NCBI GenBank assembly: GCA_045568435.1
Contig: JBJLBB010000006.1
Location: forward strand, 141,382-205,381
Length of the DNA: 64,000 bases
Direction: 5' to 3'
Source of the DNA: Candidatus Poseidoniaceae archaeon
GTDB taxonomy: Archaea; Thermoplasmatota; Poseidoniia; Poseidoniales; Poseidoniaceae
Shown here: positions 1 through 64,000 of the stretch, one piece after another
Position numbering within the stretch: position 1 is the stretch's first letter
Layout: the number at the start of each line of letters is the position of its first letter
Notes under the pieces: generated by a model
Databases searched by the model: none
What the model was told of the DNA's origin: nothing
What the model saw: only the letters and a program-made list of their open reading frames with translations
Made by a program: the position numbers and the translations under genes

Positions 1-1123
1 CATTGAGTAGTTGTATTGAACGGCGGAGAGGTGAGTCAATATGAGTCAGTATGTCTTTTTGATTTGTCCAATTATATTGTATTGCATATAGTAGATGGCC
101 ATTTAAAGAAGACGCAGGTGAGAAAGATAATGCAATTAAAGAAGCCCAAATAGCTGGTTTATCAGGAATTATGGCAAGTCTGGTACCGTTAGATTTAGTC
201 CTAACAATCAGTCTTAGATTCATTCCAAAAATCTTCAATGGCCACTTTGTTGGATTATTATATGTTGAAGGGCACCGATAATCTTGCCATTGTTCAACCC
301 ATGGGAAATCTGAAAGTTGGTCCAATCCATTTGGATGGTTGTGAAATGCAGCATTAACCGTTTCATGGAAAATCATACCTCCAACTTTTGCAATACTCGT
401 CCTAAGGTCTCTGGCCCATGCAGATAACGGATGAATTCGATGATTTTCAGGCGGAGTAATATTCTCTTCAGACATCCATTCAATCCATGACAGTGTAGCC
501 AGCAATGAATCTCTATCCGTGTGTCTGCGTCTTTGCCTCCGCCTGAATTGTAAACGTTCTTGGATGGTTGTGTCCGATGGTATTTGGATTGAACCAAGGG
601 CGTATATGAGTTGATTCAAATCCCAACCTAAACGTCCTTTACTATCAAAAAGCATCCTGACAACTGAGGCCACTGGAATATCATTTGGCAACTCTCGGCC
701 ATTGATTATTGCTTTAGAAGATAGAAATGATAAACGAATATCGCCTATCATTTCGAAGCCTTGGTGTAAAATCGATCTATCCTTTGAAGTCAGTCTAACT
801 CCATTCTCTAGATCATGGCAGATTTGGAGACCTTTTTCTCTAGTACAAGGAAATGATAAAACCGGGTCTAGATTTTCATCTAATCTTGCCCAATCGGTTA
901 GTTTTGTATCTAGTACTGAAGATTGGAAGCATTCCCAGCGCTTCTTACTCGTTTTATCACCGCCACCAATATATTGAACTGCTTTTTCTGATGCTTCCGG
1001 ATGAACATCTTTGCCCCAAGTCTTATTTTTCGACTGCTTAGTCATTGAATCGCATAGGGCACATAAGCCTCTAGTGATGGCTTTTGATTCACAAACTTGG
1101 CATTTTTCACCCTTATTAGCCAT
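1..1123 (-). CDS. Hypothetical protein with N-terminal Cys4 zinc-ribbon-like motif, truncated by the window edge (>374 aa)
   Basis: Translated by hand and absent from the ORF track because no stop lies in the window. ATG at 1123 gives MANKGEKCQVCESKAITRGLCALCDSM..., and the frame stays open to base 1. Confidence 0.8.
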   Translation of the reverse strand, partial: MANKGEKCQVCESKAITRGLCALCDSMTKQSKNKTWGKDVHPEASEKAVQYIGGGDKTSKKRWECFQSSVLDTKLTDWARLDENLDPVLSFPCTREKGLQICHDLENGVRLTSKDRSILHQGFEMIGDIRLSFLSSKAIINGRELPNDIPVASVVRMLFDSKGRLGWDLNQLIYALGSIQIPSDTTIQERLQFRRRQRRRHTDRDSLLATLSWIEWMSEENITPPENHRIHPLSAWARDLRTSIAKVGGMIFHETVNAAFHNHPNGLDQLSDFPWVEQWQDYRCPSTYNNPTKWPLKIFGMNLRLIVRTKSNGTRLAIIPDKPAIWASLIALSFSPASSLNGHLLYAIQYNWTNQKDILTHIDSPLRRSIQLLN

Positions 1124-1172
1124 CCCTATCTCCTCGATAATTCGACGAGACTATTTCAATAAATGATAGATA

Positions 1173-2216
1173 TTAGGCTATTTGTTTGAATGCTTCAATG
1201 GTACGGTCGACGTCTTCATCGGTAATATGGAGGTGAGTTACAGCCCTAACTGCAATCGGCCCTACTTCGAGTACATCAATTCCTAAATCAGATAATTTTC
1301 TAAGAATTTCTTTAGCACCTTGCTCGCCTTCGATATAGACCATATTTGTTTCAACACTATCTAAGTCTACACTAAATCCATCGATTTGGTTTACCGCTTC
1401 GGCTAATCTCTGTGCCCTGGAATGGTCTTCAGACATTCTCTCTATGTGATGCTCTAATGCATAGATTCCACAAGCTGCTAGAACTCCTGCTTGACGCATT
1501 CCACCGCCAAACATCTTTCTCCATCGATGTGCTTTAGAAATAAATGCTGATGAACCAACTAGAACACTTCCTACCGGAGTTCCTAGGCCTTTGGAAAGAC
1601 AAATTGAAATCGAATCATAATCTCTAACCATCCTTGATGCTGAGGTTCCTGTAGCGATTACTGCATTGAAAAGTCTAGCGCCATCAATGTGAGCAGCGCA
1701 CCCATTATCATGGGCAACTTTAGCGATTTCATCCAGGACATGTTGAGGATAACATGTGCCTCCTCCTCTATTTGCAGTATTCTCAACACAGACTAGTGAA
1801 CCATTTGGATAATGTCCTAGGCTGCCTTCTTGTTTACGAATTGCTTTGGCTACATCTTTGGCGTCCATTATTCCAGACTTTCCTTGAACAAGCGCAACTG
1901 AGCAACCGGAAAGTGCGGCATAGCCACCTCCTTCGTAAACGTAAATATGGCTAGCGGTTTCTGTGATTATTTCGTCACCAGAATTAGTATGCGCTCTGAT
2001 AGCAATAGCATTGGACATCGTTCCACTCGGGACAAAAAGAGCCGCTTCCTTGCCAAGCATTTCTGCTAACATATCTTGTAATTTGATTACCGTTTGGTCA
2101 TCTCCAAGAACATCGTCGCCTACCGGGGCATTCATCATAGCCTCTCTCATAGCAGTAGTTGGTTGGGTAACAGTGTCACTACGAAGGTCTACTCGTTCAC
2201 TGGGATACTCGCGCAT
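1173..2216 (-). CDS. ltaE: Low-specificity L-threonine aldolase (PLP-dependent)
   Basis: Motifs DLRSDTVT, FVPSGTMSN, HIDGARLFNA, CLSKGLG (PLP lysine) and GGGMRQAG. Confidence 0.95.
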   Translation of the reverse strand: MREYPSERVDLRSDTVTQPTTAMREAMMNAPVGDDVLGDDQTVIKLQDMLAEMLGKEAALFVPSGTMSNAIAIRAHTNSGDEIITETASHIYVYEGGGYAALSGCSVALVQGKSGIMDAKDVAKAIRKQEGSLGHYPNGSLVCVENTANRGGGTCYPQHVLDEIAKVAHDNGCAAHIDGARLFNAVIATGTSASRMVRDYDSISICLSKGLGTPVGSVLVGSSAFISKAHRWRKMFGGGMRQAGVLAACGIYALEHHIERMSEDHSRAQRLAEAVNQIDGFSVDLDSVETNMVYIEGEQGAKEILRKLSDLGIDVLEVGPIAVRAVTHLHITDEDVDRTIEAFKQIA

Positions 2217-2256
2217 AGAGAGTCGTAGTATCCATCACTCATCAATGCGGCGATGG

Positions 2257-2709
2257 TCAAAGTAATTTCAACTCTCCAGTAATACTTGACAATAATGATT
2301 CGGTGTCGGGCCCTAAGGCTAAAACTGTCAAAGATCCGCTTGGGATTTGTGTATGTCCTGCATCATGAATTTTAGTGGATAAAATGCCTTTGTTGGATGC
2401 TACCTTTTCTAGTTGTAATAAATGGTCTGCATCAGTGCCTTTGACGCAAATTTTCTTTTGCCCTGATGCTAGCCAAGATTCCAATAAATCGGGTGCTTCT
2501 TTTCCACATTTCAATGTTGAAGAAACCGCTGCATGGCCTACTTGTGCAGCGATTTTTCCTTTACCCATCTTCAGATTATTATTTACCACCAAGACCATTT
2601 TCACTTCTTCGTCGACAGTACTGCGATGCCTAAATGGCGGAGCGGTCAAACTGTGTATGAATGAACGTAGACCCATTGCGCTTCGTTCATAGCACGGGCT
2701 CTTCCTCAA
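2257..2709 (-). CDS. pth2: Peptidyl-tRNA hydrolase, Pth2 family (paralog A)
   Basis: LKMGKGKIAAQVGHA, GQKKICVK and DAGHTQIPSGSLTVLALGP. The start may be the downstream Met (MGLRS). Confidence 0.92.
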   Translation of the reverse strand: MRKSPCYERSAMGLRSFIHSLTAPPFRHRSTVDEEVKMVLVVNNNLKMGKGKIAAQVGHAAVSSTLKCGKEAPDLLESWLASGQKKICVKGTDADHLLQLEKVASNKGILSTKIHDAGHTQIPSGSLTVLALGPDTESLLSSITGELKLL

Positions 2710-3086
2710 TAAGGCTTCAAGTCTTGAACCAAAGCATCGATACTTCTTCGTGGCCCAGGACCAATTCCAAGCACCGTTATTGTGCCTGGAGGTATTTCGG
2801 TATGACCTGCATCTTTTACGATGTGCGTGATTAAATTTGCCGACTGTGCTTGCCCTGCTAATCTTTGAAGGGAAGAAAGGTCTTCAACCTGTAAACAAAT
2901 TTTCCTTGCCCCACTATTTTTCCATCTTTCAAGTAAGCGCTTTTCTGATTTATTGGCGGCAAGAGTACAACTGGTTGCCGCATGCGCACATTGAACTGCT
3001 AACTTGCCCGCTGATAATTTCAAATCTTTGCGTGCGATTAGGACCATCGTAGTCTCATTATGACTCGATGACATAACCTTCAACAA
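2706..3086 (-). CDS. pth2: Peptidyl-tRNA hydrolase, Pth2 family (paralog B)
   Basis: RKDLKLSAGKLAVQCAHA, GARKICL and DAGHTEIPPGTITVLGIGP. Confidence 0.92.
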   Translation of the reverse strand: MLKVMSSSHNETTMVLIARKDLKLSAGKLAVQCAHAATSCTLAANKSEKRLLERWKNSGARKICLQVEDLSSLQRLAGQAQSANLITHIVKDAGHTEIPPGTITVLGIGPGPRRSIDALVQDLKPY

Positions 3087-3717
3087 CCGCTACTTCTATT
3101 TCTTCAAGAGTTGGTTGGTATTGTAAGACCCTAACGAACCATGAACTGAACCAAGCTGCGAATGTTAAGTTCCCAAGCGCATGCATTAAGTCATATGGAA
3201 TTCCATTGGCGAGATAAATCAAGAATTGGTTTAACCCGACCGAACCATCGATAATTGAAAACGATACTATGATGTCGAACAGGAAAGCGCTGAAAATTGA
3301 TAGAGTGAATAATCTTTTGAAATTGATTTGATTTGAGACGACTAGTTTAGAGTTGGCTCCAATAATTGCTACAATGGACCAACCCATGGCTTGGTATAAA
3401 GTCCAAATTCCATTACCGATTATGAAATTAGAAATCATAGTAACCAGTATTGCAAATGCCACTCCTCTTTTGGCACCCAACTGCGCCCCAACTAGAAGGG
3501 CGGCGATAGTAACCGGCTGAATATTTGGCAGTGGAGTCATAACTACACGCAAAAGTGAGACACCAGCAATAATAGAAGCAAATAAGATAATATCTGATGT
3601 TCTACGCTTGGTTGAACTCAATAATGTCGAAAAAACAATACCGAGTAAAACTACGTCTAGAACCAAACTCCCTATCGGCCCCAATACAGGACCGTGGATG
3701 CCAGTGGCTTGGAACAT
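3058..3717 (-). CDS. ECF transporter S component, CbrT-like (probable cobalamin uptake)
   Basis: About 6-7 TM helices. Motifs LPNIQPVT, SNFIIGNGIWT.YQ and GIPYDLMHALGN resemble CbrT-type S components. Confidence 0.75.
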   Translation of the reverse strand: MFQATGIHGPVLGPIGSLVLDVVLLGIVFSTLLSSTKRRTSDIILFASIIAGVSLLRVVMTPLPNIQPVTIAALLVGAQLGAKRGVAFAILVTMISNFIIGNGIWTLYQAMGWSIVAIIGANSKLVVSNQINFKRLFTLSIFSAFLFDIIVSFSIIDGSVGLNQFLIYLANGIPYDLMHALGNLTFAAWFSSWFVRVLQYQPTLEEIEVAVVEGYVIES

Positions 3718-3755
3718 GAACTAGCCAAAAAGTGAAATGTCTTGAGCATTGTCAT

Positions 3756-5465
3756 CTAAATTATCTTCCAATGCACAATACTATCGCTATTTATTTCTGC
3801 ATATTGTGCAGAAACCATAGCCTCTGAACCGTCAACAAAGAATATCCAACCTTCACCTTGAATTCCATTGAAACTCTCAATATATTTACCAATCGAAGTA
3901 TCGGTGTCCTCTACACTAACCATGAGACTATCGGATGCTTTGTAAGTTAACTCAAGGGCATTATCATTATTTAGGTGTCCACCAGAAACTAAAGTTTGAT
4001 TGTCAAATTCAAAAACTACAACTTGTGTTCCAAGCCATTCCTCAGGCCAATCATCGTCCCACAATTCTTCTGAAGTCTTGGTATCATCATTGAGTCCAGA
4101 GACATAAGAAGACCATGCAGTGGCTATATCATTGAAAGCGAATGTAAAAATCACGACTAAAATTACAATTAAGAACCGGAATGAAGACTTGTAATTTCCT
4201 CGGAGAAACTGTATTCCAGAGGTTGCCAAGAATATGAATAAAATCAATGTCAAAATCTGAGATATGTATCCCGAGTCTACTGATTCTTGTACCGTTAGTT
4301 CATTGTTTACTGATGAATAAACTTGTAGATAACCGTTATCATTTCCAAGTGCTAGAATCTGCTTCTCTCCTATTGATTGGTAGGCAGGTGCTGAAGTCCC
4401 ATACCAATCAAATCTTGTTGAAAGTAATTCATTAAAACCCAACTCAGTCGAGTTATTTAATGTAAATAATCCCCAGCCTCCTTCTACGGTATTTCTTGGC
4501 ATCATTAGCATATTATCGAATACTACTGAGGATTCGCCGTTGGAAATAAATGGGTGCTGATCGATAAACTGGCAAGACATAGAACAATCAAATGTCTTGA
4601 CAAAGTTTGAATCTATTGTTAGAATCGTGCCATTCAAAATTATCGGGATACCTGGCGAAGGCCCGGATTTAGAGAGGATTTCTAGAGTAAAATCTGTCGG
4701 GTCGAGAAGTGCGATTGTACTTTCAGTCGCCCCTTGGCCATGGACTAATAATTTACCACCTACCGGTAAAGGAGCATGTCTAATCTTACCGATATCTAAA
4801 AATTTAGAACTTATATTTCCTTGCTTAGACACTTTCCAAAGAGTTCCTGTTTCGTCTCCCAGAAAATAATTTTCACCAGACTTGGAGACTCCGTTTCTCC
4901 AACCGAGTCCGGTTTCTATTTCGAAATTTATTGAGCCATCAGAAAGGCAATAATTAGCTAATCCCGTTCTGGTTGGGACCAATAAATCGTCTGAATCAAT
5001 CAGTAATGAACCGGTAATTCCCCATGTTAATACCTCGGTATTTTGTTGCCAAAATAAATTACCAGTTACTGGATGTAATGCCTGTATAGTACCATCTGAC
5101 CAGCCAATGACTATCATATCAGACCATGTTCCACAATCACCTTGTCCCTCCTCAACATAAGTTATAGGAGACATATCATTTGAAGTTGAATTATAATTTA
5201 GGTTCGACCAAAGTAGTTCGCCATCTAAGTCAAATGCATAGATTCCTGCTGGGTCGGAGTTCGGAGTAGAAGTTGAAGTCCTAACAAAAATAGTATCATT
5301 GGTAATCAAGGGTTTTGTTGAAATAAAGGTTTCACCAAAGTCATATTCCCAATCCAATTCTAAGCCTTGTATTGTTTCGGCCTCTCCTTGAGCGGAAACG
5401 CTTGACAGCCCTCCGAGTAAAATCAAAATGGACAATACAATGGCACCGTAGCGCATCATTCTCAC
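3756..5465 (-). CDS. Membrane-anchored PQQ-like beta-propeller protein with C-terminal DUF4430/transcobalamin-like domain
   Basis: Signal peptide, propeller repeats (YAFDLDGELLW, ALHPVTGNLFW), two TM helices, then C-terminal GKYIESFNGI..GWIFFVDG..A.VSA....INSDSIVHW. Confidence 0.7.
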   Translation of the reverse strand: MRMMRYGAIVLSILILLGGLSSVSAQGEAETIQGLELDWEYDFGETFISTKPLITNDTIFVRTSTSTPNSDPAGIYAFDLDGELLWSNLNYNSTSNDMSPITYVEEGQGDCGTWSDMIVIGWSDGTIQALHPVTGNLFWQQNTEVLTWGITGSLLIDSDDLLVPTRTGLANYCLSDGSINFEIETGLGWRNGVSKSGENYFLGDETGTLWKVSKQGNISSKFLDIGKIRHAPLPVGGKLLVHGQGATESTIALLDPTDFTLEILSKSGPSPGIPIILNGTILTIDSNFVKTFDCSMSCQFIDQHPFISNGESSVVFDNMLMMPRNTVEGGWGLFTLNNSTELGFNELLSTRFDWYGTSAPAYQSIGEKQILALGNDNGYLQVYSSVNNELTVQESVDSGYISQILTLILFIFLATSGIQFLRGNYKSSFRFLIVILVVIFTFAFNDIATAWSSYVSGLNDDTKTSEELWDDDWPEEWLGTQVVVFEFDNQTLVSGGHLNNDNALELTYKASDSLMVSVEDTDTSIGKYIESFNGIQGEGWIFFVDGSEAMVSAQYAEINSDSIVHWKII

Positions 5466-7501
5466 TCCGTTATTTTCTGAATTGCGGCCCTAAGTAATGC
5501 GCTAACCGCCTTACCATCAGCAGCACCTGCAGCCTGCATTACAATGCCCATTAGCGGACCCATGGCACCCATGCCTCTTTCTTTGACGAAATCGGCTCTT
5601 TGACTGACTATGTCGTTAACTATTGATTCCAAATCCCCTAAATCTGCAGGCTTCAAACCATTATCTGAAGCATACTTGGCTATATCTTGTAAACTTGGTA
5701 ATGTTTGATTTGAAAACTCTGCGATTACAGAATTTACCGCCTCTCTTGTCAAGTCGCCATTCTCTTTAGCAGTCAAAACCAAACTTGAGAGTTGTGGGTC
5801 TTTGTCGTCATTCTCCAACAATACCGCCGCCCAACCTTTGTGAGGCAAGTCTCCGCAGAAATCAACGAATAAGTCGTCTAATTCTCTTGCCAATAGTTGG
5901 CTGGATTGGTCTTTAGAAATATCATATTTACTCATTCTTTGTGACCTTTCGTTATCGGTCATCGGTAAATTAGTGAGAATATTATCCCACATTTCAGTAG
6001 TTAGTTTTAGTGTTGGAATATCGGTTTCAGGATACATCCTAGCGCCCCCTGGCAATGGGCGCATTGGAGCGGTTGTTCCATCTTCTGGTGCGCCTTTCTT
6101 GACTACAACATTCCTTACTTCTTGTGAGACTCTGTGCCATGCTAATCTGGCTCTAGCAAGTACACTCTCCAAGGCTAATTCTGCTTGCCAATTAGGAGCT
6201 AAGCATAGTACGAAGCCGTCGTTGTCTTTCAAAGATAATTGCTTTCTAACCAAGCCTACATGTTCTTCTTCAATTCCATAAGCGGGCAATTCATCAGAAT
6301 GGAAAACCCCCTTGACACCTGCCAGTTTTGCTGCACCGGCTAATTCACGACCTAGTCTTGGTAACTGAGAGCCTTCATCGTCGAGTTCTTTAGTACCGAT
6401 TAGTCCTGCCAAACCTGGAAGTGGTAAAGCCAACATTACACTATTTTTAGCCAATCCAGTTTTGACCATTTTAGAATCACAATCTGCAAATTGAGTTGAT
6501 ACGTCTGTTAGTTCTAGAGGTAATGCTGCTGCCACTTTTTCTGCAACTTCTTGTTCAATTTCTGAGTCTGTAGAGCGCCTATCAGGAGGAAGTAGTGGTA
6601 AATCCATGGCCTCTCTAAGTTTATTTGTTAGACGATAAAAATGCAGTTGTCTGGCCATTTCAAGTCTGATAATTCGAGGGATCCAAGATAGGTCTTGACA
6701 GCCTTTTATCTCGATTCTATCGCCACATGCAATTGATACATTGAGGTCTTGTCTAATGCTACCAAGTCCTCTTCTAACCCTTCTTGTCTGTCTTAGAGAC
6801 CTACCAAGCGCGATTGCTGTTTGCTTTGCATGTTCAGGAGAAATGACGTCGGGAGCGGTTGCGATTTCGATCAATGGCAAACCTAAACGGTCTAAATTGT
6901 AAATCACTTGCTCTCCATTTTCTGTTGAGATTGTGTCTAGTTTTCTGGCACTGTCTTCTTCTAGGCACAGTACATCTATCCCTACTGGGCCTTCTTCAGT
7001 CTGTAAAGTACCGTCTGTGGAAATCAAAGTAGTTCGTTGAAAGCCACTTGTATTAGAACCGTCCACCACAGTTTTTCTCATCGTTTGAAAAAGTGAGACC
7101 GGTTTGGAGTTAACCAGTGCTGAAACGGTTAATGCGATGTCCAAGGCGTCTTCGTCGTGAGATAGTGGCGGTTGCTCATCTAGTTCAATCAATCCCGAAT
7201 TTGGCGATTGTGCATAGATGAAAGAGCGATTTCTTTTCGATTCAAAGCGAGCGGCAACATCGATTTTGCCGCCTTCGCCTCTCGATGCGCGTAATTTACG
7301 GGAAAATCTCGGCCAATCTTCTGGAACTGTGTCAATCGTGACATCGTATAATTCTCCAGTCTGCCTAGAATGTAATTTCCCTGTAGAAAGTTGTTGATGG
7401 ACTTCAAGCCCGCACATGAAACCCAATCCCTCTGGGTCAAGAGCAGTGGCATTGTTAACTTCACCTTCCGGTTCGTTAACATGTACTTCGGCCATGGCCA
7501 T
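5462..7501 (-). CDS. gatE: Glu-tRNA(Gln) amidotransferase subunit E
   Basis: CGLEVHQQL, MRKTVVDGSNTSGFQRT, LEEDSAR, LDRLGLPLIEIAT, RQDLNVSI, GVFHSDELPAYGI and RMYPETD. Confidence 0.97.
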   Translation of the reverse strand: MAMAEVHVNEPEGEVNNATALDPEGLGFMCGLEVHQQLSTGKLHSRQTGELYDVTIDTVPEDWPRFSRKLRASRGEGGKIDVAARFESKRNRSFIYAQSPNSGLIELDEQPPLSHDEDALDIALTVSALVNSKPVSLFQTMRKTVVDGSNTSGFQRTTLISTDGTLQTEEGPVGIDVLCLEEDSARKLDTISTENGEQVIYNLDRLGLPLIEIATAPDVISPEHAKQTAIALGRSLRQTRRVRRGLGSIRQDLNVSIACGDRIEIKGCQDLSWIPRIIRLEMARQLHFYRLTNKLREAMDLPLLPPDRRSTDSEIEQEVAEKVAAALPLELTDVSTQFADCDSKMVKTGLAKNSVMLALPLPGLAGLIGTKELDDEGSQLPRLGRELAGAAKLAGVKGVFHSDELPAYGIEEEHVGLVRKQLSLKDNDGFVLCLAPNWQAELALESVLARARLAWHRVSQEVRNVVVKKGAPEDGTTAPMRPLPGGARMYPETDIPTLKLTTEMWDNILTNLPMTDNERSQRMSKYDISKDQSSQLLARELDDLFVDFCGDLPHKGWAAVLLENDDKDPQLSSLVLTAKENGDLTREAVNSVIAEFSNQTLPSLQDIAKYASDNGLKPADLGDLESIVNDIVSQRADFVKERGMGAMGPLMGIVMQAAGAADGKAVSALLRAAIQKITE

Positions 7502-7538
7502 CCCAATCGTTCATCATTCAAGATAGCAACGCATGAAC

Positions 7539-9689
7539 TTAGACAATTTGCAATGTATCATAGCCGGATGGGCGCATTATGTCCCCGTTCCTAACTAATT
7601 TCTCAATTATGTCTTCAGCTTTAGTTCTTGAAATCTTGTACTTCTCAGCCTCTGTATAAACGTCCAATACATTTGCAACCTTGACTTGGTTGGTCGATTG
7701 ATTCTGTAATGTTGAGATTATTTCTATCAGCATTCTTTCTTGGTTCCTAACTGATGTTTTCTTGCCGGTTTCAATAGTAGTCATATCGAAATTCTCACCC
7801 ATCAATTCATTTCTCCATGTTTTTGTCAACCTTATCGCTCTTTCAACATCATCAATGGTTGCAATGTTAGAAAGTCTGATTCTTGCGCTTGCTTCAGCCA
7901 TTCTGGCTACTGCTTCTAGAGAACGAGCAGTTATTGAAACACTATCAGAGGATTCTCCCCCTTTCTTTCTAGTTTCCACATAAAATTCAACTATCTTGTT
8001 CTGGGCTTCTTCCTCAAGTTTAGGGTGAATTGACCTCTTGGAGTAAGCGATATACTTTCGAATTAAATCTCGAGCGAGTATCTCGTCGCCATCTTGGGAT
8101 TTCTGAACTCCTGTGATTGAGTTCTTAGCAGGGTCTGGGGCGCTTCCTTCGGTCACCAATAATTCACTAGTTCCGATAAGACGATTCTTGATTATGTGAT
8201 TGGCAATTTTAGAATCCTTGGATTCGTCGGCATCATCGGTAAGTAGCCAGATAATGTCAAATCTCGAAATAAGTGGTGGAGCGAGATTTATTTGGCCTGT
8301 AAAAGGTGTTTCTGATATTGGCTCGAAACGTCCATTCTTCGGGTTTGCTGCTGCCAATACCGCGCATCTTGTTCTTAGACTTGCATTAATTCCTGCTTTA
8401 GAAATAGAGATTGTTTGTTGTTCCATCGCTTCATGCATACTCGACCTATCGCCTTCATTCATTTTGTCGAATTCGTCAATTGCTGCAAGTCCTAAATCTG
8501 CAAGTACCAATGCACCTGCTTCAAGGGTCCAACGTCCTTCCGCGGCAGAATCTTGTACTGCTGCTGCTGTCAAACCAGCTGCAGAAGCAGATTGTCCAGA
8601 GGTGAATCTCCCACGAGGAGAAATTCTTGACATGTAATTGAGTAATTGGGATTTAGCAACACCAGGGTCTCCCATCAAAAGAATGTGAATGTCGCCTCTA
8701 TTCCTTGTTCCATCAGGATTTAATCTTGCGACTCCGCCAAAAAGTTGGAGCATCAATGATTCTTTGACACGGTCCATGCCGAATATTGAAGGGGCTATGC
8801 TTTTTGTGAACAGGTCATAGATATCCTCTCTACTGGCTAATTCCTTGATCTCTAATTCTTCATCTTCGGAAATTTTGATTTCCTCTAACGGAATATTTTG
8901 TCTTTCCAATGAATGAATACGCAGGAAGATATCGAAAACAGGAGTATCTTTACCACCTTTTCTCTGGGAGCGAATGAACAGAACTCCATTCGCTTTGACT
9001 CTGTCTCCTGGGTTCAACTTACCCGCTAAATCATGTTCTCCGATACAAATAATCCGTTCAGGCTGAATTCCACCTTTCATTTGTTCTGGTAATTCTTGTA
9101 GTTCTATGAACTGTGAATTTATCAAAATGGATTCTTCTTGTTGTAGAACAAATCTAGTCTGTCTCTTTGGTTTCCCGCAACCGCCATCTATTTGCGAACA
9201 TTCGATCGGTTCGATCAATTCTTGCTCATTTGGTTGATTGATAATCATCACATGACCACAAGAAGCACATTCGAATGATGCTGAATAAATTCTAGGCCTT
9301 ACGCCTGAAATCTTGGTTGTGACTGCGTCTATTGCCAACATTTGGCCGATATCGTCGGAACGGAGTTGGGATACAACTCGTATCTGGTCGCTTGGCAAGT
9401 GGACGATTCTAACGAAGGGGAACATGTTTGGATGTCCGGCATCTCGTAAAAATTGCCTAAGGGCGTGGTTGGCTGCATGGAAATGAAGTTCTGGATGTTC
9501 GATGATATCATGAGCGAATTCATCGTCGAAGCCTTCAATGATTCTGTAAGAGACTTCTAATGATTGGTCGTCAGGCCAGTTTTGAGCGAGGTTATGGACT
9601 GATTCTGCATACAAATCTTGAATCATTGAAGTCCATCGGGCTGGCAAATCAAACTCTTGTAACAACTCATCACCTCCTGTGTAATTCAA
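7539..9689 (-). CDS. mcm: Replicative DNA helicase MCM
   Basis: Zinc finger CASC...CSQIDGGC, Walker A GDPGVAKSQ, Walker B IDEFDKM, arginine finger SRFD and a C-terminal winged helix. Confidence 0.97.
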   Translation of the reverse strand: MNYTGGDELLQEFDLPARWTSMIQDLYAESVHNLAQNWPDDQSLEVSYRIIEGFDDEFAHDIIEHPELHFHAANHALRQFLRDAGHPNMFPFVRIVHLPSDQIRVVSQLRSDDIGQMLAIDAVTTKISGVRPRIYSASFECASCGHVMIINQPNEQELIEPIECSQIDGGCGKPKRQTRFVLQQEESILINSQFIELQELPEQMKGGIQPERIICIGEHDLAGKLNPGDRVKANGVLFIRSQRKGGKDTPVFDIFLRIHSLERQNIPLEEIKISEDEELEIKELASREDIYDLFTKSIAPSIFGMDRVKESLMLQLFGGVARLNPDGTRNRGDIHILLMGDPGVAKSQLLNYMSRISPRGRFTSGQSASAAGLTAAAVQDSAAEGRWTLEAGALVLADLGLAAIDEFDKMNEGDRSSMHEAMEQQTISISKAGINASLRTRCAVLAAANPKNGRFEPISETPFTGQINLAPPLISRFDIIWLLTDDADESKDSKIANHIIKNRLIGTSELLVTEGSAPDPAKNSITGVQKSQDGDEILARDLIRKYIAYSKRSIHPKLEEEAQNKIVEFYVETRKKGGESSDSVSITARSLEAVARMAEASARIRLSNIATIDDVERAIRLTKTWRNELMGENFDMTTIETGKKTSVRNQERMLIEIISTLQNQSTNQVKVANVLDVYTEAEKYKISRTKAEDIIEKLVRNGDIMRPSGYDTLQIV

Positions 9690-9864
9690 TCTCGCGACTA
9701 TGAGACATAATTGGCAACAGTATATGAAATCATTTCTTAGCCTTCCCCCACCCCTTTATTTCCACTGGAGAAAGGGTGGCTCTATGTCCTTTTTTTACCA
9801 AATATATTGATGTCCATTGCCCATTGGCCATGACCGCAGAACCAATGAGTGAGGAACTTCTAGA

Positions 9865-10896
9865 GTGGGCATGCCCAAACATTCTTTTGCCCCGGTTCTT
9901 GGCCAAATCGATCGGTTCGTTTTGGATTCTAAACTATTAAAAAATCGTCTTGGCGACCCCACTTCTAGAGAAATTATAGTTCATATTTCTCCAAAGGGTA
10001 TTGATTTAATTAGCAAGGGAAAAAAATTACCTACAATTATTTACTTAGCACCATTTACTTCTTCAGGCCCAGCCAGAGCAGGTTGGAAGGCTTTCTCTGA
10101 GAGCCTATTACAGCGCCATGAGCGTTTGGTTGAGTCGGGAGAAATGCTTCCATGTATCTTGGTAATGCCCGATACCTTCACCTCTCTAGGCGGGAATCAA
10201 TTTGTTGATTCTCCAGTTTTAGGCAACTGGAGTTCATGGCTATGCAATGACCTAAAAGAATGTATAAAGCAACGATATTCTTGTAACGATAAATTTGGCT
10301 TGGTCGGGAAATCTTCTGGAGGATATGGTGCTTTGTATAATGCTCTTACCAAGCCAGGCCATTGGGATGCTGTAGCCAGTCATTCAGGTGATGTAGGGTT
10401 TGAAACTATGTTCATGCCAACCTTTGCTGAAACCATTACCCATATTTCGCGTTACGGCACTCCTGCCAAATATGTCGATGCGGTAATTAACGCTGGAAAA
10501 ATGAGTTCTGATGATTTTCATACCTTGATGATTTGTGCGATGGCTGCCTCTTATGACCCTGGAGAATGTGATGATTCAAACCCTCTTGGAATACAACTTC
10601 CTGTAGACATGGATTACTGTGAAATCATCGAAGAGCGTTGGTCAAACTGGCTTAATTACGATACTCTACGGTTGATTGAATCTAATTCAAGTAATCTTGA
10701 TTCGTTAAAATTATTATTTATTGACTGCGGAAATCTAGACCAATACGGTATACAGTATGGAAGTCGTAAGTTGACTGCTCGGCTATCAGAGTTGGGAGTT
10801 GAGCACACGTGGCAAGAATTTGATGGTACGCATTCTGGTATTGATTATCGACTAGATATTAGTCTATCATTGCTATCTAAATCCCTCATGATTTGA
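9865..10896 (+). CDS. Alpha/beta-hydrolase esterase (enterochelin-esterase-like family)
   Basis: Nucleophile elbow GKSSGGYG, IDCG..D acid and C-terminal FDGTHS histidine. Confidence 0.85.
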   Translation: MGMPKHSFAPVLGQIDRFVLDSKLLKNRLGDPTSREIIVHISPKGIDLISKGKKLPTIIYLAPFTSSGPARAGWKAFSESLLQRHERLVESGEMLPCILVMPDTFTSLGGNQFVDSPVLGNWSSWLCNDLKECIKQRYSCNDKFGLVGKSSGGYGALYNALTKPGHWDAVASHSGDVGFETMFMPTFAETITHISRYGTPAKYVDAVINAGKMSSDDFHTLMICAMAASYDPGECDDSNPLGIQLPVDMDYCEIIEERWSNWLNYDTLRLIESNSSNLDSLKLLFIDCGNLDQYGIQYGSRKLTARLSELGVEHTWQEFDGTHSGIDYRLDISLSLLSKSLMI

Positions 10897-12056
10897 GCCG
10901 GTTTATTCATGAGTTGCCTTTGGATGGAATAGCCATGGCCAAGCCAATGGACTATGCAAGTGCTGGGGTCGACATCGACTTGGAAGGGTCTGCTGTCGCT
11001 TCTTTAATCGCTTCTTTAGGACGTTCTGTTCGACCTGCTGGGACACCTGGGGCGCCAGTTGACTTGCCTGGTGGATTTGGCGGGCTAATCGAATTTGGAG
11101 ATAGTCTTCTTGCACTAGCTACCGATGGCGTAGGAAGTAAACTTCAAATCGCTTCATTGCTAAATCAATGGGGTGGAGTTGGAATAGATTGTATGGCTAT
11201 GAATGTCAATGATTTGCTATGTGTTGGGGCAGAGCCAATCGCATTTGTCGATTATGTGGCTGTACCTAAACCAGACCCCGAAACCCATGCTGCTTTGGGT
11301 GCATCACTCGCTGAAGCATGCCGACTTGCTAGAGTTACTTTGGCGGGTGGGGAAACCGCATCATTACCGGGTATAGTTACAGAGTTAGACCTTTCAGGAA
11401 CTGCCTTAGGATACGTCAAAAAAGGTGAAGCGATAACAGGTGAAAATCTACAAGAGGGCGATGTATTAATCGGTTTACCATCCTCGGGAATTCATTCTAA
11501 TGGATACTCGTTAGTTCGAAGAATTATTGAGCATTCAGATTATGATTATACCAGCGAAGCCCCGTTTGATGCAAATAGTATTGGAAGAGACGTATTGCGT
11601 TTTACTGGAAGTGAAAATCAAAAAATAACATTAGGAGAGGTATTTCTAAACCCAACGCGTATCTACTGTGACCCTGTGGTTGATTTGATTCATCACGCTC
11701 AGAAAAATAATGATTTCTCGATCAGCGACCTTCGTGCAATATGTCATGTTACTGGTGGCGGTTTATCCAACCTATTACGCCTGCATGAAGATTTAGGCTG
11801 GCATATCAGCAACCCACTTCCAGTTCATCCAGAGTTTTCTTGGCTCCAAGAAATAGGAGGAGTTGAAACTCGTGAAATGTATCGAACTTTCAATATGGGC
11901 ATTGGCATCATTATTGCGGTTAGTGCCGATAAAGCAGAGACAATTTGTGGTTGGTTACAAGAAAAAATGACTGGTGTTGAAATTATTGGAAACGTATTAG
12001 AAAATGGCCATAAAGTGACACATGCCATTGAGGGCGTAGAATTCACTCATTACTGA
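10893..12056 (+). CDS. purM: Phosphoribosylformylglycinamidine cyclo-ligase (AIR synthetase)
   Basis: YASAGVDID, TDGVGSK, AMNVNDL, GGETA, SSGIHSNGYSL and TFNMGIG. The start is probably at MAKPMDY. Confidence 0.96.
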   Translation: MSRFIHELPLDGIAMAKPMDYASAGVDIDLEGSAVASLIASLGRSVRPAGTPGAPVDLPGGFGGLIEFGDSLLALATDGVGSKLQIASLLNQWGGVGIDCMAMNVNDLLCVGAEPIAFVDYVAVPKPDPETHAALGASLAEACRLARVTLAGGETASLPGIVTELDLSGTALGYVKKGEAITGENLQEGDVLIGLPSSGIHSNGYSLVRRIIEHSDYDYTSEAPFDANSIGRDVLRFTGSENQKITLGEVFLNPTRIYCDPVVDLIHHAQKNNDFSISDLRAICHVTGGGLSNLLRLHEDLGWHISNPLPVHPEFSWLQEIGGVETREMYRTFNMGIGIIIAVSADKAETICGWLQEKMTGVEIIGNVLENGHKVTHAIEGVEFTHY

Positions 12057-12084
12057 AATATTCATGAATATCTTTTATACAAAG

Positions 12085-12600
12085 TTAATCGTTAACCAGT
12101 TCTGAGTTGGTATTGAAATTAGAGAACTGTTTTGAAAGTTCAACTTCTTCTAAAGAAGGAAATTTAGCAAAGAGTCCATTGATAGTGGTAGCTTCATGAT
12201 TAATTAATTCTCTATTTGAGATTCTGGCCATCAGTGGTTGACGTTGTTTAGAACTGTCAACAGGCACTCCATTTTCCTGCTTTAACAACCAATCTGCGCC
12301 GGTTTCAAGAAGACTAAATGCATCACAAGGAATAATTTGAATATCGCCTTCGATTTTAGTTAAGCACCATTTGAGCAATTCAAGTGGACCTGTCACTTCA
12401 TCGGGGTCTGGCCATACCTCTCCTTCGAATAATTCAATGCGAGAACTCGCTCCACACAATGTAATGATTCGCTGAGCGCCAAGTTCTGAGTAAATTGTCA
12501 AAAGGCGATTTACTCCGCCTTTCATCATAGCTTTATCTCGGCCCATTCTAGTGCTTTTACCACCGGCAAGAAGAAGAATTGTGGTCATAATAATCATCAA
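12085..12600 (-). CDS. MobA-like NTP transferase
   Basis: LLAGGKSTRMGRDKA, GPL, PCD and C-terminal NFNT. Confidence 0.75.
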   Translation of the reverse strand: MMIIMTTILLLAGGKSTRMGRDKAMMKGGVNRLLTIYSELGAQRIITLCGASSRIELFEGEVWPDPDEVTGPLELLKWCLTKIEGDIQIIPCDAFSLLETGADWLLKQENGVPVDSSKQRQPLMARISNRELINHEATTINGLFAKFPSLEEVELSKQFSNFNTNSELVND

Positions 12601-12806
12601 TGTAATTCGTCGAGGCGGTTCATAGCTCCTTCCAATTCCAACAATAAACTTCTGACTCTCTCTAAAAGGGCTTTTCTTTCTCTTGAAGAGCGCGCTTCAG
12701 GCAACCATTCTAGAAGGCGGCGTACATCTTGAGCGTCCCGTTGAACTGTCCATTGTAAAACAGCCTCCATAACGGGGTCTTCGGTTGGTAAAAACCGCTC
12801 ACTCAT
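12597..12806 (-). CDS. Small helical hypothetical protein
   Basis: 69-aa ORF in the operon with an ATGA overlap into the next gene. Confidence 0.7.
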   Translation of the reverse strand: MSERFLPTEDPVMEAVLQWTVQRDAQDVRRLLEWLPEARSSRERKALLERVRSLLLELEGAMNRLDELH

Positions 12807-12831
12807 AGTAGTTCGAGTATGAGGCGGCGTT

Positions 12832-13455
12832 TCAATTATTTGATGTCAAAAGGCGCTTTCTAATCTTTTCAAACAATTCTCCACCACTTGGAGCAGTAGA
12901 TACTAAGTCTTTCAAATCTCCAACTTTTTTGTCTCTTATCGAGATAAATAACATTGCAATTTGATGCCAAAGTGTACTCTGTTCAGCCATTGCAATCAGC
13001 CATTCATCATCTGGAACTTTATTTTCTGAACGGTTCATCTCTTCTGCGATTTCAAGAATTGTTTCCAATGGTTCACTATCATTGAATAAGTGAATGAAGG
13101 TAATCCATGGGTCTTCTCCCAAATCTTCTAGCGATAGATTGGCAAGTAGTAAACCAACTAATTTCAAATCTTCTTTGCCATGTCTCTTCCATAGTTTAGA
13201 AATCAATTTTGCCAACTTTTTACGATTTACCACATTTGTAAGTAGCCAAGAAGTTAATGTGCGCATATCTGGGTCTGTGCTTCCATAGTGAAAGGCAAAT
13301 GCTCCTTGTTTAGCTAAAATATCAGTCTTAGGTTTGGTTATCATGCCAGGCGTACTTACTTTGTAAGCATTTAACAAAAATTTCATTGTTTTGCGCCTTG
13401 ATTTAAGGATTTTTGGCGGGGTATTTGCCAATAATTCATCTAACTGTAGATTCAT
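12832..13455 (-). CDS. Hypothetical all-alpha protein (possibly HEAT-repeat/AlkD-like)
   Basis: 207-aa ORF overlapping its upstream neighbour by ATGA. LWK..G.ED..L...LL loosely resembles helical repeats; the family call is weak. Confidence 0.6.
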   Translation of the reverse strand: MNLQLDELLANTPPKILKSRRKTMKFLLNAYKVSTPGMITKPKTDILAKQGAFAFHYGSTDPDMRTLTSWLLTNVVNRKKLAKLISKLWKRHGKEDLKLVGLLLANLSLEDLGEDPWITFIHLFNDSEPLETILEIAEEMNRSENKVPDDEWLIAMAEQSTLWHQIAMLFISIRDKKVGDLKDLVSTAPSGGELFEKIRKRLLTSNN

Positions 13456-13955
13456 TTCTTAGCACCGTCAGTTGATTTCTTACGAACAACATCAAACAAG
13501 TCGCCAACTAAACTAACCGAATCTCTAAGAGTTCCAAGCATCTTATCGATAACATTGGGGTCTTCGAATTTCTCTTTGACGATTTCACGAAGTTCTGCTT
13601 CAATGTTCTCATGCTCCTCATCATCGATTTGAAAAATATCTCTTAAGTGCGCTAACACTCTAAACTCATCTCTTGAAAGTGATGCATTAACAATTGCTAT
13701 CTCGAAGACTTTTGTATAGATGTTTTTGGCACCTGCCAATGTTATTGGCTCTCCGCCTTTGATTGCCTTGCCAGTCCTGATTGCTTCATAGATCTTTGAA
13801 GGTTCGTCTTCTTCAAGGTTTAGTGCGCTAGCCAATTTGATTACCAGTCGCTTTTCTTCTCTTGTCAAGACGCCGTCGACCAGCATAACTTCTATGGTAC
13901 TTTGGAAAACCTCCAAACTATGACACAGAACCTCGGACACAATACGCCGATGCAC
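13452..13955 (-). CDS. TerB-like domain protein
   Basis: Two TerB half-repeats: MLVDGVLTREEKRLVIKLASALNL and AIVNASLSRDEFRVLAHLRDIFQI. Confidence 0.7.
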   Translation of the reverse strand: MHRRIVSEVLCHSLEVFQSTIEVMLVDGVLTREEKRLVIKLASALNLEEDEPSKIYEAIRTGKAIKGGEPITLAGAKNIYTKVFEIAIVNASLSRDEFRVLAHLRDIFQIDDEEHENIEAELREIVKEKFEDPNVIDKMLGTLRDSVSLVGDLFDVVRKKSTDGAKK

Positions 13956-14156
13956 TTACTGTTCTTGAATTAGTTGCTCTTAAAAAATAGGGTTTTTTGC
14001 GTTTTTATGATAAGAGCATTCAATAAGTATTGGCTTATCCCGTATATTGTTCACATCCTGTTCACGCCCATGATTCGTCATGTGGCTCCAGATTGATAGA
14101 GGAGTTATCTCCCTATTATTTGGCTCAGAGATGTGGATACTAAAGGAGGAATTCAA

Positions 14157-15398
14157 ATGGGAAAGAAACCACATAATCGCGGAGGGCACGGCCCAAAGCA
14201 GAGCAAGGCGATGAAATACCAAATTCGCGCTGATATTAAGGTAAACGGAACGGTTCAACGTAAGGACATTATTGGAGCAATAATGGGCCAAACAGAGGGC
14301 CTTCTTGGAGATGAATTAGAATTAAGAAAACTACAGAGAACCGCAAGAATCGGACACGTTGACGTAGAAATGGAGTCTAAGGGTGGCAAAGTTCACGGTA
14401 TGATTTTAATTCCAAGCAGTCTCGATAATGTTGAAACTGCAATCATTGCATCTTCACTGGAAACAATCGATAGAATCGGCCCTTGTACGGCTAAAATATC
14501 AGTGGTAGAAATACTTGATATCCGTGCAACAAAGAGAACTACTGTCGTTGACAGAGCCAAGGAACTATTATTGAAAATGGTTAACTCTGGAGAAGCTGCA
14601 TCAAAGACTGTAATTGAAGAAGTTCGTTCGGTATTAACAGTAGGAACTGCCACGTCTTTCCATGGATTGACATGTGGACCAAATGTCGAGTCTTCATCAT
14701 CTTTGATAGTTGTTGAAGGAAGAAATGATGTTCGAAATTTATTGAATTGTGGTGTTAAAAATTCGATCAGTGCAGATGGCGCCGGAGAGATAAAGCAAGA
14801 ACTAATCGACCTAGCAAATGGAAAAGAAACTGTCATACTAGCAATAGATGGTGACAGAGGCGGAGAGATGTTATTTAGCCAATTGATGGAAATGATGAAA
14901 GTTGACTTCGTAGCACAAGCACCAGTCGGTCAAGAATGGGAACTATTACCTCAAAAGACTGTTACAAAGTGCCTTTCGATGAAGGTTGATGCGACCAAGT
15001 TTGGACATCAAATCAGTAAGAAACAAGAGGCTGATGACAAAAAAGCGGGCGTTGAAGACAAAAACTGGGCAGAAGATATGGAAGAAACATTTGTCCAGAA
15101 AGAAGCTCCTGCTGAAGTTCATGAATTCTTTGACCACCTCGATGCTCTAGAACCTAAGAAGGCTCTATTTGTAATGGTTGATGGAACTATTTCAGACCCT
15201 GTTGGGCCTTCAAAGTTGGCAAAGGCAGCTGAGGAAGCTGACGGAGCAATTGCGATTGTTTTCAATGGACCTGTGAGTGAAAGAACACTTGAGATTGCAT
15301 CGACTGCAGCAATTGAAACCGTTGTTGGCACCAAAGCTGGTAAAGGTTATCAAGAGCGTGCAGATGTTAAGTCGTGGTTAGTTGATACACACCGTTGA
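14157..15398 (+). CDS. dnaG: Archaeal DnaG (TOPRIM; primase-like, exosome-associated)
   Basis: DIIGAIMGQTEGLLG.ELELRKLQ, LETIDRIGPC, IVVEGRNDV and DGDRGG. A GGAGG at 14145-14149 supports the ATG at 14157 rather than GTG 14133. Confidence 0.95.
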   Translation: MGKKPHNRGGHGPKQSKAMKYQIRADIKVNGTVQRKDIIGAIMGQTEGLLGDELELRKLQRTARIGHVDVEMESKGGKVHGMILIPSSLDNVETAIIASSLETIDRIGPCTAKISVVEILDIRATKRTTVVDRAKELLLKMVNSGEAASKTVIEEVRSVLTVGTATSFHGLTCGPNVESSSSLIVVEGRNDVRNLLNCGVKNSISADGAGEIKQELIDLANGKETVILAIDGDRGGEMLFSQLMEMMKVDFVAQAPVGQEWELLPQKTVTKCLSMKVDATKFGHQISKKQEADDKKAGVEDKNWAEDMEETFVQKEAPAEVHEFFDHLDALEPKKALFVMVDGTISDPVGPSKLAKAAEEADGAIAIVFNGPVSERTLEIASTAAIETVVGTKAGKGYQERADVKSWLVDTHR

Positions 15399-15404
15399 TT
15401 TGGA

Positions 15405-16310
15405 TTAATTCAAATCAAATTCGGAAGTTGCTAACTTTTTAGCGGCCTTAGTGCTGTTTAGACAAGCCAAATAATCGCCGTTAGGGATAGAGCTGTTGCT
15501 GTCTGTCATCACATTACCATTCAAATCTATTATCTGGTATCCTGCATTGAAGATTATTTCAAAAACTTCATTTGATGTTCGATTGATTGAATGTAATATT
15601 GTATCTTGAAGTTCGAATAAAATATATTCTATCTTCTTGTTTTCTAATAGATTCTTGGCCCCGCTTAGGACATCTGATTCAAACCCTTCCACGTCTATCT
15701 TCATGAAATTGATTCGGTCGATTTTCAATTCCTTCGATATATCATCAATCGTTCGTACATTAACTTCGACCTTACCGATAGTTGGGCTATTATCTACATC
15801 ACCGAGAGAATGGTGGCCATGAAATCCTTTGATGTATAATTGCATCTTTGATTGTTTTTTACCTAATGCCAAATTATGCAAGGTGATATTGGTTATATTG
15901 CGTAATTCTTGTTGAGACTTTATTGTATCCAGGTTGTCTGGATGGGGTTCAAATGCGTGTACATGTTTGCATCTTTGCGCAAACCAATTTGCAACAATTC
16001 CCATATTGGCTCCTACGTCAAATACAATATCATCTTGTGAAATTAAGGGTTCAATTCGGTCTAGCCAAGGTACAGCGTCACATACTTTGCCGCTATCAAG
16101 AGCCCAATTCATGCGCTCCCCATAATTTAGAGGCCGCATCAAACCTCTGTCTTTATCATGCACAAAAAGTTCTAAATCGCTATTTGCAATTTTGCGATCT
16201 AATAATGGATATAGTATGAAACGATTAAAAATACGCCCGGGAGTGTTTAGACCATACAAAAAAGCACGGACTGGAAAACTATGATTCTTCTTTGATTTTG
16301 AAATAGCCAA
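15405..16310 (-). CDS. FkbM-family SAM-dependent methyltransferase
   Basis: FDVGANMG, HAFEP and MKIDVEGFE. Confidence 0.9.
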   Translation of the reverse strand: MAISKSKKNHSFPVRAFLYGLNTPGRIFNRFILYPLLDRKIANSDLELFVHDKDRGLMRPLNYGERMNWALDSGKVCDAVPWLDRIEPLISQDDIVFDVGANMGIVANWFAQRCKHVHAFEPHPDNLDTIKSQQELRNITNITLHNLALGKKQSKMQLYIKGFHGHHSLGDVDNSPTIGKVEVNVRTIDDISKELKIDRINFMKIDVEGFESDVLSGAKNLLENKKIEYILFELQDTILHSINRTSNEVFEIIFNAGYQIIDLNGNVMTDSNSSIPNGDYLACLNSTKAAKKLATSEFDLN

Positions 16311-16429
16311 TCCCCCTTAGAGAGTGGTATAGGCTACTTGTTTATGAGTTCCGTCCTAATGAATTTAAATTCAAATAAGCCATTCTCACATTCGGGCATA
16401 TTAAGAATCTCCTTCATTGTGCCTAGTTT

Positions 16430-17716
16430 ATGAGCGAAGAGGATTCTTCGAGTTGGCCTGACGATGAAGACCCGTTTTCCACTATAGAGGAAAAGGTCGA
16501 AGAAGAGGAAGAAGTACAGGAATCGATAGAAACTAAAGAAGTCGATGAAGTGGCTGAAGCAGAAGAATCTGAACCGGAAGAAGCCATGGAAAATGTACCT
16601 TGGAGCCTACCTATTCGGTCCGCTCCTATTATGGCTCAAACAGGAGATATTGTACAAGAATTTCCATTGAATGAAAGTCCAGATGGGCTTAGTTCAACTT
16701 CGATTGTAGTAAATGAAAATCTAATCAGAATTGTAGAAGCCAACTATGGAGAAGATGGACAAAGAAGACTGAATGTTAAAACTGTTATGAAACAGGAATT
16801 GACTGGTTTTTCTCACACCCATAATGAACTAATGCATAAGCACCAATGGCTATGGATTGTCGCATTTTTTGTTGGCCTCGGCTTTAGTTTCATAACACAA
16901 CTCTCTTTGTTTGGACAATTATTACTTGGAATTGGATTAATCGGCTGGATTTATATGCACCTCGAGGTGCATAATCTAGAATTTTCTACTCATGGTTCAA
17001 AGCACAAAGTTACCTTCACCGGGTATGGTTCAAACCGTGCTATGTTCCGTGCTAGTATGGCTTTAATCGGTCCAACGATGGCAAAATATATCGAAACCGG
17101 AGAATTAGATACGAAATCGATTGATGATTTACATGAATCATTAGCTAAGCCACCAGAAGTTATTCCACCAATGCCACAAATGGCGCCTATACAACCTGTA
17201 GTAATGGCTCCAACAATGACTACTGAGGCCCCAATGGCCATGGAAAATATTCCTGCGCCGCCTGAAGTGAACCAATTACCACCACCTGCTCCACCTGAAA
17301 CCAATCAGTTACCGCCACCTGCGCCACCTGAAGCGAACCAATTACCACCGCCTGCTCCACCTGAACCTGTTCAGCAAAGTGGCCCACCAGCATCCAATAC
17401 CATGGCCCCACCTGCTCCACCACAGCCTAACCAATTACCACCGCCGCCTGCTCCGGCTGAAACCAATCAATTACCGCCACCTCCTTTGTCGCCGATGAAT
17501 AATGCACTACCTCCTGCAACCCTTCCACCTCCATTGCCGCCACCAGGAACGGCTTTACCCCCTCCGATAGGTTTGGGTTTAGCACCGATAGATGCTGGTG
17601 AAGTTCCTCTAGATGCGCCTCTTCCTGATGCGCCACAAATTTCAGTCAAAGCTTCGCCTGTTGAAGAATCGTTATCACCAGATGAGCAGAATGAATTGCT
17701 TGAAGAACTCAAGTGA
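16430..17716 (+). CDS. Membrane protein with acidic N-terminus, two TM helices and a Pro-rich repeat tail
   Basis: Hydrophobic hairpin at about aa 140-177 and NQLPPPAPPE repeats. Confidence 0.8.
   Translation: MSEEDSSSWPDDEDPFSTIEEKVEEEEEVQESIETKEVDEVAEAEESEPEEAMENVPWSLPIRSAPIMAQTGDIVQEFPLNESPDGLSSTSIVVNENLIRIVEANYGEDGQRRLNVKTVMKQELTGFSHTHNELMHKHQWLWIVAFFVGLGFSFITQLSLFGQLLLGIGLIGWIYMHLEVHNLEFSTHGSKHKVTFTGYGSNRAMFRASMALIGPTMAKYIETGELDTKSIDDLHESLAKPPEVIPPMPQMAPIQPVVMAPTMTTEAPMAMENIPAPPEVNQLPPPAPPETNQLPPPAPPEANQLPPPAPPEPVQQSGPPASNTMAPPAPPQPNQLPPPPAPAETNQLPPPPLSPMNNALPPATLPPPLPPPGTALPPPIGLGLAPIDAGEVPLDAPLPDAPQISVKASPVEESLSPDEQNELLEELK
17252..17484 (+). repeat. Coding 33-bp tandem repeat (PPPAPPExNQL; 3 near-perfect plus 2 degenerate copies)
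   Basis: Recurring cctgaa...aaccaattaccaccacctgc.cca units. Confidence 0.85.
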
Positions 17717-17717
17717 G

Positions 17718-20441
17718 TTATACCGCTTCAACTATAATTCCGCTGGCCGATGGTAAATTCATACTTTTGACCAATTTCTCAACTTCCTTTGATAGTTCGG
17801 CTAAATCTTGGGAGTTTGGCAGATCTTTGTCATCTTTACTCAATGGCAAAGCGAACCCAGGGCCTGGAATCCGATTCAAGGCATTTCCAAGATTCTTGGT
17901 ATCTTGTAAGAAATCACCTTTGGAACCTGAGTGACGGGCTTCCAACCGTGACTTCATCCATTTGTTATATTTTGGAATGGCGGATTCTATTTTGTTGACC
18001 AGTTTACTTCTAATCGCATCGTTTTCATCGCCAGTAGGCAATAATCTGAGTATTATTCTTAGCATTCTATCTACTCTCATATCCCTAGGTTCAACACCGA
18101 CATGAGTGGCTATCGATTTGCGAATTAATTTTACAGAATCAACTCCTGGCTCTTCTAAACTTTGAGCGGTTTCTTTCAATCCCAAAGTCCTTAGAAGGCT
18201 TTGATAAGTTTGAATAGAAATCTTTTCTGAATCAATTGAAGTTGAAATGACTGTATGCTTTTGAACTATTGTCTCTGGATGAATTTCTTCTTCCACCACT
18301 TCTTCCACCGCTTCTTCCACCACTTCTTCTTCCTCAATTATATTTGATTTCAGTTCGCTCCTTTCTATTTTTATTTGAATCGGTTCTTCTTCGATTACAG
18401 GGTCTTCGTGAAGGTTTTCCTCTTCCATAGCATCAAGCATGGCCTCATGGGCCTCTTCCAATGTTGAAGAGGGGGCCTTCACATGTTCTGGAATAGGCAG
18501 TAGGGTTTTCCTTACTGGCTCCGGTTTCCACGCTTGGAATTCAAAATCTTCATCCTCTACTTCTCTAACTGAGAGAAGCCTCATGAATGATGGAATATTT
18601 TCTGCTAATTCTGCTAATTTAAGTGGGTCTTGGAGTTTCTCTTGAACCTGAATCGCTAAGTTGATATCTCTATTCCAAGGTAAAGTAGTCAATCTTCTCC
18701 TAAGTGATTCATGATTTAAAATTAATTTTCTAACACTACCCAGAGTCTTAGCAAGTTCGATTGGGCTTGATTCAAGTTGCGCCGAGAGGTGCCCAGTATA
18801 CCATCCCGCTGCATTATATTGTGATAGTTCGTCGACTAATTTTCGCTCCAATCTCTCATTTATCGCTGAAGTTACTACGGAGTTTCCTGTGGCAGTAATA
18901 TTGTTGCTAATGCCATACTTTCTCGACTGGGCTACGTATTCCTCGAACTCTAAGAGGGTGAAACTTGAGGATGGTGTTTCTTCAGAGGCTTTGCCTTGCT
19001 TGATTAGGTCTAACAACTCTGATTCAAGCATTCTTCGATGTCTAGTCCTACGTTTAGTGAAGTTTTGTATCATCGATTTTGTATCTTCAATAATATCGCT
19101 TCCCGCTTCTATCTCTTTGAGCAGTGAAATACGCTTATTGACCGAATCGGAGCCTTCAAATGAAATATCTAAATCCAATAAGTCCGATATACAGTCAACT
19201 CTCTGTTGCCACAATGGCTGCGCGTTGGATATCATGGAAAGAGCATTCTTTGGGTCCCCTTCTATCATCGAATGATAAGTATCTAATAGCAACCCATGAT
19301 TTTCATACTTGTCAAGAAGAGCGAAGCACTCCAATTCAATTCGCCTCCATTCTTGTTGTAAATCTTCTACAACATCAATTAGATTTTCTGTATGCTCCAA
19401 ATAGCCAACATAAGAATCGCCGATGCTGGTGGATTCGGACCATATAGTTGTGATTCTTTGAAATCTTTCAAGCCATTCTAAATGGTGATTTACGCGCTGT
19501 TCAATCTCAGGAATATTGGTTTCCCATTCCATTAACTCTTCAGGTTTAATCGCGTCATCATGTGGGAAAATTATACCCTTTGAGCGCCAATTAAAAATTA
19601 CATCATTTACAGATGAAAGGCGTTTGTATAAATCATCACTAATGGCCATTATTTTAGATTTGAAATCCATTAAATCAATTTCGTTTCCTTCGGCAATTAG
19701 GTCGATTCTTTGGTTCTCAAAGTCATTAGCGATTGCATCGTCAAAAGAGGATAGTTGGTCGATAATTAACAAACGGATAATTTCGTGCTCTGTATGCAGC
19801 CTCTGCTTTTCTGATATCTGCTCCAATGCCTGAACCATCGGCATTTCAAGAATATAATCAACATCATAATCCTGTTCTCTAAGAGATTCAACGGCATTAA
19901 AAATAGTTCTTTTTTGTCTAGCTTCATTTAGTTCAATACGGGCTATTTCTTCATCGAGTCTCGAAGACATCTCAGGTGACTTGAACATCGGCAATAGCAC
20001 TGAAATTTGAGGGTGAGAGGTGGGGTCTAAGGAATCGCAGCGGGCTAAGAAAAGAAGGATTTCTTCTCCTTTTCTAACAGCATTCCACTCATTCTTTACC
20101 TGCTGAAAAACGAGTTCCCATGGACGGTTATCTGTTGCCCATTCCTCATATTCTTGCTTTACTAATTCGCCATTCATTGGGTCGCGTAATTCTGATAACC
20201 ATTGGTCGAATAAGTCACTATATGACGGATTATTTTCAACCCATGAAAAATCTAACCTAGATTTCAGATCTGCTGATAGATTAACCAAATATTCTACTCT
20301 CAGCAAGGCTTCTGAGGCTAAATCTGAATTATCTCTCAAATAGTCCTCAATACTGGACACATCCCAGCCAAAATCGGCCCAAGAATCTATTTGATTGTCA
20401 AACCAAGAATCCGATTGTTCGGCTTCATCTTGACTTGCCAT
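17718..20441 (-). CDS. Large acidic helical hypothetical protein (907 aa) with a dispersed W/Y-xxx-G-W/Y repeat motif
   Basis: Long ORF with GAGGT upstream and no catalytic motif recognised. Confidence 0.8.
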   Translation of the reverse strand: MASQDEAEQSDSWFDNQIDSWADFGWDVSSIEDYLRDNSDLASEALLRVEYLVNLSADLKSRLDFSWVENNPSYSDLFDQWLSELRDPMNGELVKQEYEEWATDNRPWELVFQQVKNEWNAVRKGEEILLFLARCDSLDPTSHPQISVLLPMFKSPEMSSRLDEEIARIELNEARQKRTIFNAVESLREQDYDVDYILEMPMVQALEQISEKQRLHTEHEIIRLLIIDQLSSFDDAIANDFENQRIDLIAEGNEIDLMDFKSKIMAISDDLYKRLSSVNDVIFNWRSKGIIFPHDDAIKPEELMEWETNIPEIEQRVNHHLEWLERFQRITTIWSESTSIGDSYVGYLEHTENLIDVVEDLQQEWRRIELECFALLDKYENHGLLLDTYHSMIEGDPKNALSMISNAQPLWQQRVDCISDLLDLDISFEGSDSVNKRISLLKEIEAGSDIIEDTKSMIQNFTKRRTRHRRMLESELLDLIKQGKASEETPSSSFTLLEFEEYVAQSRKYGISNNITATGNSVVTSAINERLERKLVDELSQYNAAGWYTGHLSAQLESSPIELAKTLGSVRKLILNHESLRRRLTTLPWNRDINLAIQVQEKLQDPLKLAELAENIPSFMRLLSVREVEDEDFEFQAWKPEPVRKTLLPIPEHVKAPSSTLEEAHEAMLDAMEEENLHEDPVIEEEPIQIKIERSELKSNIIEEEEVVEEAVEEVVEEEIHPETIVQKHTVISTSIDSEKISIQTYQSLLRTLGLKETAQSLEEPGVDSVKLIRKSIATHVGVEPRDMRVDRMLRIILRLLPTGDENDAIRSKLVNKIESAIPKYNKWMKSRLEARHSGSKGDFLQDTKNLGNALNRIPGPGFALPLSKDDKDLPNSQDLAELSKEVEKLVKSMNLPSASGIIVEAV

Positions 20442-20614
20442 AAGGTGACCTCGACACTGATGAGTGCTGAAAGTCTTTGAATGTGAGCAAAGAACTGGCC
20501 AAAATGAGGGGATTTTTTGATTTATTTTGCTTATCGGACAAAATCGAAAGGTCGGGAAATCGCCTTCTTATCACTCAGTTTAGCCGATGAGCATAAAGGG
20601 GCAAAGAAAACTCG

Positions 20615-22927
20615 TTGCTTATGGAACCACTAACCGCTTTATTTGGAATCGCTGTCATAGGCGCTGGAGGAGGTACGGGATTTTGGCTAAAAAAGACGCA
20701 TGACAAGTTAGTTAGCGTCACTGAAAACAATATTCTCCTTCAACAAAGTCAAAGCGCTCATTTTAGTCATCTAAATACTGAAGTTTCCAATATGAATTCT
20801 AAATTATCCACTCTAAACGGCATGGTAGAAGCGCTACGTGCAACCAATCCTGAATTAGATGGGGCTTTATTGGCGCACAATACTATTGCTCACCTAGAAC
20901 AAATTGGTGAATTGGGTGATTCCCTAGAAGAAAGTGAAATATTCTCTCAAGCGCTAAATGCTCTGGAGACATTGGTTTCTCCTGTTTCTATCGAAAGTAA
21001 CGTAGGAGATTCAAATCTAATAAATCAGATTACGTCAAATTTAGTCTTACGATTAATCGAGTTATTTGACAGACATAATATGAATGCTAGCAGTATTGGA
21101 CTAAAAGCAGTCACTGCCCATAAATTAGGCCATGCAAGTTTAGCACTTAGAAGATATGATTGGGCTGAGAATTGTTTTGGGATTGCATACTCTTCTTCTC
21201 CAGGAAATATGAATATTTTAGAAGCACTTGAGCATATTGCATTAGAAAAAGGAGATGAAGAATTACGAAGACATTGGCTTGAAGCGAGAATGACCGTTCA
21301 GCCAGATAGTCCTGAATTACTTAGAGCCCATGCCCATTTACTAGCAAAGATGGGAGATTTAGAAGCCGAAAGAGACGTTCGACGTTTGGAGGCTTTAGGG
21401 CTAGATACTCCAGCAGACAGGTCGCTACTTTCAGGACTACGTGCAAGAGCTGGCTCTCATTCTGAGGCTTTAGAAGCAATTGAAAAGGCACTAGAGGAAG
21501 ACCCTAATCAATCCAAAGATTGGTTGAGTTATGCTAATTTATTACATCAAGAAGGAGAAGATGCTAAGGCTTACGAAGCAGCGAATAAATGTCTAGATTT
21601 AGATCGGCAATGTGGAGATGCTTGGGCCTTAACCGCCAAACTATTAGCACCAAAGTCAAATCGACTAAAGGAAGCACTCAAAGCAGCTGTTCACGCTGTT
21701 GCTCTAGAAGCAGGCGGGGTAGATTTGATTTTACTCAAGGCCGACCTATTACTTACCGAAGGTTCGGTATCGGCTTCTGAAGAATCACTGGTTAAAGCAC
21801 TAGATAAATATTCGATGAATGGAGAATTGAGGGCCAAGGTAGCAACAAGATATCTCTTAGATGGACGAATTGACGACGCTCAGCGTTTACTCGATGAAAC
21901 ACCAGTAGGAATCGACCATGCATTACTGCACGTTGTAGAAGGGCGATTGCACCTTGCAAACGCTGACAGAACTAGAGACGGTACTGGAGAAACCGATTCG
22001 ACTTTGCTATCTGTGGCTATATCCGCTTTTGAAAATGCATTGAAACTAAATCGAGAATTAGGCGTAGCATGGCTTGGCTTGGCTAGAACAAATCGACTGT
22101 TGAATAATATTGATTCAGCGGATGAAGCAATAGCAAGAGCGGGGCGATTGCTTTCTGAGGAAGACCCATCTGTGGCTGCTGAATCAGCACTTCTCGCCCT
22201 AGATAAGGGAGATATCGCAACTGCAGCACAACAAATTGACGTAGCAGACATACATGGGCAAAGCGCAGTAATCACATATGTAAGAGGTAATATTGAAGCA
22301 CGTAGTGGTCACTTAGACCGTGCATTAGAGTATTATGCTAAGACTCTCAAAGAAGACCCTGGTCACATAAGGGCTAGATTGAATAGATGTAGTATATACA
22401 TGGCATTAGATGAAGGAAGAAGGGCATTAGATGATGCTGAAATCTTACTGGACTTAGCACCAAACTTTACCTTGGCTAGATTCAAAAAGGCCGAAGCTGA
22501 AATGGCACTCGGTGAATGGTCAAATGCAAGAGCAAACTTAGAAATCGTACTTGAAAAAGCGCCTCATCATCATCAGGCATTAACCCAATTGGCATCTTGT
22601 TTCATCGCTCTTAACAGGCATGAACGTGCTGAAACACCTCTAAATGATGCTTTGCGGATTTCTCAAAATTATGCACCTGCATGGCACCAAAGAGGTTTAC
22701 TATACCTTGAATGGGGTAGAGATGATAATGCTTTGAGTGATTTTGAGGCTGCTGTGAAGTGTGATTCTAATCACTTGGATGCGCATTTACATATCGCTGC
22801 CTTACATCATGAGGCTGAAAGATTCGATGAAGCGGGTGCAGGATGGAGAGCGGTATTAGCGATAGATGAAGATCATGTTGTTGCTAGAACAAGATTAGAC
22901 GAGTGTGAGATTAAGTTGATGTCTTGA
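20615..22927 (+). CDS. Membrane-anchored tetratricopeptide-repeat protein
   Basis: N-terminal hydrophobic anchor and many TPR units (e.g. AWHQRGLLYLEWGRDDNALSDFEAAVKCD). The start is probably MEPL at 20621. Confidence 0.9.
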   Translation: MLMEPLTALFGIAVIGAGGGTGFWLKKTHDKLVSVTENNILLQQSQSAHFSHLNTEVSNMNSKLSTLNGMVEALRATNPELDGALLAHNTIAHLEQIGELGDSLEESEIFSQALNALETLVSPVSIESNVGDSNLINQITSNLVLRLIELFDRHNMNASSIGLKAVTAHKLGHASLALRRYDWAENCFGIAYSSSPGNMNILEALEHIALEKGDEELRRHWLEARMTVQPDSPELLRAHAHLLAKMGDLEAERDVRRLEALGLDTPADRSLLSGLRARAGSHSEALEAIEKALEEDPNQSKDWLSYANLLHQEGEDAKAYEAANKCLDLDRQCGDAWALTAKLLAPKSNRLKEALKAAVHAVALEAGGVDLILLKADLLLTEGSVSASEESLVKALDKYSMNGELRAKVATRYLLDGRIDDAQRLLDETPVGIDHALLHVVEGRLHLANADRTRDGTGETDSTLLSVAISAFENALKLNRELGVAWLGLARTNRLLNNIDSADEAIARAGRLLSEEDPSVAAESALLALDKGDIATAAQQIDVADIHGQSAVITYVRGNIEARSGHLDRALEYYAKTLKEDPGHIRARLNRCSIYMALDEGRRALDDAEILLDLAPNFTLARFKKAEAEMALGEWSNARANLEIVLEKAPHHHQALTQLASCFIALNRHERAETPLNDALRISQNYAPAWHQRGLLYLEWGRDDNALSDFEAAVKCDSNHLDAHLHIAALHHEAERFDEAGAGWRAVLAIDEDHVVARTRLDECEIKLMS

Positions 22928-22949
22928 GATATCAAACATTTTTCTAAAA

Positions 22950-23411
22950 TCAAATAACACCGATTACTTTGACTAGAATTCGTTTTCTTCTCTGACCATC
23001 GAATTCTGCGTAATGAATTTGCTCCCAGTTTCCAAGATGTAGTTTGCCATCTCTTACTGGCATAGTAACTTGTTGCCCTAATAATTGGCGCTTAAGGTGG
23101 GCATCTCCGTTATCTTCACCTGTTTTATGGTGGTGATATTCTTCTCCTTGATTGCCATCAATTCCATGAAATGGGGCAACCTTTTCGAGCCATTTCATGA
23201 TGTCATGATGTAAACCATACTCAAGGTCATTGACATAGCAGGATGCGGTTATATGCATCGGATTTACTAGGACTAACCCATCTTTGATTCCACTATTTGA
23301 AACAACTTCTGCAACATCTCTTGTAATACAAATAATTTCATATCGTTTCTCTGTTTCAATCCATAACTCTTCTACAAATGTTGCCGCCTGCCCAGTAACT
23401 AGTGTGCCCAT
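22950..23411 (-). CDS. yjbQ: YjbQ/UPF0047 family protein
   Basis: [23 protein letters not shown] and LGNWEQI.YAEFDG.R. Confidence 0.92.
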
Positions 23412-23461
23412 AATATCTCGCCAGATTGAGATTTATGGTTTATGTCCATCAATATTTGCTA

Positions 23462-24124
23462 TCAAGAAGATAGTAGGTCTATCACCTGTGGATAAAGGAT
23501 ATGTTCCTCTATCTTTACTCTTTGAGATAATGTCTCGATGGTATCATCGGAAAAAACTGGAACTTTTCTCTGGGCAATAATCTGACCGGTGTCCATGCCA
23601 GCATCAACGTAATGTACCGAACAGCCAGATATTTTTACGCCCGCTGACAAAACATCCTTGTGGGCATGTGCGCCAGGGAATTTAGGTAAAAGGGACGGGT
23701 GGATGTTCAATATTTTCATGTCCCAATTTTCAACAAATTGTTCGCTTAATAAACGCATATAGCCACTTAAAATAATCAATTCGATATCATATTCTTTTAG
23801 ACAATTTGAGATTTGTAGTTCGTGATTTAGCCTGCGTTCTGTTTTGTCTTCAATATCGGCTAAAGGCAATACTTTAACTGGAATTTCGAGGGCTTCTGCG
23901 ATCTTGATTCCTCCTGCATCTGGATTATTAGAAATCACCAATAATGTTTGATGGTTACAATGCTGCTTCGACTTTTGGTGTCTTAATAGAGCCTGCATGC
24001 CTGTTCCAGAACCTGAAATTAGAATGGCGCAGCGTAAAGGTTGCTTTTCTGAACCAGTCCTGTGGTTATCAGGAAAGTGCGCCATGAATAGTGGTAGTGA
24101 CGCGATGTTTTGAGGGCTTCGCAA
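23462..24124 (-). CDS. purN: Phosphoribosylglycinamide formyltransferase
   Basis: ISGSGTGMQAL, LSGYMRLL, NIHPSLLPKFPG and GCSVHYVDAGMDTG. The start is probably MAHFP. Confidence 0.95.
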   Translation of the reverse strand: MRSPQNIASLPLFMAHFPDNHRTGSEKQPLRCAILISGSGTGMQALLRHQKSKQHCNHQTLLVISNNPDAGGIKIAEALEIPVKVLPLADIEDKTERRLNHELQISNCLKEYDIELIILSGYMRLLSEQFVENWDMKILNIHPSLLPKFPGAHAHKDVLSAGVKISGCSVHYVDAGMDTGQIIAQRKVPVFSDDTIETLSQRVKIEEHILYPQVIDLLSS

Positions 24125-25774
24125 TCAATGACGAAATAAGCGATGACCAGTAAATAGCATCGAAATACCTTTTTCATCCGCCGCATCTATCACTTCTTGG
24201 TCTCTTATTGAGCCGCCTGGCTGAACGATAGCTGAGGCTCCTGATTCGGCTGCTTGTTCAAGTCCGTCTTTGAAAGGGAAAAAGGCATCTGAGGCTAAAA
24301 CGCAGCCTTCTGCTTTCTTTCCTGCTCTTCTAGCAGCGATTCTAACCGCTTCAACACGACTGGTTTGGCCTGGACCTATACCAACTGTTGCTGTACCTTG
24401 AACCATAACTATAGCATTAGACTTAACTTGTTCACAAACCCTTACTGCAAATTTCATACTAGCTATTTCTTGCTCTGTCGGTTGCTTCTTAGTTGGAACT
24501 TTGGCCTTGGACCAATCTATCACAGGAGCTTCTTCAGTCTGAACTAACCAGCCACCTTCAATTGGCTTTTTGACCAAAATTCTTTGCAGTGGGGAGAGTC
24601 TGTTTTCTGGAGATTGGATTGTTAGGATTCGTCGATTCTTTTTCTTCATCACAATTTCCTTTGATTTACCGTTATATTCTGGCGCCATTAGAACTTCGAT
24701 AAATAGTGGCTCCATTGCTCCAGCAGTGTCTTCTTCAAGTGGTTCATTGAAACAAATAATTGAGCCAAATGCCGATTCTGGGTCACTCGCTAAAGCGGCT
24801 TGATATGCTTCTAATTGAGTTGCTCCAAGTGCTGCTCCACATGGATTATTATGTTTAACAATAACACAGGCATGAGGTGTTTCTGGCCATTCATCTGTCG
24901 ACAGTGAACGACATAATCGAAGGGTGGCATCGGCGTCTGAATAATTATTGTAAGACATATCTTTGCCACCTTCCACAACTGCAGTAACTAATGTAGAATG
25001 GTTTCCTTTTGCTTTAGGGTCGATATACAGGGCTGCAGCTTGATGGCTGTTTTCCCCATACCTTAGGGATTGAGACATATGAGCAGAAGAAAGTAAGGTG
25101 TCGGGAAGTCTTTGTGTTTGGATTTCTTTGTCACCAGATTGTTCGGGCCTTCCGACCCATCTGGCATGTAGTTCATCCGATATTGCTGCGTCATAAGCCG
25201 CTGTATGTTCGAATGCTTCAAGAGCTAATTTTTGCCTAAAGGCCAAATTGATTTTTGAAACATCTTCTGATTGCTTAATAGTTGAAATGACTTCATCATA
25301 ATTTGATGGGTCACAAACTATCAAGACATTGCGATGGTTTTTTGCTGACGCCCTAACCATTGTTGGCCCGCCTATGTCTATCATTTCCAGTAATGCAGAA
25401 TCTTCTAACTTAGGTTCTTGCATTGCAGCATCGCTAAATGGATATAGATTACAAGCAACTATTTGGATAGGAGGGTAATTTAATTCTTCCAATCCTTTCC
25501 TATCTGCTTCGCTTTCCAATCTTGCTAACAATGGCCCATGGATTGCTGGATGGAGTGATTTTACTCGACCATCAAAAATCTCAGGGTGACCGGTCACATC
25601 TGAAACTCCTATTACATCCAATCCGGATTGAGATAGTACTCGTGCTGTACCACCTGTTGAAACCAGTTCAAAGCCAAGTTGTGAAAGGGATGTTGCAAAT
25701 TCAACAATGCCTGTTTTATCATATACGCTAAGCAGAGCCCGGGGTTTACTAGATTCTACCATTACTATGCCCAA
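24125..25774 (-). CDS. purH: Bifunctional AICAR transformylase/IMP cyclohydrolase
   Basis: ALLSVYDKTG, STGGT, DGRVKSLHP, IDIGGPTMVR, LRYGENSHQ, KHNNPCG and ASDAFFPF. Confidence 0.97.
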   Translation of the reverse strand: MGIVMVESSKPRALLSVYDKTGIVEFATSLSQLGFELVSTGGTARVLSQSGLDVIGVSDVTGHPEIFDGRVKSLHPAIHGPLLARLESEADRKGLEELNYPPIQIVACNLYPFSDAAMQEPKLEDSALLEMIDIGGPTMVRASAKNHRNVLIVCDPSNYDEVISTIKQSEDVSKINLAFRQKLALEAFEHTAAYDAAISDELHARWVGRPEQSGDKEIQTQRLPDTLLSSAHMSQSLRYGENSHQAAALYIDPKAKGNHSTLVTAVVEGGKDMSYNNYSDADATLRLCRSLSTDEWPETPHACVIVKHNNPCGAALGATQLEAYQAALASDPESAFGSIICFNEPLEEDTAGAMEPLFIEVLMAPEYNGKSKEIVMKKKNRRILTIQSPENRLSPLQRILVKKPIEGGWLVQTEEAPVIDWSKAKVPTKKQPTEQEIASMKFAVRVCEQVKSNAIVMVQGTATVGIGPGQTSRVEAVRIAARRAGKKAEGCVLASDAFFPFKDGLEQAAESGASAIVQPGGSIRDQEVIDAADEKGISMLFTGHRLFRH

Positions 25775-25818
25775 TCCTTCGCTCTAGTTCGAGACTCATG
25801 AACATAGCGATTGTACAG

Positions 25819-27465
25819 TTAATCTCCACGGGCTGAAATCACTTGGTCAACACGCAATAAACCACAAGCTGTTTCACATGCCGCTTCGATTGCGTGTGCG
25901 ATTGTATCTGAACACTCTAATACATCTTTGAGTGCTCCTGCTTCGCCTTTTTTATTGATTCCACTATTGGACGTATTATTGCGTTGAAGTGCCCTTAGAG
26001 ATAATAATGAATCCAATCGATGTTGTCCTGCGTTTGAGGCAAGCGTTGCTGGAATGGATTCTAAGGCTCTAGCAAATGCTTCCATTGCAAGCCTCTCTCT
26101 ACCTGGGTTAAGTTCAGCATTCTCTCTAACAAATAAACTTGCAGACATATGGAAACTTCCGCCACCACAAATGACTGAGCCGCATTCTATTGCAGCACAA
26201 ACAGAGCGCAATGCGTCATACATCCCCCTTATTATCTCCTCACTTGCAACGCCATCGCCCCCTCCAACATCTATTGTAGATATTTTTGTTTGCTCGCCAA
26301 CTTCTAAGGTGATTCTATCTCTAGGTTCATTGGAATCCTCAACTCTTGTTATCGACATTGTTTCAAAATGCCCCAAAGATTCCTCGGTTAAATCGTCGAT
26401 ATGATTGATCATTTCTGCACCTGTTGAAAGGGCTAGGTCTTCTGTACCGCTCCTCTCTAGGCCGTCCAGAATAAAGATTCCATGATCGACTAACTTGTGC
26501 ATTATTCTATCATCTATATTTTCGGCACAGAATAATATTTTAGCCCCTGAAGAAATTATCTTTTCTGACTTTGAATCCAGTATATCTTGTTCTGCTTGGA
26601 TGAATGATTCCCACTGTTCTGGTGTAGTAATCTCGACTTCAGAATCTCTGGAAGTCTGCTGTAATTCAATAGGACATGATAGAATTGCCACCTTACCTTT
26701 GGATAGGTTTCTTGGTAACCTATCGGATTTCAATCGCCTCTCTAAGACCAGTCCTTTGACCAATCGAGTATCAGAAATACTTCCCATTCCAGATTTAGCC
26801 ATTCGAATGTCTTCTGTATTGACGACATGATTATTTTCTCTTAATTGTGCTACTTGTTTTGATGCAGCAACTATTATTTTTGCCAATTCATCACTATTTG
26901 TTTCGGCAGACGTTCCCGATAGGGATGTTTTTGCTACCGAAATCAAGCCCTCAGCATCATCTATACTGATTTTCTGCTCAACGCTTTCCAAGTGTAGTAA
27001 AGTGTGTTGCAAAGCACTTCTATATCCATTGACCAATACAAGTGGGTTGAGTCCCTTTTCGAGTAATCTTCCTGCTTCTCTCATTAATTCACTGGCAAAA
27101 ATAAGACAGCCTGTTACGCCGTCACCAAAAGCATTCTCTTGAGATTCTGCCAATAATACGAATGCTTTGGCGGCAGGGTGCTTGACCAGTAACTCTGAAA
27201 CAATCTTAGCGCCGTCATTGGTTACAGCAGCCTCTCCATTGGTTTTGTAAAGCATCTTATCTAACCCATTAGGGCCAAATGTTCCACTGATTAAATTGCC
27301 AAATGCTACTGCTGCTCCAACTAATTTTTGTGTAACTGCTACACCACTAGTTACCGAAGTAGTAGGTCTAACGATTGCTACTGGAGCGCGTCCTGAGCCA
27401 TCGTTTGGTTGAGCCATGAGGCTGGCTAATAATCGCCTGTTGAAGAAACCTTTTATGGGGTTCAC
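25819..27465 (-). CDS. Divergent group II chaperonin (thermosome/CCT-like) subunit
   Basis: TFGPNGLDKML, VTNDGAKI, FGDGVTG (canonical GDGTTT), GGGS and FARALESIPATLASNAG. The start is probably ATG 27417. Confidence 0.88.
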   Translation of the reverse strand: MNPIKGFFNRRLLASLMAQPNDGSGRAPVAIVRPTTSVTSGVAVTQKLVGAAVAFGNLISGTFGPNGLDKMLYKTNGEAAVTNDGAKIVSELLVKHPAAKAFVLLAESQENAFGDGVTGCLIFASELMREAGRLLEKGLNPLVLVNGYRSALQHTLLHLESVEQKISIDDAEGLISVAKTSLSGTSAETNSDELAKIIVAASKQVAQLRENNHVVNTEDIRMAKSGMGSISDTRLVKGLVLERRLKSDRLPRNLSKGKVAILSCPIELQQTSRDSEVEITTPEQWESFIQAEQDILDSKSEKIISSGAKILFCAENIDDRIMHKLVDHGIFILDGLERSGTEDLALSTGAEMINHIDDLTEESLGHFETMSITRVEDSNEPRDRITLEVGEQTKISTIDVGGGDGVASEEIIRGMYDALRSVCAAIECGSVICGGGSFHMSASLFVRENAELNPGRERLAMEAFARALESIPATLASNAGQHRLDSLLSLRALQRNNTSNSGINKKGEAGALKDVLECSDTIAHAIEAACETACGLLRVDQVISARGD

Positions 27466-29495
27466 TTACCCAATTTGTGAAGTTTTCGCGTTTCATCATT
27501 ACTCCAATGGTAAGCCATTTTGAGTAATTTTAGGTAGTGGCTGAGGCCATCTCTCTCCATCTTGGAATGTAATGCCTCGTTGTTGATGAAAATGTCTCCC
27601 CACAAATTAGCAGCAGTTCCTTTGTGACCCTTTGGCAAATCAAATGTTTCCTTTGTAGTTGGATCCAATAATGATTTCCAGACTACTGCCGGATTTACTG
27701 CCATGGTAACTTCAACGATAACTTCGCTTTCTCTAAGGCCTGTCCCAGTTTGCCATGAGTCCTTTCCAAGGTCTGCTAAGAATGGCAGACATAAGTCTTG
27801 AATTGATAGGCTTGTCATAGAGTCTGCATTGGTAAGTCCGGTATATGCTTCTCGCATTCTACCTCTATCTGCTCCTCTTGAACTGGTCATAGTTCTTAGT
27901 TTATCGATAGAAGTTGGCACAAGGAATCTAATATCGGTATAGTACACTAGAGGGTTGTCGTCTTTAGCACCAAATATGTGTGAGAATGGCGCTGAACCAG
28001 CTGATTCTCCAAGTATGTCCATTGGATAAATTGTCTTCAGTGCACTGTTGGCTATAGATTGTACTATTCTTCTCATTAGACGCTCAGGTGCTTGTGAAAT
28101 ATCGTCGAAAGAATTCATATATTCTTCCATGTCGATAATATCGTAACCTCTAACTGCAAGAATAGAGTGAACGTTTGGTCCAATCATTTTCTCTCCGTCA
28201 ACATCTGCTTGACTGATCCAGCGGGCGCCTTTGGCGACATCTGAGGCAGCGACAAGGTCTGCATAAGCCTTGAAACGTCGTGTTACGCGGTTCATGAAAT
28301 CTGCTTGGTCTAATTTAGTGAAGACTGTCGCCTCATAGTTAGACTTCAATGCATGGTCTGCAACTTGGCTTGCGTTAACACAAGTCAGTAGGTTACCTTG
28401 GTCAGAAGCATACATTAGTAGTCTTCTTCTCTTGGAAGAACCGCCCAATGTCCCTACTTGTGGGTCTGTTAATATGTATCCAAGACAGGCACAAACCTCG
28501 AATAAACGAGAGTACTTGTCTTCGTCGCTTGCTCTAGAAATCCATTCGTCAAGCCCTGGTTCAACACAGTGGAATTCAAGTGGAACCATTTCAGAACCTG
28601 CACCAAACATTTGCCTAACGGTAGAAGAACTCATCATTCCCATAAGAGAATACATGGATGTCTTTCCAGTAGTCATGAAAACGTCTGTGATTCCTTCTTC
28701 ACCGAAAGATGCTCTTCTGTCTGGAAGGTTAACCAAGAGGTTGAATGCTGTTGGAGTATCTCTGTTTCCATTGACTGCTGGCCAAATCCAAGTGTGTGGT
28801 CTTGTAACAAGGAAACCATTAGCATCCTTCCCAAATCCAGCTGGAGAGTAACGAATCCACCCCAGTCTATTGTTGAATGAAACGCCTCTATGCATCAATG
28901 ATGGGTAGAAACACTTGTCCAATGGGTCTGAATCTGGTACAACGCCTCTGTGTCCTAGGCCCCAAAGAATTGTTTCCCATTCTGCAAATTCGCCGTCTTT
29001 CTTTCCGAGGAATATGTGATTGTCGCCAGGCATATCTCCTGTTAAGAACGAGCCGCCCATTCTGTCTTCGTCACCTGTTGAACAGAAAAAGAATGATTGT
29101 GTAGTAAATAGTTGCTTAGGAGTCCACATGTTGGCGTTAATGATCGTCTTTTGTTTCAAGAAATCTGCAACTGTCAAAATTCTACGCTCGAATTTGAACC
29201 TCTCCGCTTCGATCCATGTTGAACCGAGATACAGGTTGGTGTTGAGTAATTTTGCCTTAGCAGGCCCTATGTACCTTGAACGAGGGTCTGATTTTGCCAT
29301 ATCTGTTTCAGGCAGTTCTTCCCAAGGACCTGTTCTTGGAAGATAATCTAAGAATGCTTCATGGTTGAATTTTTCAACTTGTGCATTAGAGACGGCTTCT
29401 TCTACTTCATCCATTAATCTGACATATGTCTCACTAGGATTCATTCTGTCTGTCTTCATCATTTCTTTATTTGATACTGTTTTATGTTCCCACAT
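27462..29495 (-). CDS. Hypothetical protein (677 aa), no family recognised
   Basis: Long ORF with a GAGGTGA Shine-Dalgarno immediately upstream. Confidence 0.8.
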   Translation of the reverse strand: MWEHKTVSNKEMMKTDRMNPSETYVRLMDEVEEAVSNAQVEKFNHEAFLDYLPRTGPWEELPETDMAKSDPRSRYIGPAKAKLLNTNLYLGSTWIEAERFKFERRILTVADFLKQKTIINANMWTPKQLFTTQSFFFCSTGDEDRMGGSFLTGDMPGDNHIFLGKKDGEFAEWETILWGLGHRGVVPDSDPLDKCFYPSLMHRGVSFNNRLGWIRYSPAGFGKDANGFLVTRPHTWIWPAVNGNRDTPTAFNLLVNLPDRRASFGEEGITDVFMTTGKTSMYSLMGMMSSSTVRQMFGAGSEMVPLEFHCVEPGLDEWISRASDEDKYSRLFEVCACLGYILTDPQVGTLGGSSKRRRLLMYASDQGNLLTCVNASQVADHALKSNYEATVFTKLDQADFMNRVTRRFKAYADLVAASDVAKGARWISQADVDGEKMIGPNVHSILAVRGYDIIDMEEYMNSFDDISQAPERLMRRIVQSIANSALKTIYPMDILGESAGSAPFSHIFGAKDDNPLVYYTDIRFLVPTSIDKLRTMTSSRGADRGRMREAYTGLTNADSMTSLSIQDLCLPFLADLGKDSWQTGTGLRESEVIVEVTMAVNPAVVWKSLLDPTTKETFDLPKGHKGTAANLWGDIFINNEALHSKMERDGLSHYLKLLKMAYHWSNDETRKLHKLGK

Positions 29496-29505
29496 TTAAT
29501 TCACC

Positions 29506-30189
29506 TCAGAATTTTCGTGAAGATTTAGGACCACTGGATTTTGGTTTAGTGGCTTTTTCTTCTACTTTTTCTTCTACTTTTTCTTCTACTTTTTCTTCTA
29601 CCGGCTCTTCCGCTGGTTCTTCCACTGGTTCTTCCACTGGCTCTTCCGCTGGTTCTTCGGTTTCCTCTTCAGTCGCTGTTTCAACTGGTTCGATTGTTTC
29701 TTCGGAAGGAGAGTCGTCATCTCCTAGTTGCTTTCTAATCGCTGTATCTGCAGCAATCGATGCTGCAACTTCTGCCTTAGCGATTACTTCATCGGCGTCA
29801 ACTGCGCCAGTGACTCCAGCAGTAGCTTGCTTGATTATTATTGCCGCAGTAGCAGCCATGGATGCGTCAACATAAGGTGCTGCGCGGTAGAAATATTGAA
29901 TTAAAAACCCTAGAGTTCCAAATACTGCCCCAAGACCAATAATCAATCCATTATTGATATTTTGAGTTCTGTCTGGATTATTGAACAACTCATCGGCAGG
30001 AATTCCTGTTTCAGGAGGCCACCATGTAGCCCCATATGCATTTGTGATTACTTCGATAGTTGCCCAAACAGCATATACTATCATGATAATCGATGCAAAG
30101 TTCATCAATGTTCTATTCTCAAGTAAGAAGGCAACTAGCGCGTCGCCCTCTTTTTTCGCTTCTTCGCCCTGCCCATCTTCAGTGCTCAT
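29506..30189 (-). CDS. Membrane protein with two TM helices and an acidic repeat tail
   Basis: Two hydrophobic segments followed by (A/V)EEP and VEEK repeats. Confidence 0.8.
   Translation of the reverse strand: MSTEDGQGEEAKKEGDALVAFLLENRTLMNFASIIMIVYAVWATIEVITNAYGATWWPPETGIPADELFNNPDRTQNINNGLIIGLGAVFGTLGFLIQYFYRAAPYVDASMAATAAIIIKQATAGVTGAVDADEVIAKAEVAASIAADTAIRKQLGDDDSPSEETIEPVETATEEETEEPAEEPVEEPVEEPAEEPVEEKVEEKVEEKVEEKATKPKSSGPKSSRKF
29554..29658 (-). repeat. Two adjacent coding 12-bp tandem repeats (VEEK x4 exact; A/VEEP x4)
   Basis: TTTTTCTTCTAC x4 at 29554-29601, followed by yGGyTCTTCCrC units. Confidence 0.9.
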
Positions 30190-30256
30190 ACCTTAGGGTG
30201 TTCGGCTTGACTATTAAAGTGAAACCCCTTTCGAAATATCAAAAAGGTGATTTTCT

Positions 30257-31618
30257 CTATCTGCGCCCTTTTCTGCCTTTTTTCCCTCTACCTTTTGAGC
30301 CTCTAGACTGATTTTCCCATGCACGACCGGATTTACTTCTTCTATCTTGTTTGTCTTCCCAGTAAGGATTTCTAGGATTTTCCATTCCTTCGGGCATCTC
30401 GTCAAGCGATTTTACCGAAAGAGCGATGCCGCCTAATTCATCTTGTAATTGGCGTATATTTTCCCCACCTCTGCCGACAAGAGTAGAAATCATATTGTCG
30501 GGAACGTAGATATTTGCACTACTATCGCTTAATATTTGGATTTGGGATTCAACTCCAATCCATTCTCTAATCTTCTGGATGAGTGCTTCTTTGGCCAGAG
30601 ACTTCATTGGCGACATTCTCCTAGAGGCTCCTTCTACTGGAACAACTGCTATTTCAGAGCCGAAAGCGAACATTTCATGAGTGATTTTTCCACTTGGGAA
30701 TTCAACTACTTCAATTACTGGTCTAGCTAATTCCTCTTGCATACCAGTAGGTGCTTTAACCGTCATTCTCAGTTCCAAGACTTGTTGAATTGTACCTGCT
30801 TCAACGTGTAGAATTGTGTCGAGGACCTGGCTAACTAAACCTAACTCAACCTTACCAATCAATCTCTGAATTGCCTCTAATGCAGAATTAGCGTGGGTGA
30901 CTCCCAGTAAACCTACTCCTGCTAATCTTACATCGGCAAATATTTCAAAATCACGAGCCCGTCTTACCTCATCAAATATCACAAAGTCTGGTCTAACAAG
31001 AAAAATAATTTCAGCTGTTTTCTCTAAATCCCCCTCTAGAGGAGCATATTGAGTTATTCGATCTGCTAACTGTAAGTCTCTTGGAGACTCCATTGTTTTG
31101 ACCATCGTTCCTAAATCATTGTCGAGATATTCGGCTATTGCTTGGGCTAAGGTGGTTTTTCCAGAGCCGGGCCTACCACAAATGAAAACGCCTCTATGAT
31201 GATTGGAAAGTCTTTCTATCAATCTAGGGTCTAATTCATAATCGCTAATTTGTAATTTTGCCACTGGGCGGACTATGGTGATCTCTCTTGCATCAGCAAA
31301 TGGCGGCCATGCACAAGCAATACGTAAATCTCCGAGTTGTACAACTTGGCAACCCTTGCGATTTATCTCTAAGAAACAATCACTTCTGTGGTTGTTTGAT
31401 TCTGCTAATTCAACCAACTCTTCTTGTAAAGATTCGAGCCTCAGTGTATCCCAATTACCATCGTCTTTGTCTTCAACCTCAACGAGTTTTAATTCACCAA
31501 TCGTTCCTCTTTTTACTCTTGGTGGGCAATCTGCTTTGAGAAAAACGGTATGAACGTCATCCATCAATAGGCTCTCTACAAGTTCCGGTAGTTCGGGGTG
31601 GTCGCCGTGTTTAGCCAT
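30257..31618 (-). CDS. PINA/VapC-type PilT-like ATPase with C-terminal KH domain, apparently lacking the PIN domain
   Basis: PPF.DAREITIVRP, Walker A GRPGSGKTT, KTMESPRDL, FDEVR, DVRLAGVG..GVTHA and KH motif LVGRGGENI. Confidence 0.88.
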   Translation of the reverse strand: MAKHGDHPELPELVESLLMDDVHTVFLKADCPPRVKRGTIGELKLVEVEDKDDGNWDTLRLESLQEELVELAESNNHRSDCFLEINRKGCQVVQLGDLRIACAWPPFADAREITIVRPVAKLQISDYELDPRLIERLSNHHRGVFICGRPGSGKTTLAQAIAEYLDNDLGTMVKTMESPRDLQLADRITQYAPLEGDLEKTAEIIFLVRPDFVIFDEVRRARDFEIFADVRLAGVGLLGVTHANSALEAIQRLIGKVELGLVSQVLDTILHVEAGTIQQVLELRMTVKAPTGMQEELARPVIEVVEFPSGKITHEMFAFGSEIAVVPVEGASRRMSPMKSLAKEALIQKIREWIGVESQIQILSDSSANIYVPDNMISTLVGRGGENIRQLQDELGGIALSVKSLDEMPEGMENPRNPYWEDKQDRRSKSGRAWENQSRGSKGRGKKGRKGRR

Positions 31619-31687
31619 AACAAACAGACATGGTTACAGCACACGGCCTTTGACACTTCGCCCTCAAAAGAGAATTCGCTTTGGTTT

Positions 31688-32080
31688 TCAAGCCGTAGAG
31701 GGTTGTAGGATATCGATTGTCCACCAGAAGGTTCCAATGGTGACAAGCGATAGAATATAGGTACCAACAAATGGAGAATCCCACAACGATATACAGAATT
31801 GTGAAAATAATATAATTGTCACGACGAATGCAAAAGTGTTGAGGAATCCTTTACTATTTAATCCCAGATATTCGAAGGTTGTATCTTTGGTAGAAATAAT
31901 CCAAATGAAACCGATTAATCCGGATAATGCAATCGCTGTCCATGCGGTTTGGATGGCGTCTCTGGTAGTAAATGCAACGATCAATGTCGCTAACAAAGTC
32001 GCTGAAAGAAGACGATTGGTTGCTCTCATCGATAGCCCCATGTCATATTCGAATGGCTCTCGATTCTTGAATGCTCGCAT
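31688..32080 (-). CDS. Small 4-TM membrane protein
   Basis: Four hydrophobic segments; operonic with the upstream genes. Confidence 0.65.
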   Translation of the reverse strand: MRAFKNREPFEYDMGLSMRATNRLLSATLLATLIVAFTTRDAIQTAWTAIALSGLIGFIWIISTKDTTFEYLGLNSKGFLNTFAFVVTIILFSQFCISLWDSPFVGTYILSLVTIGTFWWTIDILQPSTA

Positions 32081-32083
32081 AAC

Positions 32084-33070
32084 CTAATTGGGTTTTCGAT
32101 TAATCTTGTCGAACTCCGACTGAGATAATTCTGAGAATTGTTCAACCATTCTAATACTTCTCAATATGGCGCCTTGAGATGGAGAGATTGTTTTGCCGTC
32201 TACCAAATTTCCCTTTGACATCGATATGGTGTGAAGCCATTCCAATTCTAAGGGCAGCTCATTGGAATCAGTATTTATCGATTGTAGCCCCTTTTGGGAA
32301 TCATGTAATATTTCGCTGTGGTTTGCCAAATCGACCAATATCGAGCCGTTTTCACCAAAAAACCTGACTGTTCTTTGCTCTTCTTTACCGCCCCATGCAA
32401 CCTTTATTTCTGCTTCTTTTTGGCCGGAAAATTCCAGTAATATATCTGCATAAATCGGTTTACCGAATTTAGAATGTTTGACATGCGAAAGATGGGTTCG
32501 TTGGGGTTCAAGTTCTCCAAAACAAAAGCAAGATGTGTCGATGCCATGGATTGCTAATGCCTGAAATACATCCGACGACTTGGCTGGCTCTCTTGGAGTT
32601 ATACGGGTGAATTCAATGCGTTCTAATGCCCCGATGAGTCCACTAGATATTTTACTTAGAGCCTTTTTAATCGCAACGTGAAACCTGAGTAAATGCCCTA
32701 CTGAAAGAACCCGTCCAAATGTTTGGCTCGCGTTTAAAATCGATGTTGCATCGGTTAAATTGGTGGCGATCGGTTTTTCCACAAGAACATCTATTCCTCT
32801 TGAAAGGAGTTCTACAGAAATCTCCGCGTGTGACTCTGGAGGGGTAACTACTGCGACAATGTCCAGATGTTTTTTATCGACCATATCTCGCCAATTTTGA
32901 AAAAATCCATCGACTTTTCTCGATACCTTTTCGCTGGATTTGATGTCGATATCACTTGCATAAATATGGTCTATGTCAACTCTTTCTTTGATTTGATTTA
33001 GCGTTTTAATATGGGCCATGCCCCATCTTCCACAACCGATAATACCGATATTAACTCCCATAGAAATCAC
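32084..33070 (-). CDS. Gfo/Idh/MocA oxidoreductase (probable nucleotide-sugar dehydrogenase)
   Basis: IGIIGCGRWG, VLVEKP, VGHLLRF and LAIHGID. Confidence 0.9.
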   Translation of the reverse strand: MISMGVNIGIIGCGRWGMAHIKTLNQIKERVDIDHIYASDIDIKSSEKVSRKVDGFFQNWRDMVDKKHLDIVAVVTPPESHAEISVELLSRGIDVLVEKPIATNLTDATSILNASQTFGRVLSVGHLLRFHVAIKKALSKISSGLIGALERIEFTRITPREPAKSSDVFQALAIHGIDTSCFCFGELEPQRTHLSHVKHSKFGKPIYADILLEFSGQKEAEIKVAWGGKEEQRTVRFFGENGSILVDLANHSEILHDSQKGLQSINTDSNELPLELEWLHTISMSKGNLVDGKTISPSQGAILRSIRMVEQFSELSQSEFDKINRKPN

Positions 33071-34003
33071 TTATTCGTAACTACGGGGTTTGAGAGTTTT
33101 GCCATCCTGGTCGGATTTAATTAATTCATAATTATCAATCTCTTGATTTAAGGAATCAAAATCGATTAGATTCTGTTTGTCAAATCCTTGGTCCTCGAAG
33201 ACTTCTTGGGAAAATGAGTAACCTTCAACTCCAACATACTCAGCTCTTGATACCCTTGTTGTAATTCTTGAATAACCATGGTGCCAAAGGGCAAGGGCGG
33301 TGATTGCGTCTTGGCTGGTGGCAACCCTGAACGGCAATTTGGAAAATGGGGGCGTCATACACTCAGATGGAATCATTGGATTCGGCTTTTGGTGCCTCTT
33401 CCTAGATATCCACTTGCGCATGAACAACCACCTAATCCTACGATGCGGCCTATTTGTATATGTGTATTTTAGCAAATATTTGCTCTCAAATTCGTAAATG
33501 ATATGTTTGATGTCGTCCCATACCTTCTTGGTAATGACGTATCCCCAAAAATGTCGATTTGTTGAGATGACATGATTTATTTGAGTTGCCTGGATTTCAG
33601 GGGCATTATGATTGATATTATAGGCCATCACAGTGCCGATATCGCCGTAATTTGAAGCCCAATCTGAGATGTCAAATACTGTCTTGACATAATTTGGGGC
33701 AAGTACCATATCATCTTCTAGAAGCAAGATTCTATCGTATCCTAATTCGTCAAATAAAGTCCTTCTTGCATCGATTAAGTGTCTCCCAATGCCCCAGTTT
33801 TCTTCTCGTAAAACATAGGTTACGTTTTTGAATTTAGAACCTTTTACAAGATTCACAATATCTTCCTGTCTTGATTTAGGTCCTCCGTCCAAATAGACAT
33901 GTAAATCATGTTCGAACGCCTCTGGATTATTTTCTAAACTGGATAGGACTTGTTGAAAATAGTCAGTTCGGTTGAATCCTAATAACAAGATTGCGGACTT
34001 CAT
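33071..34003 (-). CDS. GT-A fold glycosyltransferase
   Basis: LLGFNR.DY, YLDGG, N.GI, LLEDD (DxD) and FWGY. Confidence 0.8.
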   Translation of the reverse strand: MKSAILLLGFNRTDYFQQVLSSLENNPEAFEHDLHVYLDGGPKSRQEDIVNLVKGSKFKNVTYVLREENWGIGRHLIDARRTLFDELGYDRILLLEDDMVLAPNYVKTVFDISDWASNYGDIGTVMAYNINHNAPEIQATQINHVISTNRHFWGYVITKKVWDDIKHIIYEFESKYLLKYTYTNRPHRRIRWLFMRKWISRKRHQKPNPMIPSECMTPPFSKLPFRVATSQDAITALALWHHGYSRITTRVSRAEYVGVEGYSFSQEVFEDQGFDKQNLIDFDSLNQEIDNYELIKSDQDGKTLKPRSYE

Positions 34004-34004
34004 A

Positions 34005-34925
34005 CTATTTCACCTCAAGTGGCCTCTTCAGCCATAAATCGCCGGCTAAAACTTCCCACTCATCGCTTTGGGGCTGACAAGAATTGTGATAATTGGTAAA
34101 TTCACCAAATACCCATTTATCGCCAGTCAAGAAAAAGTCAACTCTACAATAATCAATATCTTCAGCCAACTTTTGTGAGATTTCTATCAATTCATCAAGT
34201 TTGTTCTGGCCTAGTATTGATATTATTTCATCGGGAGTATTATCCTGTGACCATGGCGAATTAGTTTGATGAATTTTATTACCAGATAAATCATATATTG
34301 CTTGAGAATGAGATTTCATACGCCCAATATCATATTGGATAAATCCTGCTTTGCCGTGGAAAACATGAACTTTCCAATCGGGCGGGATTTTGCCATCATC
34401 AAGTAATAATTCTTCCACCATGACCCCTCTAGGAGATATATTGCTAGCGCCCCATTCCAATGGAACTGGGAAATTTTCTTTCAAGCAAGTTTTCAATTTA
34501 CGCTCAATTCTCCAGCGAGGCCAAAAGCCTCCATTTTGATCCCTGCCGTTTCTAATAACTCTATATCGATTAATTGAGCGATTAAACGGGTTAAATTTAC
34601 GCTCAATCCCTGCAATTGACTCCTCCTCATTATCCATTATGAACAAAGCATCTCCAGACCAATGATTTGTTTTTATTACACATCTTGAAGGCAGTTTATC
34701 CCATGGAATTTTATGTGTCTTGTCTGACCAGTGGTATAGTTTTGGAAGATTTCCCGATTTCTTTTCCTCTACTATTTCTCTAGCTCGATATTTGTCTTCC
34801 ATTTTTATCAGTAATGGATTTCTATCATGTAAGCAACGCTTCAATAATAGTTGACTATAGTGGTCTTTCTTATCATCGTTCAAACGATGATGGGGCGTTA
34901 CACCCCCAGGAAGAAGCCCGCTCAT
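34005..34925 (-). CDS. TupA-like ATP-grasp amidoligase (surface glycan modification)
   Basis: EDKYRAREIV, VIKTNHWSG, MVEELL, DWKVHVFHG, RVDFF and FGEFT. Confidence 0.85.
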   Translation of the reverse strand: MSGLLPGGVTPHHRLNDDKKDHYSQLLLKRCLHDRNPLLIKMEDKYRAREIVEEKKSGNLPKLYHWSDKTHKIPWDKLPSRCVIKTNHWSGDALFIMDNEEESIAGIERKFNPFNRSINRYRVIRNGRDQNGGFWPRWRIERKLKTCLKENFPVPLEWGASNISPRGVMVEELLLDDGKIPPDWKVHVFHGKAGFIQYDIGRMKSHSQAIYDLSGNKIHQTNSPWSQDNTPDEIISILGQNKLDELIEISQKLAEDIDYCRVDFFLTGDKWVFGEFTNYHNSCQPQSDEWEVLAGDLWLKRPLEVK

Positions 34926-34972
34926 AGGCTTGCCAATCTGTTCTTAATGAAGAATAAACCGCATTTATGAAT

Positions 34973-37333
34973 TCAACTTTTTTCTGGTTCTGCCCCACCA
35001 TCCGAGGAGGTTGAGGAGCCAGATTCCTCTTCTGAATCTGTTTCTGTTGAAGATTCTGAAACTGCAACATCCTCAACGTAATAGTTGTTATACGGAGATT
35101 GGTAATCTAATTGGACGCTGGCTGATTGTTCCATAGAAGTTAGATTAGTCGCTGTTACTCCTCCTGAAGAAATCGCATAGACATAGTCTCCCATGAATAT
35201 TGAACGACGGATGTTGTAGTCATTCCACCAGTAATTATTATCATCATCATTAAAGAAATTTGAATGGTTTACTTCGCCATGAACTGTCATATTTGTCCCA
35301 TCTAAAGGTATATTCACTAACATCAATTTGGAAACATAGTCATAATTCCAATGATAATTACCTGCTGAATCATACCATGTATTGTAACGATATGTAGACA
35401 ATGGAATTGCTAACATATCTTTAGGTGCCCAATATTGGAATGCCTTGTGCTCATATGATGCTTCAGAATAAGACCAAGTCCATGAGTTGTCATCTCCATT
35501 CGAAACTGGAGAAACCGATAGAATGCTTGAGACATTTGGTGCGGTTGGGTCTGAAATATCAAAGATCGATAATCGTGTTGAAGACCAGTCAAGCCCAAAT
35601 CCATCTTCTCCTGCAGGGCCCATTCCAATGGTTAGAAGTGCGTCTTTAGAAAGTGGGTGGATATATGTCGAGACGCCAGGAATTTCTAATTCTCCCAAAA
35701 TAATAGGTTGTGCTGGATTTGAAAGGTCGATTACCCATAGTGGGTCTATTTGTCTAAATGTAACCAGATAAGCCCTATCGCCATCGAATCTCGCACTCCA
35801 GATTCGCTCTTCGGGAGCGATGCCGTCAACCTTTCCTACTTCTTCAAGCGATTGTTCACCCGTACTAGTATTGACTTGATGTGTTAGAGTTACGACACTA
35901 GAAGACATCGGTTCTGGGTCTTCCATCCACCATCTAGCCCATTGGCCTTCAGTGGTTGCTACTCGGATTATTCCTTGATATTCTGACAGTGAAAATTGAT
36001 TTAGAATTGTGCCATCTACTCTTCCTGAGCCGGTGTAAATTGTTTCAGCAGGGTTAGAAATGTCAAATGTGTGAAGGTTTGTAGATTCCCTACTATCGTC
36101 ATCACCCCAAAACCACCACCAATCCCAAGCATTTTCGCTCAGAATTAATTGGTCTTGTGAGGCATAGACCATCGGATAATTGCCTACGATGTGGTCGGCA
36201 TCAAAATCAAATCTATCTGCACCTAAGTCAAAAGTAAATATGCTGTTAAATCCTCGATTGAGTCCGTCTTCTGGTGCGACAAAGTCATTACAATCACTAT
36301 CGGATAATCCGTGTATAATAACAGCCCCATTTATTCTTTCATAAACTCGTGGGATTATATCTCCAATCGATATTTTATCCAGAGATTGTTGATTTTCTAG
36401 CATTGTTTGATAAGCTACTTTTTCCCTAATTTCTAGTCGCAGAGGGTCTTCATAATCTAAATCCCAATAGCCCTCTGGTAAGTCTAGCCAACTTTTCATT
36501 TGAGGTAAATTTAGCCATGCATGAGAAACTGTCCTAATCGTACCATTAACCTCTCTTGCAGTAATGTAACTACCTTCAAGGAATAGTTCTCTTTCCAGAT
36601 CGGGGTTGCTGCGGTCACTAATGTCAAAAACTGAAAATTTCGTTAGTGAAGAAGTTCTCCATGAAGAATACTCTTCATCCCAATCCATCGCTTCATACAA
36701 TGGATTTGTAGGTGGAATGTTCCAAGAAGAAACAGTAGATATTACCACTAGTCTATCTCCATCAAGCATCATGGCTTGGGGAGTTCCCTCGACAGAAGTA
36801 TTGGAAAGTGGTTCTAGTTCGCCGAACTCAGGAACTCCAAGAATAACTAGTGTATTGCCGTTCAAGAAATAGATGTAATATCCATCTGTCTTGACGAAAT
36901 CTGCTTCATCGACGCCTTGTTCTTGGTTATTGGTTCCAGAGAAATCCGTTCCTTGCTCTCTTCTTGGTTGAATACTGTTTGAGCCGCCTGATGCTGAATC
37001 AGAAGACGATTCGGCGACCACCCCGTCCATCATCATGTCATCTTCAAACCAGCCGCCGTAGAAATACTGCTGTTCAACTGCTTGAAGTAATTGAATCCTA
37101 TATTCTTCTGAAATAGAGGATTTTAGTTGGTCTTCCAGTTCCTCGCAATCGGTAAAAGCAAGAAGGTTAGGGCTTGCTATACTTCTTTTTGTGGTTGTGG
37201 ACCAGTCGTCTGGCAGTTCAATTTGAGGTACTTCAACTTCAGCATCATTGTTAGCGATACAACCAGATAAAGCGAATAAGCTAACAATAAATATTGCAAG
37301 GTATTTCTCTCTAGCCATGATAATACTAACCAT
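34973..37333 (-). CDS. Secreted beta-propeller-domain lipoprotein (Beta_propel family)
   Basis: Lipobox LSGC, STNNQE-like TNNQEQGVDEADFVKTDG, LNQFSLSEY, SARF.GDRAYLVTFRQIDPL and LGELEIPG.STYIHP. Confidence 0.88.
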   Translation of the reverse strand: MVSIIMAREKYLAIFIVSLFALSGCIANNDAEVEVPQIELPDDWSTTTKRSIASPNLLAFTDCEELEDQLKSSISEEYRIQLLQAVEQQYFYGGWFEDDMMMDGVVAESSSDSASGGSNSIQPRREQGTDFSGTNNQEQGVDEADFVKTDGYYIYFLNGNTLVILGVPEFGELEPLSNTSVEGTPQAMMLDGDRLVVISTVSSWNIPPTNPLYEAMDWDEEYSSWRTSSLTKFSVFDISDRSNPDLERELFLEGSYITAREVNGTIRTVSHAWLNLPQMKSWLDLPEGYWDLDYEDPLRLEIREKVAYQTMLENQQSLDKISIGDIIPRVYERINGAVIIHGLSDSDCNDFVAPEDGLNRGFNSIFTFDLGADRFDFDADHIVGNYPMVYASQDQLILSENAWDWWWFWGDDDSRESTNLHTFDISNPAETIYTGSGRVDGTILNQFSLSEYQGIIRVATTEGQWARWWMEDPEPMSSSVVTLTHQVNTSTGEQSLEEVGKVDGIAPEERIWSARFDGDRAYLVTFRQIDPLWVIDLSNPAQPIILGELEIPGVSTYIHPLSKDALLTIGMGPAGEDGFGLDWSSTRLSIFDISDPTAPNVSSILSVSPVSNGDDNSWTWSYSEASYEHKAFQYWAPKDMLAIPLSTYRYNTWYDSAGNYHWNYDYVSKLMLVNIPLDGTNMTVHGEVNHSNFFNDDDNNYWWNDYNIRRSIFMGDYVYAISSGGVTATNLTSMEQSASVQLDYQSPYNNYYVEDVAVSESSTETDSEEESGSSTSSDGGAEPEKS

Positions 37334-37427
37334 TACTTTGTTATCAAAGAATGGGTTACATGGGCGTGACTAATTGTTTGAGTCAAAAAACACTAAGAAT
37401 ACTGGTAAATGATAACCAATTTCTTGA

Positions 37428-38057
37428 ATGATGGCTTTGTGGAGTGGTTTGGTTGCTATGTCAAAAAAAGGTGGAAAACCTTCTCCCGTGCGAAAGTGGG
37501 CTATGCGTCAATACTGGCGTATGCAACAATCTCAAGCTGTTGTAGGCCTGCTTCTTTGGGGCACTACTATCACGCTACTACTCTGGCCATACGTAGAATG
37601 GAGATTTTCAGATAATTGCGACTCAGGTATATGCTTTAACGATACTTTACTAGGTCTACCTGCAACATATTTCGGCCTTGCTTCGATCTTCCTTTCCGTA
37701 ATGCTAGGTGTTCTAACAATTGGCTATCTTTACGATAAAGTATTCTCGCTTTGGACTGAATGGCGCAGTGTAGATATGGAAAGAAATCCATACACAACTT
37801 ATGCATTAACTCCTAACTGGATGATGGTTACTGCATTACAAGCAGAACTACTGAAGCGTTCTTCACCAGATGATAAAAAAATTCAAGAGCAATCTGAATG
37901 GTTCTTAAAGTGGTGCAAGCATTATGCTCAAGGAGAATTATTTGCTAGAGCTGTACAAAAATGGGACGAGGACATGGGGACAACCCCTACGTTTTGGTTC
38001 ACTGATGATGAAGCAATGCAAAAAGCGAGAGATATCGTCTTTGATGATGAGGCCTGA
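37428..38057 (+). CDS. Hypothetical membrane protein (2 TM)
   Basis: Two hydrophobic helices and a GYLYDKVF.LW....V..ERNPY motif. The start is probably MSKKG. Confidence 0.75.
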   Translation: MMALWSGLVAMSKKGGKPSPVRKWAMRQYWRMQQSQAVVGLLLWGTTITLLLWPYVEWRFSDNCDSGICFNDTLLGLPATYFGLASIFLSVMLGVLTIGYLYDKVFSLWTEWRSVDMERNPYTTYALTPNWMMVTALQAELLKRSSPDDKKIQEQSEWFLKWCKHYAQGELFARAVQKWDEDMGTTPTFWFTDDEAMQKARDIVFDDEA

Positions 38058-38181
38058 TGGCGGCGTATTCCATTGAAATATGTATTTATCTAATTTTTTA
38101 TATAATATATTTACACCACTATAATAAATAAACTCCGGTAGGGAATTTCCAAACCTATTATTAGTTAGAGGGCGAGGAACA

Positions 38182-38916
38182 GTGGTGAAGGAAGGTATTC
38201 TAATAGCCGTTGAAGGTTTGGATGGCAGTGGTAAATCCACTCAAGCAAAACTACTGTTGAATTGGATTCGTGCCCTAGGTTTGCCTGTTCACCACACAGA
38301 ATGGAATTCAAGCCCTTTTATCAAAGCTGCAACCAAGGAAGGGAAAAATAGCAAGAGATTGAAACCAATGACTTTCCATCTAATACATGCTGCTGATTTT
38401 GCCGATAGATGGGCCCAACAGATTGAGCCGATGTTAGAAATTGGTGGTATTGTCATATGTGATAGATACAAGTTTACTGCAATGGCTAGAGATGGAGCGA
38501 GGGGTGTTTCGAACGATATAATCGAACAAAACTATTCGTTTGCTCCAGAACCTGACCTTACGATATATTTTGACATTCCACCAAAAATTGGCTATCAGAG
38601 AATAGTATCTGGAAGGCCATCGCTTAAATGGTATGAAGCGGGTTTGGATATGGGGTGGACTCATGACCCATTTGAATCATATAAAATTCTTCAAGGCAAG
38701 ATAAAATCGATTTATGACGGATTGGTGTCCGAGGGAAGAATTGAAAGAATTGATGCCAATGGTAGCGTGGCTGAAATTCAAGCCCGGGTTAGAAAATTAA
38801 TTGGCGATAAACTCGATTTCGCTAATATCGATACAATAGATGAAACTGACCGGATGGCGGAAAACATTCGGTCTTCTTCATTTGATTGGATGCAATTTCA
38901 TGAGGACGGTGAGTAA
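38182..38916 (+). CDS. Thymidylate-kinase-fold protein 1 (intact P-loop)
   Basis: IAVEGLDGSGKSTQ, AADFADR, ICDRY, PEPDLTIYFD and YEAGLD. Confidence 0.88.
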   Translation: MVKEGILIAVEGLDGSGKSTQAKLLLNWIRALGLPVHHTEWNSSPFIKAATKEGKNSKRLKPMTFHLIHAADFADRWAQQIEPMLEIGGIVICDRYKFTAMARDGARGVSNDIIEQNYSFAPEPDLTIYFDIPPKIGYQRIVSGRPSLKWYEAGLDMGWTHDPFESYKILQGKIKSIYDGLVSEGRIERIDANGSVAEIQARVRKLIGDKLDFANIDTIDETDRMAENIRSSSFDWMQFHEDGE

Positions 38917-39585
38917 ATGGGCAACAGTGGTAAATTGATTGTAATTGAGGGCCCGGACCATGTGGGCCGGTCACTACATGCTCGCCTTTTAGCAGAGCGA
39001 TTAGAAGCCCATGGAGTAGCAGTCTCAACTATTGGCTTAGCACGTTCGCAACTTTTAGGCGAACTTATCAAATCTCATTCAAATGAATTACATCAATTGA
39101 ATTGGCGCACCAGATCTTTGCTCTATGCAACAGACCTCAATGACCAAATAATTCATGAATTAGAAACACTATTAGAAGCTGGCTTCGTAGTGATTGCAGA
39201 TAGATATACACTTACACCGATAATTAGAGAAAAGATAAGAGGTGGCAATACTCGTTGGATAGAGGGACTATACAACCAGGCTCCAAAACCTGATTTGACA
39301 ATTGTACTTCATGCAGGTGGAAGGCGTCTACTAAATCGAATAATTCACAGTAATGATTTAGCTTCTTTGAATGGTTTTGAGGCAGGCATGGATTTGAATA
39401 TCTCGCCATCGGTTACGAAATCCTTCCTAGAATATCAAAAACTGCTGAAAGCCGCCTTTGCTGAATACGCCGAAGGGAAGGATATGCCTATCATCCCAAC
39501 AAAACAATCTGTTAAAGACGTTCACAAAGAAATTTGGAGTCATGTCAAACCAATCGTGAAAGATGTTCTTCAAGTTTTTAAATAG
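38917..39585 (+). CDS. Thymidylate-kinase-fold protein 2 (degenerate P-loop)
   Basis: IVIEGPDHVGRSLH (P-loop Lys replaced by Arg), LLYATD, IADRY, PKPDL and FEAGMD. It starts immediately after the stop of protein 1. Confidence 0.85.
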   Translation: MGNSGKLIVIEGPDHVGRSLHARLLAERLEAHGVAVSTIGLARSQLLGELIKSHSNELHQLNWRTRSLLYATDLNDQIIHELETLLEAGFVVIADRYTLTPIIREKIRGGNTRWIEGLYNQAPKPDLTIVLHAGGRRLLNRIIHSNDLASLNGFEAGMDLNISPSVTKSFLEYQKLLKAAFAEYAEGKDMPIIPTKQSVKDVHKEIWSHVKPIVKDVLQVFK

Positions 39586-40042
39586 TAACAGAATTTACCA
39601 AATCCTCTAAAGGGATTCTTATTCTGGGTATTGGAAAATCCACAATATGTTTCGTTGTTTTTGGAGGATAAAGGCGGCGGCTTTGGGCCCAATTTAGCAC
39701 ATCTTGTTTTGAAACATTAGAAAAATCGCTCCAGGGCCATAACTCTAGTTTGATGCTATCATTGTTTAGATACTCAACTTCGATAACTGGAATAAGGTTA
39801 AGCTTTAACTCGATGCTTGCTCGATATTTATGATGCCCATCAAGTATTGTTTTAGTTGTCTTATCAATCAAAATAGGTTTATGAAAAAAACCTTGTTTTT
39901 CCAACTTTTCTCGCATTTCTTGCAAGCGATCTGGGATGGTTTCCTCGTGAGGCAGTAAGTTGTCGATGTTAATTAATGACCACCCCATATTTAACTTTGA
40001 GAAAAGTTCGCTATTATTTATTGGGGTTGGATTGCTCATCAT
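39578..40042 (-). CDS. ParB/Srx-fold protein (SerK/SbnI-like N-terminal domain)
   Basis: LLPHEE, PILID, ILDGHHK and YPPKTTKH. The ATG at 40042 overlaps the upstream TGA (ATGA); the ORF-track start is 40060. Confidence 0.78.
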   Translation of the reverse strand: MMSNPTPINNSELFSKLNMGWSLINIDNLLPHEETIPDRLQEMREKLEKQGFFHKPILIDKTTKTILDGHHKYRASIELKLNLIPVIEVEYLNNDSIKLELWPWSDFSNVSKQDVLNWAQSRRLYPPKTTKHIVDFPIPRIRIPLEDLVNSVTI

Positions 40043-43000
40043 ATAAGCATCAATTCCCATATCCCTACAGAGCCAGAGTCCTCATTGGCCACTAATAACA
40101 ACGGAGTCCCTGTTGGGGAAACATCAGCTGAAACAAATTCCATATCCTCGGGATTTGAAGAGCCGTCCACTTGAATCCATTGTTGGAAAGTGGGATTATT
40201 GGGGTCTGTAATGTCATAAATCATAACCCCGAAACTTCGCTCCATTGAGACAAAGAGATACTGCCTTCCATCAATTTCTCCAACCTTAACTCCTTCAGGT
40301 TCAATCCCTTTATTATCATCTCTAGTATTCATTTCATCGACAAGGTGTTGGCCGTTATTGGTTGAATATTGTGAAAAGTCATGTCCACTATCCCATACCA
40401 TTTCCAAATCTGTTGTCCAAATGGAAAACGACCTTGCCCCTACTCCGCAGATATAATCTAAATCGCCATCACCATCATGGTCACCACAATTATTTGGTAC
40501 GTTCAGCCTTCCTAACTGGTTCATTTGTTGCATGTTAGAAGAATCTGGAAACCGCATTGGATCGAGGTTTGTCGAAGCAATTCGTATTTCTTCATTTAGG
40601 CCGATTTCTAAAATTCCTGATGAACTATTGAAATACCGGTAATCACGAAGATCCCCCTCATTCCCGGTTATCAGGTAAGTTACGCCATTGACTGTATAAG
40701 ACGTTATACCATCCGGCATATACATCGACATAACTGGCCAGGGCTTTGGATTGTAAGCATCTTCATCACTTGCATCGAGTGGATGTAATCTAATATTTAC
40801 GAATCCCATCGGGATATTGGTTTCAGTAGGTCCAGAATCGGTCATGATTGCTAAATTTAACTCGCCAGTAGGATTGAATTGCCAAGAGCCGGTGTCTACG
40901 AGGAAATTGAGTAAATCTATCGGCCCGTCGTTATTATCAAGATCACATAAGTTGGAAGTAGTAATCGTTGCAACAAAAACTTCCAATGATTTGTCATCGA
41001 TATAGGCTATCGTACCGATATTATTTGGACAATCGATGGAAAAGTCAACCCCTTCTAAGTCCTCTAGATTATCTGGGGTTTCGTGAATTGAGTGTATCTG
41101 TCCTGAAAAATCCCTAATTTCAATCAAATCAGATGAATCATGAACTATAATCAATTGTTGATTACCGATATAATCTAAACCTGAAATATCGCCGCCCTGA
41201 GTTGGTATTGTTGAGAAAGATGTAGTGCTAAATTGTTGGTTTGTTTTATTCAACCAATCAGATGATATTGCATAAACATGTAAGTCATTATCTGTTTGGC
41301 TACCTGCTACTAGGAAGCCAAATTCGTTTGATGGCCATGCTGTATCTCGATCTGTATTTGGAATGAATGTTAATGATTCTAATCCTTGTCCATCATCGAT
41401 GTCAACTGGTAAATCGCTTAGTGAGACAATCGAATGAGTTTCGAAGGTTGTTGAATAACTAAGTATTTCGACTTGAGTAGTCGATTCGTCTGCAGCAAAA
41501 ATTATTCCGTTTTCGTCACATGTTACTGCTTCATAGTCAGAACCGGTAGTGTAACTATCGACTGGAGTTCCTTGATTGTCGATCATATGTATTGACCCGC
41601 TGTCATCAGCTACCAAATACGCCGAGTACGCTGCGCAATAATTTAGACCGCTACCTTCCCCTGAACCAAGTAAAGTGCCGAGTGAGGTGAACGTAAGTGG
41701 CCCATCGTTAACTGCAGAATTCAAACTATTGTCAATTGATAACATGTAGGGGGTGTTAGAAATTGTTTGAAATTCTCCCGAGATGCTATTACCAACAATG
41801 GTTAATGCTTCTGGTTTATCTCCATATCTATCGCCGAGTTCAACGAATGGTGATTTCAAAACCGGATTAAGTCCCTGGCTTGCAGCCGTAGGACCTGCTT
41901 CTCCCCCAACATAAGCAGAGTTTGGATTGCCAGGTGAGAGGCCTGTGACGCCAAAAGTAGTCGAAGAATCTACCAATCGCCCCCATGATGTATCAGGGCT
42001 TAGTGCCGGGACAATTACGATATCAACAACGTTGCCTGCTGAATCTTCCATCGTGACTGACTCGCCGCCTGACGATATCTTAATCGGCAAGTGATGTGCT
42101 CCATTTTCATCTACTGTAACAGCAAAATCTTGGTTGCCATCATTGGTATCATCAGCAAACAGCAGTAAGTGGGAGTTGGCTTGTATTGACGAACCGGATG
42201 GAAAAGTGTAAGATTTTGCTGGATCATCATAGAATTTCCAACCTGTTAAATCAACCGGATTGGCAGTAGGGTTGAATAGTTCAATATAATCTGAATCGGT
42301 TACGCCATCTTGAAATGGATTTGGTGGTCCAAGAGTCACCTTGCTTGCTACCTCATTGATGACAATTTGATCGCTTACTATGGTAGATGATGGGTCGGTG
42401 ACTGGTTCGTCGACTTCTACATCGTTAATTTCATTCATTGACATCGCTTCTAAAACACCTGCTTCGGTAACAGAAGACTCAAGTTCGAGTAGGTTGGTGG
42501 CTTGTGAAGTATCAACTCTGAATACCCACTTACTAGCATCCGTACCAGTAAGTGAGTCTCGCTCGATAACTAGTAACTCATCTTGATTGATGGCAACCAT
42601 AGATGTTACTTTATCCATTTTACCGCCTGCAGAATAAGCTCCGTCTGTTAATTCAACTGGGTAGAGGTATTGCCCTGTTAATTCCATAATTGAGAGATCT
42701 ATTTCCAACAGTCTAATCCACCGCTCGGTAGTACCTGGTGTGCTCAATGATGTTTGCGTCATAGCAAAGGCAGTTGATTCATGACAGGCAACCGCTTCAA
42801 AGCCCTTATTCGACTCGATTTCTGCAATGGCTTCTGGAAGTATTGGAATATCGTTGTCACTCGCTTGGGCTATGGTTAAATTTTCTGGGACTAATCTTGC
42901 CAAGCGATTACCGTCGCCACCAAAAATTTGCAGTGATGGGATGCTTTCATCCCCAAGCAAGAATACGTTCAAATCGTCGACATTACAAACGGTTAGATCT

Positions 43001-44505
43001 TCGAAATCACCTTCCTCATTCAGGGTGACTAACGGTTCAGCGTCGACTGAAATTTGTTGGTTTATGCCGTCATATCTCATGATTGAGATTTCTGAACTAC
43101 TATCTGATAATAACGCGTAAACTTCCTGCTGTTGCTCATCTGCACCGAGGTACAGAAGTCCCGAGGTGTCTGTAACTGGAGAGTCTTCCCAAATCATTGG
43201 GTTATGGATTGCTGCACCGGATGAGTGTGGCTTAAATCCAAGTGGCATTAGTCTAGTAAATTCGCCGTTGATTACATCAAGTTCAGCAACTGCATTAGCT
43301 TCCTGTATTGCTACCCAAGCCATAGTTGAGTCGGGTGAAACCGTAATATATTCTGGTTCAAAATCTACGCTCAAGTTTGCACTAGGCCCAAAAACCCTAA
43401 TGCCTTGTGCGGCCAATTCCTCTCTTTGACTTTCGAATTGGTGGAAATATGCATGCTTCACATCGTCTTGATTTAATTCGTCCAAAGGCCCGCTGACGTC
43501 AATGATTGTCACACTACCTTCTGGGTCTGCCTTGTAATCTGCTGATGGTTGCCCTTCATTGGCAACTAAAATTGTATTACCATCAGGGGTGAAGGTAATC
43601 ATATCTGGTTGGTATCCAGCGTTAACAATTGCTAACGCTTCGCCTGATGTGTCAATAAAATAAACTAAACCAATCATTGGTTCATCCTTAATGATTGGAT
43701 ATTGGATGCCGCTAATTATCTCATATTCAGTTCTCTCTTTGTGAACTGCAATCGCAAGTGTACCGTCAGAATGTCTAATATCGATGCTGTTTGGCTCGCC
43801 TATTCTGGAAAGGTCAACTCTATCTTCTAGGACAGGAAAGGTTGGATTGCTCATATTTACAATGTCGATTGATTTTTCCAGTACGTTTACCAAAAATAAC
43901 CGTTGGGTTACGGGATCATAAGCTGGTATTTCCAATGTGCCAAAGGTTCCTGCATCATGGTCATACATACCGAGAAGGCGTGCAGATAAGGTTTGACCCT
44001 GCGCTGGAGAGCCATAATTGATTGTTAGCCCATTACAAATTTCTGAGTTGTACATCATATCCGTTCTTTCAAAAACCGTGGTGAAAGTACATCCTTGTCC
44101 AGCAAGAATTAGGGAACGGTCGTCTGAGCATGTCAAAATGGCTTCACCGTTAGCAAGCAACGCAATTTTACATCCTGAATCCAGATTGATAAGCCTCTCA
44201 CCTACTGGATAATATTCGATAGTAACTGATTTATCATCGCAATTAAGTTTCAGTTCTTGGTTATTTGTAATTTCATAATCACAATTTTGAATATATCCTG
44301 CATCAACTGTTAACATAACAGAAAGAGGGACGCCATTAGCCCCAACACAAGTAAGTTGGGAATTATTTGCATCTAATACACACTCTCTCATTTGAAAATC
44401 GGGTAATGGAGTGTATACTGTCTCTATTTCGTTTTCATTAGATATGCACCCTGTCAAAAACATAGTACACAAAATTGCTACAATAAAAATTGCTTTCCTC
44501 TTCAT
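40039..44505 (-). CDS. Giant secreted lipoprotein: choice-of-anchor-I (alkaline-phosphatase-associated) propeller with inserted phytase-like, LTD and SdiA-regulated-like domains
   Basis: Lipobox LTGC. Outer-domain motifs PDMITFTPDG..ILVANEG.P, EPEYI, MYMPDGI, NEGD.RDY, GARSFSIW, DNKGIEPEG and LLVANEDSG. LTD motif IVINEV...DYIELFN. Confidence 0.8.
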   Translation of the reverse strand: MKRKAIFIVAILCTMFLTGCISNENEIETVYTPLPDFQMRECVLDANNSQLTCVGANGVPLSVMLTVDAGYIQNCDYEITNNQELKLNCDDKSVTIEYYPVGERLINLDSGCKIALLANGEAILTCSDDRSLILAGQGCTFTTVFERTDMMYNSEICNGLTINYGSPAQGQTLSARLLGMYDHDAGTFGTLEIPAYDPVTQRLFLVNVLEKSIDIVNMSNPTFPVLEDRVDLSRIGEPNSIDIRHSDGTLAIAVHKERTEYEIISGIQYPIIKDEPMIGLVYFIDTSGEALAIVNAGYQPDMITFTPDGNTILVANEGQPSADYKADPEGSVTIIDVSGPLDELNQDDVKHAYFHQFESQREELAAQGIRVFGPSANLSVDFEPEYITVSPDSTMAWVAIQEANAVAELDVINGEFTRLMPLGFKPHSSGAAIHNPMIWEDSPVTDTSGLLYLGADEQQQEVYALLSDSSSEISIMRYDGINQQISVDAEPLVTLNEEGDFEDLTVCNVDDLNVFLLGDESIPSLQIFGGDGNRLARLVPENLTIAQASDNDIPILPEAIAEIESNKGFEAVACHESTAFAMTQTSLSTPGTTERWIRLLEIDLSIMELTGQYLYPVELTDGAYSAGGKMDKVTSMVAINQDELLVIERDSLTGTDASKWVFRVDTSQATNLLELESSVTEAGVLEAMSMNEINDVEVDEPVTDPSSTIVSDQIVINEVASKVTLGPPNPFQDGVTDSDYIELFNPTANPVDLTGWKFYDDPAKSYTFPSGSSIQANSHLLLFADDTNDGNQDFAVTVDENGAHHLPIKISSGGESVTMEDSAGNVVDIVIVPALSPDTSWGRLVDSSTTFGVTGLSPGNPNSAYVGGEAGPTAASQGLNPVLKSPFVELGDRYGDKPEALTIVGNSISGEFQTISNTPYMLSIDNSLNSAVNDGPLTFTSLGTLLGSGEGSGLNYCAAYSAYLVADDSGSIHMIDNQGTPVDSYTTGSDYEAVTCDENGIIFAADESTTQVEILSYSTTFETHSIVSLSDLPVDIDDGQGLESLTFIPNTDRDTAWPSNEFGFLVAGSQTDNDLHVYAISSDWLNKTNQQFSTTSFSTIPTQGGDISGLDYIGNQQLIIVHDSSDLIEIRDFSGQIHSIHETPDNLEDLEGVDFSIDCPNNIGTIAYIDDKSLEVFVATITTSNLCDLDNNDGPIDLLNFLVDTGSWQFNPTGELNLAIMTDSGPTETNIPMGFVNIRLHPLDASDEDAYNPKPWPVMSMYMPDGITSYTVNGVTYLITGNEGDLRDYRYFNSSSGILEIGLNEEIRIASTNLDPMRFPDSSNMQQMNQLGRLNVPNNCGDHDGDGDLDYICGVGARSFSIWTTDLEMVWDSGHDFSQYSTNNGQHLVDEMNTRDDNKGIEPEGVKVGEIDGRQYLFVSMERSFGVMIYDITDPNNPTFQQWIQVDGSSNPEDMEFVSADVSPTGTPLLLVANEDSGSVGIWELMLI

Positions 44506-44514
44506 AATTTCACC

Positions 44515-45529
44515 TCAGGTTAAACCTCTTACCTCGTTATTCATCAGTACAGTATATTCTGTATGCTCGATGTGAATCTTTACGTAACAAATTGGGAATT
44601 CATCTCCTGTACCGCAAATATCTATTCCATCTTCCATCAGTAAAATGCTTTCACCAAAAGTCCAGACGGTATCTTCTACCTCTTGAATTATCATGCATCC
44701 AGTGCCCATGGAACCAGGTCCTGCCTCAGGATTGATGTCTTGGCCAGACATCATGCCGTTTGTCCGGCTTGCCGTTGGTGTCTGATCTTGTTGAAAATTG
44801 ACTGAACCATCTGGAACTGCGGCATATGATTCTGTTGAGGAAAGCGCAGGCCAAGAGATATTTTGGTGAACTTCTCCTTGTGGATTTATCAGCGAAACCA
44901 TTTCACCTTCTGATTTGAGTTTGAAGTTCATGTGTAAGGGCCCTTCCTCTGGTTCATCATCGCCCCAAACAATAAGGTAGCCTCCAGCGGGAATACTGGT
45001 GCCTGCGGGGAATGTGTAACCTTCTTTGCCGCCTGCGACATACTCTTCGAACGCATCAGTCATCTTCCAGTTGGACAAATCCATTGGCTCTGCACCTGGG
45101 TTGTAAAGTTCCAGCCAGTCATCATAATCGCCGGTTTCGTCTTGTAATCCCGCATCGTTCGACGCGACGATTTCGTTAATTCTCACATTCGGGCTGCCCG
45201 AGCCTGTGTTCTCGACTTCTACTAGAGTTGGGGGTAAGCATGTTTCGTTGAGTGGATTGTTGAATTGTGTTCCATCAGAATTTACCACCTCGACCGTTAT
45301 TGTAAGATTCGCCCATTCTACTGAAGCCCCCATGTTGGATTCAAACTCCAAGTTTAACAATGCATCTTGTTTGTTGAAGCCTACTTTTTGGGGTGAATCA
45401 TAATCATGAACTATCATGTATCCTTGGATCTCATACCTAGTTTCCTGTATCATCACTAGAGGTACACCCGGCTAAGGCAAAGCTTAGCATCATAAAAATC
45501 ATCAAAAACGCTTTACTGTAATTATTCAT
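44515..45529 (-). pseudogene. Lamin-tail-domain (LTD) lipoprotein with a pilin-head-like domain; frameshift near 45440 (error or pseudogene)
   Basis: ATG 45529 gives MNNYSKAFLMIFMMLSFALAGCTSSDDTGN* (signal peptide and lipobox). The body continues in another frame (ORF 44515-45456) with INEIVA..DWLELYN..DLSNW. Confidence 0.75.
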
Positions 45530-46826
45530 TGTTATCCCTCTTGGTTATCATCTTCTTCGTTAGACGTTGCTTCATTTGAATTGGTCGGTGGTTCGTTAGA
45601 AGTTTCCGATTCGTTATTGGATATGAATATTTAGTATGTGCCATGGATTCATTGAAAATACTCTCTGGTAGTGGAACAAAGCCTACTTCTGAAATAATCT
45701 CTTGTCCTCGTGAACTGTAACCAAATTCCAGGAAAGGTAGAACCTTGGCCCAAGATGAATTATCAATGTTGAGATATATTTCTCTTGCGAGAGGAAAATA
45801 GGTTTGATTCTTAATTGACGAAACGGTCGGATGTATTACGTCTTCAATGCCGTCCGCTGCACTGTGGGTTAAATTGGCAGATATTGGCACAGAATGGAGG
45901 ACGGATTGGTGTGCTTCATAGTAAGAATAACCGAAAAAGCCTATCGCAGCGCCGTCTTGTGAAACCCCGTTGACAATGACGTTGTCGTTGGCGCTGTTTT
46001 GATAACCATTACCGCGTTGAGATGCAAAGGCTTCCACTGGGTAATCTCTTTCGCCAGCAAAACACTTGGTACAGAATACCATTTCGCCAAAGTATTCATA
46101 AGTACCAGATTGTAAATCCGGGCCCCAGAGTGATATTTCTTGGTCCAAACAATCGCTTGTATCGCCCAAATCCTTCCACTCACGAACTCCATCATCATCG
46201 TTATTTGGGGTCACGCTTGAAAGATCAAGACCGCCAAATTGTGAATAAACTAAGTCGCTTTCACTCCAATCTGAATAAATCCAGCGTAATTGTGCAACGC
46301 TGAGGCCGCCAATTGATTGTATACAACGGTCAGCATCACCGCCGCGGGCAACAATGAGGGTTACGCCGTCCATGGCAATTGGCATTTGGGTGAGAACGAT
46401 ATCGCTTGGTTTACAAGAAAAATACCTGGTACCAGATTCGAGAGTTGCCTCGATTGGTTTGAATGTTCGACTCATTGAACCAATATCGACATGGTCATTA
46501 GAGGTAGAGCAAACTGCAGAAGCCCCCACTCCCGAGCCGCCGCTGGCAACTGAGACTTGGATAGAGCCAATTTCTTCCCTAAAGCCCTCTGCCCATCCAG
46601 TTGCTAGCGGATACACAGTCGAAGACCCAGCGATCCTTATATTGCCACCAGATTGTTCGATTTGAGTGCTTCCATCAGTTATTGTATAATCTCCATTAGA
46701 TTCTTGCTTGCCTTCATCATTGGAAATGCACCCTGACATCATGGTAAAAACTAGTAGAGCCATCATAGTGAAGCAACGGAAATTATACTTCTCCATAGTT
46801 GCGGTAGAATGGTCAAATAGATTCAT
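45522..46826 (-). CDS. pstS: Phosphate-binding lipoprotein PstS (single domain; C-terminal tail probably frameshifted)
   Basis: Lipobox MSGC, IAGSSTVYP, SGGSGVG, DIGSMSR, SGTYEYF, IGFFGYSYY, YFPLAREIY and VGFVPL. Confidence 0.9.
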   Translation of the reverse strand: MNLFDHSTATMEKYNFRCFTMMALLVFTMMSGCISNDEGKQESNGDYTITDGSTQIEQSGGNIRIAGSSTVYPLATGWAEGFREEIGSIQVSVASGGSGVGASAVCSTSNDHVDIGSMSRTFKPIEATLESGTRYFSCKPSDIVLTQMPIAMDGVTLIVARGGDADRCIQSIGGLSVAQLRWIYSDWSESDLVYSQFGGLDLSSVTPNNDDDGVREWKDLGDTSDCLDQEISLWGPDLQSGTYEYFGEMVFCTKCFAGERDYPVEAFASQRGNGYQNSANDNVIVNGVSQDGAAIGFFGYSYYEAHQSVLHSVPISANLTHSAADGIEDVIHPTVSSIKNQTYFPLAREIYLNIDNSSWAKVLPFLEFGYSSRGQEIISEVGFVPLPESIFNESMAHTKYSYPITNRKLLTNHRPIQMKQRLTKKMITKRDNNE

Positions 46827-46939
46827 ACCCCGCCAATAGAATATTTAGTAATATTGAGATATAATTATCAAAATATAGTTTCTATGCATGTTGGTAGTAT
46901 AACCGAGCCTGTTAGTCGTAGATACCTAAAAAAATAGGA

Positions 46940-48436
46940 GTGACTAAAATGAAAATAAACGAGAGAGAAAAATTTGAAAAAGCGGTAAGTCCGGTAATTG
47001 CAACGATTTTGATGGTTGCGATAACTGTAGTGTTATCTGGCGTACTCTATGTATGGGCTGCAAACCTAGCAGAAACCAACACAGACGGTGATTTGAGCCT
47101 GTATAACTTCAGTGTCCGAGATGCGCCTGGTAGCCCTACTAGCGGTGCAACCGATGACTTAGTAATTGTAACAATGGATATTGGTGAGGAAACTGGTTGG
47201 GCTTCAGTAATTGTCAAACTGTCTATTGACGGTGCGGCATCAAGTACCTGTGCAAACCCTGGCTCAACAACCGGAGTTTGTGTAGTAACCGAGACCAGTG
47301 CAAATGATGGTGGTTGGCAAGTTGGAGAATCTGTCACCATATCAGAGAATTCAGTAGATCTTTGTAGCAGCGAAGTCTGTGAGATTACTGTTACTATCCT
47401 TAATAGTAGAGAAGGAACAACTCTAGACACCTCAACCACAACCTCTGAAGGTGACTCAGCTGCTAGCAGCGGTGGCTCTACAAACGGTGGCACAGGTGAT
47501 AACACTGGTGGCGACACTGGTGGATCTACTGGAGCACCTGCCTGTATTGCGAATGAGGTTTCAGTAACTGAGGCACATGCAGATGGAGATAGTGCTGTTG
47601 ATCCATCTACAGGCGTTTTATTTGATGACGATTACATCGAATTATACAATAGTGGTGCAACATGCTCCATGGATGGAGTTTTGATGTACGATTCTTCTGG
47701 AATGGAGAATGATGGTACTACTTTTGCTATGGATCTTGCTAGCGGATACACTTTGTTCCAGAAGAATGACAACGCAGTAAAAGATGGTACTGACGGATTA
47801 TTTGGTTTCGGGCTAGGTAAGGGCGGAGATTCTGTCAGCCTTGATTTCGATGCTGATGGCACTCCTGAGCAGACATTTGTTCTACCATCTTACTCCGATA
47901 ACGGTGCTGCTGAAATCTGTAATGGAGTAATTCAACCGACCGGCCCAGGTGCAGAAACCCCGGGTTCAGCCAACAACTGTCATGCAACTGTCGCAATTAC
48001 CGAGGTTGCTAACAAAGGCAGTTCTGGAGTTTGTTTATTCAATGATGATGGTTCAATGGACGGTACCGCAGACTGGGTAGAAATCTGGAATTATGGTGCA
48101 ACAGATGTTGATCTAAGTGGATTTATTCTTCATGATGACAAAGGTGCGGGTGATTCAAAGGCATTTGGCCTATCAGGAACTATTGCTGCAGGCGACTATA
48201 TGTTGTTATGTAATGATGACTCTACACAAGGTGTGTTACAATTTGCCTTTGGTATCGGCGGCGATGATACTGTAACCTTGACTGATGGAACCAATGAAAT
48301 CTGGACTTCTGGAGCTCTCCCTGAGGCTGATTGTGAAGCAGACGCTGCATGTAATCCTGATGATGTCTATGCCATGGATGGTAAAGGCGCTTGGTCTTAT
48401 GTACCTGGTGCAGAAACCCCTGGTGCAGAAAACTAA
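46940..48436 (+). CDS. Archaeal type IV pilin-like protein (class III signal) with two C-terminal LTD-like domains
   Basis: KFEKA|VSPVIATILMVAITVVLSGVLYVW, Gly/Thr linker, then VTEAHA..DYIELYN and ITEVAN..DWVEIWN..DLSGF, each ending AETPG. Confidence 0.85.
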   Translation: MTKMKINEREKFEKAVSPVIATILMVAITVVLSGVLYVWAANLAETNTDGDLSLYNFSVRDAPGSPTSGATDDLVIVTMDIGEETGWASVIVKLSIDGAASSTCANPGSTTGVCVVTETSANDGGWQVGESVTISENSVDLCSSEVCEITVTILNSREGTTLDTSTTTSEGDSAASSGGSTNGGTGDNTGGDTGGSTGAPACIANEVSVTEAHADGDSAVDPSTGVLFDDDYIELYNSGATCSMDGVLMYDSSGMENDGTTFAMDLASGYTLFQKNDNAVKDGTDGLFGFGLGKGGDSVSLDFDADGTPEQTFVLPSYSDNGAAEICNGVIQPTGPGAETPGSANNCHATVAITEVANKGSSGVCLFNDDGSMDGTADWVEIWNYGATDVDLSGFILHDDKGAGDSKAFGLSGTIAAGDYMLLCNDDSTQGVLQFAFGIGGDDTVTLTDGTNEIWTSGALPEADCEADAACNPDDVYAMDGKGAWSYVPGAETPGAEN

Positions 48437-48468
48437 TGCAAAATAAATCATATTTTGTCCCCAAAACT

Positions 48469-48517
48469 TGAGATTATGCTCGGGGGTTTCGGCCCCCGAG
48501 TATACTCATTTTATTTT
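48469..48517. terminator. GC-rich hairpin with TTCG loop and T-tract between convergent genes
   Basis: tatgctcggggg-tttcgg-cccccgagtata followed by ttttatttt. Confidence 0.75.
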
Positions 48518-48534
48518 GTGAAAACTAACCCTTG

Positions 48535-49617
48535 TTATGAAGCGATGTTAGTAATCCTTGAATCGAGGAAATTTTGAATCGCATTGTATGCTGCTTCAAC
48601 CCCGTTATCGAAGATTATTGTTGGTGATTCATTGTTAGCCGATAATAGTGCAGCGTCTAAATCATCTACAGTGATTTTACGCTTATTCAGCATTGCAACA
48701 TTGGCATAGGCTTTGCTCGCTAGCACTGCATTAATCTCTTGCTCAACTTGGCCGGGTTCTGGAATGCACAAAGATGGAAGCCCTAACACACCAACTTCAC
48801 CGAGTAGTTGGCTACCTGCGGTTTGATAAATTAAATCGCAACTAAGTAAATCATCAATAAAACCCTGATTGGAAATTGGGCAAGAAATGACATCTTCTGG
48901 TATTTCTTCGGGTTTATGGCCGTATAACTTTACTTTCAAACCGTGCTTTCTGGCATGATCGACTATTGCGTCAAAATGGCAAAGTACGCTTTTTCTCATG
49001 TAAGCAACAGCATGGGTGCCTTGTGGCTGCCATGCACCAGGGAAAAACTGCGGCCTAAGCATAGGGCCAACTAGATGTACATCATCTTTTTTTGGCTCTA
49101 AATTAAAGCCCTTTGAAATAACGCTTAAAGCAGGTCTTGGAGTGAAGATTTTGCACAATAACCTTACTGGAAAAAGTCGTGCTCGTTGGCTTATTGACAA
49201 CCTATCAGCAAGTTTTGTGTCAAGTGAGAAACGTTGGCTGTTGAAGGAGATAATTGGTTTATCGAGCGTTTTTGCTGCTCTGGCAAATGTCGGTTCAAAA
49301 TCTGAGATTAAAGCATCAGGCTGATAGTGTTGTAATTGCTTTATACAATCCTTGACTCTGTTACGATGGCCTTTGATGAATTTAGCAGTAGCATAGGCAG
49401 TGCCAAAGTAGGATATTCCTCGTTTCCCCAGTACAAATCTTGGGGTTTCTAGATGAGTCACTGATTCGGCTCCGTACCGCTTCTCTAACAAATCTACTGC
49501 ATCGCCACAAGTAAAGAACTGTACGCTGTGGCCGGCTTCAATCAGTCGGTCTGCTAAACCGATAGCACGAGTAGTATGCCCCCTGCCTTCGCCTGCTAAG
49601 GCATAAGCGATATTCAT
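48535..49617 (-). CDS. GT-B glycosyltransferase, MJ1255/VC2487-like (GT28-related)
   Basis: YALAGEGRGHTTR, ISDFEP, TAGSQLLGE and P.PGQVEQEINA. ATGA overlap with the upstream metallophosphoesterase. Confidence 0.85.
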   Translation of the reverse strand: MNIAYALAGEGRGHTTRAIGLADRLIEAGHSVQFFTCGDAVDLLEKRYGAESVTHLETPRFVLGKRGISYFGTAYATAKFIKGHRNRVKDCIKQLQHYQPDALISDFEPTFARAAKTLDKPIISFNSQRFSLDTKLADRLSISQRARLFPVRLLCKIFTPRPALSVISKGFNLEPKKDDVHLVGPMLRPQFFPGAWQPQGTHAVAYMRKSVLCHFDAIVDHARKHGLKVKLYGHKPEEIPEDVISCPISNQGFIDDLLSCDLIYQTAGSQLLGEVGVLGLPSLCIPEPGQVEQEINAVLASKAYANVAMLNKRKITVDDLDAALLSANNESPTIIFDNGVEAAYNAIQNFLDSRITNIAS

Positions 49618-50519
49618 ACAATCACCTCGGCAGCACGCTCGATATTCGGCTCTAATTCATCGAAATCAAGATTGAATTCTGCTTCGAAGGATGGTTGATT
49701 GCTGGCACTTTGTTTCGCTCTTTCTCTCAGTAGTGAAATTGTTGAGATTTTCGGTGAATACTCTAGGATTTCCATTGTTCCATCCATTGCTTCTGCGATT
49801 GCGGTACAAGATTCCAACCAATCTCCGTCATTCCAATATTCTACGCCGTTTTTTACTCGGAATTCTGCTTTGTGAATATGTCCACAAACTACTCCATCAT
49901 ATCCGAGTCTCGCGGCTTCTCGTGTTACAGTATTAACATAGTTTTTGAATGTCCTGGAATTACTTTGCATCGCCCTTCTAGCAGCGGTTGCTAATGACCA
50001 CTGGGGCAGTTTTAGCAATCGCCTAGCCCAAGCAATAGGGCGGTTTATTTTCATCAATAATTGAACGCTAAAGTGGCCTAAGTGGCACAGCCAGCGATGG
50101 TTTTTGATAAATAAGTCAAACTCATCTCCATGTATTATCCATAGATTTCGACCGTCTGCAGTAGTGTGTTCTGCTTGATTTATTATTTCTATGCCATGAA
50201 TTTTTGTTGAACACCAATCGCGGAATGCCTCATCATGATTGCCGGGTATGTAGTAAATCTGAGTGCCTTTATTGGCTTTTGAAATCAAATTTTGTATTAT
50301 TAGATCTTCAGTTTCTGTCCAATGCCACTTCTTCCCTTTGCACCAGTGGTCAATAATATCACCAACAAGGTAGATTTTCTCTGCGTCATGAGATTGTAAG
50401 AAGGCTAACAGCTTATCGCTTTGAACGCCTTTAAGTCCAAGATGGCAATCTGAAATGAATAACGTTCGATAATGTGTGGCCTCTAGTAACAGAAATAGCG
50501 CCCCGTTTGGGCTAATCAA
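49614..50519 (-). CDS. PlcP/LpxH-like metallophosphoesterase (phospholipase C-like)
   Basis: YRTLFISDCHLG, YLVGDIID.W, YIPGNHDE, IHGDEFD, VVCGHIH and YWNDGDWLESCTA. Confidence 0.85.
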   Translation of the reverse strand: MISPNGALFLLLEATHYRTLFISDCHLGLKGVQSDKLLAFLQSHDAEKIYLVGDIIDHWCKGKKWHWTETEDLIIQNLISKANKGTQIYYIPGNHDEAFRDWCSTKIHGIEIINQAEHTTADGRNLWIIHGDEFDLFIKNHRWLCHLGHFSVQLLMKINRPIAWARRLLKLPQWSLATAARRAMQSNSRTFKNYVNTVTREAARLGYDGVVCGHIHKAEFRVKNGVEYWNDGDWLESCTAIAEAMDGTMEILEYSPKISTISLLRERAKQSASNQPSFEAEFNLDFDELEPNIERAAEVIV

Positions 50520-50574
50520 GGAGAATACTATATTTCACCCCAAAGAAAGTAAGTCGTAGTATATAGGATATATA

Positions 50575-51690
50575 TCAACCAAATCTCCCTGAAATATACC
50601 TAGCAGTCAATTCTTTTGATGGGTCGCCAAAAATTTTCGAGGTCTTGTCGAATTCAACTAGTCTGCCGAGGTACATGAAGCCGGTATAGTCACTTACACG
50701 TTGAGCTTGACTCATAGAGTGAGTAACAATAACCACTGTGAAATGTTTTTTCAGTTCCAAAATTAATTCTTCAATTTTTGCCGTAGCAATAGGATCTAAT
50801 GCTGAACAAGGTTCGTCCATAAGAATTACTTCGGGTTCAACTGCAATTGTTCTAGCAATACAAAGTCGTTGTTGTTGTCCACCGGATAGACTGGTGCCCA
50901 ACTCATGGAGTCTGTCGTTAACTTCGTCCCAAATTGCAGCACGTCGCAATGACTCTTCGACTATTTTATCCAACTCCCTCCTACTTGGGGTGTAATGAAG
51001 TCTAACGCCGTATGCGACATTTTCGTAAATTGATTTAGGGAATGGATTTGGTTTTTGAAATACCATGCCAACTCTTCGACGGATGGTAACCAAGTCAGCA
51101 CTACGCCCCATTATTTCCTCGCCGTCAAGTTCGACTGAACCGTCCACTTTACAAATTGAGATTAGATCATTCATTCGATTTAAACATCGCAATAAAGTCG
51201 ACTTACCGCAACCGGATGGGCCGATTAGAGCAGTCACTGAATTGCGTTTGAATGGGATGGATACATTGTAAATTGCTTGGGCATTGCCATAGTGTAAATC
51301 TAAGTCCCGAATCCACATATGAGCATCGCCATCGATTTCTAAATCTCTTGTTGAATCTGGTATTTCTTCATGAATATCAGAATCATCGCTCATTTCATCC
51401 GGTAATGATGCTAAATATTCTTTGATGATTGTAGATTCCTCAAAATCTGCTTTGCCATCAATCTTAGACATTGAGGTTAAGATACCTCGAATTTGAGATT
51501 TTTTAGGCTGTTCCGAATCGTTAGAGAGCAGTTGTTTTAGTTGAACGAAAAGTTGTTCCTCCTCGTCAGAAATTTCCCCGTCGGCCGCCATTAGCTCTTG
51601 CAATGCATTGAATAACGACTCATGATTATCACTAATCTCTGTCTCTTCAACGATTTCTTCATCTTCTGTGTTTTCTTGTTTTTTCGTCAT
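50575..51690 (-). CDS. pstB: Phosphate ABC transporter ATPase with a ~120-aa TerB-like N-terminal extension
   Basis: [56 protein letters not shown] and YISGRFG. Confidence 0.96.
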
Positions 51691-54600
51691 GTGCTTGAAT
51701 ACCTCCTAAAGTGTGCACGGAGTAAAATTGCTGCTGAGTTGACAATAACTAAAGTACCTAACAACACGATTGAAGCGCCAGCAGCTGCGACTTTAAAGCC
51801 CATTTTTGGCATATCTGTCCAGCGATATACTTGAACTGGTAATACGGTGTAAAATCCTCTATCATTAGAGTCTGGTCCAACATATTCTGCCGGATCTGCC
51901 GACATTGGGCCTCGGTCAGCCCATAATGGAATGTTTTGTAAGTGAGGTTCAATACCAGGGAACCAACTAGCAAATCCGTCTAACGATGGAGTATGCTGAT
52001 ATGATACGTAAAAGAAGGCGTCTGGTTCAGTAAATACTGAGGCAACTGCGCCAACCAAAATAAGAGGTGCTGCCTCCCCCATAATTCTTGACATGGCTAA
52101 AATAGTTCCAGTCATCATTCCAGGCATTGCATGTGGCAATACATGGTCTTTAGTCACCTGCCATTTGGTACAGCCTAAACCAAATGCTGCATTTCGTAAT
52201 GATGGTGGAACTGCCCTGAGCGCCTCTTGTGAAGAGATTACAATTGTAGGCATAGCCATCGTTGCCATGGTCATACCAGCGGTCATCACTGTACCCCCCA
52301 ATCCTAGACCAATTCCTCTATCAGTCAAAAAGAGGGCTAATCCAAATAACCCGAATACAATCGCTGGAACTCCAGCAAGGTTAGTAATTAGAGCTTGAAT
52401 TCCTCTTCGGAACGAATTATTTGGTGCATACTCTTCTAGCCAAATTGCTGCGCCAATTGAAAGGGGAATGGCAAACAACATCGTGTATCCCACAACGTAG
52501 ACGCTACCCCAAAATGCCGCCCTTAAACCCGCTTTATACGGTTCTGATGAAGTATAATCTGACCATACAAATGGAATGTGAATATTCATTGGAATGACAA
52601 ACAATGCTATCACCATGACCACCAGTGCCGCAGTCATCCATCCCTCTCGTCCTTTGATTACTAATCCTAATCGGTCTTCCTGAATCTTGTTGGTTCGAGT
52701 CAATTGTAGTGCTGCAATTACCAACTTTTTAGCCCCGACAAACGACATCAATAATAGAACCGCCCCTATAATCCATCCTTCGATTAAAATCCATGAAAGA
52801 GCAATATACCAGACGATTACGTTTAACACCAACAACCCGAAATCTACCAATCCGTCTGCTAGAGGAACATTTTCATCAGGGCGCATCTTGATAATATCTG
52901 AAATTGCAGTAATTAAGGCGATAAAACTCATCAGTGATACTGCTCCACCAATCGTGAATGAGAATGGGACCAATAATACCGGTTGGTTTTCATTAAATGT
53001 ACTAATAAAGATAAGCAATGCTCCGATGAAAATAAGTAGCCTAATTAGAACACCAAATAATCTGCTTAATAGTTCTGAAGAAAATGATAACCATGACCAT
53101 GTTGTTTTCGTTCCAGTATCAAGTTCCTTTGAGCCTAATTTGATGAGCCCTGAACGTATTGATAACAGAGTCCGGTTTGGATATCTAACAACAAAAAACA
53201 TCCCAATTAATCCTAGGTAAGCAAACATCGGCAGATAAGGGTCTCGTTCTTCATACATTTCCAAGCCACTCTCATGTCGATTTGAGGCTCCGCAATATTG
53301 CAGCCATGATAACTGGTCAAGATATCTAATTGTATCACACCATTCTTCTGAGTCCATTATTTGATCTGATACTAGAGAAGTTGCTTTATCACAATCAAAG
53401 TCTGCATATAGTGGATCATTTTGTTTGTATGATTCTGAACATTTTTTCGAATACAGGTCAGAAGTAATTTGCCAAACAACAGGTATTGAGGAGATATTGG
53501 TTTCAGAATAATTAAACAACTTTGCGGCAGAAACCCCTTGCCCTTGAACCAAGTTAGCAATACCGTCTCCGTCGATATCTCTATCTTTTACTTCATCATG
53601 AACTCCATCGCCATCTGCATCGTTTAATGAAATCCATTCACTTATTGACATTGGTTGGTCGCCTGATTCATATCGGCCAACGCCTGGACAATATTTTGGA
53701 TGCCCGATAATAGGATTATCGTCATTATCCCCATCAATATCAAAGTCACAAACATCAATTGTTCCATCGTTATCCAAGTCATCGTCATCGATAAACCGGA
53801 ATTGGAACCAATCTGCGGGAGAGCCAAGAGCAAAATCGCCAACCTCTCTGTATGAGGTTTCTAGAGCGTCATTAGCCGGACCTGATGTTTGAGAATAAGT
53901 GACAGTGTAATTCATCGTATGGTTGACATATAGCCAATTTGTTGTTACCCCTCCTGACGGTTTTAAAGTGATGTGGGAGTCTCTCTCAAAGTAATCCCAT
54001 TGACCTAAAAAGCCGTTTGATAATGAAGGGGCAGCAATTCGACTAGATGTGCTAAAATACGGGCCTGATGGGTCATCCACTAGGTTGACATACACTACAT
54101 CGTGACCTGTATTAGAAATAGTTACTCGGAATTCGGTTGACCGGGTTTTGGTAAAAATTGATGCTTGGATTTCATAGCCATCGTCATTCTTGAATTCTCC
54201 TACAACTGCCTCACCAGTCAAACCTGCTGATAGGATGTATGCTGATGTTTCAGCCTTAGTACAGAATTCTGGGGTAAACATTCCAATATACTCTTGAGGC
54301 CGTAATATCTGTTCTGGAATTTGCTCAATGTCAAGTGGCCGCCATTCCCTATCTGTTTGGTTGTAAATCGAAGCAACTGTTATTTCTGAAAATTCGCCTA
54401 TTCCAGTTGCGCTTCTGTTAAGCCAAATATCTCCATCACCGCGGAAAATTGGCGTTACTGGTGTATAATGTAGCCATAATTTACCATCTTTGAATGCGTG
54501 CGGGTAATCATTGCTGAACTCTAATACACTGTTTAAGAATTCGTCGCCCTCTGCTGAATCCCAACGGAGACCTTTCCATACCCATTGGCTTCCATCATCT

Positions 54601-55379
54601 GAATCGACCCAATAATCTCCCATTCCTGGGGTTGGGGCATCTGGTCGCTTGAAGATGTTGATTCGCTCTTCTTCTCCGGTGCTGTAGCCCTTAGCTTCTT
54701 GACTAGTGCCGGGTAATATGTCTAGAACCTCCCATGGCTCAACAGGTTTGTAAGTATATTCTGCTAAGCCCTCATCACAAAGCGTACGCTCTAAGTCAGT
54801 ATCTAAATCCCATACAGATTGGCCGTCTATGCTGGTAAATATCTCTGAGTCATTTTCTATGCCCATAAAAGCACCGTTAGAGAGTATTGGTCTTGGATCG
54901 TAATTGTCTCGAGTTGCAGCATAGTGAGTTTCTTCCCATTTTGCCTCTATAGTGATATTAGACCGATCTATGCGTAAGTCTGCATCGAAGGGTTCAACCC
55001 TTGCATCGCTAGGTACTGACAAACCAGACGGTATTTGGTCGGTTCTGTACTCTACAGTATTGCCGGAACTATCTAACCAGCTTGTTATGCTGTACGCTTC
55101 CCAAGAAGGATTCCAACTTTCTGCTTTCCAAGAAAGTTGTGTTTGTGCAACTGGTTTACTGCCTTCTCTTATCCCATCAACTTCAATTTCTTGTTCAGGA
55201 ACAAATGCCTCCTCTGTGATTTGTGTCAATAGAGTAACAAGAGCTAAACCGCAAACTAAAGCAATTGAAATAAACACGGATTTGCCAATTTTGGCGGTTG
55301 CATAACGGCGCTTTAACGAGCGTTGTGGAAGCAGGGATGTACCGAAAAGGCCATTGTAATTGCTCAGTCGTTCTCTCAA
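51687..55379 (-). CDS. pstA: Phosphate ABC transporter permease PstA with a very large extracellular insertion (1230 aa)
   Basis: C-terminal core [47 protein letters not shown]-like and LPVQVY.W. Confidence 0.9.
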
Positions 55380-57883
55380 TCGTATTCCTCCCTAAAACGA
55401 GTCATTATCCTGTGTCCGACCAAGTTTAATGCTAATGTAATGACAAATAGGTATAATCCAACTGCGAACAATGAATAGTATGGTGTTGTGCCAATAGGTA
55501 ATTCTCCTCCGATTCGTTGAGCAATATATGCAGTCATTGTTTGGGCAGATCTAAACATATTGTCTGAATATACTGCTAATGTTCCCACAGACAATGTCAC
55601 GGCCATCGTTTCACCTATTGCCCTTGATAAAGCGAGAATAATTGATGCCAATATGCCAGAGAGGGCCGATGGAATTGTTACTCTTGCTGTTGTTTCGGTG
55701 GGTGTTGCACCAAGAGCATAAGACGCCTGTCTCAAATTATCTGGCACTGCTCTCAAGGCATCTTCAGATAATGAAGCGATTAGGGGTGTAATCATTATCC
55801 CCACTACAATTGCTCCGTTTAGAGGATTGAATAGTTGGGGTTCTTGCGAGATCCACCCACGTTCGAGAAAAGATATGCCAATGTCTACCACTATTGGAGC
55901 GATGACTACGAAAGCAAAAAATCCGTAAACTACAGAGGGGATGCCTGCTAATAGTTCAAGAATCGGTTTGACAATATTTGCAACTCTAGGGCTGGCATAT
56001 TCGGACAAAAATATGGCTGTACCGAGTCCTAATGGAATGGCGATGACCAATGCACCTAAAGCAACTTGCAAGGTTGTTTGCAATAGGGAATTTACTCCCA
56101 TATGGAGGTTTGAATCTACTGTGACTAAACCAACTGTTGTTATGTCTGTCTTCCACCATGTCTGTGTGAAGAATTCTCCCAATGAGCCATTAACTCGAGC
56201 AACTACATCCAGATACATCAAAAGAATGGTTATTACCACTGCAATATTCATTGCTAATCTACTATCTGAATCAACAACTGCATATTTGTTATTACCTGAT
56301 TGATTCCTTGAGTCGTTGATTACCTTAGCAAACATTAACACTGCTACGCAAAGTGCAATAGTATGACCTATTTGGATAAAATAGAAGTTTGTGAATGAGA
56401 TGAAAAGCGAGAATATCCCTAGACTTAAAGTGGAATAAGGTAACTTTCCATCTAATTTCCAGCCAAAAAATGTCAATATGAAGCTTAATGCAGAGACTAA
56501 AAGAATGATTGACAAACTAGGTGGAACTAACATAGACATGGTACTTATGGTTGCCAAAAATGCAAAATTTGTTCTTAACACTGGCACTATCAAGTCTATT
56601 CGTTCAACTGGAATGTTTACTAACCAGCGAGGTGAAAATATTGTCAATACTACAACTAGGATGGTAATTACTCCCAACAACAGACCGAATTTATCTCTAT
56701 CTGGAGTGTATGGGTTTGGATCGTAAGCATTAGGTAATCCATCACTATCGATATCTTCGTCAATGTTATTTGTGATGCCGTCGCCATCAATATCATTATC
56801 AAGAAGTTTGCCTGCTCCATCAACTTGCTCATTTGCTACTCCATCGCTATCATAGTCAAACGGCAAATCCTTAATTTCCAACTTTCTCAAATTATCGAGT
56901 AAGTCCTGATGTGAATTATTGCCCCCTGTTGTAAAGTCGCTGGTGAAAATATATGATGATACCTCGTTTGAAAAATTATATGATGATGAACTAAAACGTG
57001 AAATTGATTCGCCTTGAAAATCAAAGAATGAGTATTGATCAATGGTGAAGCATCCATCGCTGGTTTTCTCGATACCACGAATAACAAATTCATCTTCAAG
57101 TGACTGGAGTATTGGTTGCCCCTCATTATGACAAAGTGTTACTTGATTGATGTTTATCTCGTCGTTCTTTTTGTAATCGGTGTTATTTTCATAATATGGT
57201 AATAGCGCTTGGTATTCTTCCATGCTGAGTCTAGCACTATCATCACCAACCCATATCGTCACCCACCATTCTCGAGCGAGTTCGGGGTCTTGTTTGTGTA
57301 ATATCAAGGCATTTTCATTATCTGCAATGTATTGTAAGGGTATCTTTGGATTCTCGTCATCCCAATGCTCCGGGTTTTGATCAAAGTATTCAGATAAATA
57401 TGAACGTTCTGAATCTAATCTTGGTCCAACGATTATTGTCCCATCAGCAAGCTGAAAAGCACTGCCTTGTCTATCGCTATCGTCTGTATAGGTTCCGCTA
57501 CTAGAGTCCCACCCGTAGGTATCTATCATTGGGTCAGACAGAAAGACCATGTGTTCCATATCCCAATCAACTATACAAAAAGTGTCTAGCCACAGTGGGT
57601 CAGATAGTTTTCCATCGTCATATATTGCAGCGTCTTTGATACTTGCCTTCAAATCTTCATCCCAATCTTGAGGTGGGGTAAATGAGTCGGCACCGCATGC
57701 AAATCCTCGATAGAATTTCGAACCGGATTCAAATAATACAAACACGATGCCGGCAGTGATCATTACCACGGTAGCAGCAAGGGCAAATAAGACGATACCT
57801 GGGGCACTTTCTTCTACTCTTCCTCGCCAACGCATAACTTGCCCCCCAACATTCTGCGTTGTGTTATGTGATGGCAGAGGCAT
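55376..57883 (-). CDS. pstC: Phosphate ABC transporter permease PstC with a large extracellular insertion (835 aa)
   Basis: Core GLGTAIFLSEY, KPILELLAGIPSVVYGFF, SEDALRAVP, SRAIGETMAV and LFAVGLYLF. The start is uncertain (possibly MRWRG). Confidence 0.9.
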   Translation of the reverse strand: MPLPSHNTTQNVGGQVMRWRGRVEESAPGIVLFALAATVVMITAGIVFVLFESGSKFYRGFACGADSFTPPQDWDEDLKASIKDAAIYDDGKLSDPLWLDTFCIVDWDMEHMVFLSDPMIDTYGWDSSSGTYTDDSDRQGSAFQLADGTIIVGPRLDSERSYLSEYFDQNPEHWDDENPKIPLQYIADNENALILHKQDPELAREWWVTIWVGDDSARLSMEEYQALLPYYENNTDYKKNDEININQVTLCHNEGQPILQSLEDEFVIRGIEKTSDGCFTIDQYSFFDFQGESISRFSSSSYNFSNEVSSYIFTSDFTTGGNNSHQDLLDNLRKLEIKDLPFDYDSDGVANEQVDGAGKLLDNDIDGDGITNNIDEDIDSDGLPNAYDPNPYTPDRDKFGLLLGVITILVVVLTIFSPRWLVNIPVERIDLIVPVLRTNFAFLATISTMSMLVPPSLSIILLVSALSFILTFFGWKLDGKLPYSTLSLGIFSLFISFTNFYFIQIGHTIALCVAVLMFAKVINDSRNQSGNNKYAVVDSDSRLAMNIAVVITILLMYLDVVARVNGSLGEFFTQTWWKTDITTVGLVTVDSNLHMGVNSLLQTTLQVALGALVIAIPLGLGTAIFLSEYASPRVANIVKPILELLAGIPSVVYGFFAFVVIAPIVVDIGISFLERGWISQEPQLFNPLNGAIVVGIMITPLIASLSEDALRAVPDNLRQASYALGATPTETTARVTIPSALSGILASIILALSRAIGETMAVTLSVGTLAVYSDNMFRSAQTMTAYIAQRIGGELPIGTTPYYSLFAVGLYLFVITLALNLVGHRIMTRFREEYD

Positions 57884-57929
57884 TGGACTCTTTTATGTTC
57901 CTAAATATACTATATAGTCATACATAGTT

Positions 57930-57968
57930 GAACCAAGTGGAAGGGGTTGCCCCCTTCGCACTTGATTC
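57930..57968 (-). terminator. Long hairpin with GCAA tetraloop between pstS and pstC (partial terminator or mRNA-stabilising element)
   Basis: Minus strand gaatcaagtgcgaagggg-gcaa-ccccttccacttggttc, beginning 28 nt after the pstS stop. Confidence 0.7.
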
Positions 57969-57995
57969 GGAGGACTTATGTTGACTCTATAGTAA

Positions 57996-60244
57996 TCAGC
58001 TGAAGTCGCCTTCAGCGGAAACTCTACGCCACATCTCTTGCCATGTTGCGTCATCTAGTGGAACGTATCCTACTTCAGAAATCTCGGCGGTTCCGTCTCC
58101 TGAGTAAGCCCAGATTAGGAATGCTGATACTTCGTCCCAAACGTCGTTGTTGACATTCATGTACAGTGGCCTAGAGAGAGGTGCGTAAGATCCGTCTCTT
58201 ACTGTACCTGCGTCTGGAATTACTGCAGTTTCTGTAGTGTCGCCCATACCGTATACATTGTCGTTTGCGACGCCTGCTGCTGATAGAGTTGCTTGATTTT
58301 CTGCATAGTAAGCAAAGCCGAAGTAACCGATTGCAGTTTCATCACCGTTTAGAGTGTTTACCAGTACGTTGTCGTCCGATGATTGAGTTCCTGCTCTAAA
58401 TCCTTGAGATGCTTCATCAAGTATCGACTCGAAGAAGTACTCGTAGGTGCCAGAGGCAGCGTCTGGGTACGCAAGAACAATTTCTGCGTCTGGACAGTTT
58501 GCATTAAGCTCTGACCACTTGTGGGTACTGTCATCGTTGTCACCGTTTGGTGTTACAGAGGACATATCGAGTCCTGCTGCACTTAACTCGGATGCGGTTT
58601 CAGCAGAGAAGATCCATCGTAGTTGAGCAACTGTTAGGCCGCCCATTTCCTGGATACACATATCAGCTGCACCGCCTTTCTTGGTAACCACGGACAATCC
58701 GTCTACAGCGACTACAAGTTGGGTTACAGTGATTGAAGTGTCGCCAACAGCACACTCAACTTGGCCGTTTTCGTCAACGCCGTCTTGTGTTTCTGTTGCC
58801 TTCCAATTTCTGGACATGTCTCCAATATCTACTTGGGAGCCTTTTGCTGAGTTAGCACAAACTCTACCTGCACCTGAAGATGAACCGCCAGATTCTACTG
58901 TGATTGTAGTATCGCCACAAATTTCTGTATATGCTTCAGCCCAAGCTTCCGCAAGTGGCAGAACCGTTGAGGACCCTGCGATTGAGATACTTTGTGCGCC
59001 ACTACAGAATGCGTCGTCAAAGATATCTGAATTTCCACCAGCAGTCATTCCTTTCAGGTATGAATATCTGCTAAAGAACATCTGAGCTTCTTGGTTGTCG
59101 TTTAGGCTAACATATCCTACTTCTCCAACCTTGTCTTGGCCCATTTCGGTGAACAATCCGTACGCCATGAATGGTAGTGTGTTTTCAAGTGAGGCTGCAT
59201 CGATTAATAGGTTCATGAACAATGGCCTGGACAATGGGTTGTAAGATCCGTCTCTAACTGATGTAGCGTCAGGAGCAACCATGTTACCTGCATCGTTTAG
59301 GACTGGTGATGCAGTTAGAGTTGCTAGGTTTTCTTGGTAGTAAGCATATCCGAAGTAACCGATTGCGGTCTCGTCACCGATTAGAGCGTTAACTAGAACA
59401 TTGTCGTCACTGGATTGTTGTCCAGATCTGAATCCTTGTTCAGCTTCGTGTAGAATTGCTTCAAAGAAGTACTCGTAAGTACCCGATGCTGCATCTGGGT
59501 ATGCTAGATTAATTTCAGCATCTGGACAGTCGCAGATAGTTCAGACCACTTGTGGGTGCTGTCGTCGTTGTCGCCGTTAGGGGTGACAGTTGACATGTCT
59601 AAACCTGCTGTTGAAAGTTCGGCTGCAGTCTCTGCGGAGAACATCCAGCGTAGTTGGTCAGGGGTTAGACCGCCCATTCCGTTTACACAGGTATCAGCAG
59701 CGCCGCCCTTCTTCATAACTACGGAAAGGCCGTCAAATGCAACTACAATTTGTCGTGCACTTCTTGATGTGTCTCCAACCAGACAATCCATAGTGTAACC
59801 ATCTTCGTCGATGGCTCTCTCGGTGTCTTTCCAGTCACGAGACATGTCACCAATGTCTACTGGTGTACCCTTTGCAGAGTTTGCACAAACTCTACCTGCG
59901 CCGGAGGAAGATCCACCAGATTCGACTGTGACGGTTACGCCTTCACAAGCCTCTGTGTAATATTCTGCCCATGCTTCTGCAAGTGGTAGAACGGTAGATG
60001 AACCGGCGATGCTAATTGAACCATCTGGCCCACATACAATGGTGCCGACATCGATGGTGCCGTCATCTACTGTTGAGTTGGTGCCGTCATCTACTGTTGA
60101 GTTGGTGCCGTCCCCAGTAGTGGTACCAGGGTCAGTGTTGTCGTCTTTGTCATCGTCATCACTTCCTAGACATCCGGCCATAGCTGAGACCATCATAAGT
60201 AAGATCAGTGTTATTGCTTTCATTTTTATGCTTTGAGTTTTCAT
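57996..60244 (-). CDS. pstS: Tandem double-domain PstS lipoprotein (~750 aa), split by a 1-nt frameshift near 59532
   Basis: ORFs 59504-60277 and 57996-59282 join if one base is restored in tct gc[n] gac tgt cca. The bridge reads CPDAEINLAYPDAASGTYEYFF...IGYFGYAYY, matching the second domain. Lipobox MAGC. Confidence 0.88.
60056..60112 (-). repeat. 24-bp coding tandem repeat (DGTNSTVD) in the PstS linker
   Basis: GGTGCCGTCATCTACTGTTGAGTT x2 plus a partial copy; each unit encodes an N-S-T sequon. Confidence 0.9.
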
Positions 60245-60299
60245 AGTATGCTCTCTCTCGATTCGGGGGTAGTTCACATAGTATTGTGTACTGCCTCCA

Positions 60300-60345
60300 C
60301 AAACTAATTATTTCACTATATTAATATATAGGCATATATATAATT
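60300..60345. promoter_or_regulatory. AT-rich divergent promoter region for pstS and the phoU regulator, with a CTATAT-N4-ATATAG inverted repeat
   Basis: CTATAT at 60316-60321 and ATATAG at 60326-60331, with flanking TATA-like tracts. Confidence 0.5.
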
Positions 60346-60391
60346 GGGGTGTCATGGGTATCTATCCGGAGTCATACGGAGGTGCGTTAAC

Positions 60392-61434
60392 ATGGAGATT
60401 GTGGGCAATATCGAGTATCGGAAACTACAGGTTACTGGTGGTTCTACATTCATTGTTAGCCTGCCAAAAAAATGGATCAGAAATAACGGTCTGTCGTCCG
60501 GAGACGTAGTAGGGGTAGAATGTTTAGCAAGTGGGGAAGTACAAATTACTCCTCACGAAGTAAAACAAAATAAACGCAGAGTATCTATTGACTTAAGCAA
60601 GTTCCCTAAAAGTGCGCTTTACGATTACCTTGTTGGCGCATATGTTTGCGGGGCTGATGTGATTACTATCACGATGAAAGATGGAATCCCAATTCAACAA
60701 AAAAGAATCATTAGAAGATTTCTTAGAGATACAAGAGGAATGGAGGTATCAGAAGATGAAGTTAAGAAAATATCGATTGTTTCACTACTAAATCCAAATG
60801 AATTGCCACTACAAACAAGTTTGAATCGAATGTATTTACTAGTAACAAGTTTGGTAGAAGATACACTGGGAGTACTTGCTGGGGACGATAAGGATATTAT
60901 TTCTGATTATGAAGACAGGGAACGGCAAATTGATGCTAGACGTTTACTTATCCATCGGCAAGTTGCTATGGCCCTACATTCGCCACAAATTGAAAGGGGT
61001 TTGGGTATTGATAGATATCAAGCTATGGAGCATGCAATCATGGCCAATTACTTAGAAAGGATGGGCGATCACGCGCAAACCTTTGCTAGTTTAGTTGATG
61101 GTGACCGAAACCATAAGATTGATTTTGTCGGAAAGTCAACTGCCAATGGCAGCGATACCAATATGGTTATCTTCACTTAGGAGCGATTATAAGAAACACA
61201 TACTCAAAAGATATTTCTGTCCTAATAAAAGCAAAACAAGACTTGACTAAAGCAACTGCCGATTTAGAGCATCATGAGAACGAATTGATGTCTTCACGGG
61301 CACGCGCAACCAGTGTTCTTTCTGAATTTAGAATATCTGAAATCGTTAGAAGATTATGTGGATATAGTATAGACCTTACAGAGACTCTAATCAATATGCT
61401 TATTGCAGGTAAGACCGAGGCCTATGGTAAGTAG
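60392..61434 (+). pseudogene. phoU: AbrB-PhoU archaeal phosphate uptake regulator, interrupted by two frameshifts (~61100 and ~61180)
   Basis: RKLQVTGGSTFIVSLPKKW (AbrB) and ERMGDHA. The protein continues in shifted frames as QLPMAAIPIWLSSLR, then AIIRNTYSKDISVLIKAKQDL...RRLCGYSIDLTE. GGAGGTG precedes ATG 60392. Confidence 0.8.
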
Positions 61435-61442
61435 GTGAGAAT

Positions 61443-62120
61443 ATGGTGCCGCCAATAAGAACAAATTTAGATAGTCGAATGAATACACTAAGGTCAGCGA
61501 TTTCTGACTTCTTTGGTTCAATCATTTCATCATACAATTTAGCAGTCAATGGAATAAAAAATTTCAATGAAGGGGACTTAAAAGAAATTTACAAATTAAG
61601 AAAAAGTGCTCAAAGACAAGCCGAGCATCTCTCACAAGATTTACTATTAGTGCTAACTCTTAACCAGCCCCTATTACAAGATTTGAGGATCATTGCTTCA
61701 TATCTAAGGGGCGTAGACGTAATTGAAAGACTCGCTCGTCATGCAAGAGATATCGCTGATGCACAGACTCTATGGCATGATATTGAAAATACTGATACGC
61801 CTCTGTTATCCGAATTATCCTCACTTGGGCATGAGACAGTAGCATTGATTGAAATAATGCGTGATTGCCTGGTAGACGAAAAAGGGGTGCCTGAAGAGTT
61901 GTTGAAAGAAAAGTGGATGTCTATTTCCGAATTATTTTCTAATATTTCAACCGAAATACTTGAAGTTCAAGGTCAATCTATCGGCGGCCGCGAAGGGAGA
62001 ATTTTGCTTAATACCATGGCTAAACGATTTGAACGCTCATCATATAATTTGATGAGGCTTGCAGACTTATGGCATTATGCGCTTGAAAACGAATGGATAC
62101 ATCTAGAATCTGTAGCATAA
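61443..62120 (+). CDS. phoU: PhoU-domain protein
   Basis: LNQPLLQDLRII...DVIERLARHARDIA and a second repeat KRFERSSYN. AGGTGA upstream. Confidence 0.8.
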   Translation: MVPPIRTNLDSRMNTLRSAISDFFGSIISSYNLAVNGIKNFNEGDLKEIYKLRKSAQRQAEHLSQDLLLVLTLNQPLLQDLRIIASYLRGVDVIERLARHARDIADAQTLWHDIENTDTPLLSELSSLGHETVALIEIMRDCLVDEKGVPEELLKEKWMSISELFSNISTEILEVQGQSIGGREGRILLNTMAKRFERSSYNLMRLADLWHYALENEWIHLESVA

Positions 62121-62710
62121 CGCCGGCAAGAGGGATTGAATTGGGTTATGGGTTAGAAATCGAACGTAGATTCTTTGTGGACGGCAGGGATTCAAAGCCA
62201 TGGCGGAATGTACCAAATCTGTCTAAGATAACGCAGTTTTATTTGGATATTGATTTATTCGAGATAGGGAATTTACAACTTTTTTACGATTCTATTCCAA
62301 TAGTGCCAATAAGTAAGTCGGAGGATAATTTAATCAGCAAAGAGAACTTCTCAAGTGCAAGATTAAGATTTATTGACGACAAGATTATTTTGAGTATAAA
62401 AGGGAAAAAAAATTACGATACTGCAATGGAGTTTGAATGGGAATTATCAGAAAAACCTAGAGGCATTAACCTCGATGATTATCCCTTCGTTGAGAAAACT
62501 CGATACTTTTGGCCCAATAAAGATGGTTTGACATGGGAGATTGATGAGTTTGAAGGGGGGTTGGCCGGCTTGGTTTTAGCCGAAGTCGAATTACATGATT
62601 CTACACAGATTGTTGAAATTCCAGAATGGGCCGGTTCTGAAATTACCGGATTGCCAGGATGGTCTAATTCCGCTTTAGCGAAGACTATTGAATCGTTTAA
62701 ACAGGATTAA
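62093..62710 (+). CDS. CYTH/triphosphate-tunnel metalloenzyme
   Basis: EIERRF (ExExK-like), RLR, EFEW, VEKTRY, WEIDEF.G...GLVLAEVEL, P.W.G.EITG and SN..LA. The true start is probably near 62141. Confidence 0.88.
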   Translation: MDTSRICSITPARGIELGYGLEIERRFFVDGRDSKPWRNVPNLSKITQFYLDIDLFEIGNLQLFYDSIPIVPISKSEDNLISKENFSSARLRFIDDKIILSIKGKKNYDTAMEFEWELSEKPRGINLDDYPFVEKTRYFWPNKDGLTWEIDEFEGGLAGLVLAEVELHDSTQIVEIPEWAGSEITGLPGWSNSALAKTIESFKQD

Positions 62711-63803
62711 ATGAATTTACGGCCGAAATTATTCTTTCAATTTCTGAATCTTTTAATTCATGCATTACCGGAATAGCAACTAAAGATTTGGCTAGGTGAT
62801 TTGTGTTAGCTAGTTCCACTTGATGTTGCGGATGCTCAGCAAACAGTTGTTGTTTGTGGCAAGGGATTTGGTAATACCTGCGGGCATCAATTGCATATTG
62901 ATCAAGGTGTTCAACTAACTGGTTAGGATACTTTGTTGAAAGGCAATACTGATGCCAAGCATGTCTAGTGTTCGGCCTTACCTTTGGAGTTACTAAAAAC
63001 GGGTGATTGGTAAATTGTTCAGTATACCTATTAGCGATATTCCTGCGCCGTTCTACCCATTTATCGAGTTGTTTTAATTGCTCAATTCCAATTGCAGCAG
63101 ATACTTCTGACATTCTCAGATTACTCCCCAATTGCATAGATTCTAAACTTGGCGACCTGCCATGGTTTATTACTCCGTGAACCAGTTGACTCAGCTCTTT
63201 TCTCGTAGTAGTTAACATGCCACCTTCGCCACCCACTGCCATATTTTTCGATGGGAAGAATGAGAAGCACCCTATATCACCTAATGAACCAGATTTACTT
63301 TCTTCGCCATTTGAGCCAATAAATGATGCTCCATGAGCCTGTGCTGCATCCTCAATTAAGTAAATTGAATTATTTTTACAAAGATGAATTATCTCTGGAT
63401 TGTAAATCTGTCCGTAGATATGTACGGCAATTACAGCTTTCGTTTTGCTAGTCAACGCATTTTTAATTGAATGAAAATCAATACACCAAAAATCTTCTTC
63501 AACATCTACAAAAACTGGGGTTGCACCGACCAAGGAAATTGCCGTAACTGTCGATATGAATGTGTATGATGGCACTATCACTTCGTCTCCTGGACCAATG
63601 TTCAAAATCTTTAGAGCTGCCCATAGTGAGGAGGACCCATTTTGACAGGGTGCTGCAGATTCTGCGCCGCAATAAGTAGCAAATAATTCGCCGAATTCTC
63701 TGCCTTTAGCACCTTTAACCCACTGCCTAGAGTCCAGGGTTTCAATAGCTGCATTCCTCATCTCTTCTGTCCATGAGGGCCTTGCTGTTGGAATCCTGTC
63801 CAT
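62697..63803 (-). CDS. DegT/DnrJ/EryC1/StrS nucleotide-sugar aminotransferase
   Basis: GPGDEVIVPSYTFIST, IEDAAQAHGA, FSFFPSKNM..GGEGG and G.NLRMSE. Confidence 0.93.
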   Translation of the reverse strand: MDRIPTARPSWTEEMRNAAIETLDSRQWVKGAKGREFGELFATYCGAESAAPCQNGSSSLWAALKILNIGPGDEVIVPSYTFISTVTAISLVGATPVFVDVEEDFWCIDFHSIKNALTSKTKAVIAVHIYGQIYNPEIIHLCKNNSIYLIEDAAQAHGASFIGSNGEESKSGSLGDIGCFSFFPSKNMAVGGEGGMLTTTRKELSQLVHGVINHGRSPSLESMQLGSNLRMSEVSAAIGIEQLKQLDKWVERRRNIANRYTEQFTNHPFLVTPKVRPNTRHAWHQYCLSTKYPNQLVEHLDQYAIDARRYYQIPCHKQQLFAEHPQHQVELANTNHLAKSLVAIPVMHELKDSEIERIISAVNSFNPV

Positions 63804-63840
63804 GGTTCGGCTAGAGCATTATCACCTAAGAGTATGTGTA

Positions 63841-64000
63841 TTAATCACCTAAAGTTCCGTATAATTCAATACCATTGACATAATTAGGCTCGTTAATGGT
63901 GTCCGATGATGGGACGCTCAATTCCAATGAACTGGGGGTGGGCGAAATGGGCTCTGAACCAAATTTGGCGGAGCTTGTAGGCGATATATTGTCAGTGGAC
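63841..64000 (-). CDS. 3' end of a CDS entering from beyond the window
   Basis: Open frame ...SPTPSSLELSVPSSDTINEPNYVNGIELYGTLGD* ending at 63841. Confidence 0.45.
   Translation of the reverse strand, partial: STDNISPTSSAKFGSEPISPTPSSLELSVPSSDTINEPNYVNGIELYGTLGD

Follow-up and report, generated by a model that had tools for sequence, protein, structure and literature searches.

The closest described system is the heteromeric family-3 polyphosphate kinase (PPK3) of Sulfolobus acidocaldarius, SaPPK3, which consists of Saci_2019 (cPPK3) and Saci_2020 (rPPK3) (Hofmann et al., J Biol Chem 2026, PMC12995831; preprint 10.1101/2024.08.28.610084). We draw on parts of that report, in which the pair is described as synthesizing polyphosphate (polyP) and as having a stronger polyP-dependent ADP kinase activity but no dTMP kinase activity. 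The inactive subunit activates the catalytic one in an alpha2beta2 complex, and the Sulfolobus tokodaii protein st1543 (STK_15430) is treated as a cPPK3 homologue. The holders of PPK3 named in the same parts, from a survey of 47,545 genomes, are the Sulfolobaceae, the Nitrososphaeraceae and a few bacteria; in the portion of its Data S1 considered here, a single Poseidoniales genome is scored 0/0/0. The article and the preprint, in the parts used, also draw an analogy to the two-domain class II PPK2, the N-terminal domain of which is inactive. Like PPK3, these enzymes combine an active P-loop kinase module with an inactive paralogous oligomerisation module and carry out polyP-dependent nucleotide phosphorylation, but the two modules are fused and belong to a different family (PF03976), and the site for polyP and that for the nucleotide have exchanged places relative to PPK3 (PMC12995831). 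The part of a paper on a polyP-degrading enzyme of Haloferax that we considered (PMC13318637) holds no gene assignment that bears on the locus described below.

We analysed two adjacent genes, A and B, in a 64-kb window (the whole stretch of DNA under study) from a Poseidoniales (Marine Group II) archaeon. We consider that they probably encode a PPK3, with a probability of roughly 0.75. Reading the pair as a polyphosphate kinase is not in itself new because the PPK3 family has already been published (PMC12995831, of which we used parts).

Layout and residue pattern of the pair

The open reading frames of A and B lie exactly where the preliminary description had placed them (Table 1). The TAA stop of A directly abuts the ATG start of B, with GGTGA just 5' of that ATG. 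Upstream, the purine-rich GAGGGCGAGG immediately precedes the GTG start of A, and the intergenic region probably holds the promoter and ribosome-binding region of a two-gene unit. As in SaPPK3, the pair thus comprises adjacent paralogues of the thymidylate kinase (TMK) fold in one transcription unit, one with its catalytic motifs intact and one degenerate. Both match the Pfam Thymidylate_kin model (PF02223; 88 bits for A and 57.3 bits for B, with a cut-off of 27). The GC content of the region (0.394) does not depart from that of the rest of the window, in which Rfam and tRNA scans gave no matches.

Table 1. Coordinates of the gene pair, its motifs and its surroundings, in nucleotides of the window
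Feature	Position	Strand	Details
Upstream intergenic region of gene A	38058..38181	+	AT-rich, TATA-like runs ~38090-38125
Accessory phosphate island, ~24.6 kb	38100..62700		Pair at left edge; limits accurate to within some hundreds of bases
Gene A, cPPK3-like catalytic subunit (predicted)	38182..38916	+	244 aa, GTG start
Walker A of A, GLDGSGKST	38215..38241		Residues 12-20, intact
DRY of A	38461..38469
YEAGLD of A	38632..38649		Residues 151-156
Gene B, rPPK3-like non-catalytic partner (predicted)	38917..39585	+	222 aa, ATG start
Walker A of B, GPDHVGRSL	38950..38976		Residues 12-20, degenerate, Lys to Arg
DRY of B	39199..39207		Retained
FEAGMD of B	39376..39393		Residues 154-159

The intact and degenerate Walker A motifs and the common (Y/F)EAG(L/M)D motif, all three noted in the preliminary description, were found in the translations. 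The last of these sits in an insert of ~14-20 residues that is present in every aligned relative of A and B and absent from canonical TMKs. Its occurrence in both proteins is therefore not due to chance but reflects a clade-specific insert. A also carries an acidic C-terminal tail of ~30 aa, which among the aligned sequences is restricted to Poseidoniales copies.

The F-x-A-D-R-x-x-H and A-Y-Q-G motifs of canonical TMKs, which we take to be the dTMP-binding positions, are altered in both proteins: F is replaced by H or Y, R by F or L, and YQ by R-D/E. Neither A nor B therefore has the conserved thymine- and phosphate-binding motifs of canonical dTMP kinases (dTMPKs). Nine basic residues are invariant in an alignment of 12 A sequences (K18, R76, R95, R103, R107, R140, R145, K149 and R204), and the Poseidoniales B proteins lack equivalents of three of them (R76, R145 and K149). 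With these taken as the dTMP positions, this is the pattern of SaPPK3, which has not kept the dTMP-site residues and in which conservation of basic residues is stronger in the catalytic subunit than in its partner.

The DRY of B is invariant in all 19 aligned B sequences, across which D95, R96, Y97, R104, R108 and R141 do not vary. Profile-based column counts placed the DRX arginine in 94 of 97 covered B-type domains. By the same method, the position of the Walker-A lysine, covered in 77 domains, holds Arg in 63, Lys in 5, Cys in 5 and other residues in 4. Of 77 B genes, 14 escaped a regular expression for the P-loop, their open reading frames having been lengthened by naive start codons; three of these, once their starts were re-trimmed, also read GR[ST]. 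Loss of the DRX arginine is described for rPPK3 in the parts of the published account that we used (PMC12995831). B differs from that description: it retains DRY and has Arg in place of the Walker-A lysine, which is a new observation. Since DRY is kept, we infer the inactivity of B solely from the change of Lys to Arg.

With its DRY, two more arginines, a lid arginine and the Walker-A Arg, B could have kept the ability to bind the polyP chain or a nucleotide. One alternative is accordingly that B is not inert: it would sense energy charge, or serve as a slow second site, and determine which way the reaction runs. We regard this as unlikely, while giving it a real share of our expectation, and it would refine the PPK3 explanation and not exclude it. 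The invariant residues of the 19 B sequences and the frequency of Arg at the Walker-A position speak in its favour, and the retention of a basic residue there suggests that a phosphate ligand may still be bound. In the parts of the SaPPK3 report used here, Saci_2020 shows trace ADP formation and the holoenzyme is strongly inhibited by ADP (PMC12995831). Against it, the characterised rPPK3 is described as inactive in the same parts, the Poseidoniales B branch is long (2.49 changes per column in a 57-row tree), and several basic residues conserved in A have been lost.

Kinship with PPK3 and with canonical thymidylate kinases

The best solved match of both proteins is st1543 (PDB 2plr, 4nzy, 4rzx and 5h70, deposited as dTMP kinase). 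Residues 3-212 of A align to it with an E-value of 6.1e-52 and 179.8 bits, and 98 of 210 positions are identical (~47%, counted from the alignment). The best canonical TMK for A reached 51.1 bits (E 1e-12 or weaker) versus 179.8 bits for 5h70, so that A is specifically related to the solved cPPK3 homologue over canonical dTMPKs. A has the LIHA-DF-DR, DRY and EAG-D motifs of st1543, but st1543 comes from a thermoacidophile, is encoded in a ppx operon and lacks the additional acidic tail. By sequence, B likewise matched 5h70 best (76.5 bits, with all others at 33.5 bits or less). In a fold comparison with the AlphaFold model for B (pLDDT 87.3), ranks one to eight were all taken by the eight chains of st1543 (TM-scores 0.78-0.88). 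A search of the ESM Atlas returned bacterial clusters labelled 'thymidylate kinase' only.

We built a tree of 57 rows (7 canonical TMKs on long branches, 25 A and 25 B), sampled outside Sulfolobus and Nitrososphaera. The 50 A and B rows split from the canonical TMKs at a support of 99/98, and B formed a single clade (99/100). Both subunits thus fall in a clade apart from canonical dTMPKs, as in SaPPK3. That B is orthologous to the characterised rPPK3 is suggested by clade placement and gene order, Saci_2020 being known to us by its description. Membership in the clade of Saci_2019/Saci_2020, the 5h70 matches and the 99/98 split support the earlier reading of the locus, in which an active TMK-fold protein and a degenerate one form a heteromer that makes or uses polyP and does not phosphorylate dTMP. 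The preliminary description had specified a heterodimer; a heteromeric PPK3 is indeed published for Sulfolobus, but that enzyme is an alpha2beta2 tetramer in the parts of the account used (PMC12995831).

Membership of A or B in PPK2 was considered and rejected: neither matches PF03976 at E ≤0.1, and no PPK2 was found in the genome either.

Canonical TMKs (PF02223, TIGR00041) share the fold, P-loop, DRX motif and lid with A and B. The pair differs from them in lacking the F...R and YQG substrate motifs, in having the EAG-D insert, in being accessory and in its separate clade. A (90.6 bits) nevertheless exceeds the cut-off of the NCBI dTMP-kinase equivalog TIGR00041 (83.25 bits), whereas B (65.8 bits) does not. 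Since A is accepted, this model evidently fails to separate PPK3 from dTMPK.

The preliminary description had proposed a check for a separate canonical tmk, and one is present elsewhere in the same genome (a protein of 453 aa, 116 bits on TIGR00041), as is the case for PPK3; the pair is not the only tmk of the genome. The 453-aa TMK was found in 297 of 301 sampled Poseidoniales genomes, including all 66 of high quality, so it is core in the order and the pair does not take the role of the housekeeping copy. Five other pair-bearing genomes each encode exactly one additional TMK elsewhere, which scores higher. A fourth PF02223 match in the genome was dismissed as a generic P-loop match; it scored 17.3 bits, below the cut-off, and lies at ~31001-31171 of the window within an ATPase gene (30257-31618).

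A second alternative is that the pair is a nucleoside monophosphate kinase for dTMP or another, perhaps modified or salvaged, nucleotide, in which B is structural and polyP plays no part. Public records label both proteins 'dTMP kinase', the TIGR00041 score of A and the titles of the st1543 entries agree with this, and earlier work had described the S. tokodaii homologue as an atypical thymidylate kinase (preprint 10.1101/2024.08.28.610084, in the part used). However, in the corresponding parts of the article, dTMP kinase activity is recorded for Saci_0893 only and for neither Saci_2019 nor Saci_2020 (PMC12995831). The altered base- and phosphate-binding motifs, the accessory status of the pair beside a core TMK, and neighbours and fusions related to phosphate and polyP and not to nucleotide metabolism make this alternative quite improbable.

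The lack of PPK1, PPK2 and Ppx genes that the preliminary description noted for the window extends to the whole genome (94.55% complete), in which PPK1, PPK2, Ppx-GppA, CHAD and CYTH were not found. The absence of detected PPK1 and PPK2 is shared with the genome that encodes SaPPK3. Across the 301 sampled Poseidoniales genomes, PPK1 occurs in one and Ppx-GppA in none. PPK2 co-occurs with B in 31 of the 54 B-positive genomes, so the pair is not a simple replacement for PPK2.

Phosphate island, related loci and distribution

DNA of three genomes of the same genus that lack the pair is similar to the window up to ~38060 and again from ~63050. This comparison confirms that the pair stands at the edge of an island, as had been noted from the sequence. 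After the pair, the island encodes a ParB_N/SerK-like open reading frame and a surface protein of 1488 aa with choice-of-anchor-I, phytase-like and LTD features, followed by more LTD proteins. Its phosphate uptake genes comprise three PstS, PstB and giant permeases of the PstA/PstC type, and it also encodes a metallophosphoesterase, a glycosyltransferase, a PhoU-AbrB fusion and a PhoU protein. The phosphate and polyP neighbourhood in the window therefore consists of Pst, PhoU and phosphoesterase genes, with no Ppx, CHAD or SixA. SaPPK3 differs in this respect, since ppx, sixA and CHAD were found neither near A and B nor in the genome, where a Pst/PhoU island stands instead. The hosts differ too, that of A and B belonging to a euryarchaeal lineage of mesophilic marine organisms.

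We examined the best 80 related loci of a contig scan, none of which comes from Thermoproteota. A B-type gene lies directly 3' of A on the same strand in 77 of these, and the other three end at a contig edge just past A. Within five genes of the pair, we counted Ppx-GppA at 31 of the 80 loci, CHAD at 15, ROK at 10 and His_Phos_1 at 9. The preliminary description had named Ppx, CHAD, PhoU and CYTH genes as recurrent neighbours. The first two recur as just counted and PhoU is represented by two neighbour clusters (3/80 and 4/80), but CYTH is absent among the 48 neighbour clusters with scanned representatives. The loci at which Ppx and CHAD recur are bacterial. Both genes belong to the published operon, and neither was seen in the present genome. 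Poseidoniales loci carry PHO4-PhoU_div (4/9) and PhoU-AbrB (4/9), as well as Pst and metallophosphoesterase genes. Fusions among relatives involve Ppx-GppA domain III/HD, SPX and inorganic pyrophosphatase domains.

The pair is accessory within the order: B occurs in 54 of 301 Poseidoniales genomes (14 of the 66 high-quality ones) and, within the genus, in 5 of 48 other genomes. The 55 B matches in those 54 genomes are all open, with no internal stops. Outside the order, a pattern scan of species-representative genomes confirmed at least 592 stretches, and a search with the B profile gave 381 clusters with E-values of 1e-30 or below. Many family matches fall in Verrucomicrobiota, Acidobacteriota and delta-proteobacteria. 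The family thus looks wider than the 'few bacteria' named in the parts of the published survey that we used (PMC12995831; 47,545 genomes), a comparison made apart from its bacterial rows, such as those for Verrucomicrobiota.

RNA-Seq contigs from two runs of one study include three short ones on A, one of which is identical over 260 nt, and one on B. They are a weak hint of expression, as they come from a single study and may reflect DNA carry-over; entries X17 and X18 of this evidence are probably DNA. Parts of the stretch that no contig covers are uninformative.

That A and B are degenerating genes carried along on a mobile island, functionless here, would fit their patchiness even within the genus and their position at the island boundary, but is very improbable given that every B match is open, that key residues are invariant in bacteria as well as across the order's families, that the order of A then B is so constant and that both genes have contigs from RNA libraries.

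Proposed mechanism and significance for Poseidoniales

Under the PPK3 reading, A would be the catalytic subunit, with ATP or ADP in the P-loop site of its TMK fold. The dTMP site would have been remodelled into a basic groove for the end of the polyphosphate chain. The predicted reaction is reversible, ATP + polyP(n) <-> ADP + polyP(n+1). B, a paralogue with Arg in place of the Walker-A lysine, would have no turnover of its own and would assemble with A and activate it. On the Sulfolobus model, the complex would be alpha2beta2 with a dimer of B as its core, and the abutting stop and start codons would fit an equal output of the two proteins. We infer this activity, the A-B complex and the physiological role below from the comparison with SaPPK3 and from the surroundings of the genes.

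The pair may be an accessory module that travels with the Pst/PhoU/phosphoesterase island. Phosphate taken up in pulses would be banked as polyP and later recovered as ATP. Because no exopolyphosphatase of the Ppx family was found, we propose that this organism would draw down its polyP mainly by running the reaction backwards.

A broader version of the PPK3 reading is tentative, and we put it at somewhat below even odds. It holds that Marine Group II archaea owe their polyphosphate synthesis to the pair, carried on a phosphate-acquisition island, and that a subset of this abundant group of heterotrophs, not yet in culture, accumulates polyP and contributes to marine polyP cycling. In it, B would represent a widespread form of rPPK3 (Lys to Arg, with DRY intact) that still binds a phosphate ligand and can set the direction of the reaction by energy charge, and the DRX-less Sulfolobus subunit would be a derived special case.

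Poseidoniales rank with the commonest archaea of the plankton, and we know of no culture of the order that would allow direct tests. PPK3 has not previously been reported in them, and the literature on Poseidoniales or Marine Group II and polyphosphate, judged by titles and abstracts, holds incidental co-mentions only. With PPK1 in one and Ppx in none of the 301 genomes, the pair would be the only candidate polyP synthase in the order. The 'dTMP kinase' labels, together with an NCBI model that accepts A, mean that a likely polyP function is hidden in current annotation; the Lys to Arg signature makes the non-catalytic subunit easy to recognise by sequence. If the PPK3 reading is true, some Poseidoniales have a polyP kinase beside genes for high-affinity phosphate uptake, and these archaea may be able to bank phosphate as polyphosphate.

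The thymidylate kinase-like pair and its relation to PPK3

The pair consists of gene A, a candidate catalytic subunit resembling cPPK3 of the family-3 polyphosphate kinases (PPK3), and gene B, a partner resembling rPPK3. The TAA stop of A leads without a gap into the ATG of B, GGTGA lies a few bases upstream of that ATG, and the 124-base intergenic region ahead of A is AT-rich. Both match the Pfam Thymidylate_kin model (A 88 bits, B 57 bits), and A scored above (90.6) and B below (65.8) the 83.25-bit cut-off of the NCBI dTMP-kinase equivalog model. The motifs named in the preliminary description were read in the sequence exactly as stated, with GLDGSGKST in A, GPDHVGRSL in B and (Y/F)EAG(L/M)D common to both; each protein also carries DRY. 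The relatives that bear names come from metagenome-assembled genomes of Poseidonia, Poseidoniaceae and Thalassarchaeaceae. Poseidoniales A proteins end in an acidic tail with a conserved D-R-x-x-E and D-W pair, and this tail is absent from the bacterial A proteins in the alignment.

Positions of the pair and of associated genes (window coordinates unless another contig is named; G000:C2 is another contig of the window's own genome and L001 the corresponding locus)
Feature	Position	Strand	Description
A	38182..38916	+	ORF, 244 aa
Acidic tail of A	38818-38913		residues ~213-244
B	38917..39585	+	ORF, 222 aa
160-aa ORF	39578-40060	-	convergent with B, overlapping its last 8 bases
1488-aa secreted/anchored protein	40039-44505	-	choice-of-anchor I, phytase-like and lamin-tail domains; adjoins pair
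Two giant Pst-type permeases	51687-57883	-	1230 and 835 aa; BPD_transp_1 at C-terminal end only
PhoU-AbrB	60344-61180	+	PhoU domain fused to AbrB/MazE-type DNA-binding domain; in island
453-aa core TMK	L001:1480-2841 = G000:C2:336001-337359		TIGR00041 match

Among all PDB sequences, the best match to A was the S. tokodaii protein st1543 (2plr/4nzy/4rzx/5h70; E 6e-52, 180 bits), with 98 of 210 positions identical as counted from the printed alignment, and canonical thymidylate kinases (TMKs) came next at ≤51 bits. The best PDB sequence match of B was also st1543 (76.5 bits versus ≤33.5 for others), and the eight best fold matches of its AlphaFold model (pLDDT 87.3) were eight st1543 chains (TM 0.78-0.88), with canonical TMKs following. 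St1543 is a cPPK3 homologue according to Hofmann et al. (J Biol Chem 2026, PMC12995831; a preprint exists), who describe Saci_2019 (cPPK3) and Saci_2020 (rPPK3) of Sulfolobus acidocaldarius, both once annotated as thymidylate kinases, as an alpha2beta2 polyphosphate kinase. This enzyme, SaPPK3, is reversible and favours ATP formation from polyphosphate (polyP) and ADP, and dTMP kinase activity is ascribed to Saci_0893 only. The same paper places PPK3 in a clade apart from canonical dTMP kinases, and reports that PPK3 does not conserve the dTMP-binding residues, that cPPK3 has a conserved basic cleft and that rPPK3 has another residue in place of the DRX arginine (PMC12995831). The earlier proposal that an active and a degenerate TMK together act as a polyP kinase fits PPK3 but is not new: because Hofmann et al. 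describe PPK3, it amounts to the rediscovery of a published family (PMC12995831). Within this known family, the pair is distinguished by the variant signature of its partner subunit and by its different genomic setting.

Our tree covers 25 A and 25 B sequences together with seven canonical TMKs from the same genomes, 57 in all. The canonical TMKs split from A and B together at 99/98, and B was monophyletic (99/100), with Poseidoniales B as a long-branched clade within it; A was paraphyletic with respect to B under the rooting used, in a tree where the canonical rows are long-branched. The canonical F-x-A-D-R-x-x-H and A-Y-Q-G motifs, which we take to be the thymine-stacking and phosphate-binding residues of TMK, are replaced in both A and B in the alignment, and an insert of ~14-20 residues holding the EAG-D motif is present in both and absent from canonical TMKs. 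Nine basic residues are invariant in A, and Poseidoniales B lacks equivalents of three of them.

In B it is the Walker-A lysine that has degenerated, as in the B family as a whole. A library-wide profile search gave 23,075 matches at E ≤0.001 and 381 at E ≤1e-30, and we classified the domains of the best 150 representatives. Of the 99 B-type domains of these representatives, 63 carry Arg at the Walker-A position, five Lys, five Cys and four another residue, and 22 do not cover it; the DRY arginine is retained in 94 of the 97 that cover that position. B itself retains this arginine, whereas the published rPPK3, Saci_2020, is described as having it replaced (PMC12995831).

A separate core thymidylate kinase and the polyP genes of Poseidoniales

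Three proteins in the window's genome exceeded the Pfam cut-off for the TMK family: A, B and a 453-aa protein on another contig, so the pair is not the only tmk of the genome, the case that the preliminary description had named as refuting its proposal. In this third protein the TMK domain (TIGR00041, 116 bits) is N-terminal, and the C-terminal ~250 aa form an extension without a family match; the P-loop, GGDGSGKG, is unusual, and DRN stands in place of DRY. The protein was found, kept at full length, in 297 of 301 sampled Poseidoniales genomes (66/66 high-quality, all 26 genera). B was found in 54 of the 301 (14/66 high-quality, 11/26 genera) and in 5 of 48 other genomes of the window's own genus. 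The 453-aa TMK is the housekeeping copy, and the pair belongs to the accessory genes. Five further pair-bearing genomes (Chthoniobacteraceae, Halobacteriales, a delta-proteobacterium, Eremiobacter and Pyrinomonadaceae) each have exactly three TMK-family genes, namely the pair and a high-scoring canonical copy elsewhere.

Searches of the window's genome (94.55% complete) found no PPK1, PPK2, Ppx-GppA, CHAD or CYTH. Across the 301 Poseidoniales genomes, Ppx-GppA was found in none, PPK1 in one, on a small contig, and PPK2 patchily in 58. Since PPK1 was found in just one genome, the pair stands as the order's sole candidate for a polyP synthase. The pair and PPK2 occur together in 31 genomes, the pair alone in 23 (including the window's genome) and PPK2 alone in 27, an overlap that exceeds the expectation under independence, although the genomes are related and hence not independent. 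This co-occurrence shows that the pair and PPK2 are not plain alternatives to each other. Two Poseidoniales genera, g21 (pair 17/24, PPK2 23/24) and g26 (8/9, 9/9), carry both almost throughout, and PPK2 sometimes lies 46-52 kb from the pair on the same contig.

The main text of PMC12995831 does not mention Poseidoniales or Thermoplasmatota. Its Data S1 scores at least one Poseidoniales genome as 0 for each of PPK1, PPK2 and PPK3, which fits the patchy distribution of the pair. Full-text literature searches yielded no account of PPK3, or of any polyP kinase, from Poseidoniales or Marine Group II.

An accessory phosphate island with the pair at its edge

We delimited the island by DNA comparison with three pair-less genomes of the same genus. 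Similarity extends up to ~38060 and resumes from ~63050, and in the single-contig genome G003 both flank matches lie within ~13 kb of each other. Because flank similarity breaks in these three pair-less genomes, the pair is placed as the first element of an accessory phosphate island of ~24.6 kb. The island recurs in two closer relatives, G034 and G054, with 91-93% DNA identity.

The genes downstream of the pair include the 160-aa ParB_N/SerK-like ORF and the 1488-aa protein, which is a candidate for an extracellular phosphoesterase, as well as three PstS genes, PstB, the two giant permeases, whose long N-terminal parts gave no family match, and a metallophosphoesterase. A PhoU protein and the PhoU-AbrB fusion, a candidate phosphate-responsive regulator, are also downstream; at L009-L012, four further loci from Poseidoniales, a homologue of the fusion (43-46% identity) immediately precedes the pair. 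The 160-aa ORF has weak ParB_N similarity and a 69-bit match, far under the cut-off, to the N-terminal part of the model for SerK, the archaeal ADP-dependent serine kinase; a homologue lies just 3' of the pair at L005, L008 and L013, 3 of 9 other Poseidoniales loci. A thermosome and an archaeal pilin are also encoded in the window, as are large LTD surface proteins; from these genes and the named relatives of the pair, the host is a Marine Group II archaeon.

Most of the stretch was present in sixteen DNA sequencing runs from five studies. Short RNA-Seq contigs from two runs of one study map to A (three, one identical over 260 nt) and B (one); they give neither strand nor level and may reflect DNA carry-over.

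Neighbours, fusions and a proposed role in phosphate storage

A pattern scan of species-representative genomes confirmed at least 592 stretches, the best 80 of which were analysed: nine Poseidoniales loci and 71 others, mostly from Verrucomicrobiota, Acidobacteriota and delta-proteobacteria and in a few cases from Halobacteria and Thermoplasmata. A is directly followed by a B-type gene on the same strand in 77 of these 80 loci, and the remaining three stop at a contig edge. We grouped the ORFs lying up to five genes from the pair into clusters and compared a single representative from each of the 48 largest with Pfam. Neighbours include Ppx-GppA (31/80 loci, none of them among the nine from Poseidoniales), CHAD (15/80), ROK (10/80), His_Phos_1 (9/80) and ABC ATPase (9/80). 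The ROK-family kinase genes (L057 and nine other loci) always lie directly downstream of the pair. The ROK family includes polyphosphate glucokinases, and such a gene beside the pair would fit a polyP operon. Recurrent neighbours in the Poseidoniales loci are PHO4 fused to PhoU_div, PhoU-AbrB and PAP2 (4/9 each), and the Poseidoniaceae loci share the window's ParB_N-like, glycosyltransferase, metallophosphoesterase and Pst genes.

Fusions among relatives comprise A-B in one chain, A-B with a Ppx-GppA domain III/HD, SPX-TMK-DUF2252, MFS-TMK-DUF2252 and inorganic pyrophosphatase (InPase)-TMK. Neighbourhood and fusions both tie the clade to phosphate and polyP. Proteins P0281, P0311, P0315, P0323, P0325, P0359, P0232, P0244 and P0231 carry PPK3-clade domains in such fusions, with MFS transporter partners combined with DUF2252/APH; the large proteins span 771-2575 aa.

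By homology with SaPPK3, we infer that A would move the ATP gamma-phosphate to the polyP chain end and back, and that B, without a Walker-A lysine, would serve as the core of the complex and as activator of A. The gene content suggests phosphate banking coupled to high-affinity uptake. Since no Ppx-family enzyme was found, polyP would re-enter metabolism as ATP through the reverse reaction.

The B profile matched 381 clusters at E 1e-30 or better. With at least 592 stretches, many in Verrucomicrobiota, Acidobacteriota and delta-proteobacteria and some in Halobacteria and Thermoplasmata, A-B pairs look far more widespread than the "few bacteria" of PMC12995831.

Follow-up and report, generated by a model that had tools for sequence, protein, structure and literature searches.

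Does the run of apparently phosphorus-related genes between two core genes of a Marine Group II archaeon form a genomic island, and by what route would it have arrived there? The window analysed here is a stretch of 64,000 nt from the Candidatus Poseidoniaceae archaeon assembly GCA_045568435.1 (Archaea; Thermoplasmatota; Poseidoniia; Poseidoniales; Poseidoniaceae; labelled G000), contig JBJLBB010000006.1, positions 141,382-205,381 of the forward strand. The region studied covers window positions 38182-62710, and Pfam and NCBIfam were run on 19 ORFs. A first-pass annotation had read this region as a flexible phosphate-starvation island exchanged by homologous recombination. Taken as a whole, the data are best explained by a flexible genomic island at about 38072-62700 that bundles a phosphate-stress toolkit, and we regard this explanation as highly probable.

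The gene content previously listed for the region was borne out by the family assignments, starting with the uptake system, pstSCAB plus an extra pstS. PstB (50575..51690, minus strand; TIGR00972, 389 bits, cut-off 343, residues 125-371), PstA (51687..55379, minus strand; TIGR00974, 204.7 bits, cut-off 193.45, residues 923-1225) and PstC (55376..57883, minus strand; TIGR02138, 245.9 bits, cut-off 196.45, residues 548-830) all score above the NCBIfam equivalog cut-offs over their conserved parts and, as in the canonical PstSCAB-PhoU system, a PhoU gene adjoins. The architecture differs from the canonical one, however: PstC has 835 and PstA 1230 aa, whereas the corresponding models have 296 and 272 positions. 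These giant permeases carry extracellular inserts of ~350 aa (PstC, which also has additional transmembrane segments) and ~720 aa (PstA, between a first transmembrane segment at 34-52 and a second at 774), both with conserved DxDxDG repeats, and PstB has an acidic N-terminal extension of ~120 aa. The pstS of the operon (57996..60277, minus strand) is present but is not a simple gene, as it encodes a fused lipoprotein with two or three domains (tandem copies at 73-76% nt identity). In the window it has two units, is read in two open frames, one of 267 aa and the other of 514 aa, with a frameshift near 59507-59540, and is ~1 kb (one unit) shorter than in G057; the genomes G057, G076, G048 and G053 each have one frame of 1071-1109 aa, and Pfam finds three PBP domains in both scanned orthologues (G057 and G048). 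The frameshift and the missing unit could reflect either a faulty assembly or genuine decay. The extra PstS-like phosphate-binding lipoprotein (45522..46826, minus strand; PBP_like_2, E 5e-15; lipobox MMSGC) reaches 141 bits with TIGR02136, below the cut-off of 206.6. Both predicted PhoU proteins were also recovered: an AbrB/SpoVT-PhoU regulator (60344..61180, plus strand; Pfam PhoU, E 5e-11; MazE/AbrB, E 1e-6), divergent from pstS and paired with it in all pst types looked at, and a PhoU (61443..62120, plus strand; Pfam PhoU, E 8e-8; TIGR02135, E 1.5e-11).

The thymidylate kinase pair noted earlier consists of two adjacent Thymidylate_kin paralogues, an arrangement shared with the heteromeric polyphosphate kinase PPK3 of the archaeon Sulfolobus acidocaldarius (PMC12995831). 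The first (38182..38916, plus strand; annotated as thymidylate kinase) is a cPPK3-like putative catalytic subunit; among solved structures, S. tokodaii STK_15430 (2plr/5h70) is closest to it (E 6e-52, compared with ~1e-12 for canonical dTMP kinases), and 5h70 is named as a cPPK3 homologue in the same paper. Its Walker A motif, GSGKST, does not vary among 11 orthologues. The second (38917..39585, plus strand), an rPPK3-like candidate partner subunit with a degenerate P-loop, is again closest to the same chain (E 3e-20). Arginine takes the place of its Walker A lysine (GPDHVGRS; G17 and R18 do not vary among 12 orthologues), and it retains the DRY motif, which according to PMC12995831 is replaced in rPPK3. 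As far as the available part of that paper describes the system, a canonical dTMP kinase located elsewhere in the genome and a lack of PPK1 and PPK2 are also common to both (searches of G000 gave no PPK1, PPK2 or PPX), and the position beside pstS and pstC is a neighbourhood type listed there; the same part makes no mention of Poseidoniales. The pair studied here is a putative kinase known from its sequence. At the other end of the region, the gene at 62093..62710 (plus strand) has no Pfam match as a single sequence even at E 5. It had nevertheless been called CYTH, and rightly so, since a profile of 12 orthologues matches the triphosphatase NeuTTM (2fbl) with an E of 5e-19. This CYTH/triphosphate-tunnel gene adjoins DegT in 10/10 congener loci fetched.

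A metallophosphoesterase of the PlcP type, with a coupled glycosyltransferase, had been taken as a sign of phosphorus sparing, and the sequence relatives agree with this. The protein (49614..50519, minus strand), a putative phospholipase C of lipid remodelling, is 44-49% identical (E ~1e-75) to Erythrobacteraceae/Sphingomonadales proteins and keeps every metallophosphoesterase motif; at the loci of those relatives (L090 and L113), a GT4 Agt-like gene is next in line. Its relationship to LpxH is no more than distant (E 2e-5). The glycosyltransferase (48535..49617, minus strand; GT-B, PF13528, MJ1255/VC2487 family, Pfam E 8e-37) overlaps the PlcP stop codon. The two genes adjoin in 20 of the 21 Poseidoniales-type loci and are followed by the kinase pair in 14/21. 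According to the available text on the plcP-agt pairs of marine heterotrophic bacteria (PMC4796936), the esterase type, the glycosyltransferase immediately after it and the phosphate-stress genes alongside are common to both. The differences are the type of glycosyltransferase (GT4 Agt there), the archaeal host, and the absence here of PhoB and of a Pho box. The lipids of this host are predicted to be ether lipids with a glycerol-3-phosphate backbone (PMC6461757).

The remaining genes are less clearly connected with phosphorus. A 160-aa ParB/Srx-fold protein (39578..40060, minus strand) resembles the SerK N-terminal domain (NCBIfam SerK, E 3.8e-19, below cut-off; Pfam ParB_N, E 3e-4), and in other genera, too, it stands with the kinase pair on one side and the glycosyltransferase on the other. 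Next to it, a 1488-aa surface lipoprotein with an N-terminal lipobox FLTGC (40039..44505, minus strand; choice_anch_I, E 3e-103; Phytase-like, E 5e-30; LTD, E 4e-16) is a candidate organic-phosphorus scavenger, in which a choice-of-anchor-I propeller is split in two by phytase-like, LTD and other inserts. Plain choice-of-anchor-I genes of ~500 aa adjoin pst in G118 and G087, and RNA-library contigs map to four island genes including that of the 1488-aa lipoprotein. One LTD-domain protein (44515..45456, minus strand; Pfam LTD, E 4e-20) has 97-99% aa identity in G057, G076 and G011. A second, with an archaeal class III (pilin-type) signal (46940..48436, plus strand; Pilin_N, arch_flag_Nterm, LTD), is a surface protein encoded by the most variable gene of the island (51% aa identity in G011 vs 94-99% in G076 and G057); in metagenome contigs, the 169 nt upstream of it are swapped for 190 different letters. 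As to the proposed role of the giant phosphatase-like protein and the LTD proteins as scavengers, the Phytase-like and LTD domains are present, but neither the LTD proteins nor catalysis by the giant protein have a direct family-level link to phosphorus, and the literature records no enzyme activity for choice-of-anchor-I or LTD domains in such a setting.

The statement that almost every gene is phosphorus-related must be softened in the same way, as 12/17 belong to families of phosphate uptake, sensing, storage or sparing and five have no direct family-level link (the ParB-like protein, the two LTD proteins, the glycosyltransferase, and the giant protein as to its catalytic nature). These five genes, the envelope-sugar neighbours (GT2, ATP-grasp, GFO, DegT) and the surface-antigen-like hypervariability of the pilin-signal protein would suit a general cell-surface/transport locus beside glycosylation genes, without phosphate stress as its organising theme. 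Set against the 12 of 17 genes, this is highly improbable. Moreover, the same partner genes travel together in other genera, with a cPPK3-like gene in 17/18 genomes that have giant-type pst and in 0/15 with the short type, and the alternative phosphate carrier PiT (PF01384) is found in 0/4 island-bearing congeners but in 20/26 other congeners; in this genus, the presence of the island goes with the absence of the PiT-type carrier.

The flexible character of the phosphate-stress block is seen when its site is compared among relatives. The flanks are core genes: a beta-propeller surface protein on the left (34973..37333, minus strand; Pfam Beta_propel, E 1e-120), found in 36/41 relatives, and a DegT-type aminotransferase on the right (62697..63803, minus strand; Pfam E 1e-101), found in 38/41. 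A 155-aa HerA/FtsK-like fragment lies just past DegT (L012:278-745). The distance from beta-propeller to DegT is 25.4 kb here vs 0.7-2.2 kb on one contig in 14 same-genus genomes, which provides the empty site that the first-pass annotation had suggested looking for. Across 10 congener loci, the space between the flanks is empty or holds a wHTH gene, a 209-aa gene or the kinase pair alone. The 209-aa gene encodes a membrane protein with two hydrophobic segments and no Pfam or NCBIfam match (37428..38057, plus strand), and is a variable neighbour unrelated to phosphorus: it occupies the same site in G057 and G001, is absent from it in G076, and lies elsewhere in G003, G009, G018 and G020. Counting only matches above the NCBIfam cut-off, true pstC is present in 40/151 Poseidoniales genomes, and in this genus in G000 and 5/24 congeners; the search of G041, whose genome is a single contig and 96% complete, gave none. 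The same island occurs in three other species (G057, G076 and G011), with an identical position in G000, G057 and G076. The variability observed is between species and not within one species. Indeed, contig word depths of flank vs island in three DNA runs from three studies were 32.5 vs 36.2, 15.6 vs 16.5 and 49.9 vs 53-59, and therefore do not suggest that the island is confined to a fraction of that population.

At the borders, nucleotide identity changes abruptly. On the G076 contig C28 (53 kb), identity to G000 rises from 67-75% in the flank to 88-96% in the island at ~38072; a three-way alignment puts the left end of this tract at 38072..38181, where the promoter of the first kinase gene lies, and the sliding identity there climbs from 67-71% to 89-94%. 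The identity drops back between the CYTH gene and DegT (four-fold-site identity of 0.66 and 0.36, respectively), and contig C60 (83 kb) crosses this right junction into a flank at 71-76%. The limits given in the first-pass annotation match this tract. The G057 contig C31 (17 kb) crosses the left junction, going from 74-84% to 94-100%, and the high identity continues through DegT and beyond. The three island contigs of G011 align to G000 at 89-92%, vs 71-82% for 13 other stretches. At the protein level, 10 flank genes are 40-88% identical between G000 and G076 and the island genes 87-98%, the left-flank beta-propeller being at only 62%. Identities to G000 at four-fold sites, flank vs island, are 0.35/0.75 for G076, 0.45/0.89 for G057 and 0.40/0.80 for G011. 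The whole block was recently transferred between species at the same locus.

Could these patterns arise in another way? An ancestral, vertically inherited phosphate cluster, lost from most lineages and never exchanged horizontally, would agree with the gene order (kinase pair, ParB-like gene, glycosyltransferase, PlcP, pstBAC, pstS, PhoU) conserved in another genus (G045 and G166) and in part in the other family (G118 and G087), as well as with the lone kinase pair at the island site in G004 and G008, which at a flank-like 66-77% nt identity looks like the remnant of a deletion. The PPK3 pair, PlcP-GT, pst and PhoU make up a core module that is old and conserved across the order, and differential loss therefore also contributes to the patchiness. 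As the full explanation, vertical descent is nevertheless very unlikely. It cannot produce island genes at 0.75 beside adjacent core genes at 0.35; in three species pairs, identity at silent sites is roughly two times higher inside the island than in the flanks, the switch occurs inside single contigs of G076 and G057, and the silent-site data point to island copies that coalesced long after the species had separated.

The compared genomes are apparently all metagenome assemblies, judging by contig counts, completeness figures and the MAG titles of matched records, and the island of one population might have been attached to, or binned with, the genomes of other species. The G011 island does lie on three short contigs (5-12 kb) unjoined to core sequence, and a record titled as a bacterial MAG (L078) has Poseidoniales-type genes. 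We consider such an artefact extremely unlikely, given that the G000 contig carrying the island and both flanks is 208 kb long, that the three G076 and G057 contigs cross the junctions, and that an independent metagenome contig of 8772 nt spans 35802-44573, across the left junction, with 8 differences. In addition, the copies of the island show 4-12% nt divergence among themselves and are not one reused sequence.

As for the mode of transfer of the island, the domain, tRNA and repeat searches confirmed earlier observations: there is no integrase, transposase or relaxase domain among the 19 ORFs, no tRNA in the window, and no terminal direct or inverted repeat bracketing the region. An integrative mobile element, site-specific or transposon-like, would account for the shared insertion slot in several species and for the HerA/FtsK-like fragment. 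With these hallmarks missing, it is very unlikely; the ends of the shared tract vary, before DegT in G076 and past it in G057, and the HerA-like stretch aligns with G076 at a flank-like 71-76%. Movement by homologous recombination in the conserved flanks is most likely, because it fits the lack of integrase, tRNA and repeats, the same position in three genomes, and tract ends that depend on the partner. The description of the intergenic regions as notably TA-rich is weak: their GC content is 0.347 (8 regions, 895 bp) vs 0.399 (17 regions, 1460 bp). Coding GC is 0.422 vs 0.414, and in GC content and coding composition the island does not differ from the remainder of the window.

In Prochlorococcus and SAR11, phosphorus-uptake genes also vary among close relatives, lie in hypervariable regions and are discordant with phylogeny; those islands are bacterial Pho regulons with PhoBR. 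Their content differs from that of the archaeal island, which has no PhoA, PhoX or phosphonate genes. The available text of PMC10734472 mentions them together with the phosphate island of the alphaproteobacterial order HIMB59. The HIMB59 island shares with the present one a pstSCAB-phoU core, a fixed genomic position across genomes, similarity above the genome average, and borders free of IS elements and tRNA, with homologous recombination proposed; its optional phosphatase, polyphosphate kinase, LpxH-like esterase and glycosyltransferase form a set similar to that found here. In contrast, the present island has an archaeal host, PhoU and AbrB-PhoU instead of PhoR/PhoB, a PPK3-type kinase instead of a bacterial ppk, giant permeases and a fused multi-domain PstS. 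All recovered HIMB59 islands held pst, whereas many congeners here show none, and a correlation with phosphate was shown there, whereas the archaeal island is known from sequence comparison.

The island belongs to a known kind, that of the flexible phosphate islands in HIMB59, SAR11 and Prochlorococcus, of which it represents an archaeal form. With low phosphate as the presumed selective agent, its predicted activities and regulation would fit together as follows. Two PhoU-family regulators, one with an AbrB DNA-binding domain and divergent from pstS, would control the block. Lipid-anchored PstS proteins would pass phosphate to a high-affinity PstCAB importer, whose permeases bear very large extracellular inserts with calcium-binding-type repeats, and organic phosphorus is probably set free or retained on the cell surface by the 1488-aa lipoprotein together with the two LTD proteins. 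PlcP would strip phosphate head groups off membrane phospholipids and the coupled glycosyltransferase would make replacement glycolipids, so that phosphorus is spared. Finally, the PPK3-type kinase pair would interconvert ATP and polyphosphate, and the CYTH protein at the border may act on short polyphosphates.

The source genome (G000) is a 2.1-Mb archaeal genome in nine contigs (94.55% complete), with the window on a contig of 208 kb. MCM, the thermosome, GatE, and further archaeal markers are encoded in the left half of the window, as are two tandem PTH2 peptidyl-tRNA hydrolase genes (2257-2709 and 2706-3086) that overlap by a few bases. The GC content stays at ~0.39-0.45 throughout, with a single rise to 0.477 across the pstS repeats. 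The block at 38182-62710 begins with two thymidylate kinase paralogues (38182..38916 and 38917..39585) and a 160-aa ParB/Srx-like protein. These are followed by a giant surface lipoprotein of 1488 aa (40039..44505, reverse strand) with split choice-of-anchor-I, phytase-like, and LTD domains, then an LTD protein, a PstS-like protein, an LTD protein with a pilin signal, a PF13528 glycosyltransferase, a metallophosphoesterase, PstB, PstA (1230 aa), PstC (835 aa), PstS, an AbrB-PhoU regulator, PhoU, and a 205-aa protein (62093..62710) that gave no match in a single-sequence Pfam scan. The left flank consists of a beta-propeller surface protein (34973..37333) and a 209-aa membrane protein (37428..38057), and the right flank of a DegT aminotransferase (62697..63803).

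The first-pass annotation had related almost every gene of the block to phosphorus. This holds for most of the families, including the two regulators, whose PhoU domains scored 43.3 and 33.0 bits against a Pfam cut-off of 23.5, but the giant, LTD, glycosyltransferase, and ParB-like proteins have no proven phosphorus role. Among solved structures, the sole match of the giant protein is a weak one, to an S-layer propeller, and the glycosyltransferase matched none. The choice-of-anchor-I domain is a seven-bladed propeller with calcium sites, for which the part of the source consulted describes no enzymatic function (PMC11878542). Lipobox-type signals were found at the start of the PstS proteins and of the giant protein. 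Variation within the island peaks at the pilin-signal LTD gene and the region upstream of it (46500-48500), the encoded protein being 51% identical in G011 vs 94-99% in G076 and G057 (three congeneric species carrying the same island). Contigs from two metagenome runs have 190 other letters in place of 169 nt upstream of this gene. Envelope-sugar genes surround the island (a GFO oxidoreductase, GT2, and TupA-like ATP-grasp at 32084-34925, and DegT), and their presence varies among congeners.

The block is a flexible genomic island. Looking for an empty site, as had been proposed, we found the beta-propeller and DegT genes 0.7-2.2 kb apart in 14 congeners having both on one contig, vs 25.4 kb here. 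The block sits between the beta-propeller gene and the pair formed by the 205-aa protein gene (CYTH, see below) and DegT in G000, G057, and G076; the slot has other content in 10 congeners, and in 10/10 congener loci fetched the CYTH gene adjoins DegT. From the beta-propeller gene to CYTH, the slot of these sister species is almost empty in G012 and G015, holds ~1 kb in G003, G009, G013, G016, G018, and G020 (encoding a winged-helix membrane protein in G009), the 209-aa gene in G001, and the kinase pair alone in G004 and likewise in G008. Relative to G004, the structural insert is 39578-62120. A pstC gene scored above the cut-off in 5/24 congeners, and no pstC match was found in G041 (one contig, 96% complete). 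A short type of pst locus is found elsewhere in the genomes of G012, G013, G015, G020, and G046, sometimes beyond DegT. The absence of mobility signs remarked on earlier was borne out: with no integrase, recombinase, or IS element among the 19 ORFs scanned, no tRNA or tRNA attachment site, and no bordering or flanking repeat, the block does not qualify as an integrative mobile element. The only long repeats in the window are the tandem pstS units, the others being two-copy repeats of 16-35 nt unrelated to the borders. Beyond DegT and outside the window, on the same contig (L012:278-745, G000:C6), lies a 155-aa ORF equivalent to the N-terminal region of a HerA/FtsK/TrwB-type ATPase; the ORFs after it have no family, and the stretch there aligns with G076 at flank-like identity.

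Three further species-level genomes (G057, G076, and G011) carry the same island in the same order, and comparison with them revealed recent transfer between species. Contig C31 of G057 covers the stretch from the GFO gene across the beta-propeller gene and into the island; along it, nucleotide identity to G000 climbs from 74-84% to 94-100% and is still high in DegT and up to the contig end. In G076, the 53-kb contig C28 aligns at 67-75% up to window position 37108, is without the 209-aa gene, and aligns at 89-96% from ~38072, a point within the promoter of the first kinase gene; the 83-kb contig C60 aligns at 81-87% from 59500 to ~62900 and at 71-76% in DegT and beyond. The tract shared with G076, from ~38072 to ~62700, thus agrees almost exactly with the limits first assigned to the island. 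The island of G011 lies on three short contigs with 89-92% identity to G000; when 20 other stretches of this genome were sampled, 13 aligned to G000 at 71-82% and 7 did not align.

Amino acid identity to G076 is 40-88% for ten flank genes and 87-98% within the island, and identity at four-fold degenerate sites is 0.35 (359/1030) in the flank and 0.75 (1981/2656) in the island. The corresponding values for G057 are 43-95% and 93-100% for amino acids and 0.45 and 0.89 for four-fold sites, and for G011 the four-fold values are 0.40 and 0.80. The right border can be placed in the same way, the CYTH gene of G076 being island-like (0.66) and DegT flank-like (0.36). Such a jump at silent sites is beyond the reach of purifying selection, so the shared block must be much younger than the species, and its sharpness on single contigs is direct evidence of inter-species transfer. 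Since the tract ends depend on the partner, and no integrase, tRNA, or bordering repeat is present, homologous recombination in the conserved flanks, the route put forward in the first-pass annotation, is the most economical mechanism. The same mechanism has been proposed for bacterial flexible islands, as far as covered by the text consulted of PMC10734472. PlcP (the metallophosphoesterase, see below) was found at 90-94% identity in four retrieved loci, of which only L068 (a 4.4-kb contig) may represent a further genome.

The island was also detected in public sequencing runs. In 15 DNA runs from four studies, at least 92% of the words sampled from the left junction stretch were present, and an 8772-nt metagenome contig spans 35802-44573 with 8 differences. 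Word depth was similar over flank and island contigs in three DNA runs, although contigs cannot truly measure coverage, and nothing in these depths hints at a sub-population lacking the island. The stretch 44575-48626 is strain-variable in the contigs of DNA runs. Contigs of one metatranscriptome library map to four island genes (those for the giant protein, the LTD protein, the extra PstS, and the LTD protein with a pilin signal), which is compatible with their transcription without being proof of it. In the same library, 30001-32668 has no contigs and the beta-propeller gene is scarcely covered, an uncovered stretch proving nothing.

Parts of the island are inherited together across the order. 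In another genus (G045 and G166), the order is kinase pair, ParB-like, glycosyltransferase, PlcP, pstB-A-C, triple pstS, AbrB-PhoU, PhoU, without the giant protein, the LTD proteins, or the extra PstS. In a genome of another family (G118), pst is followed by a choice-of-anchor-I gene of ~500 aa and then by the kinase pair. The kinase pair follows PlcP and the glycosyltransferase in 14/21 loci of the Poseidoniales type. A pstC above the cut-off is present in 40/151 genomes of the order; by frame length, these comprise 18 "giant" and 15 "short" cases, PstC and PstA being fused in the other 7. A gene resembling cPPK3, the catalytic-type partner named here after its closest solved relative, is found in 30/151 genomes: in 17/18 of those with the giant type, 0/15 with the short type, 1/7 with the fused type, and 12/111 without pstC above the cut-off. 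PlcP is found in 15/151 genomes, 11 of which have the giant type. From the conserved gene order and the co-occurrence, we conclude that the cassette has long been a functional unit in this order, with pieces gained, lost, and reshuffled, and loss surely explains part of the patchiness of the island.

The transporter of the island is a phosphate ABC system of unusual build. PstA, PstB, and PstC all score above the curated equivalog cut-offs (TIGR00974, 204.7 vs 193.45; TIGR00972, 389.1 vs 343.2; and TIGR02138, 245.9 vs 196.45, respectively). In PstC, a first membrane segment (residues 30-48) is followed by an ectodomain of ~350 aa and then by more membrane segments; PstA has an ectodomain of ~720 aa between residues 52 and 774, and PstB an acidic extension of ~120 aa. 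No Pfam match was found for either ectodomain at E values up to 5, and no usable ESM Atlas match for that of PstA. AlphaFold2 models built on shallow alignments were poor, with a mean pLDDT of 53.6 from 11 PstC sequences and 38.6 from 8 PstA sequences. Invariant DxDxDG/DIDGDG repeats are present in both ectodomains (genes at 51687-57883) across genera, and we take them to be of the thrombospondin type 3 calcium-binding kind. What looked like three pstS genes is a single open frame of 1071-1109 aa in G057, G076, G048, and G053, with three PBP domains detected by Pfam in the two fused proteins scanned (G057 and G048). The operon pstS of the window, as assembled, has two units only, being ~1 kb (one unit) shorter than that of G057, with an apparent frameshift near 59507-59540, which may be an assembly error or real decay; its frame is split and it scores 182.4 against the TIGR02136 cut-off of 206.6, so it does not pass as an intact binding protein. 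The separate PstS-like gene at 45522 is intact.

For the kinases, the description as a "TMK pair" was accurate as regards the family, and the closest relatives make it more specific. The best solved relative of the first kinase is STK_15430 of S. tokodaii (2plr/5h70; E value 6e-52, 180 bits), while its best dTMP kinase match reaches only 1e-12 (51 bits); the second kinase matches the same chain with an E value of 3e-20. The Sulfolobus pair Saci_2019/2020 is the heteromeric polyphosphate kinase PPK3, and the 2026 report, in the portion consulted, identifies 5h70 as the cPPK3 homologue and gives PstC and PstS as examples of typical PPK3 neighbours (PMC12995831). The first kinase keeps GSGKST in 11/11 orthologues. 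The second has GPDHVGRS, with arginine for the Walker A lysine, in 12/12 orthologues, and D95-R96 (DRY) in 12/12; it therefore does not show the loss of the DRX arginine described for rPPK3 (PMC12995831). A third, canonical dTMP kinase is encoded elsewhere in G000 (C2:336022); its domain (C2:336022-336534) sits in a 455-aa open frame and may be fused to another domain. In G000 (94.55% complete), no PPK1 (PF02503), PPK2 (PF03976), or PPX was detected, and the missing PPK1 and PPK2 agree with most PPK3 holders. Homology thus lends support to the kinase pair being a putative PPK3-type polyphosphate kinase.

The identification of the metallophosphoesterase as PlcP is supported by homology. Among 283 confirmed matches, its closest relatives outside Poseidoniales are proteins of Erythrobacteraceae and Sphingomonadales (44-49% identity, E value ~1e-75), and the alignment shows no variation in the metal-binding motifs DxH, GD, GNHD, HGD, and GHIH. 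In both bacterial loci inspected (L090 and L113), the homologue is followed by a GT4 gene, as in the plcP-agt arrangement described for Erythrobacter and SAR11. These bacterial homologues are taken as PlcP because Erythrobacter sp. NAP1 is a plcP-agt strain in the consulted text of PMC4796936. In the island, a glycosyltransferase is likewise present and overlaps the PlcP stop codon, its family being PF13528 and not the GT4 of Agt. A PlcP of the type of other genera (62% identical) was seen in G052, of the same genus, in which pstC and PiT were not found (92% complete). A 3.6-kb contig recorded as a bacterial MAG (L078) carries a Poseidoniales-type PstA (79%), PstB, and PlcP and is probably mis-binned. 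Members of the CYTH family usually carry an N-terminal ExExK motif. The 205-aa protein was rightly called CYTH: a profile of 12 orthologues matches the NeuTTM triphosphatase (2fbl, E value 5e-19; 3typ, 6e-19), and E22, E24, R25, and R26 are invariant (EIERR), with arginine at the usual lysine position.

The earlier claim that the intergenic regions of the island are TA-rich is weak. Their GC content is lower (0.347 over 895 bp vs 0.399 over 1460 bp in the left half), but coding GC is equal, and with a gap of 5 GC points on 895 bp we rejected the idea that this composition points to a foreign origin. There are 8 occurrences of the word ACTATA/TATAGT, spread over 6/8 intergenic regions of the island (38058-38181, 46827-46939, 50520-50574, 57884-57995, 60278-60343, and 61181-61442; 895 bp in all eight), and none in 17 left-half regions (1460 bp). 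In other genera, similar TATAG-rich repeats occupy the promoter between the divergent abrB-phoU and pstS genes. The word may be an operator, or mere promoter flavour.

The low-affinity carrier PiT/PHO4 (PF01384) scored above the cut-off in 31/41 relatives. It was found in none of the four island bearers (0/4: G000, 94.55% complete; G011, 83%; G057, 92%; G076, 91%) and in 20/26 other congeners, including the island-free G041 and G046 with its short pst, these being counts alone from related and incomplete genomes. PiT adjoins DegT in G012, G013, G021, and G024, with an AbrB-PhoU-like gene between them in G012 and G013. These PiT and AbrB-PhoU-like genes beside DegT mark its neighbourhood as a hotspot for phosphate uptake in the genus.

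The gene families suggest how the island could work. At low phosphate, the PhoU-family regulators would derepress the block; the giant Pst system would provide high-affinity uptake of phosphate, surface proteins would scavenge organic phosphorus, PlcP and the glycosyltransferase would replace phospholipid head groups with sugars, and PPK3 would buffer phosphate as polyphosphate. Glycerol-1-phosphate dehydrogenase was found in 0/270 Poseidoniales genomes and the glycerol-3-phosphate enzyme in nearly all (PMC6461757, part consulted), and the lipid-remodelling step is plausible because it is the latter enzyme that Poseidoniales encode. In a joint reading that we regard as possible rather than probable, Marine Group II would combine an archaeal cell with a phosphorus-sparing programme in the bacterial style, passed between species as one cassette. 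A PlcP whose nearest retrieved outside relatives are alphaproteobacterial and an archaeal-type glycosyltransferase would swap head groups for sugars on membranes with a glycerol-3-phosphate backbone, the PPK3 pair would be the sole polyphosphate enzyme, and uptake would rely on a giant Pst of a kind not described before, in which three PstS units are fused and the permeases have ectodomains of 350-720 aa bearing calcium-binding-type repeats. Gain of the island would be coupled with loss of the low-affinity PiT, giving rise to low-phosphate specialists. Of the known systems, the phosphate-related flexible island of HIMB59 comes closest, following the same logic and having the same hallmarks; judging from the consulted part of PMC10734472, the present island differs from it in host domain, regulators, kinase family, and transporter architecture.

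Marine Group II are among the most abundant archaea of the surface oceans and are uncultured, and little has been reported on how they deal with scarce phosphate: Tully 2019 mentions a phosphate-binding subunit in some Marine Group II subclades and nothing further. No Marine Group II phosphate island and no archaeal PlcP were found in the literature searched outside its supplementary tables, which may list such genes. The "phosphate island" strategy of marine bacteria is shown here to work in archaea too, and the newly described PPK3 family would be extended to a new archaeal order. The locus points to an unusual Pst architecture, and its bacterial-type phospholipase C offers a testable handle on the disputed membranes of Marine Group II. 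Presence of the island together with absence of PiT is suggested as a marker set for the phosphate stress of Marine Group II in metagenomes.

What the first reader, a model, noticed from the sequence alone, without database searches (positions are those of the whole stretch)
48535..50519. PlcP-like phospholipase plus glycosyltransferase in an archaeal phosphate island: candidate lipid remodelling system
Seen: a metallophosphoesterase with the complete PlcP/LpxH-like motif set overlaps (ATGA) a GT-B glycosyltransferase, directly downstream of pstB on the same strand. Known: in SAR11, roseobacters and rhizobia, PlcP removes phospholipid headgroups under P starvation and a linked glycosyltransferase (Agt) builds P-free glycolipids on the released DAG. 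Archaea lack lipid A, so a true LpxH role is implausible. Inference: this archaeon may strip phosphate from its ether phospholipids and glycosylate the core, using an MJ1255-type GT rather than Agt. I am not aware of this being characterised in marine archaea.
Basis: partly seen in the sequence, partly recalled or inferred. Interest (0 to 1): 0.9.

Follow-up and report, generated by a model that had tools for sequence, protein, structure and literature searches.

The report
Bacterial-type PlcP lipid remodelling in archaea
A marine planktonic archaeon carries, at the tail of its phosphate-uptake operon, a bacterial-type enzyme that removes phosphate headgroups from membrane lipids and an overlapping sugar-adding enzyme, which suggests it can replace phospholipids with sugar lipids when phosphate is scarce.

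Summary
ORFs 49614-50519(-) and 48535-49617(-) overlap by ATGA and follow pstB on the same strand.

The phosphoesterase is a PlcP-family protein, not LpxH:
- 45.6% identity to the S. meliloti PlcP orthologue against 24% to E. coli LpxH.
- It sits on the PlcP side of a 100/100 split from LpxH.
- It has the PlcP residue at all 14 discriminating positions.
- It scores 55.6 bits on an LpxH model with a 134-bit cut-off, like validated PlcPs.

Archaeal copies form one clade (99/98), confined to Poseidoniales (MGII) and present in 23 of 401 sampled species genomes.

The glycosyltransferase is not Agt (GT4). It is a PF13528 GT-B enzyme closest to GT1/GT28 types. An MPE lies directly upstream of it in 25 of 30 loci.

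Here the pair ends a pstSCAB string inside a ~25 kb accessory phosphate island that is missing at the syntenic site in 3 of 3 same-genus genomes tested. Elsewhere in the order, 12 of 25 pairs have no pst gene in the fetched flanks.

Function, substrate and phosphate regulation remain inferred. I found no report of an archaeal PlcP.

The parts
49614..50519 (-). PlcP-family metallophosphoesterase (301 aa as listed; start codon uncertain): LpxH-like core plus a helical cap insert at about residues 131-204
   Evidence: ORF. Pfam and NCBIfam. 45.6% identity to the S. meliloti PlcP orthologue, 24% to E. coli LpxH. Trees. Discriminating residues. Model pLDDT 85.3 with the top 25 PDB matches all LpxH.
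48535..49617 (-). PF13528 GT-B glycosyltransferase (360 aa), GT1/GT28-like, overlapping the MPE stop codon by ATGA
   Evidence: Model pLDDT 89.4. Foldseek top hits are GT1 UDP-glycosyltransferases, with MurG at rank 50. hhalign against E. coli MurG gives 72% probability over 265 columns, and against P. aeruginosa Agt1 2.3%.
50520..50574 (-). 55-nt pstB-MPE spacer with AT-rich TATA-like elements (TATATATCCTATATAC ... AAATATAGTA); possible internal promoter
   Evidence: Sequence. The 8-mer CCTATATA occurs only here and upstream of pstS3 in the 64 kb window, but a count of 2 is not beyond chance.
48479..48500 (.). GC-rich hairpin (CTCGGGGG-CCGAAA-CCCCCGAG) about 35 nt past the GT stop, between convergent genes; probable end of the transcription unit
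   Evidence: Read from the sequence printed; not tested further.
50575..51690 (-). pstB, long form with a roughly 125-aa acidic N-terminal extension
   Evidence: TIGR00972 389.1 bits over residues 125-371. Long and short forms within the genus.
51687..55379 (-). pstA-like permease, 1230 aa, with a long N-terminal extension
   Evidence: BPD_transp_1 only at residues 972-1117.
55376..57883 (-). pstC-like permease, 835 aa, with a long N-terminal extension
   Evidence: BPD_transp_1 at residues 616-827.
57996..59282 (-). PstS-like phosphate-binding protein 2
   Evidence: PBP_like_2, 82.1 bits.
59504..60277 (-). PstS-like protein 3 (shorter)
   Evidence: PBP_like_2, 48.4 bits.
60344..61180 (+). Protein with an AbrB/MazE-type domain and a PhoU domain, divergent from pstS3; likely regulator
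   Evidence: PhoU 43.3 bits plus MazE_antitoxin 28.8 bits.
61443..62120 (+). PhoU-domain protein
   Evidence: PhoU 33 bits.
45522..46826 (-). PstS-family phosphate-binding protein 1
   Evidence: TIGR02136 141.4 bits (below the 206.6 cut-off); PBP_like_2 56.4 bits.
40039..44505 (-). 1488-aa protein with choice-of-anchor I, phytase-like and LTD domains; candidate organic-phosphate scavenger; left part of the island
   Evidence: choice_anch_I 346.7 bits, Phytase-like 105.9 bits, LTD 59.7 bits.

Best explanation
The two overlapping genes form a lipid-headgroup exchange module. The first product is a cytoplasmic or peripheral, metal-dependent phospholipase C of the bacterial PlcP family. It cleaves the phosphodiester between the glycerol backbone and the phosphorylated headgroup of the cell's own membrane phospholipids. 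This releases a phospho-headgroup, whose phosphate can be recycled, and leaves a lipid alcohol: a diradylglycerol, which may be diether, diester or mixed. The second product is a GT-B glycosyltransferase of the PF13528 family (GT1/GT28-like, so probably inverting). It transfers a sugar from a nucleotide sugar onto that lipid alcohol, giving a phosphorus-free glycolipid. Poseidoniales acquired the plcP gene once from bacteria and coupled it to a GT that is not homologous to the bacterial Agt. In this lineage the module was joined to the 3' end of a pstS-pstC-pstA-pstB string inside an accessory phosphate island, so it is probably expressed together with high-affinity phosphate uptake under phosphate scarcity. 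What is shown: family membership, a single archaeal clade, tight pairing with the GT, and the island context. What is inferred: the enzymatic activities, the lipid substrate and sugar, and phosphate regulation.
For: (1) PlcP membership. BLASTP gives 45.6% identity over 237 aa (221 bits) to the S. meliloti orthologue, 38.1% over 260 aa (200 bits) to the P. aeruginosa one, and 24% (37.7 bits) to E. coli LpxH. The two references are 46.6% identical to each other, matching the published 46%. On LpxH model NF003743 the scores are: window 55.6, P. aeruginosa PlcP 55.1, S. meliloti PlcP 38.1, E. coli LpxH 364 bits, against a cut-off of 134. In the trees, the LpxH-versus-rest split has support 98* (80 rows, quick) and 100/100* (34 rows, careful), and the window lies on the side holding both PlcP references. 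There are 14 positions conserved in at least 90% of 57 bacterial PlcP-like rows whose residue is absent from 3 true LpxH. The archaeal majority residue is the PlcP state at 14 of 14, including GNH95D where LpxH has Arg. (2) Lipid-type fold. The model has pLDDT 85.3, and the top 25 PDB matches are all LpxH (E about 1e-11), the metallophosphoesterase with a helical lipid-binding cap. The next match has E = 4e-8. (3) Coupling. The genes overlap by ATGA. An MPE lies directly upstream on the same strand in 25 of 30 GT loci, and 3 of the 5 others have under 900 nt of upstream DNA. Identities of the two genes fall in step across lineages. (4) Phosphate context. The pair follows pstS-C-A-B and is flanked by PhoU-domain genes, extra PstS genes and a phytase-like protein. 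All 5 same-genus genomes with the long-form PstB have the MPE, directly after pstB in all 5, while none of 6 with the short form has it. The pstCAB-MPE-GT order recurs in 11 loci, including a second lineage with 70% identical PstB. The island is missing at the syntenic site in 3 of 3 same-genus genomes. (5) Bacterial precedent. PlcP followed by a GT with a 4-nt overlap is the P. aeruginosa arrangement. A PF13528 GT lies beside a PlcP-like gene in 2 of 6 bacterial genomes examined. (6) Neither protein has a transmembrane-like segment, and PlcP is described as intracellular. (7) RNA-library contigs from one study match parts of the MPE at 99% or more; this is weak support.
Against: There is no biochemical or genetic evidence for either activity in any archaeon. 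No member of PF13528/TIGR00661 was found characterised, and no solved structure is detectable by sequence. The GT's best structural matches glycosylate small hydrophobic aglycones (YojK, OleD, CalG, SpnG), not membrane lipids. The MurG profile match is only 72% probability. Phosphate linkage is not universal: 12 of 25 pair loci have no pst gene in the fetched flank, although 4 of these have under 3 kb of upstream DNA, and in G039 and G045 the pair sits among NAD synthase, IleRS and aldehyde dehydrogenase genes. The shared upstream 8-mer is not statistically supported, since 49 of 100 shuffles give at least 2 matches. The deep branching inside the PlcP-like family is unresolved, so function rests on family membership and not on a resolved bracket. 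The lipids of MGII are unknown. The cap region is markedly diverged from bacterial PlcPs, with a cap/core identity ratio of 0.52-0.68 against 0.84-0.91 among bacteria, so substrate specificity may differ. The RNA evidence is assembled contigs from libraries that can carry DNA.
Confidence: 0.6

Rival explanations
1. The pair is a general glycolipid biosynthesis route and not a phosphate-starvation response. The PlcP-like enzyme supplies the lipid alcohol, from a phospholipid or from a biosynthetic intermediate such as a phosphatidate- or CDP-activated lipid. The GT then makes a structural glycolipid constitutively, or in response to other stresses such as energy limitation or permeability needs. 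The pst linkage in this lineage would then be secondary.
For: In 12 of 25 pair loci no pst gene lies in the fetched flank, and in two distant lineages the neighbours are housekeeping genes. The non-pst arrangement (MPE-GT next to tandem thymidylate-kinase-family genes) looks like the older core, to which pst genes were added in some lineages. A TATA-like element upstream of the MPE recurs whether or not pstB precedes it, which suggests an own promoter. In Methanothermobacter, glycolipids dominate under energy and potassium stress as well as phosphate stress (abstract and passages).
Against: The pair is rare: 23 of 401 species genomes, and 9 of 67 high-quality ones. That is odd for a structural pathway. 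Where its context is informative it joins phosphate genes repeatedly, with pstCAB directly upstream in 11 loci of two lineages, PstS adjacent in L030 and L037, and choice-of-anchor-I/phytase-like genes in several others. Characterised family members are Pho-regulated in bacteria.
Confidence: 0.2
2. The MPE works LpxH-style as a pyrophosphatase or phosphodiesterase on a nucleotide- or polyprenyl-phosphate-linked glycoconjugate, and not on bulk phospholipids. Together with the GT it would belong to a cell-surface glycan or lipid-linked oligosaccharide pathway.
For: The only solved relatives are LpxH. The GT resembles MurG, which acts on a polyprenyl-diphosphate-linked acceptor. A DegT-family sugar aminotransferase lies at the island edge, an NAD-dependent sugar epimerase/dehydratase lies near the pair in L008, and a GT4 gene lies near it in L016.
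Against: The protein is on the PlcP side of a maximally supported split from LpxH. It has His and not Arg in the GNxD motif, along with all 14 PlcP-type discriminating residues. It scores like validated PlcPs on the LpxH models. Those sugar-metabolism neighbours are not conserved across loci.
Confidence: 0.1
3. The MPE is catabolic. It cleaves imported foreign phospholipids or lyso-lipids to harvest phosphorus and carbon, fitting the lipid-degrading lifestyle proposed for MGII, and the GT has an unrelated or detoxifying role.
For: MGII are predicted to degrade lipids and fatty acids (passages). The island carries other scavenging candidates, namely the phytase-like protein and several PstS.
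Against: There is no signal peptide or transmembrane-like segment, so the enzyme is intracellular. The near-obligate translational coupling to a GT (25 of 30 loci, ATGA overlap) is unexplained by catabolism. No lipid transporter was seen in the island.
Confidence: 0.07

Closest known systems
Bacterial PlcP-Agt lipid renovation pathway (S. meliloti, Phaeobacter sp. MED193, SAR11 HTCC7211, P. aeruginosa PA3219/PA3218, Methylosinus OB3b)
   Same: The phosphoesterase belongs to the same family: 45.6% and 38.1% identity to the S. meliloti and P. aeruginosa orthologues, the same side of the split from LpxH, and the same discriminating residues. The two-gene layout is the same, with the GT directly downstream and a 4-nt overlap as in P. 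aeruginosa. It is linked to phosphate-stress genes.
   Different: The host is an archaeon whose membrane lipids are unknown. The GT is not homologous to Agt at sequence or profile level: PF13528 against GT4, hhalign 2.3%. It is probably inverting and not retaining (CAZy family knowledge, recalled). The lipid-binding cap is unusually diverged. The module is physically appended to pstSCAB; whether bacterial plcP-agt operons ever sit beside pst was not examined here.
LpxH (UDP-2,3-diacylglucosamine diphosphatase, lipid A pathway)
   Same: It has a metallophosphoesterase core with a helical lipid-binding cap, and LpxH is the only solved structural relative. Automatic annotations call family members LpxH.
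   Different: It scores 55.6 bits against a cut-off of 134, has His95 where LpxH has Arg, shares 24% identity, and is separated by a 100/100 branch. Archaea make no lipid A (established knowledge).
GT28/GT1 GT-B glycosyltransferases acting on lipophilic acceptors (MurG; GT1 UDP-glycosyltransferases such as YojK and OleD)
   Same: It has the GT-B fold, an N-terminal Gly-rich loop ending in His (AGEGRGH against MurG AGGTGGH), and a C-terminal donor motif that aligns with MurG. Its top structural matches are GT1 enzymes. GT28 is one of the three families known to hold glycoglycerolipid synthases (passage).
   Different: It is below the cut-off for PF04101 (18.8 against 22) and for TIGR00661. No characterised member of PF13528 was found. 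The acceptor and sugar are unknown.
Glycolipid enrichment in Methanothermobacter thermautotrophicus under nutrient and energy stress
   Same: It is an archaeal shift from phospholipids to glycolipids under phosphate and potassium limitation (abstract and passages).
   Different: It is a physiological observation only; no enzymes are named in the passages I read. The organism is unrelated and has canonical archaeal lipids.

Membership tests
PlcP (intracellular metallophosphoesterase-type phospholipase C of lipid remodelling) | Complete calcineurin-like metallophosphoesterase metal-binding motif set | tested here: met
   D24xH26, GD54, GN94H95D, H130GD and GH214xH216 are invariant in 27 aligned homologues. 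The 19 positions shared by PlcP-like proteins and LpxH are kept in 18-19 of 19 archaeal rows.
PlcP (intracellular metallophosphoesterase-type phospholipase C of lipid remodelling) | Groups with genetically validated PlcPs and apart from LpxH in a phylogeny (the published test uses LpxH as outgroup) | tested here: met
   The LpxH-versus-rest split has support 98* (80 rows) and 100/100* (34 rows), and the window is on the side holding the S. meliloti and P. aeruginosa orthologues. The backbone inside the family is unresolved. References from MED193, HTCC7211 and OB3b, and LpxG, were not obtainable.
PlcP (intracellular metallophosphoesterase-type phospholipase C of lipid remodelling) | Sequence similarity at the level used to call PlcP in ocean metagenomes (BLASTP E < 1e-40 to a validated PlcP) | tested here: inconclusive
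   It scores 221 and 200 bits to the S. meliloti and P. aeruginosa orthologues, which would pass 1e-40 in a large database by my estimate. The published reference sequence (MED193, EAQ46983) was not available, so the exact criterion was not run.
PlcP (intracellular metallophosphoesterase-type phospholipase C of lipid remodelling) | Residues that set PlcP-type proteins apart from LpxH | tested here: met
   At all 14 discriminating positions the archaeal majority residue is the PlcP state, held by at least 90% of archaeal rows at 10 of the 14. The window itself has 14 of 14 by my reading of its sequence.
PlcP (intracellular metallophosphoesterase-type phospholipase C of lipid remodelling) | Phospholipase C activity on membrane phospholipids, metal dependent | not testable with these tools
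   This needs an enzyme assay. The biochemical paper (Wei et al. 2018) was not held.
PlcP (intracellular metallophosphoesterase-type phospholipase C of lipid remodelling) | Induction under phosphate starvation (Pho regulon) | tested here: inconclusive
   The context is strongly phosphate-linked here but not in 12 of 25 loci. The shared upstream motif is not significant. RNA contigs show presence in RNA libraries only.
LpxH | Score above the curated equivalog cut-offs (NF003743 134 bits; TIGR01854 190.35 bits) | tested here: not met
   It scores 55.6 and 45.5 bits. E. coli LpxH scores 364.3 and 388.9.
LpxH | Arg in place of His in the GNxD motif | tested here: not met
   The window has H95, while the three above-cut-off LpxH rows have R at that column.
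Agt (GT4 glycolipid glycosyltransferase of the PlcP-Agt pathway) | GT4 domain architecture and detectable homology to a characterised Agt | tested here: not met
   PF13439 scores 21.8 against a cut-off of 28.5. BLASTP to P. aeruginosa Agt1 gives E = 1.1 and hhalign gives 2.3% probability. Agt1 itself hits PF13439, PF00534 and PF13692.
MJ1255/VC2487 glycosyltransferase subfamily (TIGR00661) | Score above the curated cut-off of 195.9 bits | tested here: not met
   It scores 69.8 bits. It is a member of the wider Pfam family PF13528, at 127.5 bits against a cut-off of 25.
GT28 (MurG / MGDG-synthase type) | Glyco_tran_28_C domain and MurG-like G-loop and donor motifs | tested here: inconclusive
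   PF04101 scores 18.8 against a cut-off of 22. hhalign to E. coli MurG gives 72% probability, E = 3.4e-5, with 265 columns and aligned motifs. MurG ranks 50 by Foldseek, behind GT1 enzymes.

The most novel reading that the evidence does not exclude
Marine Group II archaea captured a bacterial PlcP once and have kept it across both families of the order. They could do so because their phospholipids sit on a bacterial-type sn-glycerol-3-phosphate backbone, so a bacterial headgroup-cleaving enzyme worked on arrival. Its lipid-binding cap then diverged to fit isoprenoid or mixed chains, and a GT1/GT28-like transferase turns the product into a so far undescribed phosphorus-free glycolipid. That glycolipid would be a biomarker of phosphate-stressed MGII. 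The pair would then be the first genetic handle on what MGII membranes are made of, and the first enzymatically defined phosphate-sparing lipid remodelling system in Archaea.
Probability: 0.25. Interest if true: 0.85.

Novelty: new variant of a known kind. Interest (0 to 1): 0.65.

Why it matters
Replacing phospholipids with phosphorus-free lipids is a major way marine phytoplankton and bacteria lower their phosphorus demand. So far it has been attributed to bacteria and algae. The published ocean surveys of PlcP report hits mostly from Proteobacteria and Bacteroidetes, and I found no paper linking PlcP to archaea.

MGII are described as the most abundant planktonic archaea in ocean surface waters (abstract of PMC6461757). 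Their membrane lipids are an open and disputed question. They lack G1P dehydrogenase, and known archaeal lipids were not found where they dominate.

A PlcP-GT pair in MGII gives two small soluble enzymes that can be expressed and fed defined lipids: ether or ester, G1P or G3P backbone. Their substrate preference would speak directly to that question. The pair could also serve as a gene marker for phosphate stress in MGII populations, and it predicts a new glycolipid to look for in phosphate-poor waters.

Tried and rejected
- PDB sequence search with the GT found no hit at E <= 0.01.
- Rfam at gathering thresholds found nothing in the window. ARAGORN found no tRNA, so there is no tRNA-linked island boundary.
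- The listing of cluster members on the ten nearest non-archaeal representatives returned no organism names.
- The careful (bootstrap) tree of 80 rows did not finish in three 300-s runs. I replaced it with a careful tree of 34 rows. That tree dropped the long-branch L043, 8 of the 18 archaeal locus rows including near-duplicates, P0180, and most unnamed representatives.
- The 80-row tree itself used 44 of the 149 representatives P0177-P0325 from the 150 listed (P0015, the window's own archaeal cluster, was not used as a row). Those outside 240-350 aa were dropped and the rest thinned.
- Fold search with pdb_via_wide was not accepted twice, so there is no Foldseek-independent structural ranking of the GT.
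Wei et al. 2018 on PlcP biochemistry is not held.
- The protein-atlas search returned only PF13528 clusters and added nothing.
- The upstream 8-mer CCTATATA occurs twice, which is not beyond chance since 49 of 100 shuffles give at least 2. The longer pattern's 3 matches include one palindromic site counted on both strands, and they do not include the MPE copy, which lacks one base. I kept this only as a lead.
- Read laying: no listed RNA-library contig bridges the pstB-MPE spacer, and parts of the GT are covered only by relatives at about 90% identity. These are contigs from a single study, so nothing can be said about operon structure, level or regulation. Five runs labelled 'RNA?
- PF01210 (G3P dehydrogenase N-domain) matches the genome, but the control rings in all 14 control genomes, so it does not discriminate.
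- LpxG, MED193, HTCC7211 and OB3b reference sequences could not be obtained with the available tools.
- Supplementary files of the papers were not consulted. Supplementary gene tables of the MGII comparative-genomics papers might list this gene under an LpxH label.
Full report
**Observation.** The two ORFs are real and lie where stated: a 301-aa metallophosphoesterase (MPE) at 49614-50519 and a 360-aa glycosyltransferase (GT) at 48535-49617, both on the minus strand. The GT's ATG overlaps the MPE's TGA as ATGA. The MPE hits Pfam Metallophos, and the GT hits PF13528 Glyco_trans_1_3 at 127.5 bits. The upstream gene on the same strand is PstB, at 389.1 bits on TIGR00972 against a cut-off of 343.2. 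It is separated from the MPE by 55 nt. The listed TTG start is not conserved in the close relative L010, so the true start is uncertain. The organism is a Poseidoniales (Marine Group II) archaeon. The GT's 98%-identical relative is named 'Candidatus Poseidoniaceae archaeon', and related loci carry Poseidoniales, Poseidoniaceae or Thalassarchaeaceae titles.

**Is the MPE PlcP or LpxH?** Curated LpxH models reject it: 55.6 bits against 134, and 45.5 against 190.35. The nearest solved proteins by sequence are LpxH at only E = 2e-5. Its nearest named relatives are alphaproteobacterial proteins labelled LpxH, at 42-49% identity.

To get references from species where PlcP was genetically validated, I searched the annotated plasmid collection by protein. 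This returned two useful records:
- A chromosome-sized S. meliloti replicon, where the gene lies beside an AHL synthase and a LuxR regulator.
- A P. aeruginosa record, where the gene is followed with a 4-nt overlap by a glycosyltransferase. That is the PA3219-PA3218 layout described in PMC8528852 (passages).

These two proteins are 46.6% identical to each other, matching the 46% published for PA3219 and S. meliloti PlcP. I take this as confirmation that they are the right orthologues.

| Comparison | Identity | Bits |
|---|---|---|
| Window MPE vs S. meliloti PlcP | 45.6% over 237 aa | 221 |
| Window MPE vs P. aeruginosa PlcP | 38.1% over 260 aa | 200 |
| Window MPE vs E. coli LpxH | 24% over 175 aa | 37.7 |

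On LpxH model NF003743 (cut-off 134) the validated PlcPs behave like the window protein: P. aeruginosa 55.1 bits, S. meliloti 38.1, window 55.6, and E. coli LpxH 364.

**Trees.** A quick IQ-TREE of 80 rows was made up of 18 archaeal locus sequences, 2 PlcP references, 4 LpxH, 12 other bacterial sequences, and 44 of the 149 representatives P0177-P0325 listed. It splits LpxH from all others at 98*, and puts all archaeal rows in one clade at 98*. That clade includes P0180, which is nearly identical to L036.

The bootstrap version of that tree did not finish. A careful tree of 34 rows gave 100/100* for the LpxH split and 99/98* for archaeal monophyly, the latter in 100% of 200 bootstrap trees. The backbone inside the PlcP-like family was unresolved. 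So the protein is on the PlcP side, but its bacterial sister group cannot be named.

**Discriminating residues.** There are 14 positions conserved in at least 90% of 57 bacterial PlcP-like rows whose residue is absent from three true LpxH. At all 14 the archaeal majority residue is the PlcP state, including His95 in GNHD where LpxH has Arg.

**Structure of the MPE.** The AlphaFold model (pLDDT 85.3) matches LpxH in its top 25 PDB hits at E about 1e-11. There is then a gap to PolD and Mre11 at 4e-8 or weaker. So it has the LpxH-type core plus a helical cap, the part that binds lipid in LpxH.

**The GT.** The family is small: 56 hits among 6336 candidates. The 30 loci found in species-representative genomes are nearly all Poseidoniales. 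One 'Flavobacteriales' MAG contig (L030) is almost identical to an archaeal contig (L037) and has Poseidoniales-type neighbours, so it is probably mis-binned.

The GT shows no similarity to P. aeruginosa Agt1: BLASTP E = 1.1, and hhalign 2.3%. Agt1 is GT4 by Pfam and by the literature. The GT model (pLDDT 89.4) is GT-B. It best matches GT1 UDP-glycosyltransferases of hydrophobic aglycones, with MurG at rank 50. A profile comparison with E. coli MurG gives 72% probability over 265 columns, aligning the N-terminal Gly-loop/His and the C-terminal donor motifs.

The GT fails the curated MJ1255/VC2487 model, at 69.8 bits against 195.9. No characterised PF13528 member was found in the literature search. 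That GT1 and GT28 enzymes invert the anomeric configuration, while GT4 enzymes retain it, is recalled CAZy knowledge and not a result here.

**Coupling of the two genes.** Among the 30 GT loci, an MPE lies directly upstream on the same strand in 25. In one Pseudomonadota MAG it is adjacent but divergent. One locus (L032) truly lacks it despite 3.3 kb of upstream DNA, and three have under 900 nt upstream. Identities of the MPE and GT to the window fall together across lineages: about 93/93%, 60/56%, 42/48% and 38/36%. This fits inheritance as a unit. In bacteria, a PF13528 GT lies next to a PlcP-like gene in 2 of 6 genomes examined, so this pairing is not unique to archaea.

**Distribution.** The MPE was found in 23 of 401 sampled Poseidoniales species genomes, and in 9 of 67 high-quality ones. 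By family that is 18 of 199 in f1, 1 of 2 in f2 and 3 of 199 in f3, not counting the window's own genome. It is an accessory trait.

**Phosphate context.** In the window the pair ends a co-directional string: pstS (57996-59282), pstC, pstA, pstB, MPE, GT. It is flanked by another PstS-like gene, a divergent gene with AbrB/MazE-type and PhoU domains, and a second PhoU-domain gene. Downstream lie a further PstS, lamin-tail-domain (LTD) proteins and a 1488-aa protein with choice-of-anchor-I and phytase-like domains.

PstB itself is accessory in the genus: 12 of 61 genomes, and 6 of 17 high-quality ones. It comes in two forms:
- All 5 genomes with the long-form PstB (376-aa open frame) have the MPE, directly after pstB in all 5.
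- None of the 6 genomes with the short form has it.

The flanks of the island lie 2-3 kb apart in three same-genus genomes that lack it, against about 26 kb in the window. The pstCAB-MPE-GT order recurs in 11 loci, including a second lineage whose PstB is only about 70% identical. PstS or PstB lie nearby in two more loci.

Against this, 12 of 25 pair loci show no pst gene in the fetched flanks, although four of them have under 3 kb of upstream DNA. In G039 and G045 the neighbours are housekeeping genes. In non-pst loci the pair is followed by the same tandem thymidylate-kinase-family genes that bound the window's island, and in L022 it is preceded by a choice-of-anchor-I protein. The simplest reading is a core MPE-GT module to which phosphate genes were added in some lineages.

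A TATA-like element recurs upstream of the MPE with or without pstB. The window's version resembles the pstS3/PhoU-domain gene intergenic region, but this is not statistically supported.

**Substrate.** This genome has:
- No G1P-dehydrogenase-type match, although all four archaeal control genomes ring.
- GGGP synthase and CarS.
- Three PlsC-type acyltransferase matches, a family that rings in none of the four archaeal controls.

This reproduces what is published for MGII, where ether lipids on a G3P backbone or mixed membranes have been proposed and known archaeal lipids were not detected where MGII dominate (passages). A G3P backbone would present a bacterial PlcP with its usual headgroup stereochemistry. 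That is my inference.

The cap region is disproportionately diverged. The cap/core identity ratio is 0.52-0.68 for the window against bacterial PlcPs, and 0.84-0.91 among bacterial PlcPs at similar core identity. The basal archaeal lineage L036 still has 0.92. This is a small-sample hint that the lipid-binding part adapted after transfer. Neither protein has a transmembrane-like segment.

**Expression.** RNA-library contigs from one study (three samples) match parts of the MPE (for example 50244-50504 with one mismatch), pstB, and GT relatives at about 90%. They are assembled contigs from libraries that may contain DNA, so this is only weak support for transcription. It says nothing about regulation.

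**Literature.** I saw passages of PMC4796936, PMC8528852, PMC6030836, PMC9239053, PMC8231724, PMC10132767, PMC6962369, PMC6461757 and PMC4302986 through term searches, and search listings for the rest. No listed paper links PlcP to archaea or to MGII. Many hits for 'PLCP' are papain-like cysteine proteases. The library covers open-access papers only, and supplements were closed. A mention in a subscription paper, or in a supplementary gene table under an LpxH label, cannot be excluded.

**Verdict.** What is established is a PlcP-family enzyme, acquired once by MGII, tightly coupled to a non-Agt GT, and in this lineage built into an accessory phosphate island. What remains inferred is the chemistry (substrate, sugar, product) and phosphate control. 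I rate it as a new variant of a known kind and of fairly high interest. This is because it extends phosphate-sparing lipid remodelling to Archaea and offers an experimental route into the unresolved question of what MGII membrane lipids are.

Noticed in passing
window 51687-55379 and 55376-57883 (-); 50575-51690 (-): The Pst permeases are giant (1230 and 835 aa), and only their C-terminal parts match BPD_transp_1. The long N-terminal parts have no Pfam match. PstB carries a roughly 125-aa acidic N-terminal extension. Within the genus there are two PstB forms (376- and 276-aa open frames), and only the long form co-occurs with the MPE.
   Followed up: partly
window 40039-44505, 44515-45456 (-), 46940-48436 (+): Three island proteins carry lamin-tail domains (LTD). 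One of them also has an archaeal type IV pilin N-terminus, and another has choice-of-anchor-I and phytase-like domains. They may form a surface apparatus for organic-phosphate capture.
   Followed up: no
L044 88-2283 (+), Nevskia sp. genome G407: This is a 731-aa ORF whose C-terminal residues 467-725 are a PlcP-like domain (40.5% identity to the window). The N-terminal 466 residues have no Pfam match. It may be a fusion of PlcP with an unknown partner domain.
   Followed up: partly
L030 (Flavobacteriales bacterium NAT179) and L037 (Euryarchaeota archaeon UBA125): The MPE and GT of the 'Flavobacteriales' contig are almost identical to those of an archaeal contig, and its flanks hold Poseidoniales-type PstB, PstS, LTD and phytase-like homologues. 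It is probably an archaeal contig mis-binned into a bacterial MAG. A 'Verrucomicrobiota' GT on a 2.5 kb contig (P0160) may be another such case.
   Followed up: partly
L048 (CP090106.1) and L049 (NZ_CP137508.1) in the plasmid collection: A 3.72 Mb S. meliloti replicon is labelled 'plasmid pSymB' but is chromosome-sized. P. aeruginosa records labelled as plasmids carry the plcP-agt1 locus with ordinary housekeeping-type neighbours.
   Followed up: no
window 38182-38916 and 38917-39585 (+); L016 8163-9631; L022 8579-10137: Tandem thymidylate-kinase-family genes lie next to the MPE-GT pair in non-pst loci and mark the left edge of the window's island. This looks like a conserved anchor point for the locus.
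   Followed up: partly
L016 3108-4319 (-): A GT4-family glycosyltransferase (PF00534, 148 bits) lies about 1.8 kb upstream of the MPE on the opposite strand in a non-pst locus. It could be a second glycolipid GT.
   Followed up: no
L032, L034, L035: There is a second, more distant PF13528 GT paralogue (38-41% identity). It has no MPE upstream in L032. L034 comes from the same MAG as the pair-bearing L029, so some genomes hold two GT copies.
   Followed up: no
window 60325-60340, 57911-57926, 50560-50575 (-): A TATATAT(G)CCTATATA-like element lies in the pstS3/PhoU-domain gene intergenic region, with two mismatches between pstS2 and pstC, and with a one-base deletion upstream of the MPE. It may be a shared promoter or regulator site of the phosphate genes, but it is AT-rich and not statistically secure.
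   Followed up: partly
window 48479-48500: A perfect 8-bp GC-rich hairpin lies between the convergent GT and pilin-LTD genes. It looks like a bidirectional terminator.
   Followed up: no
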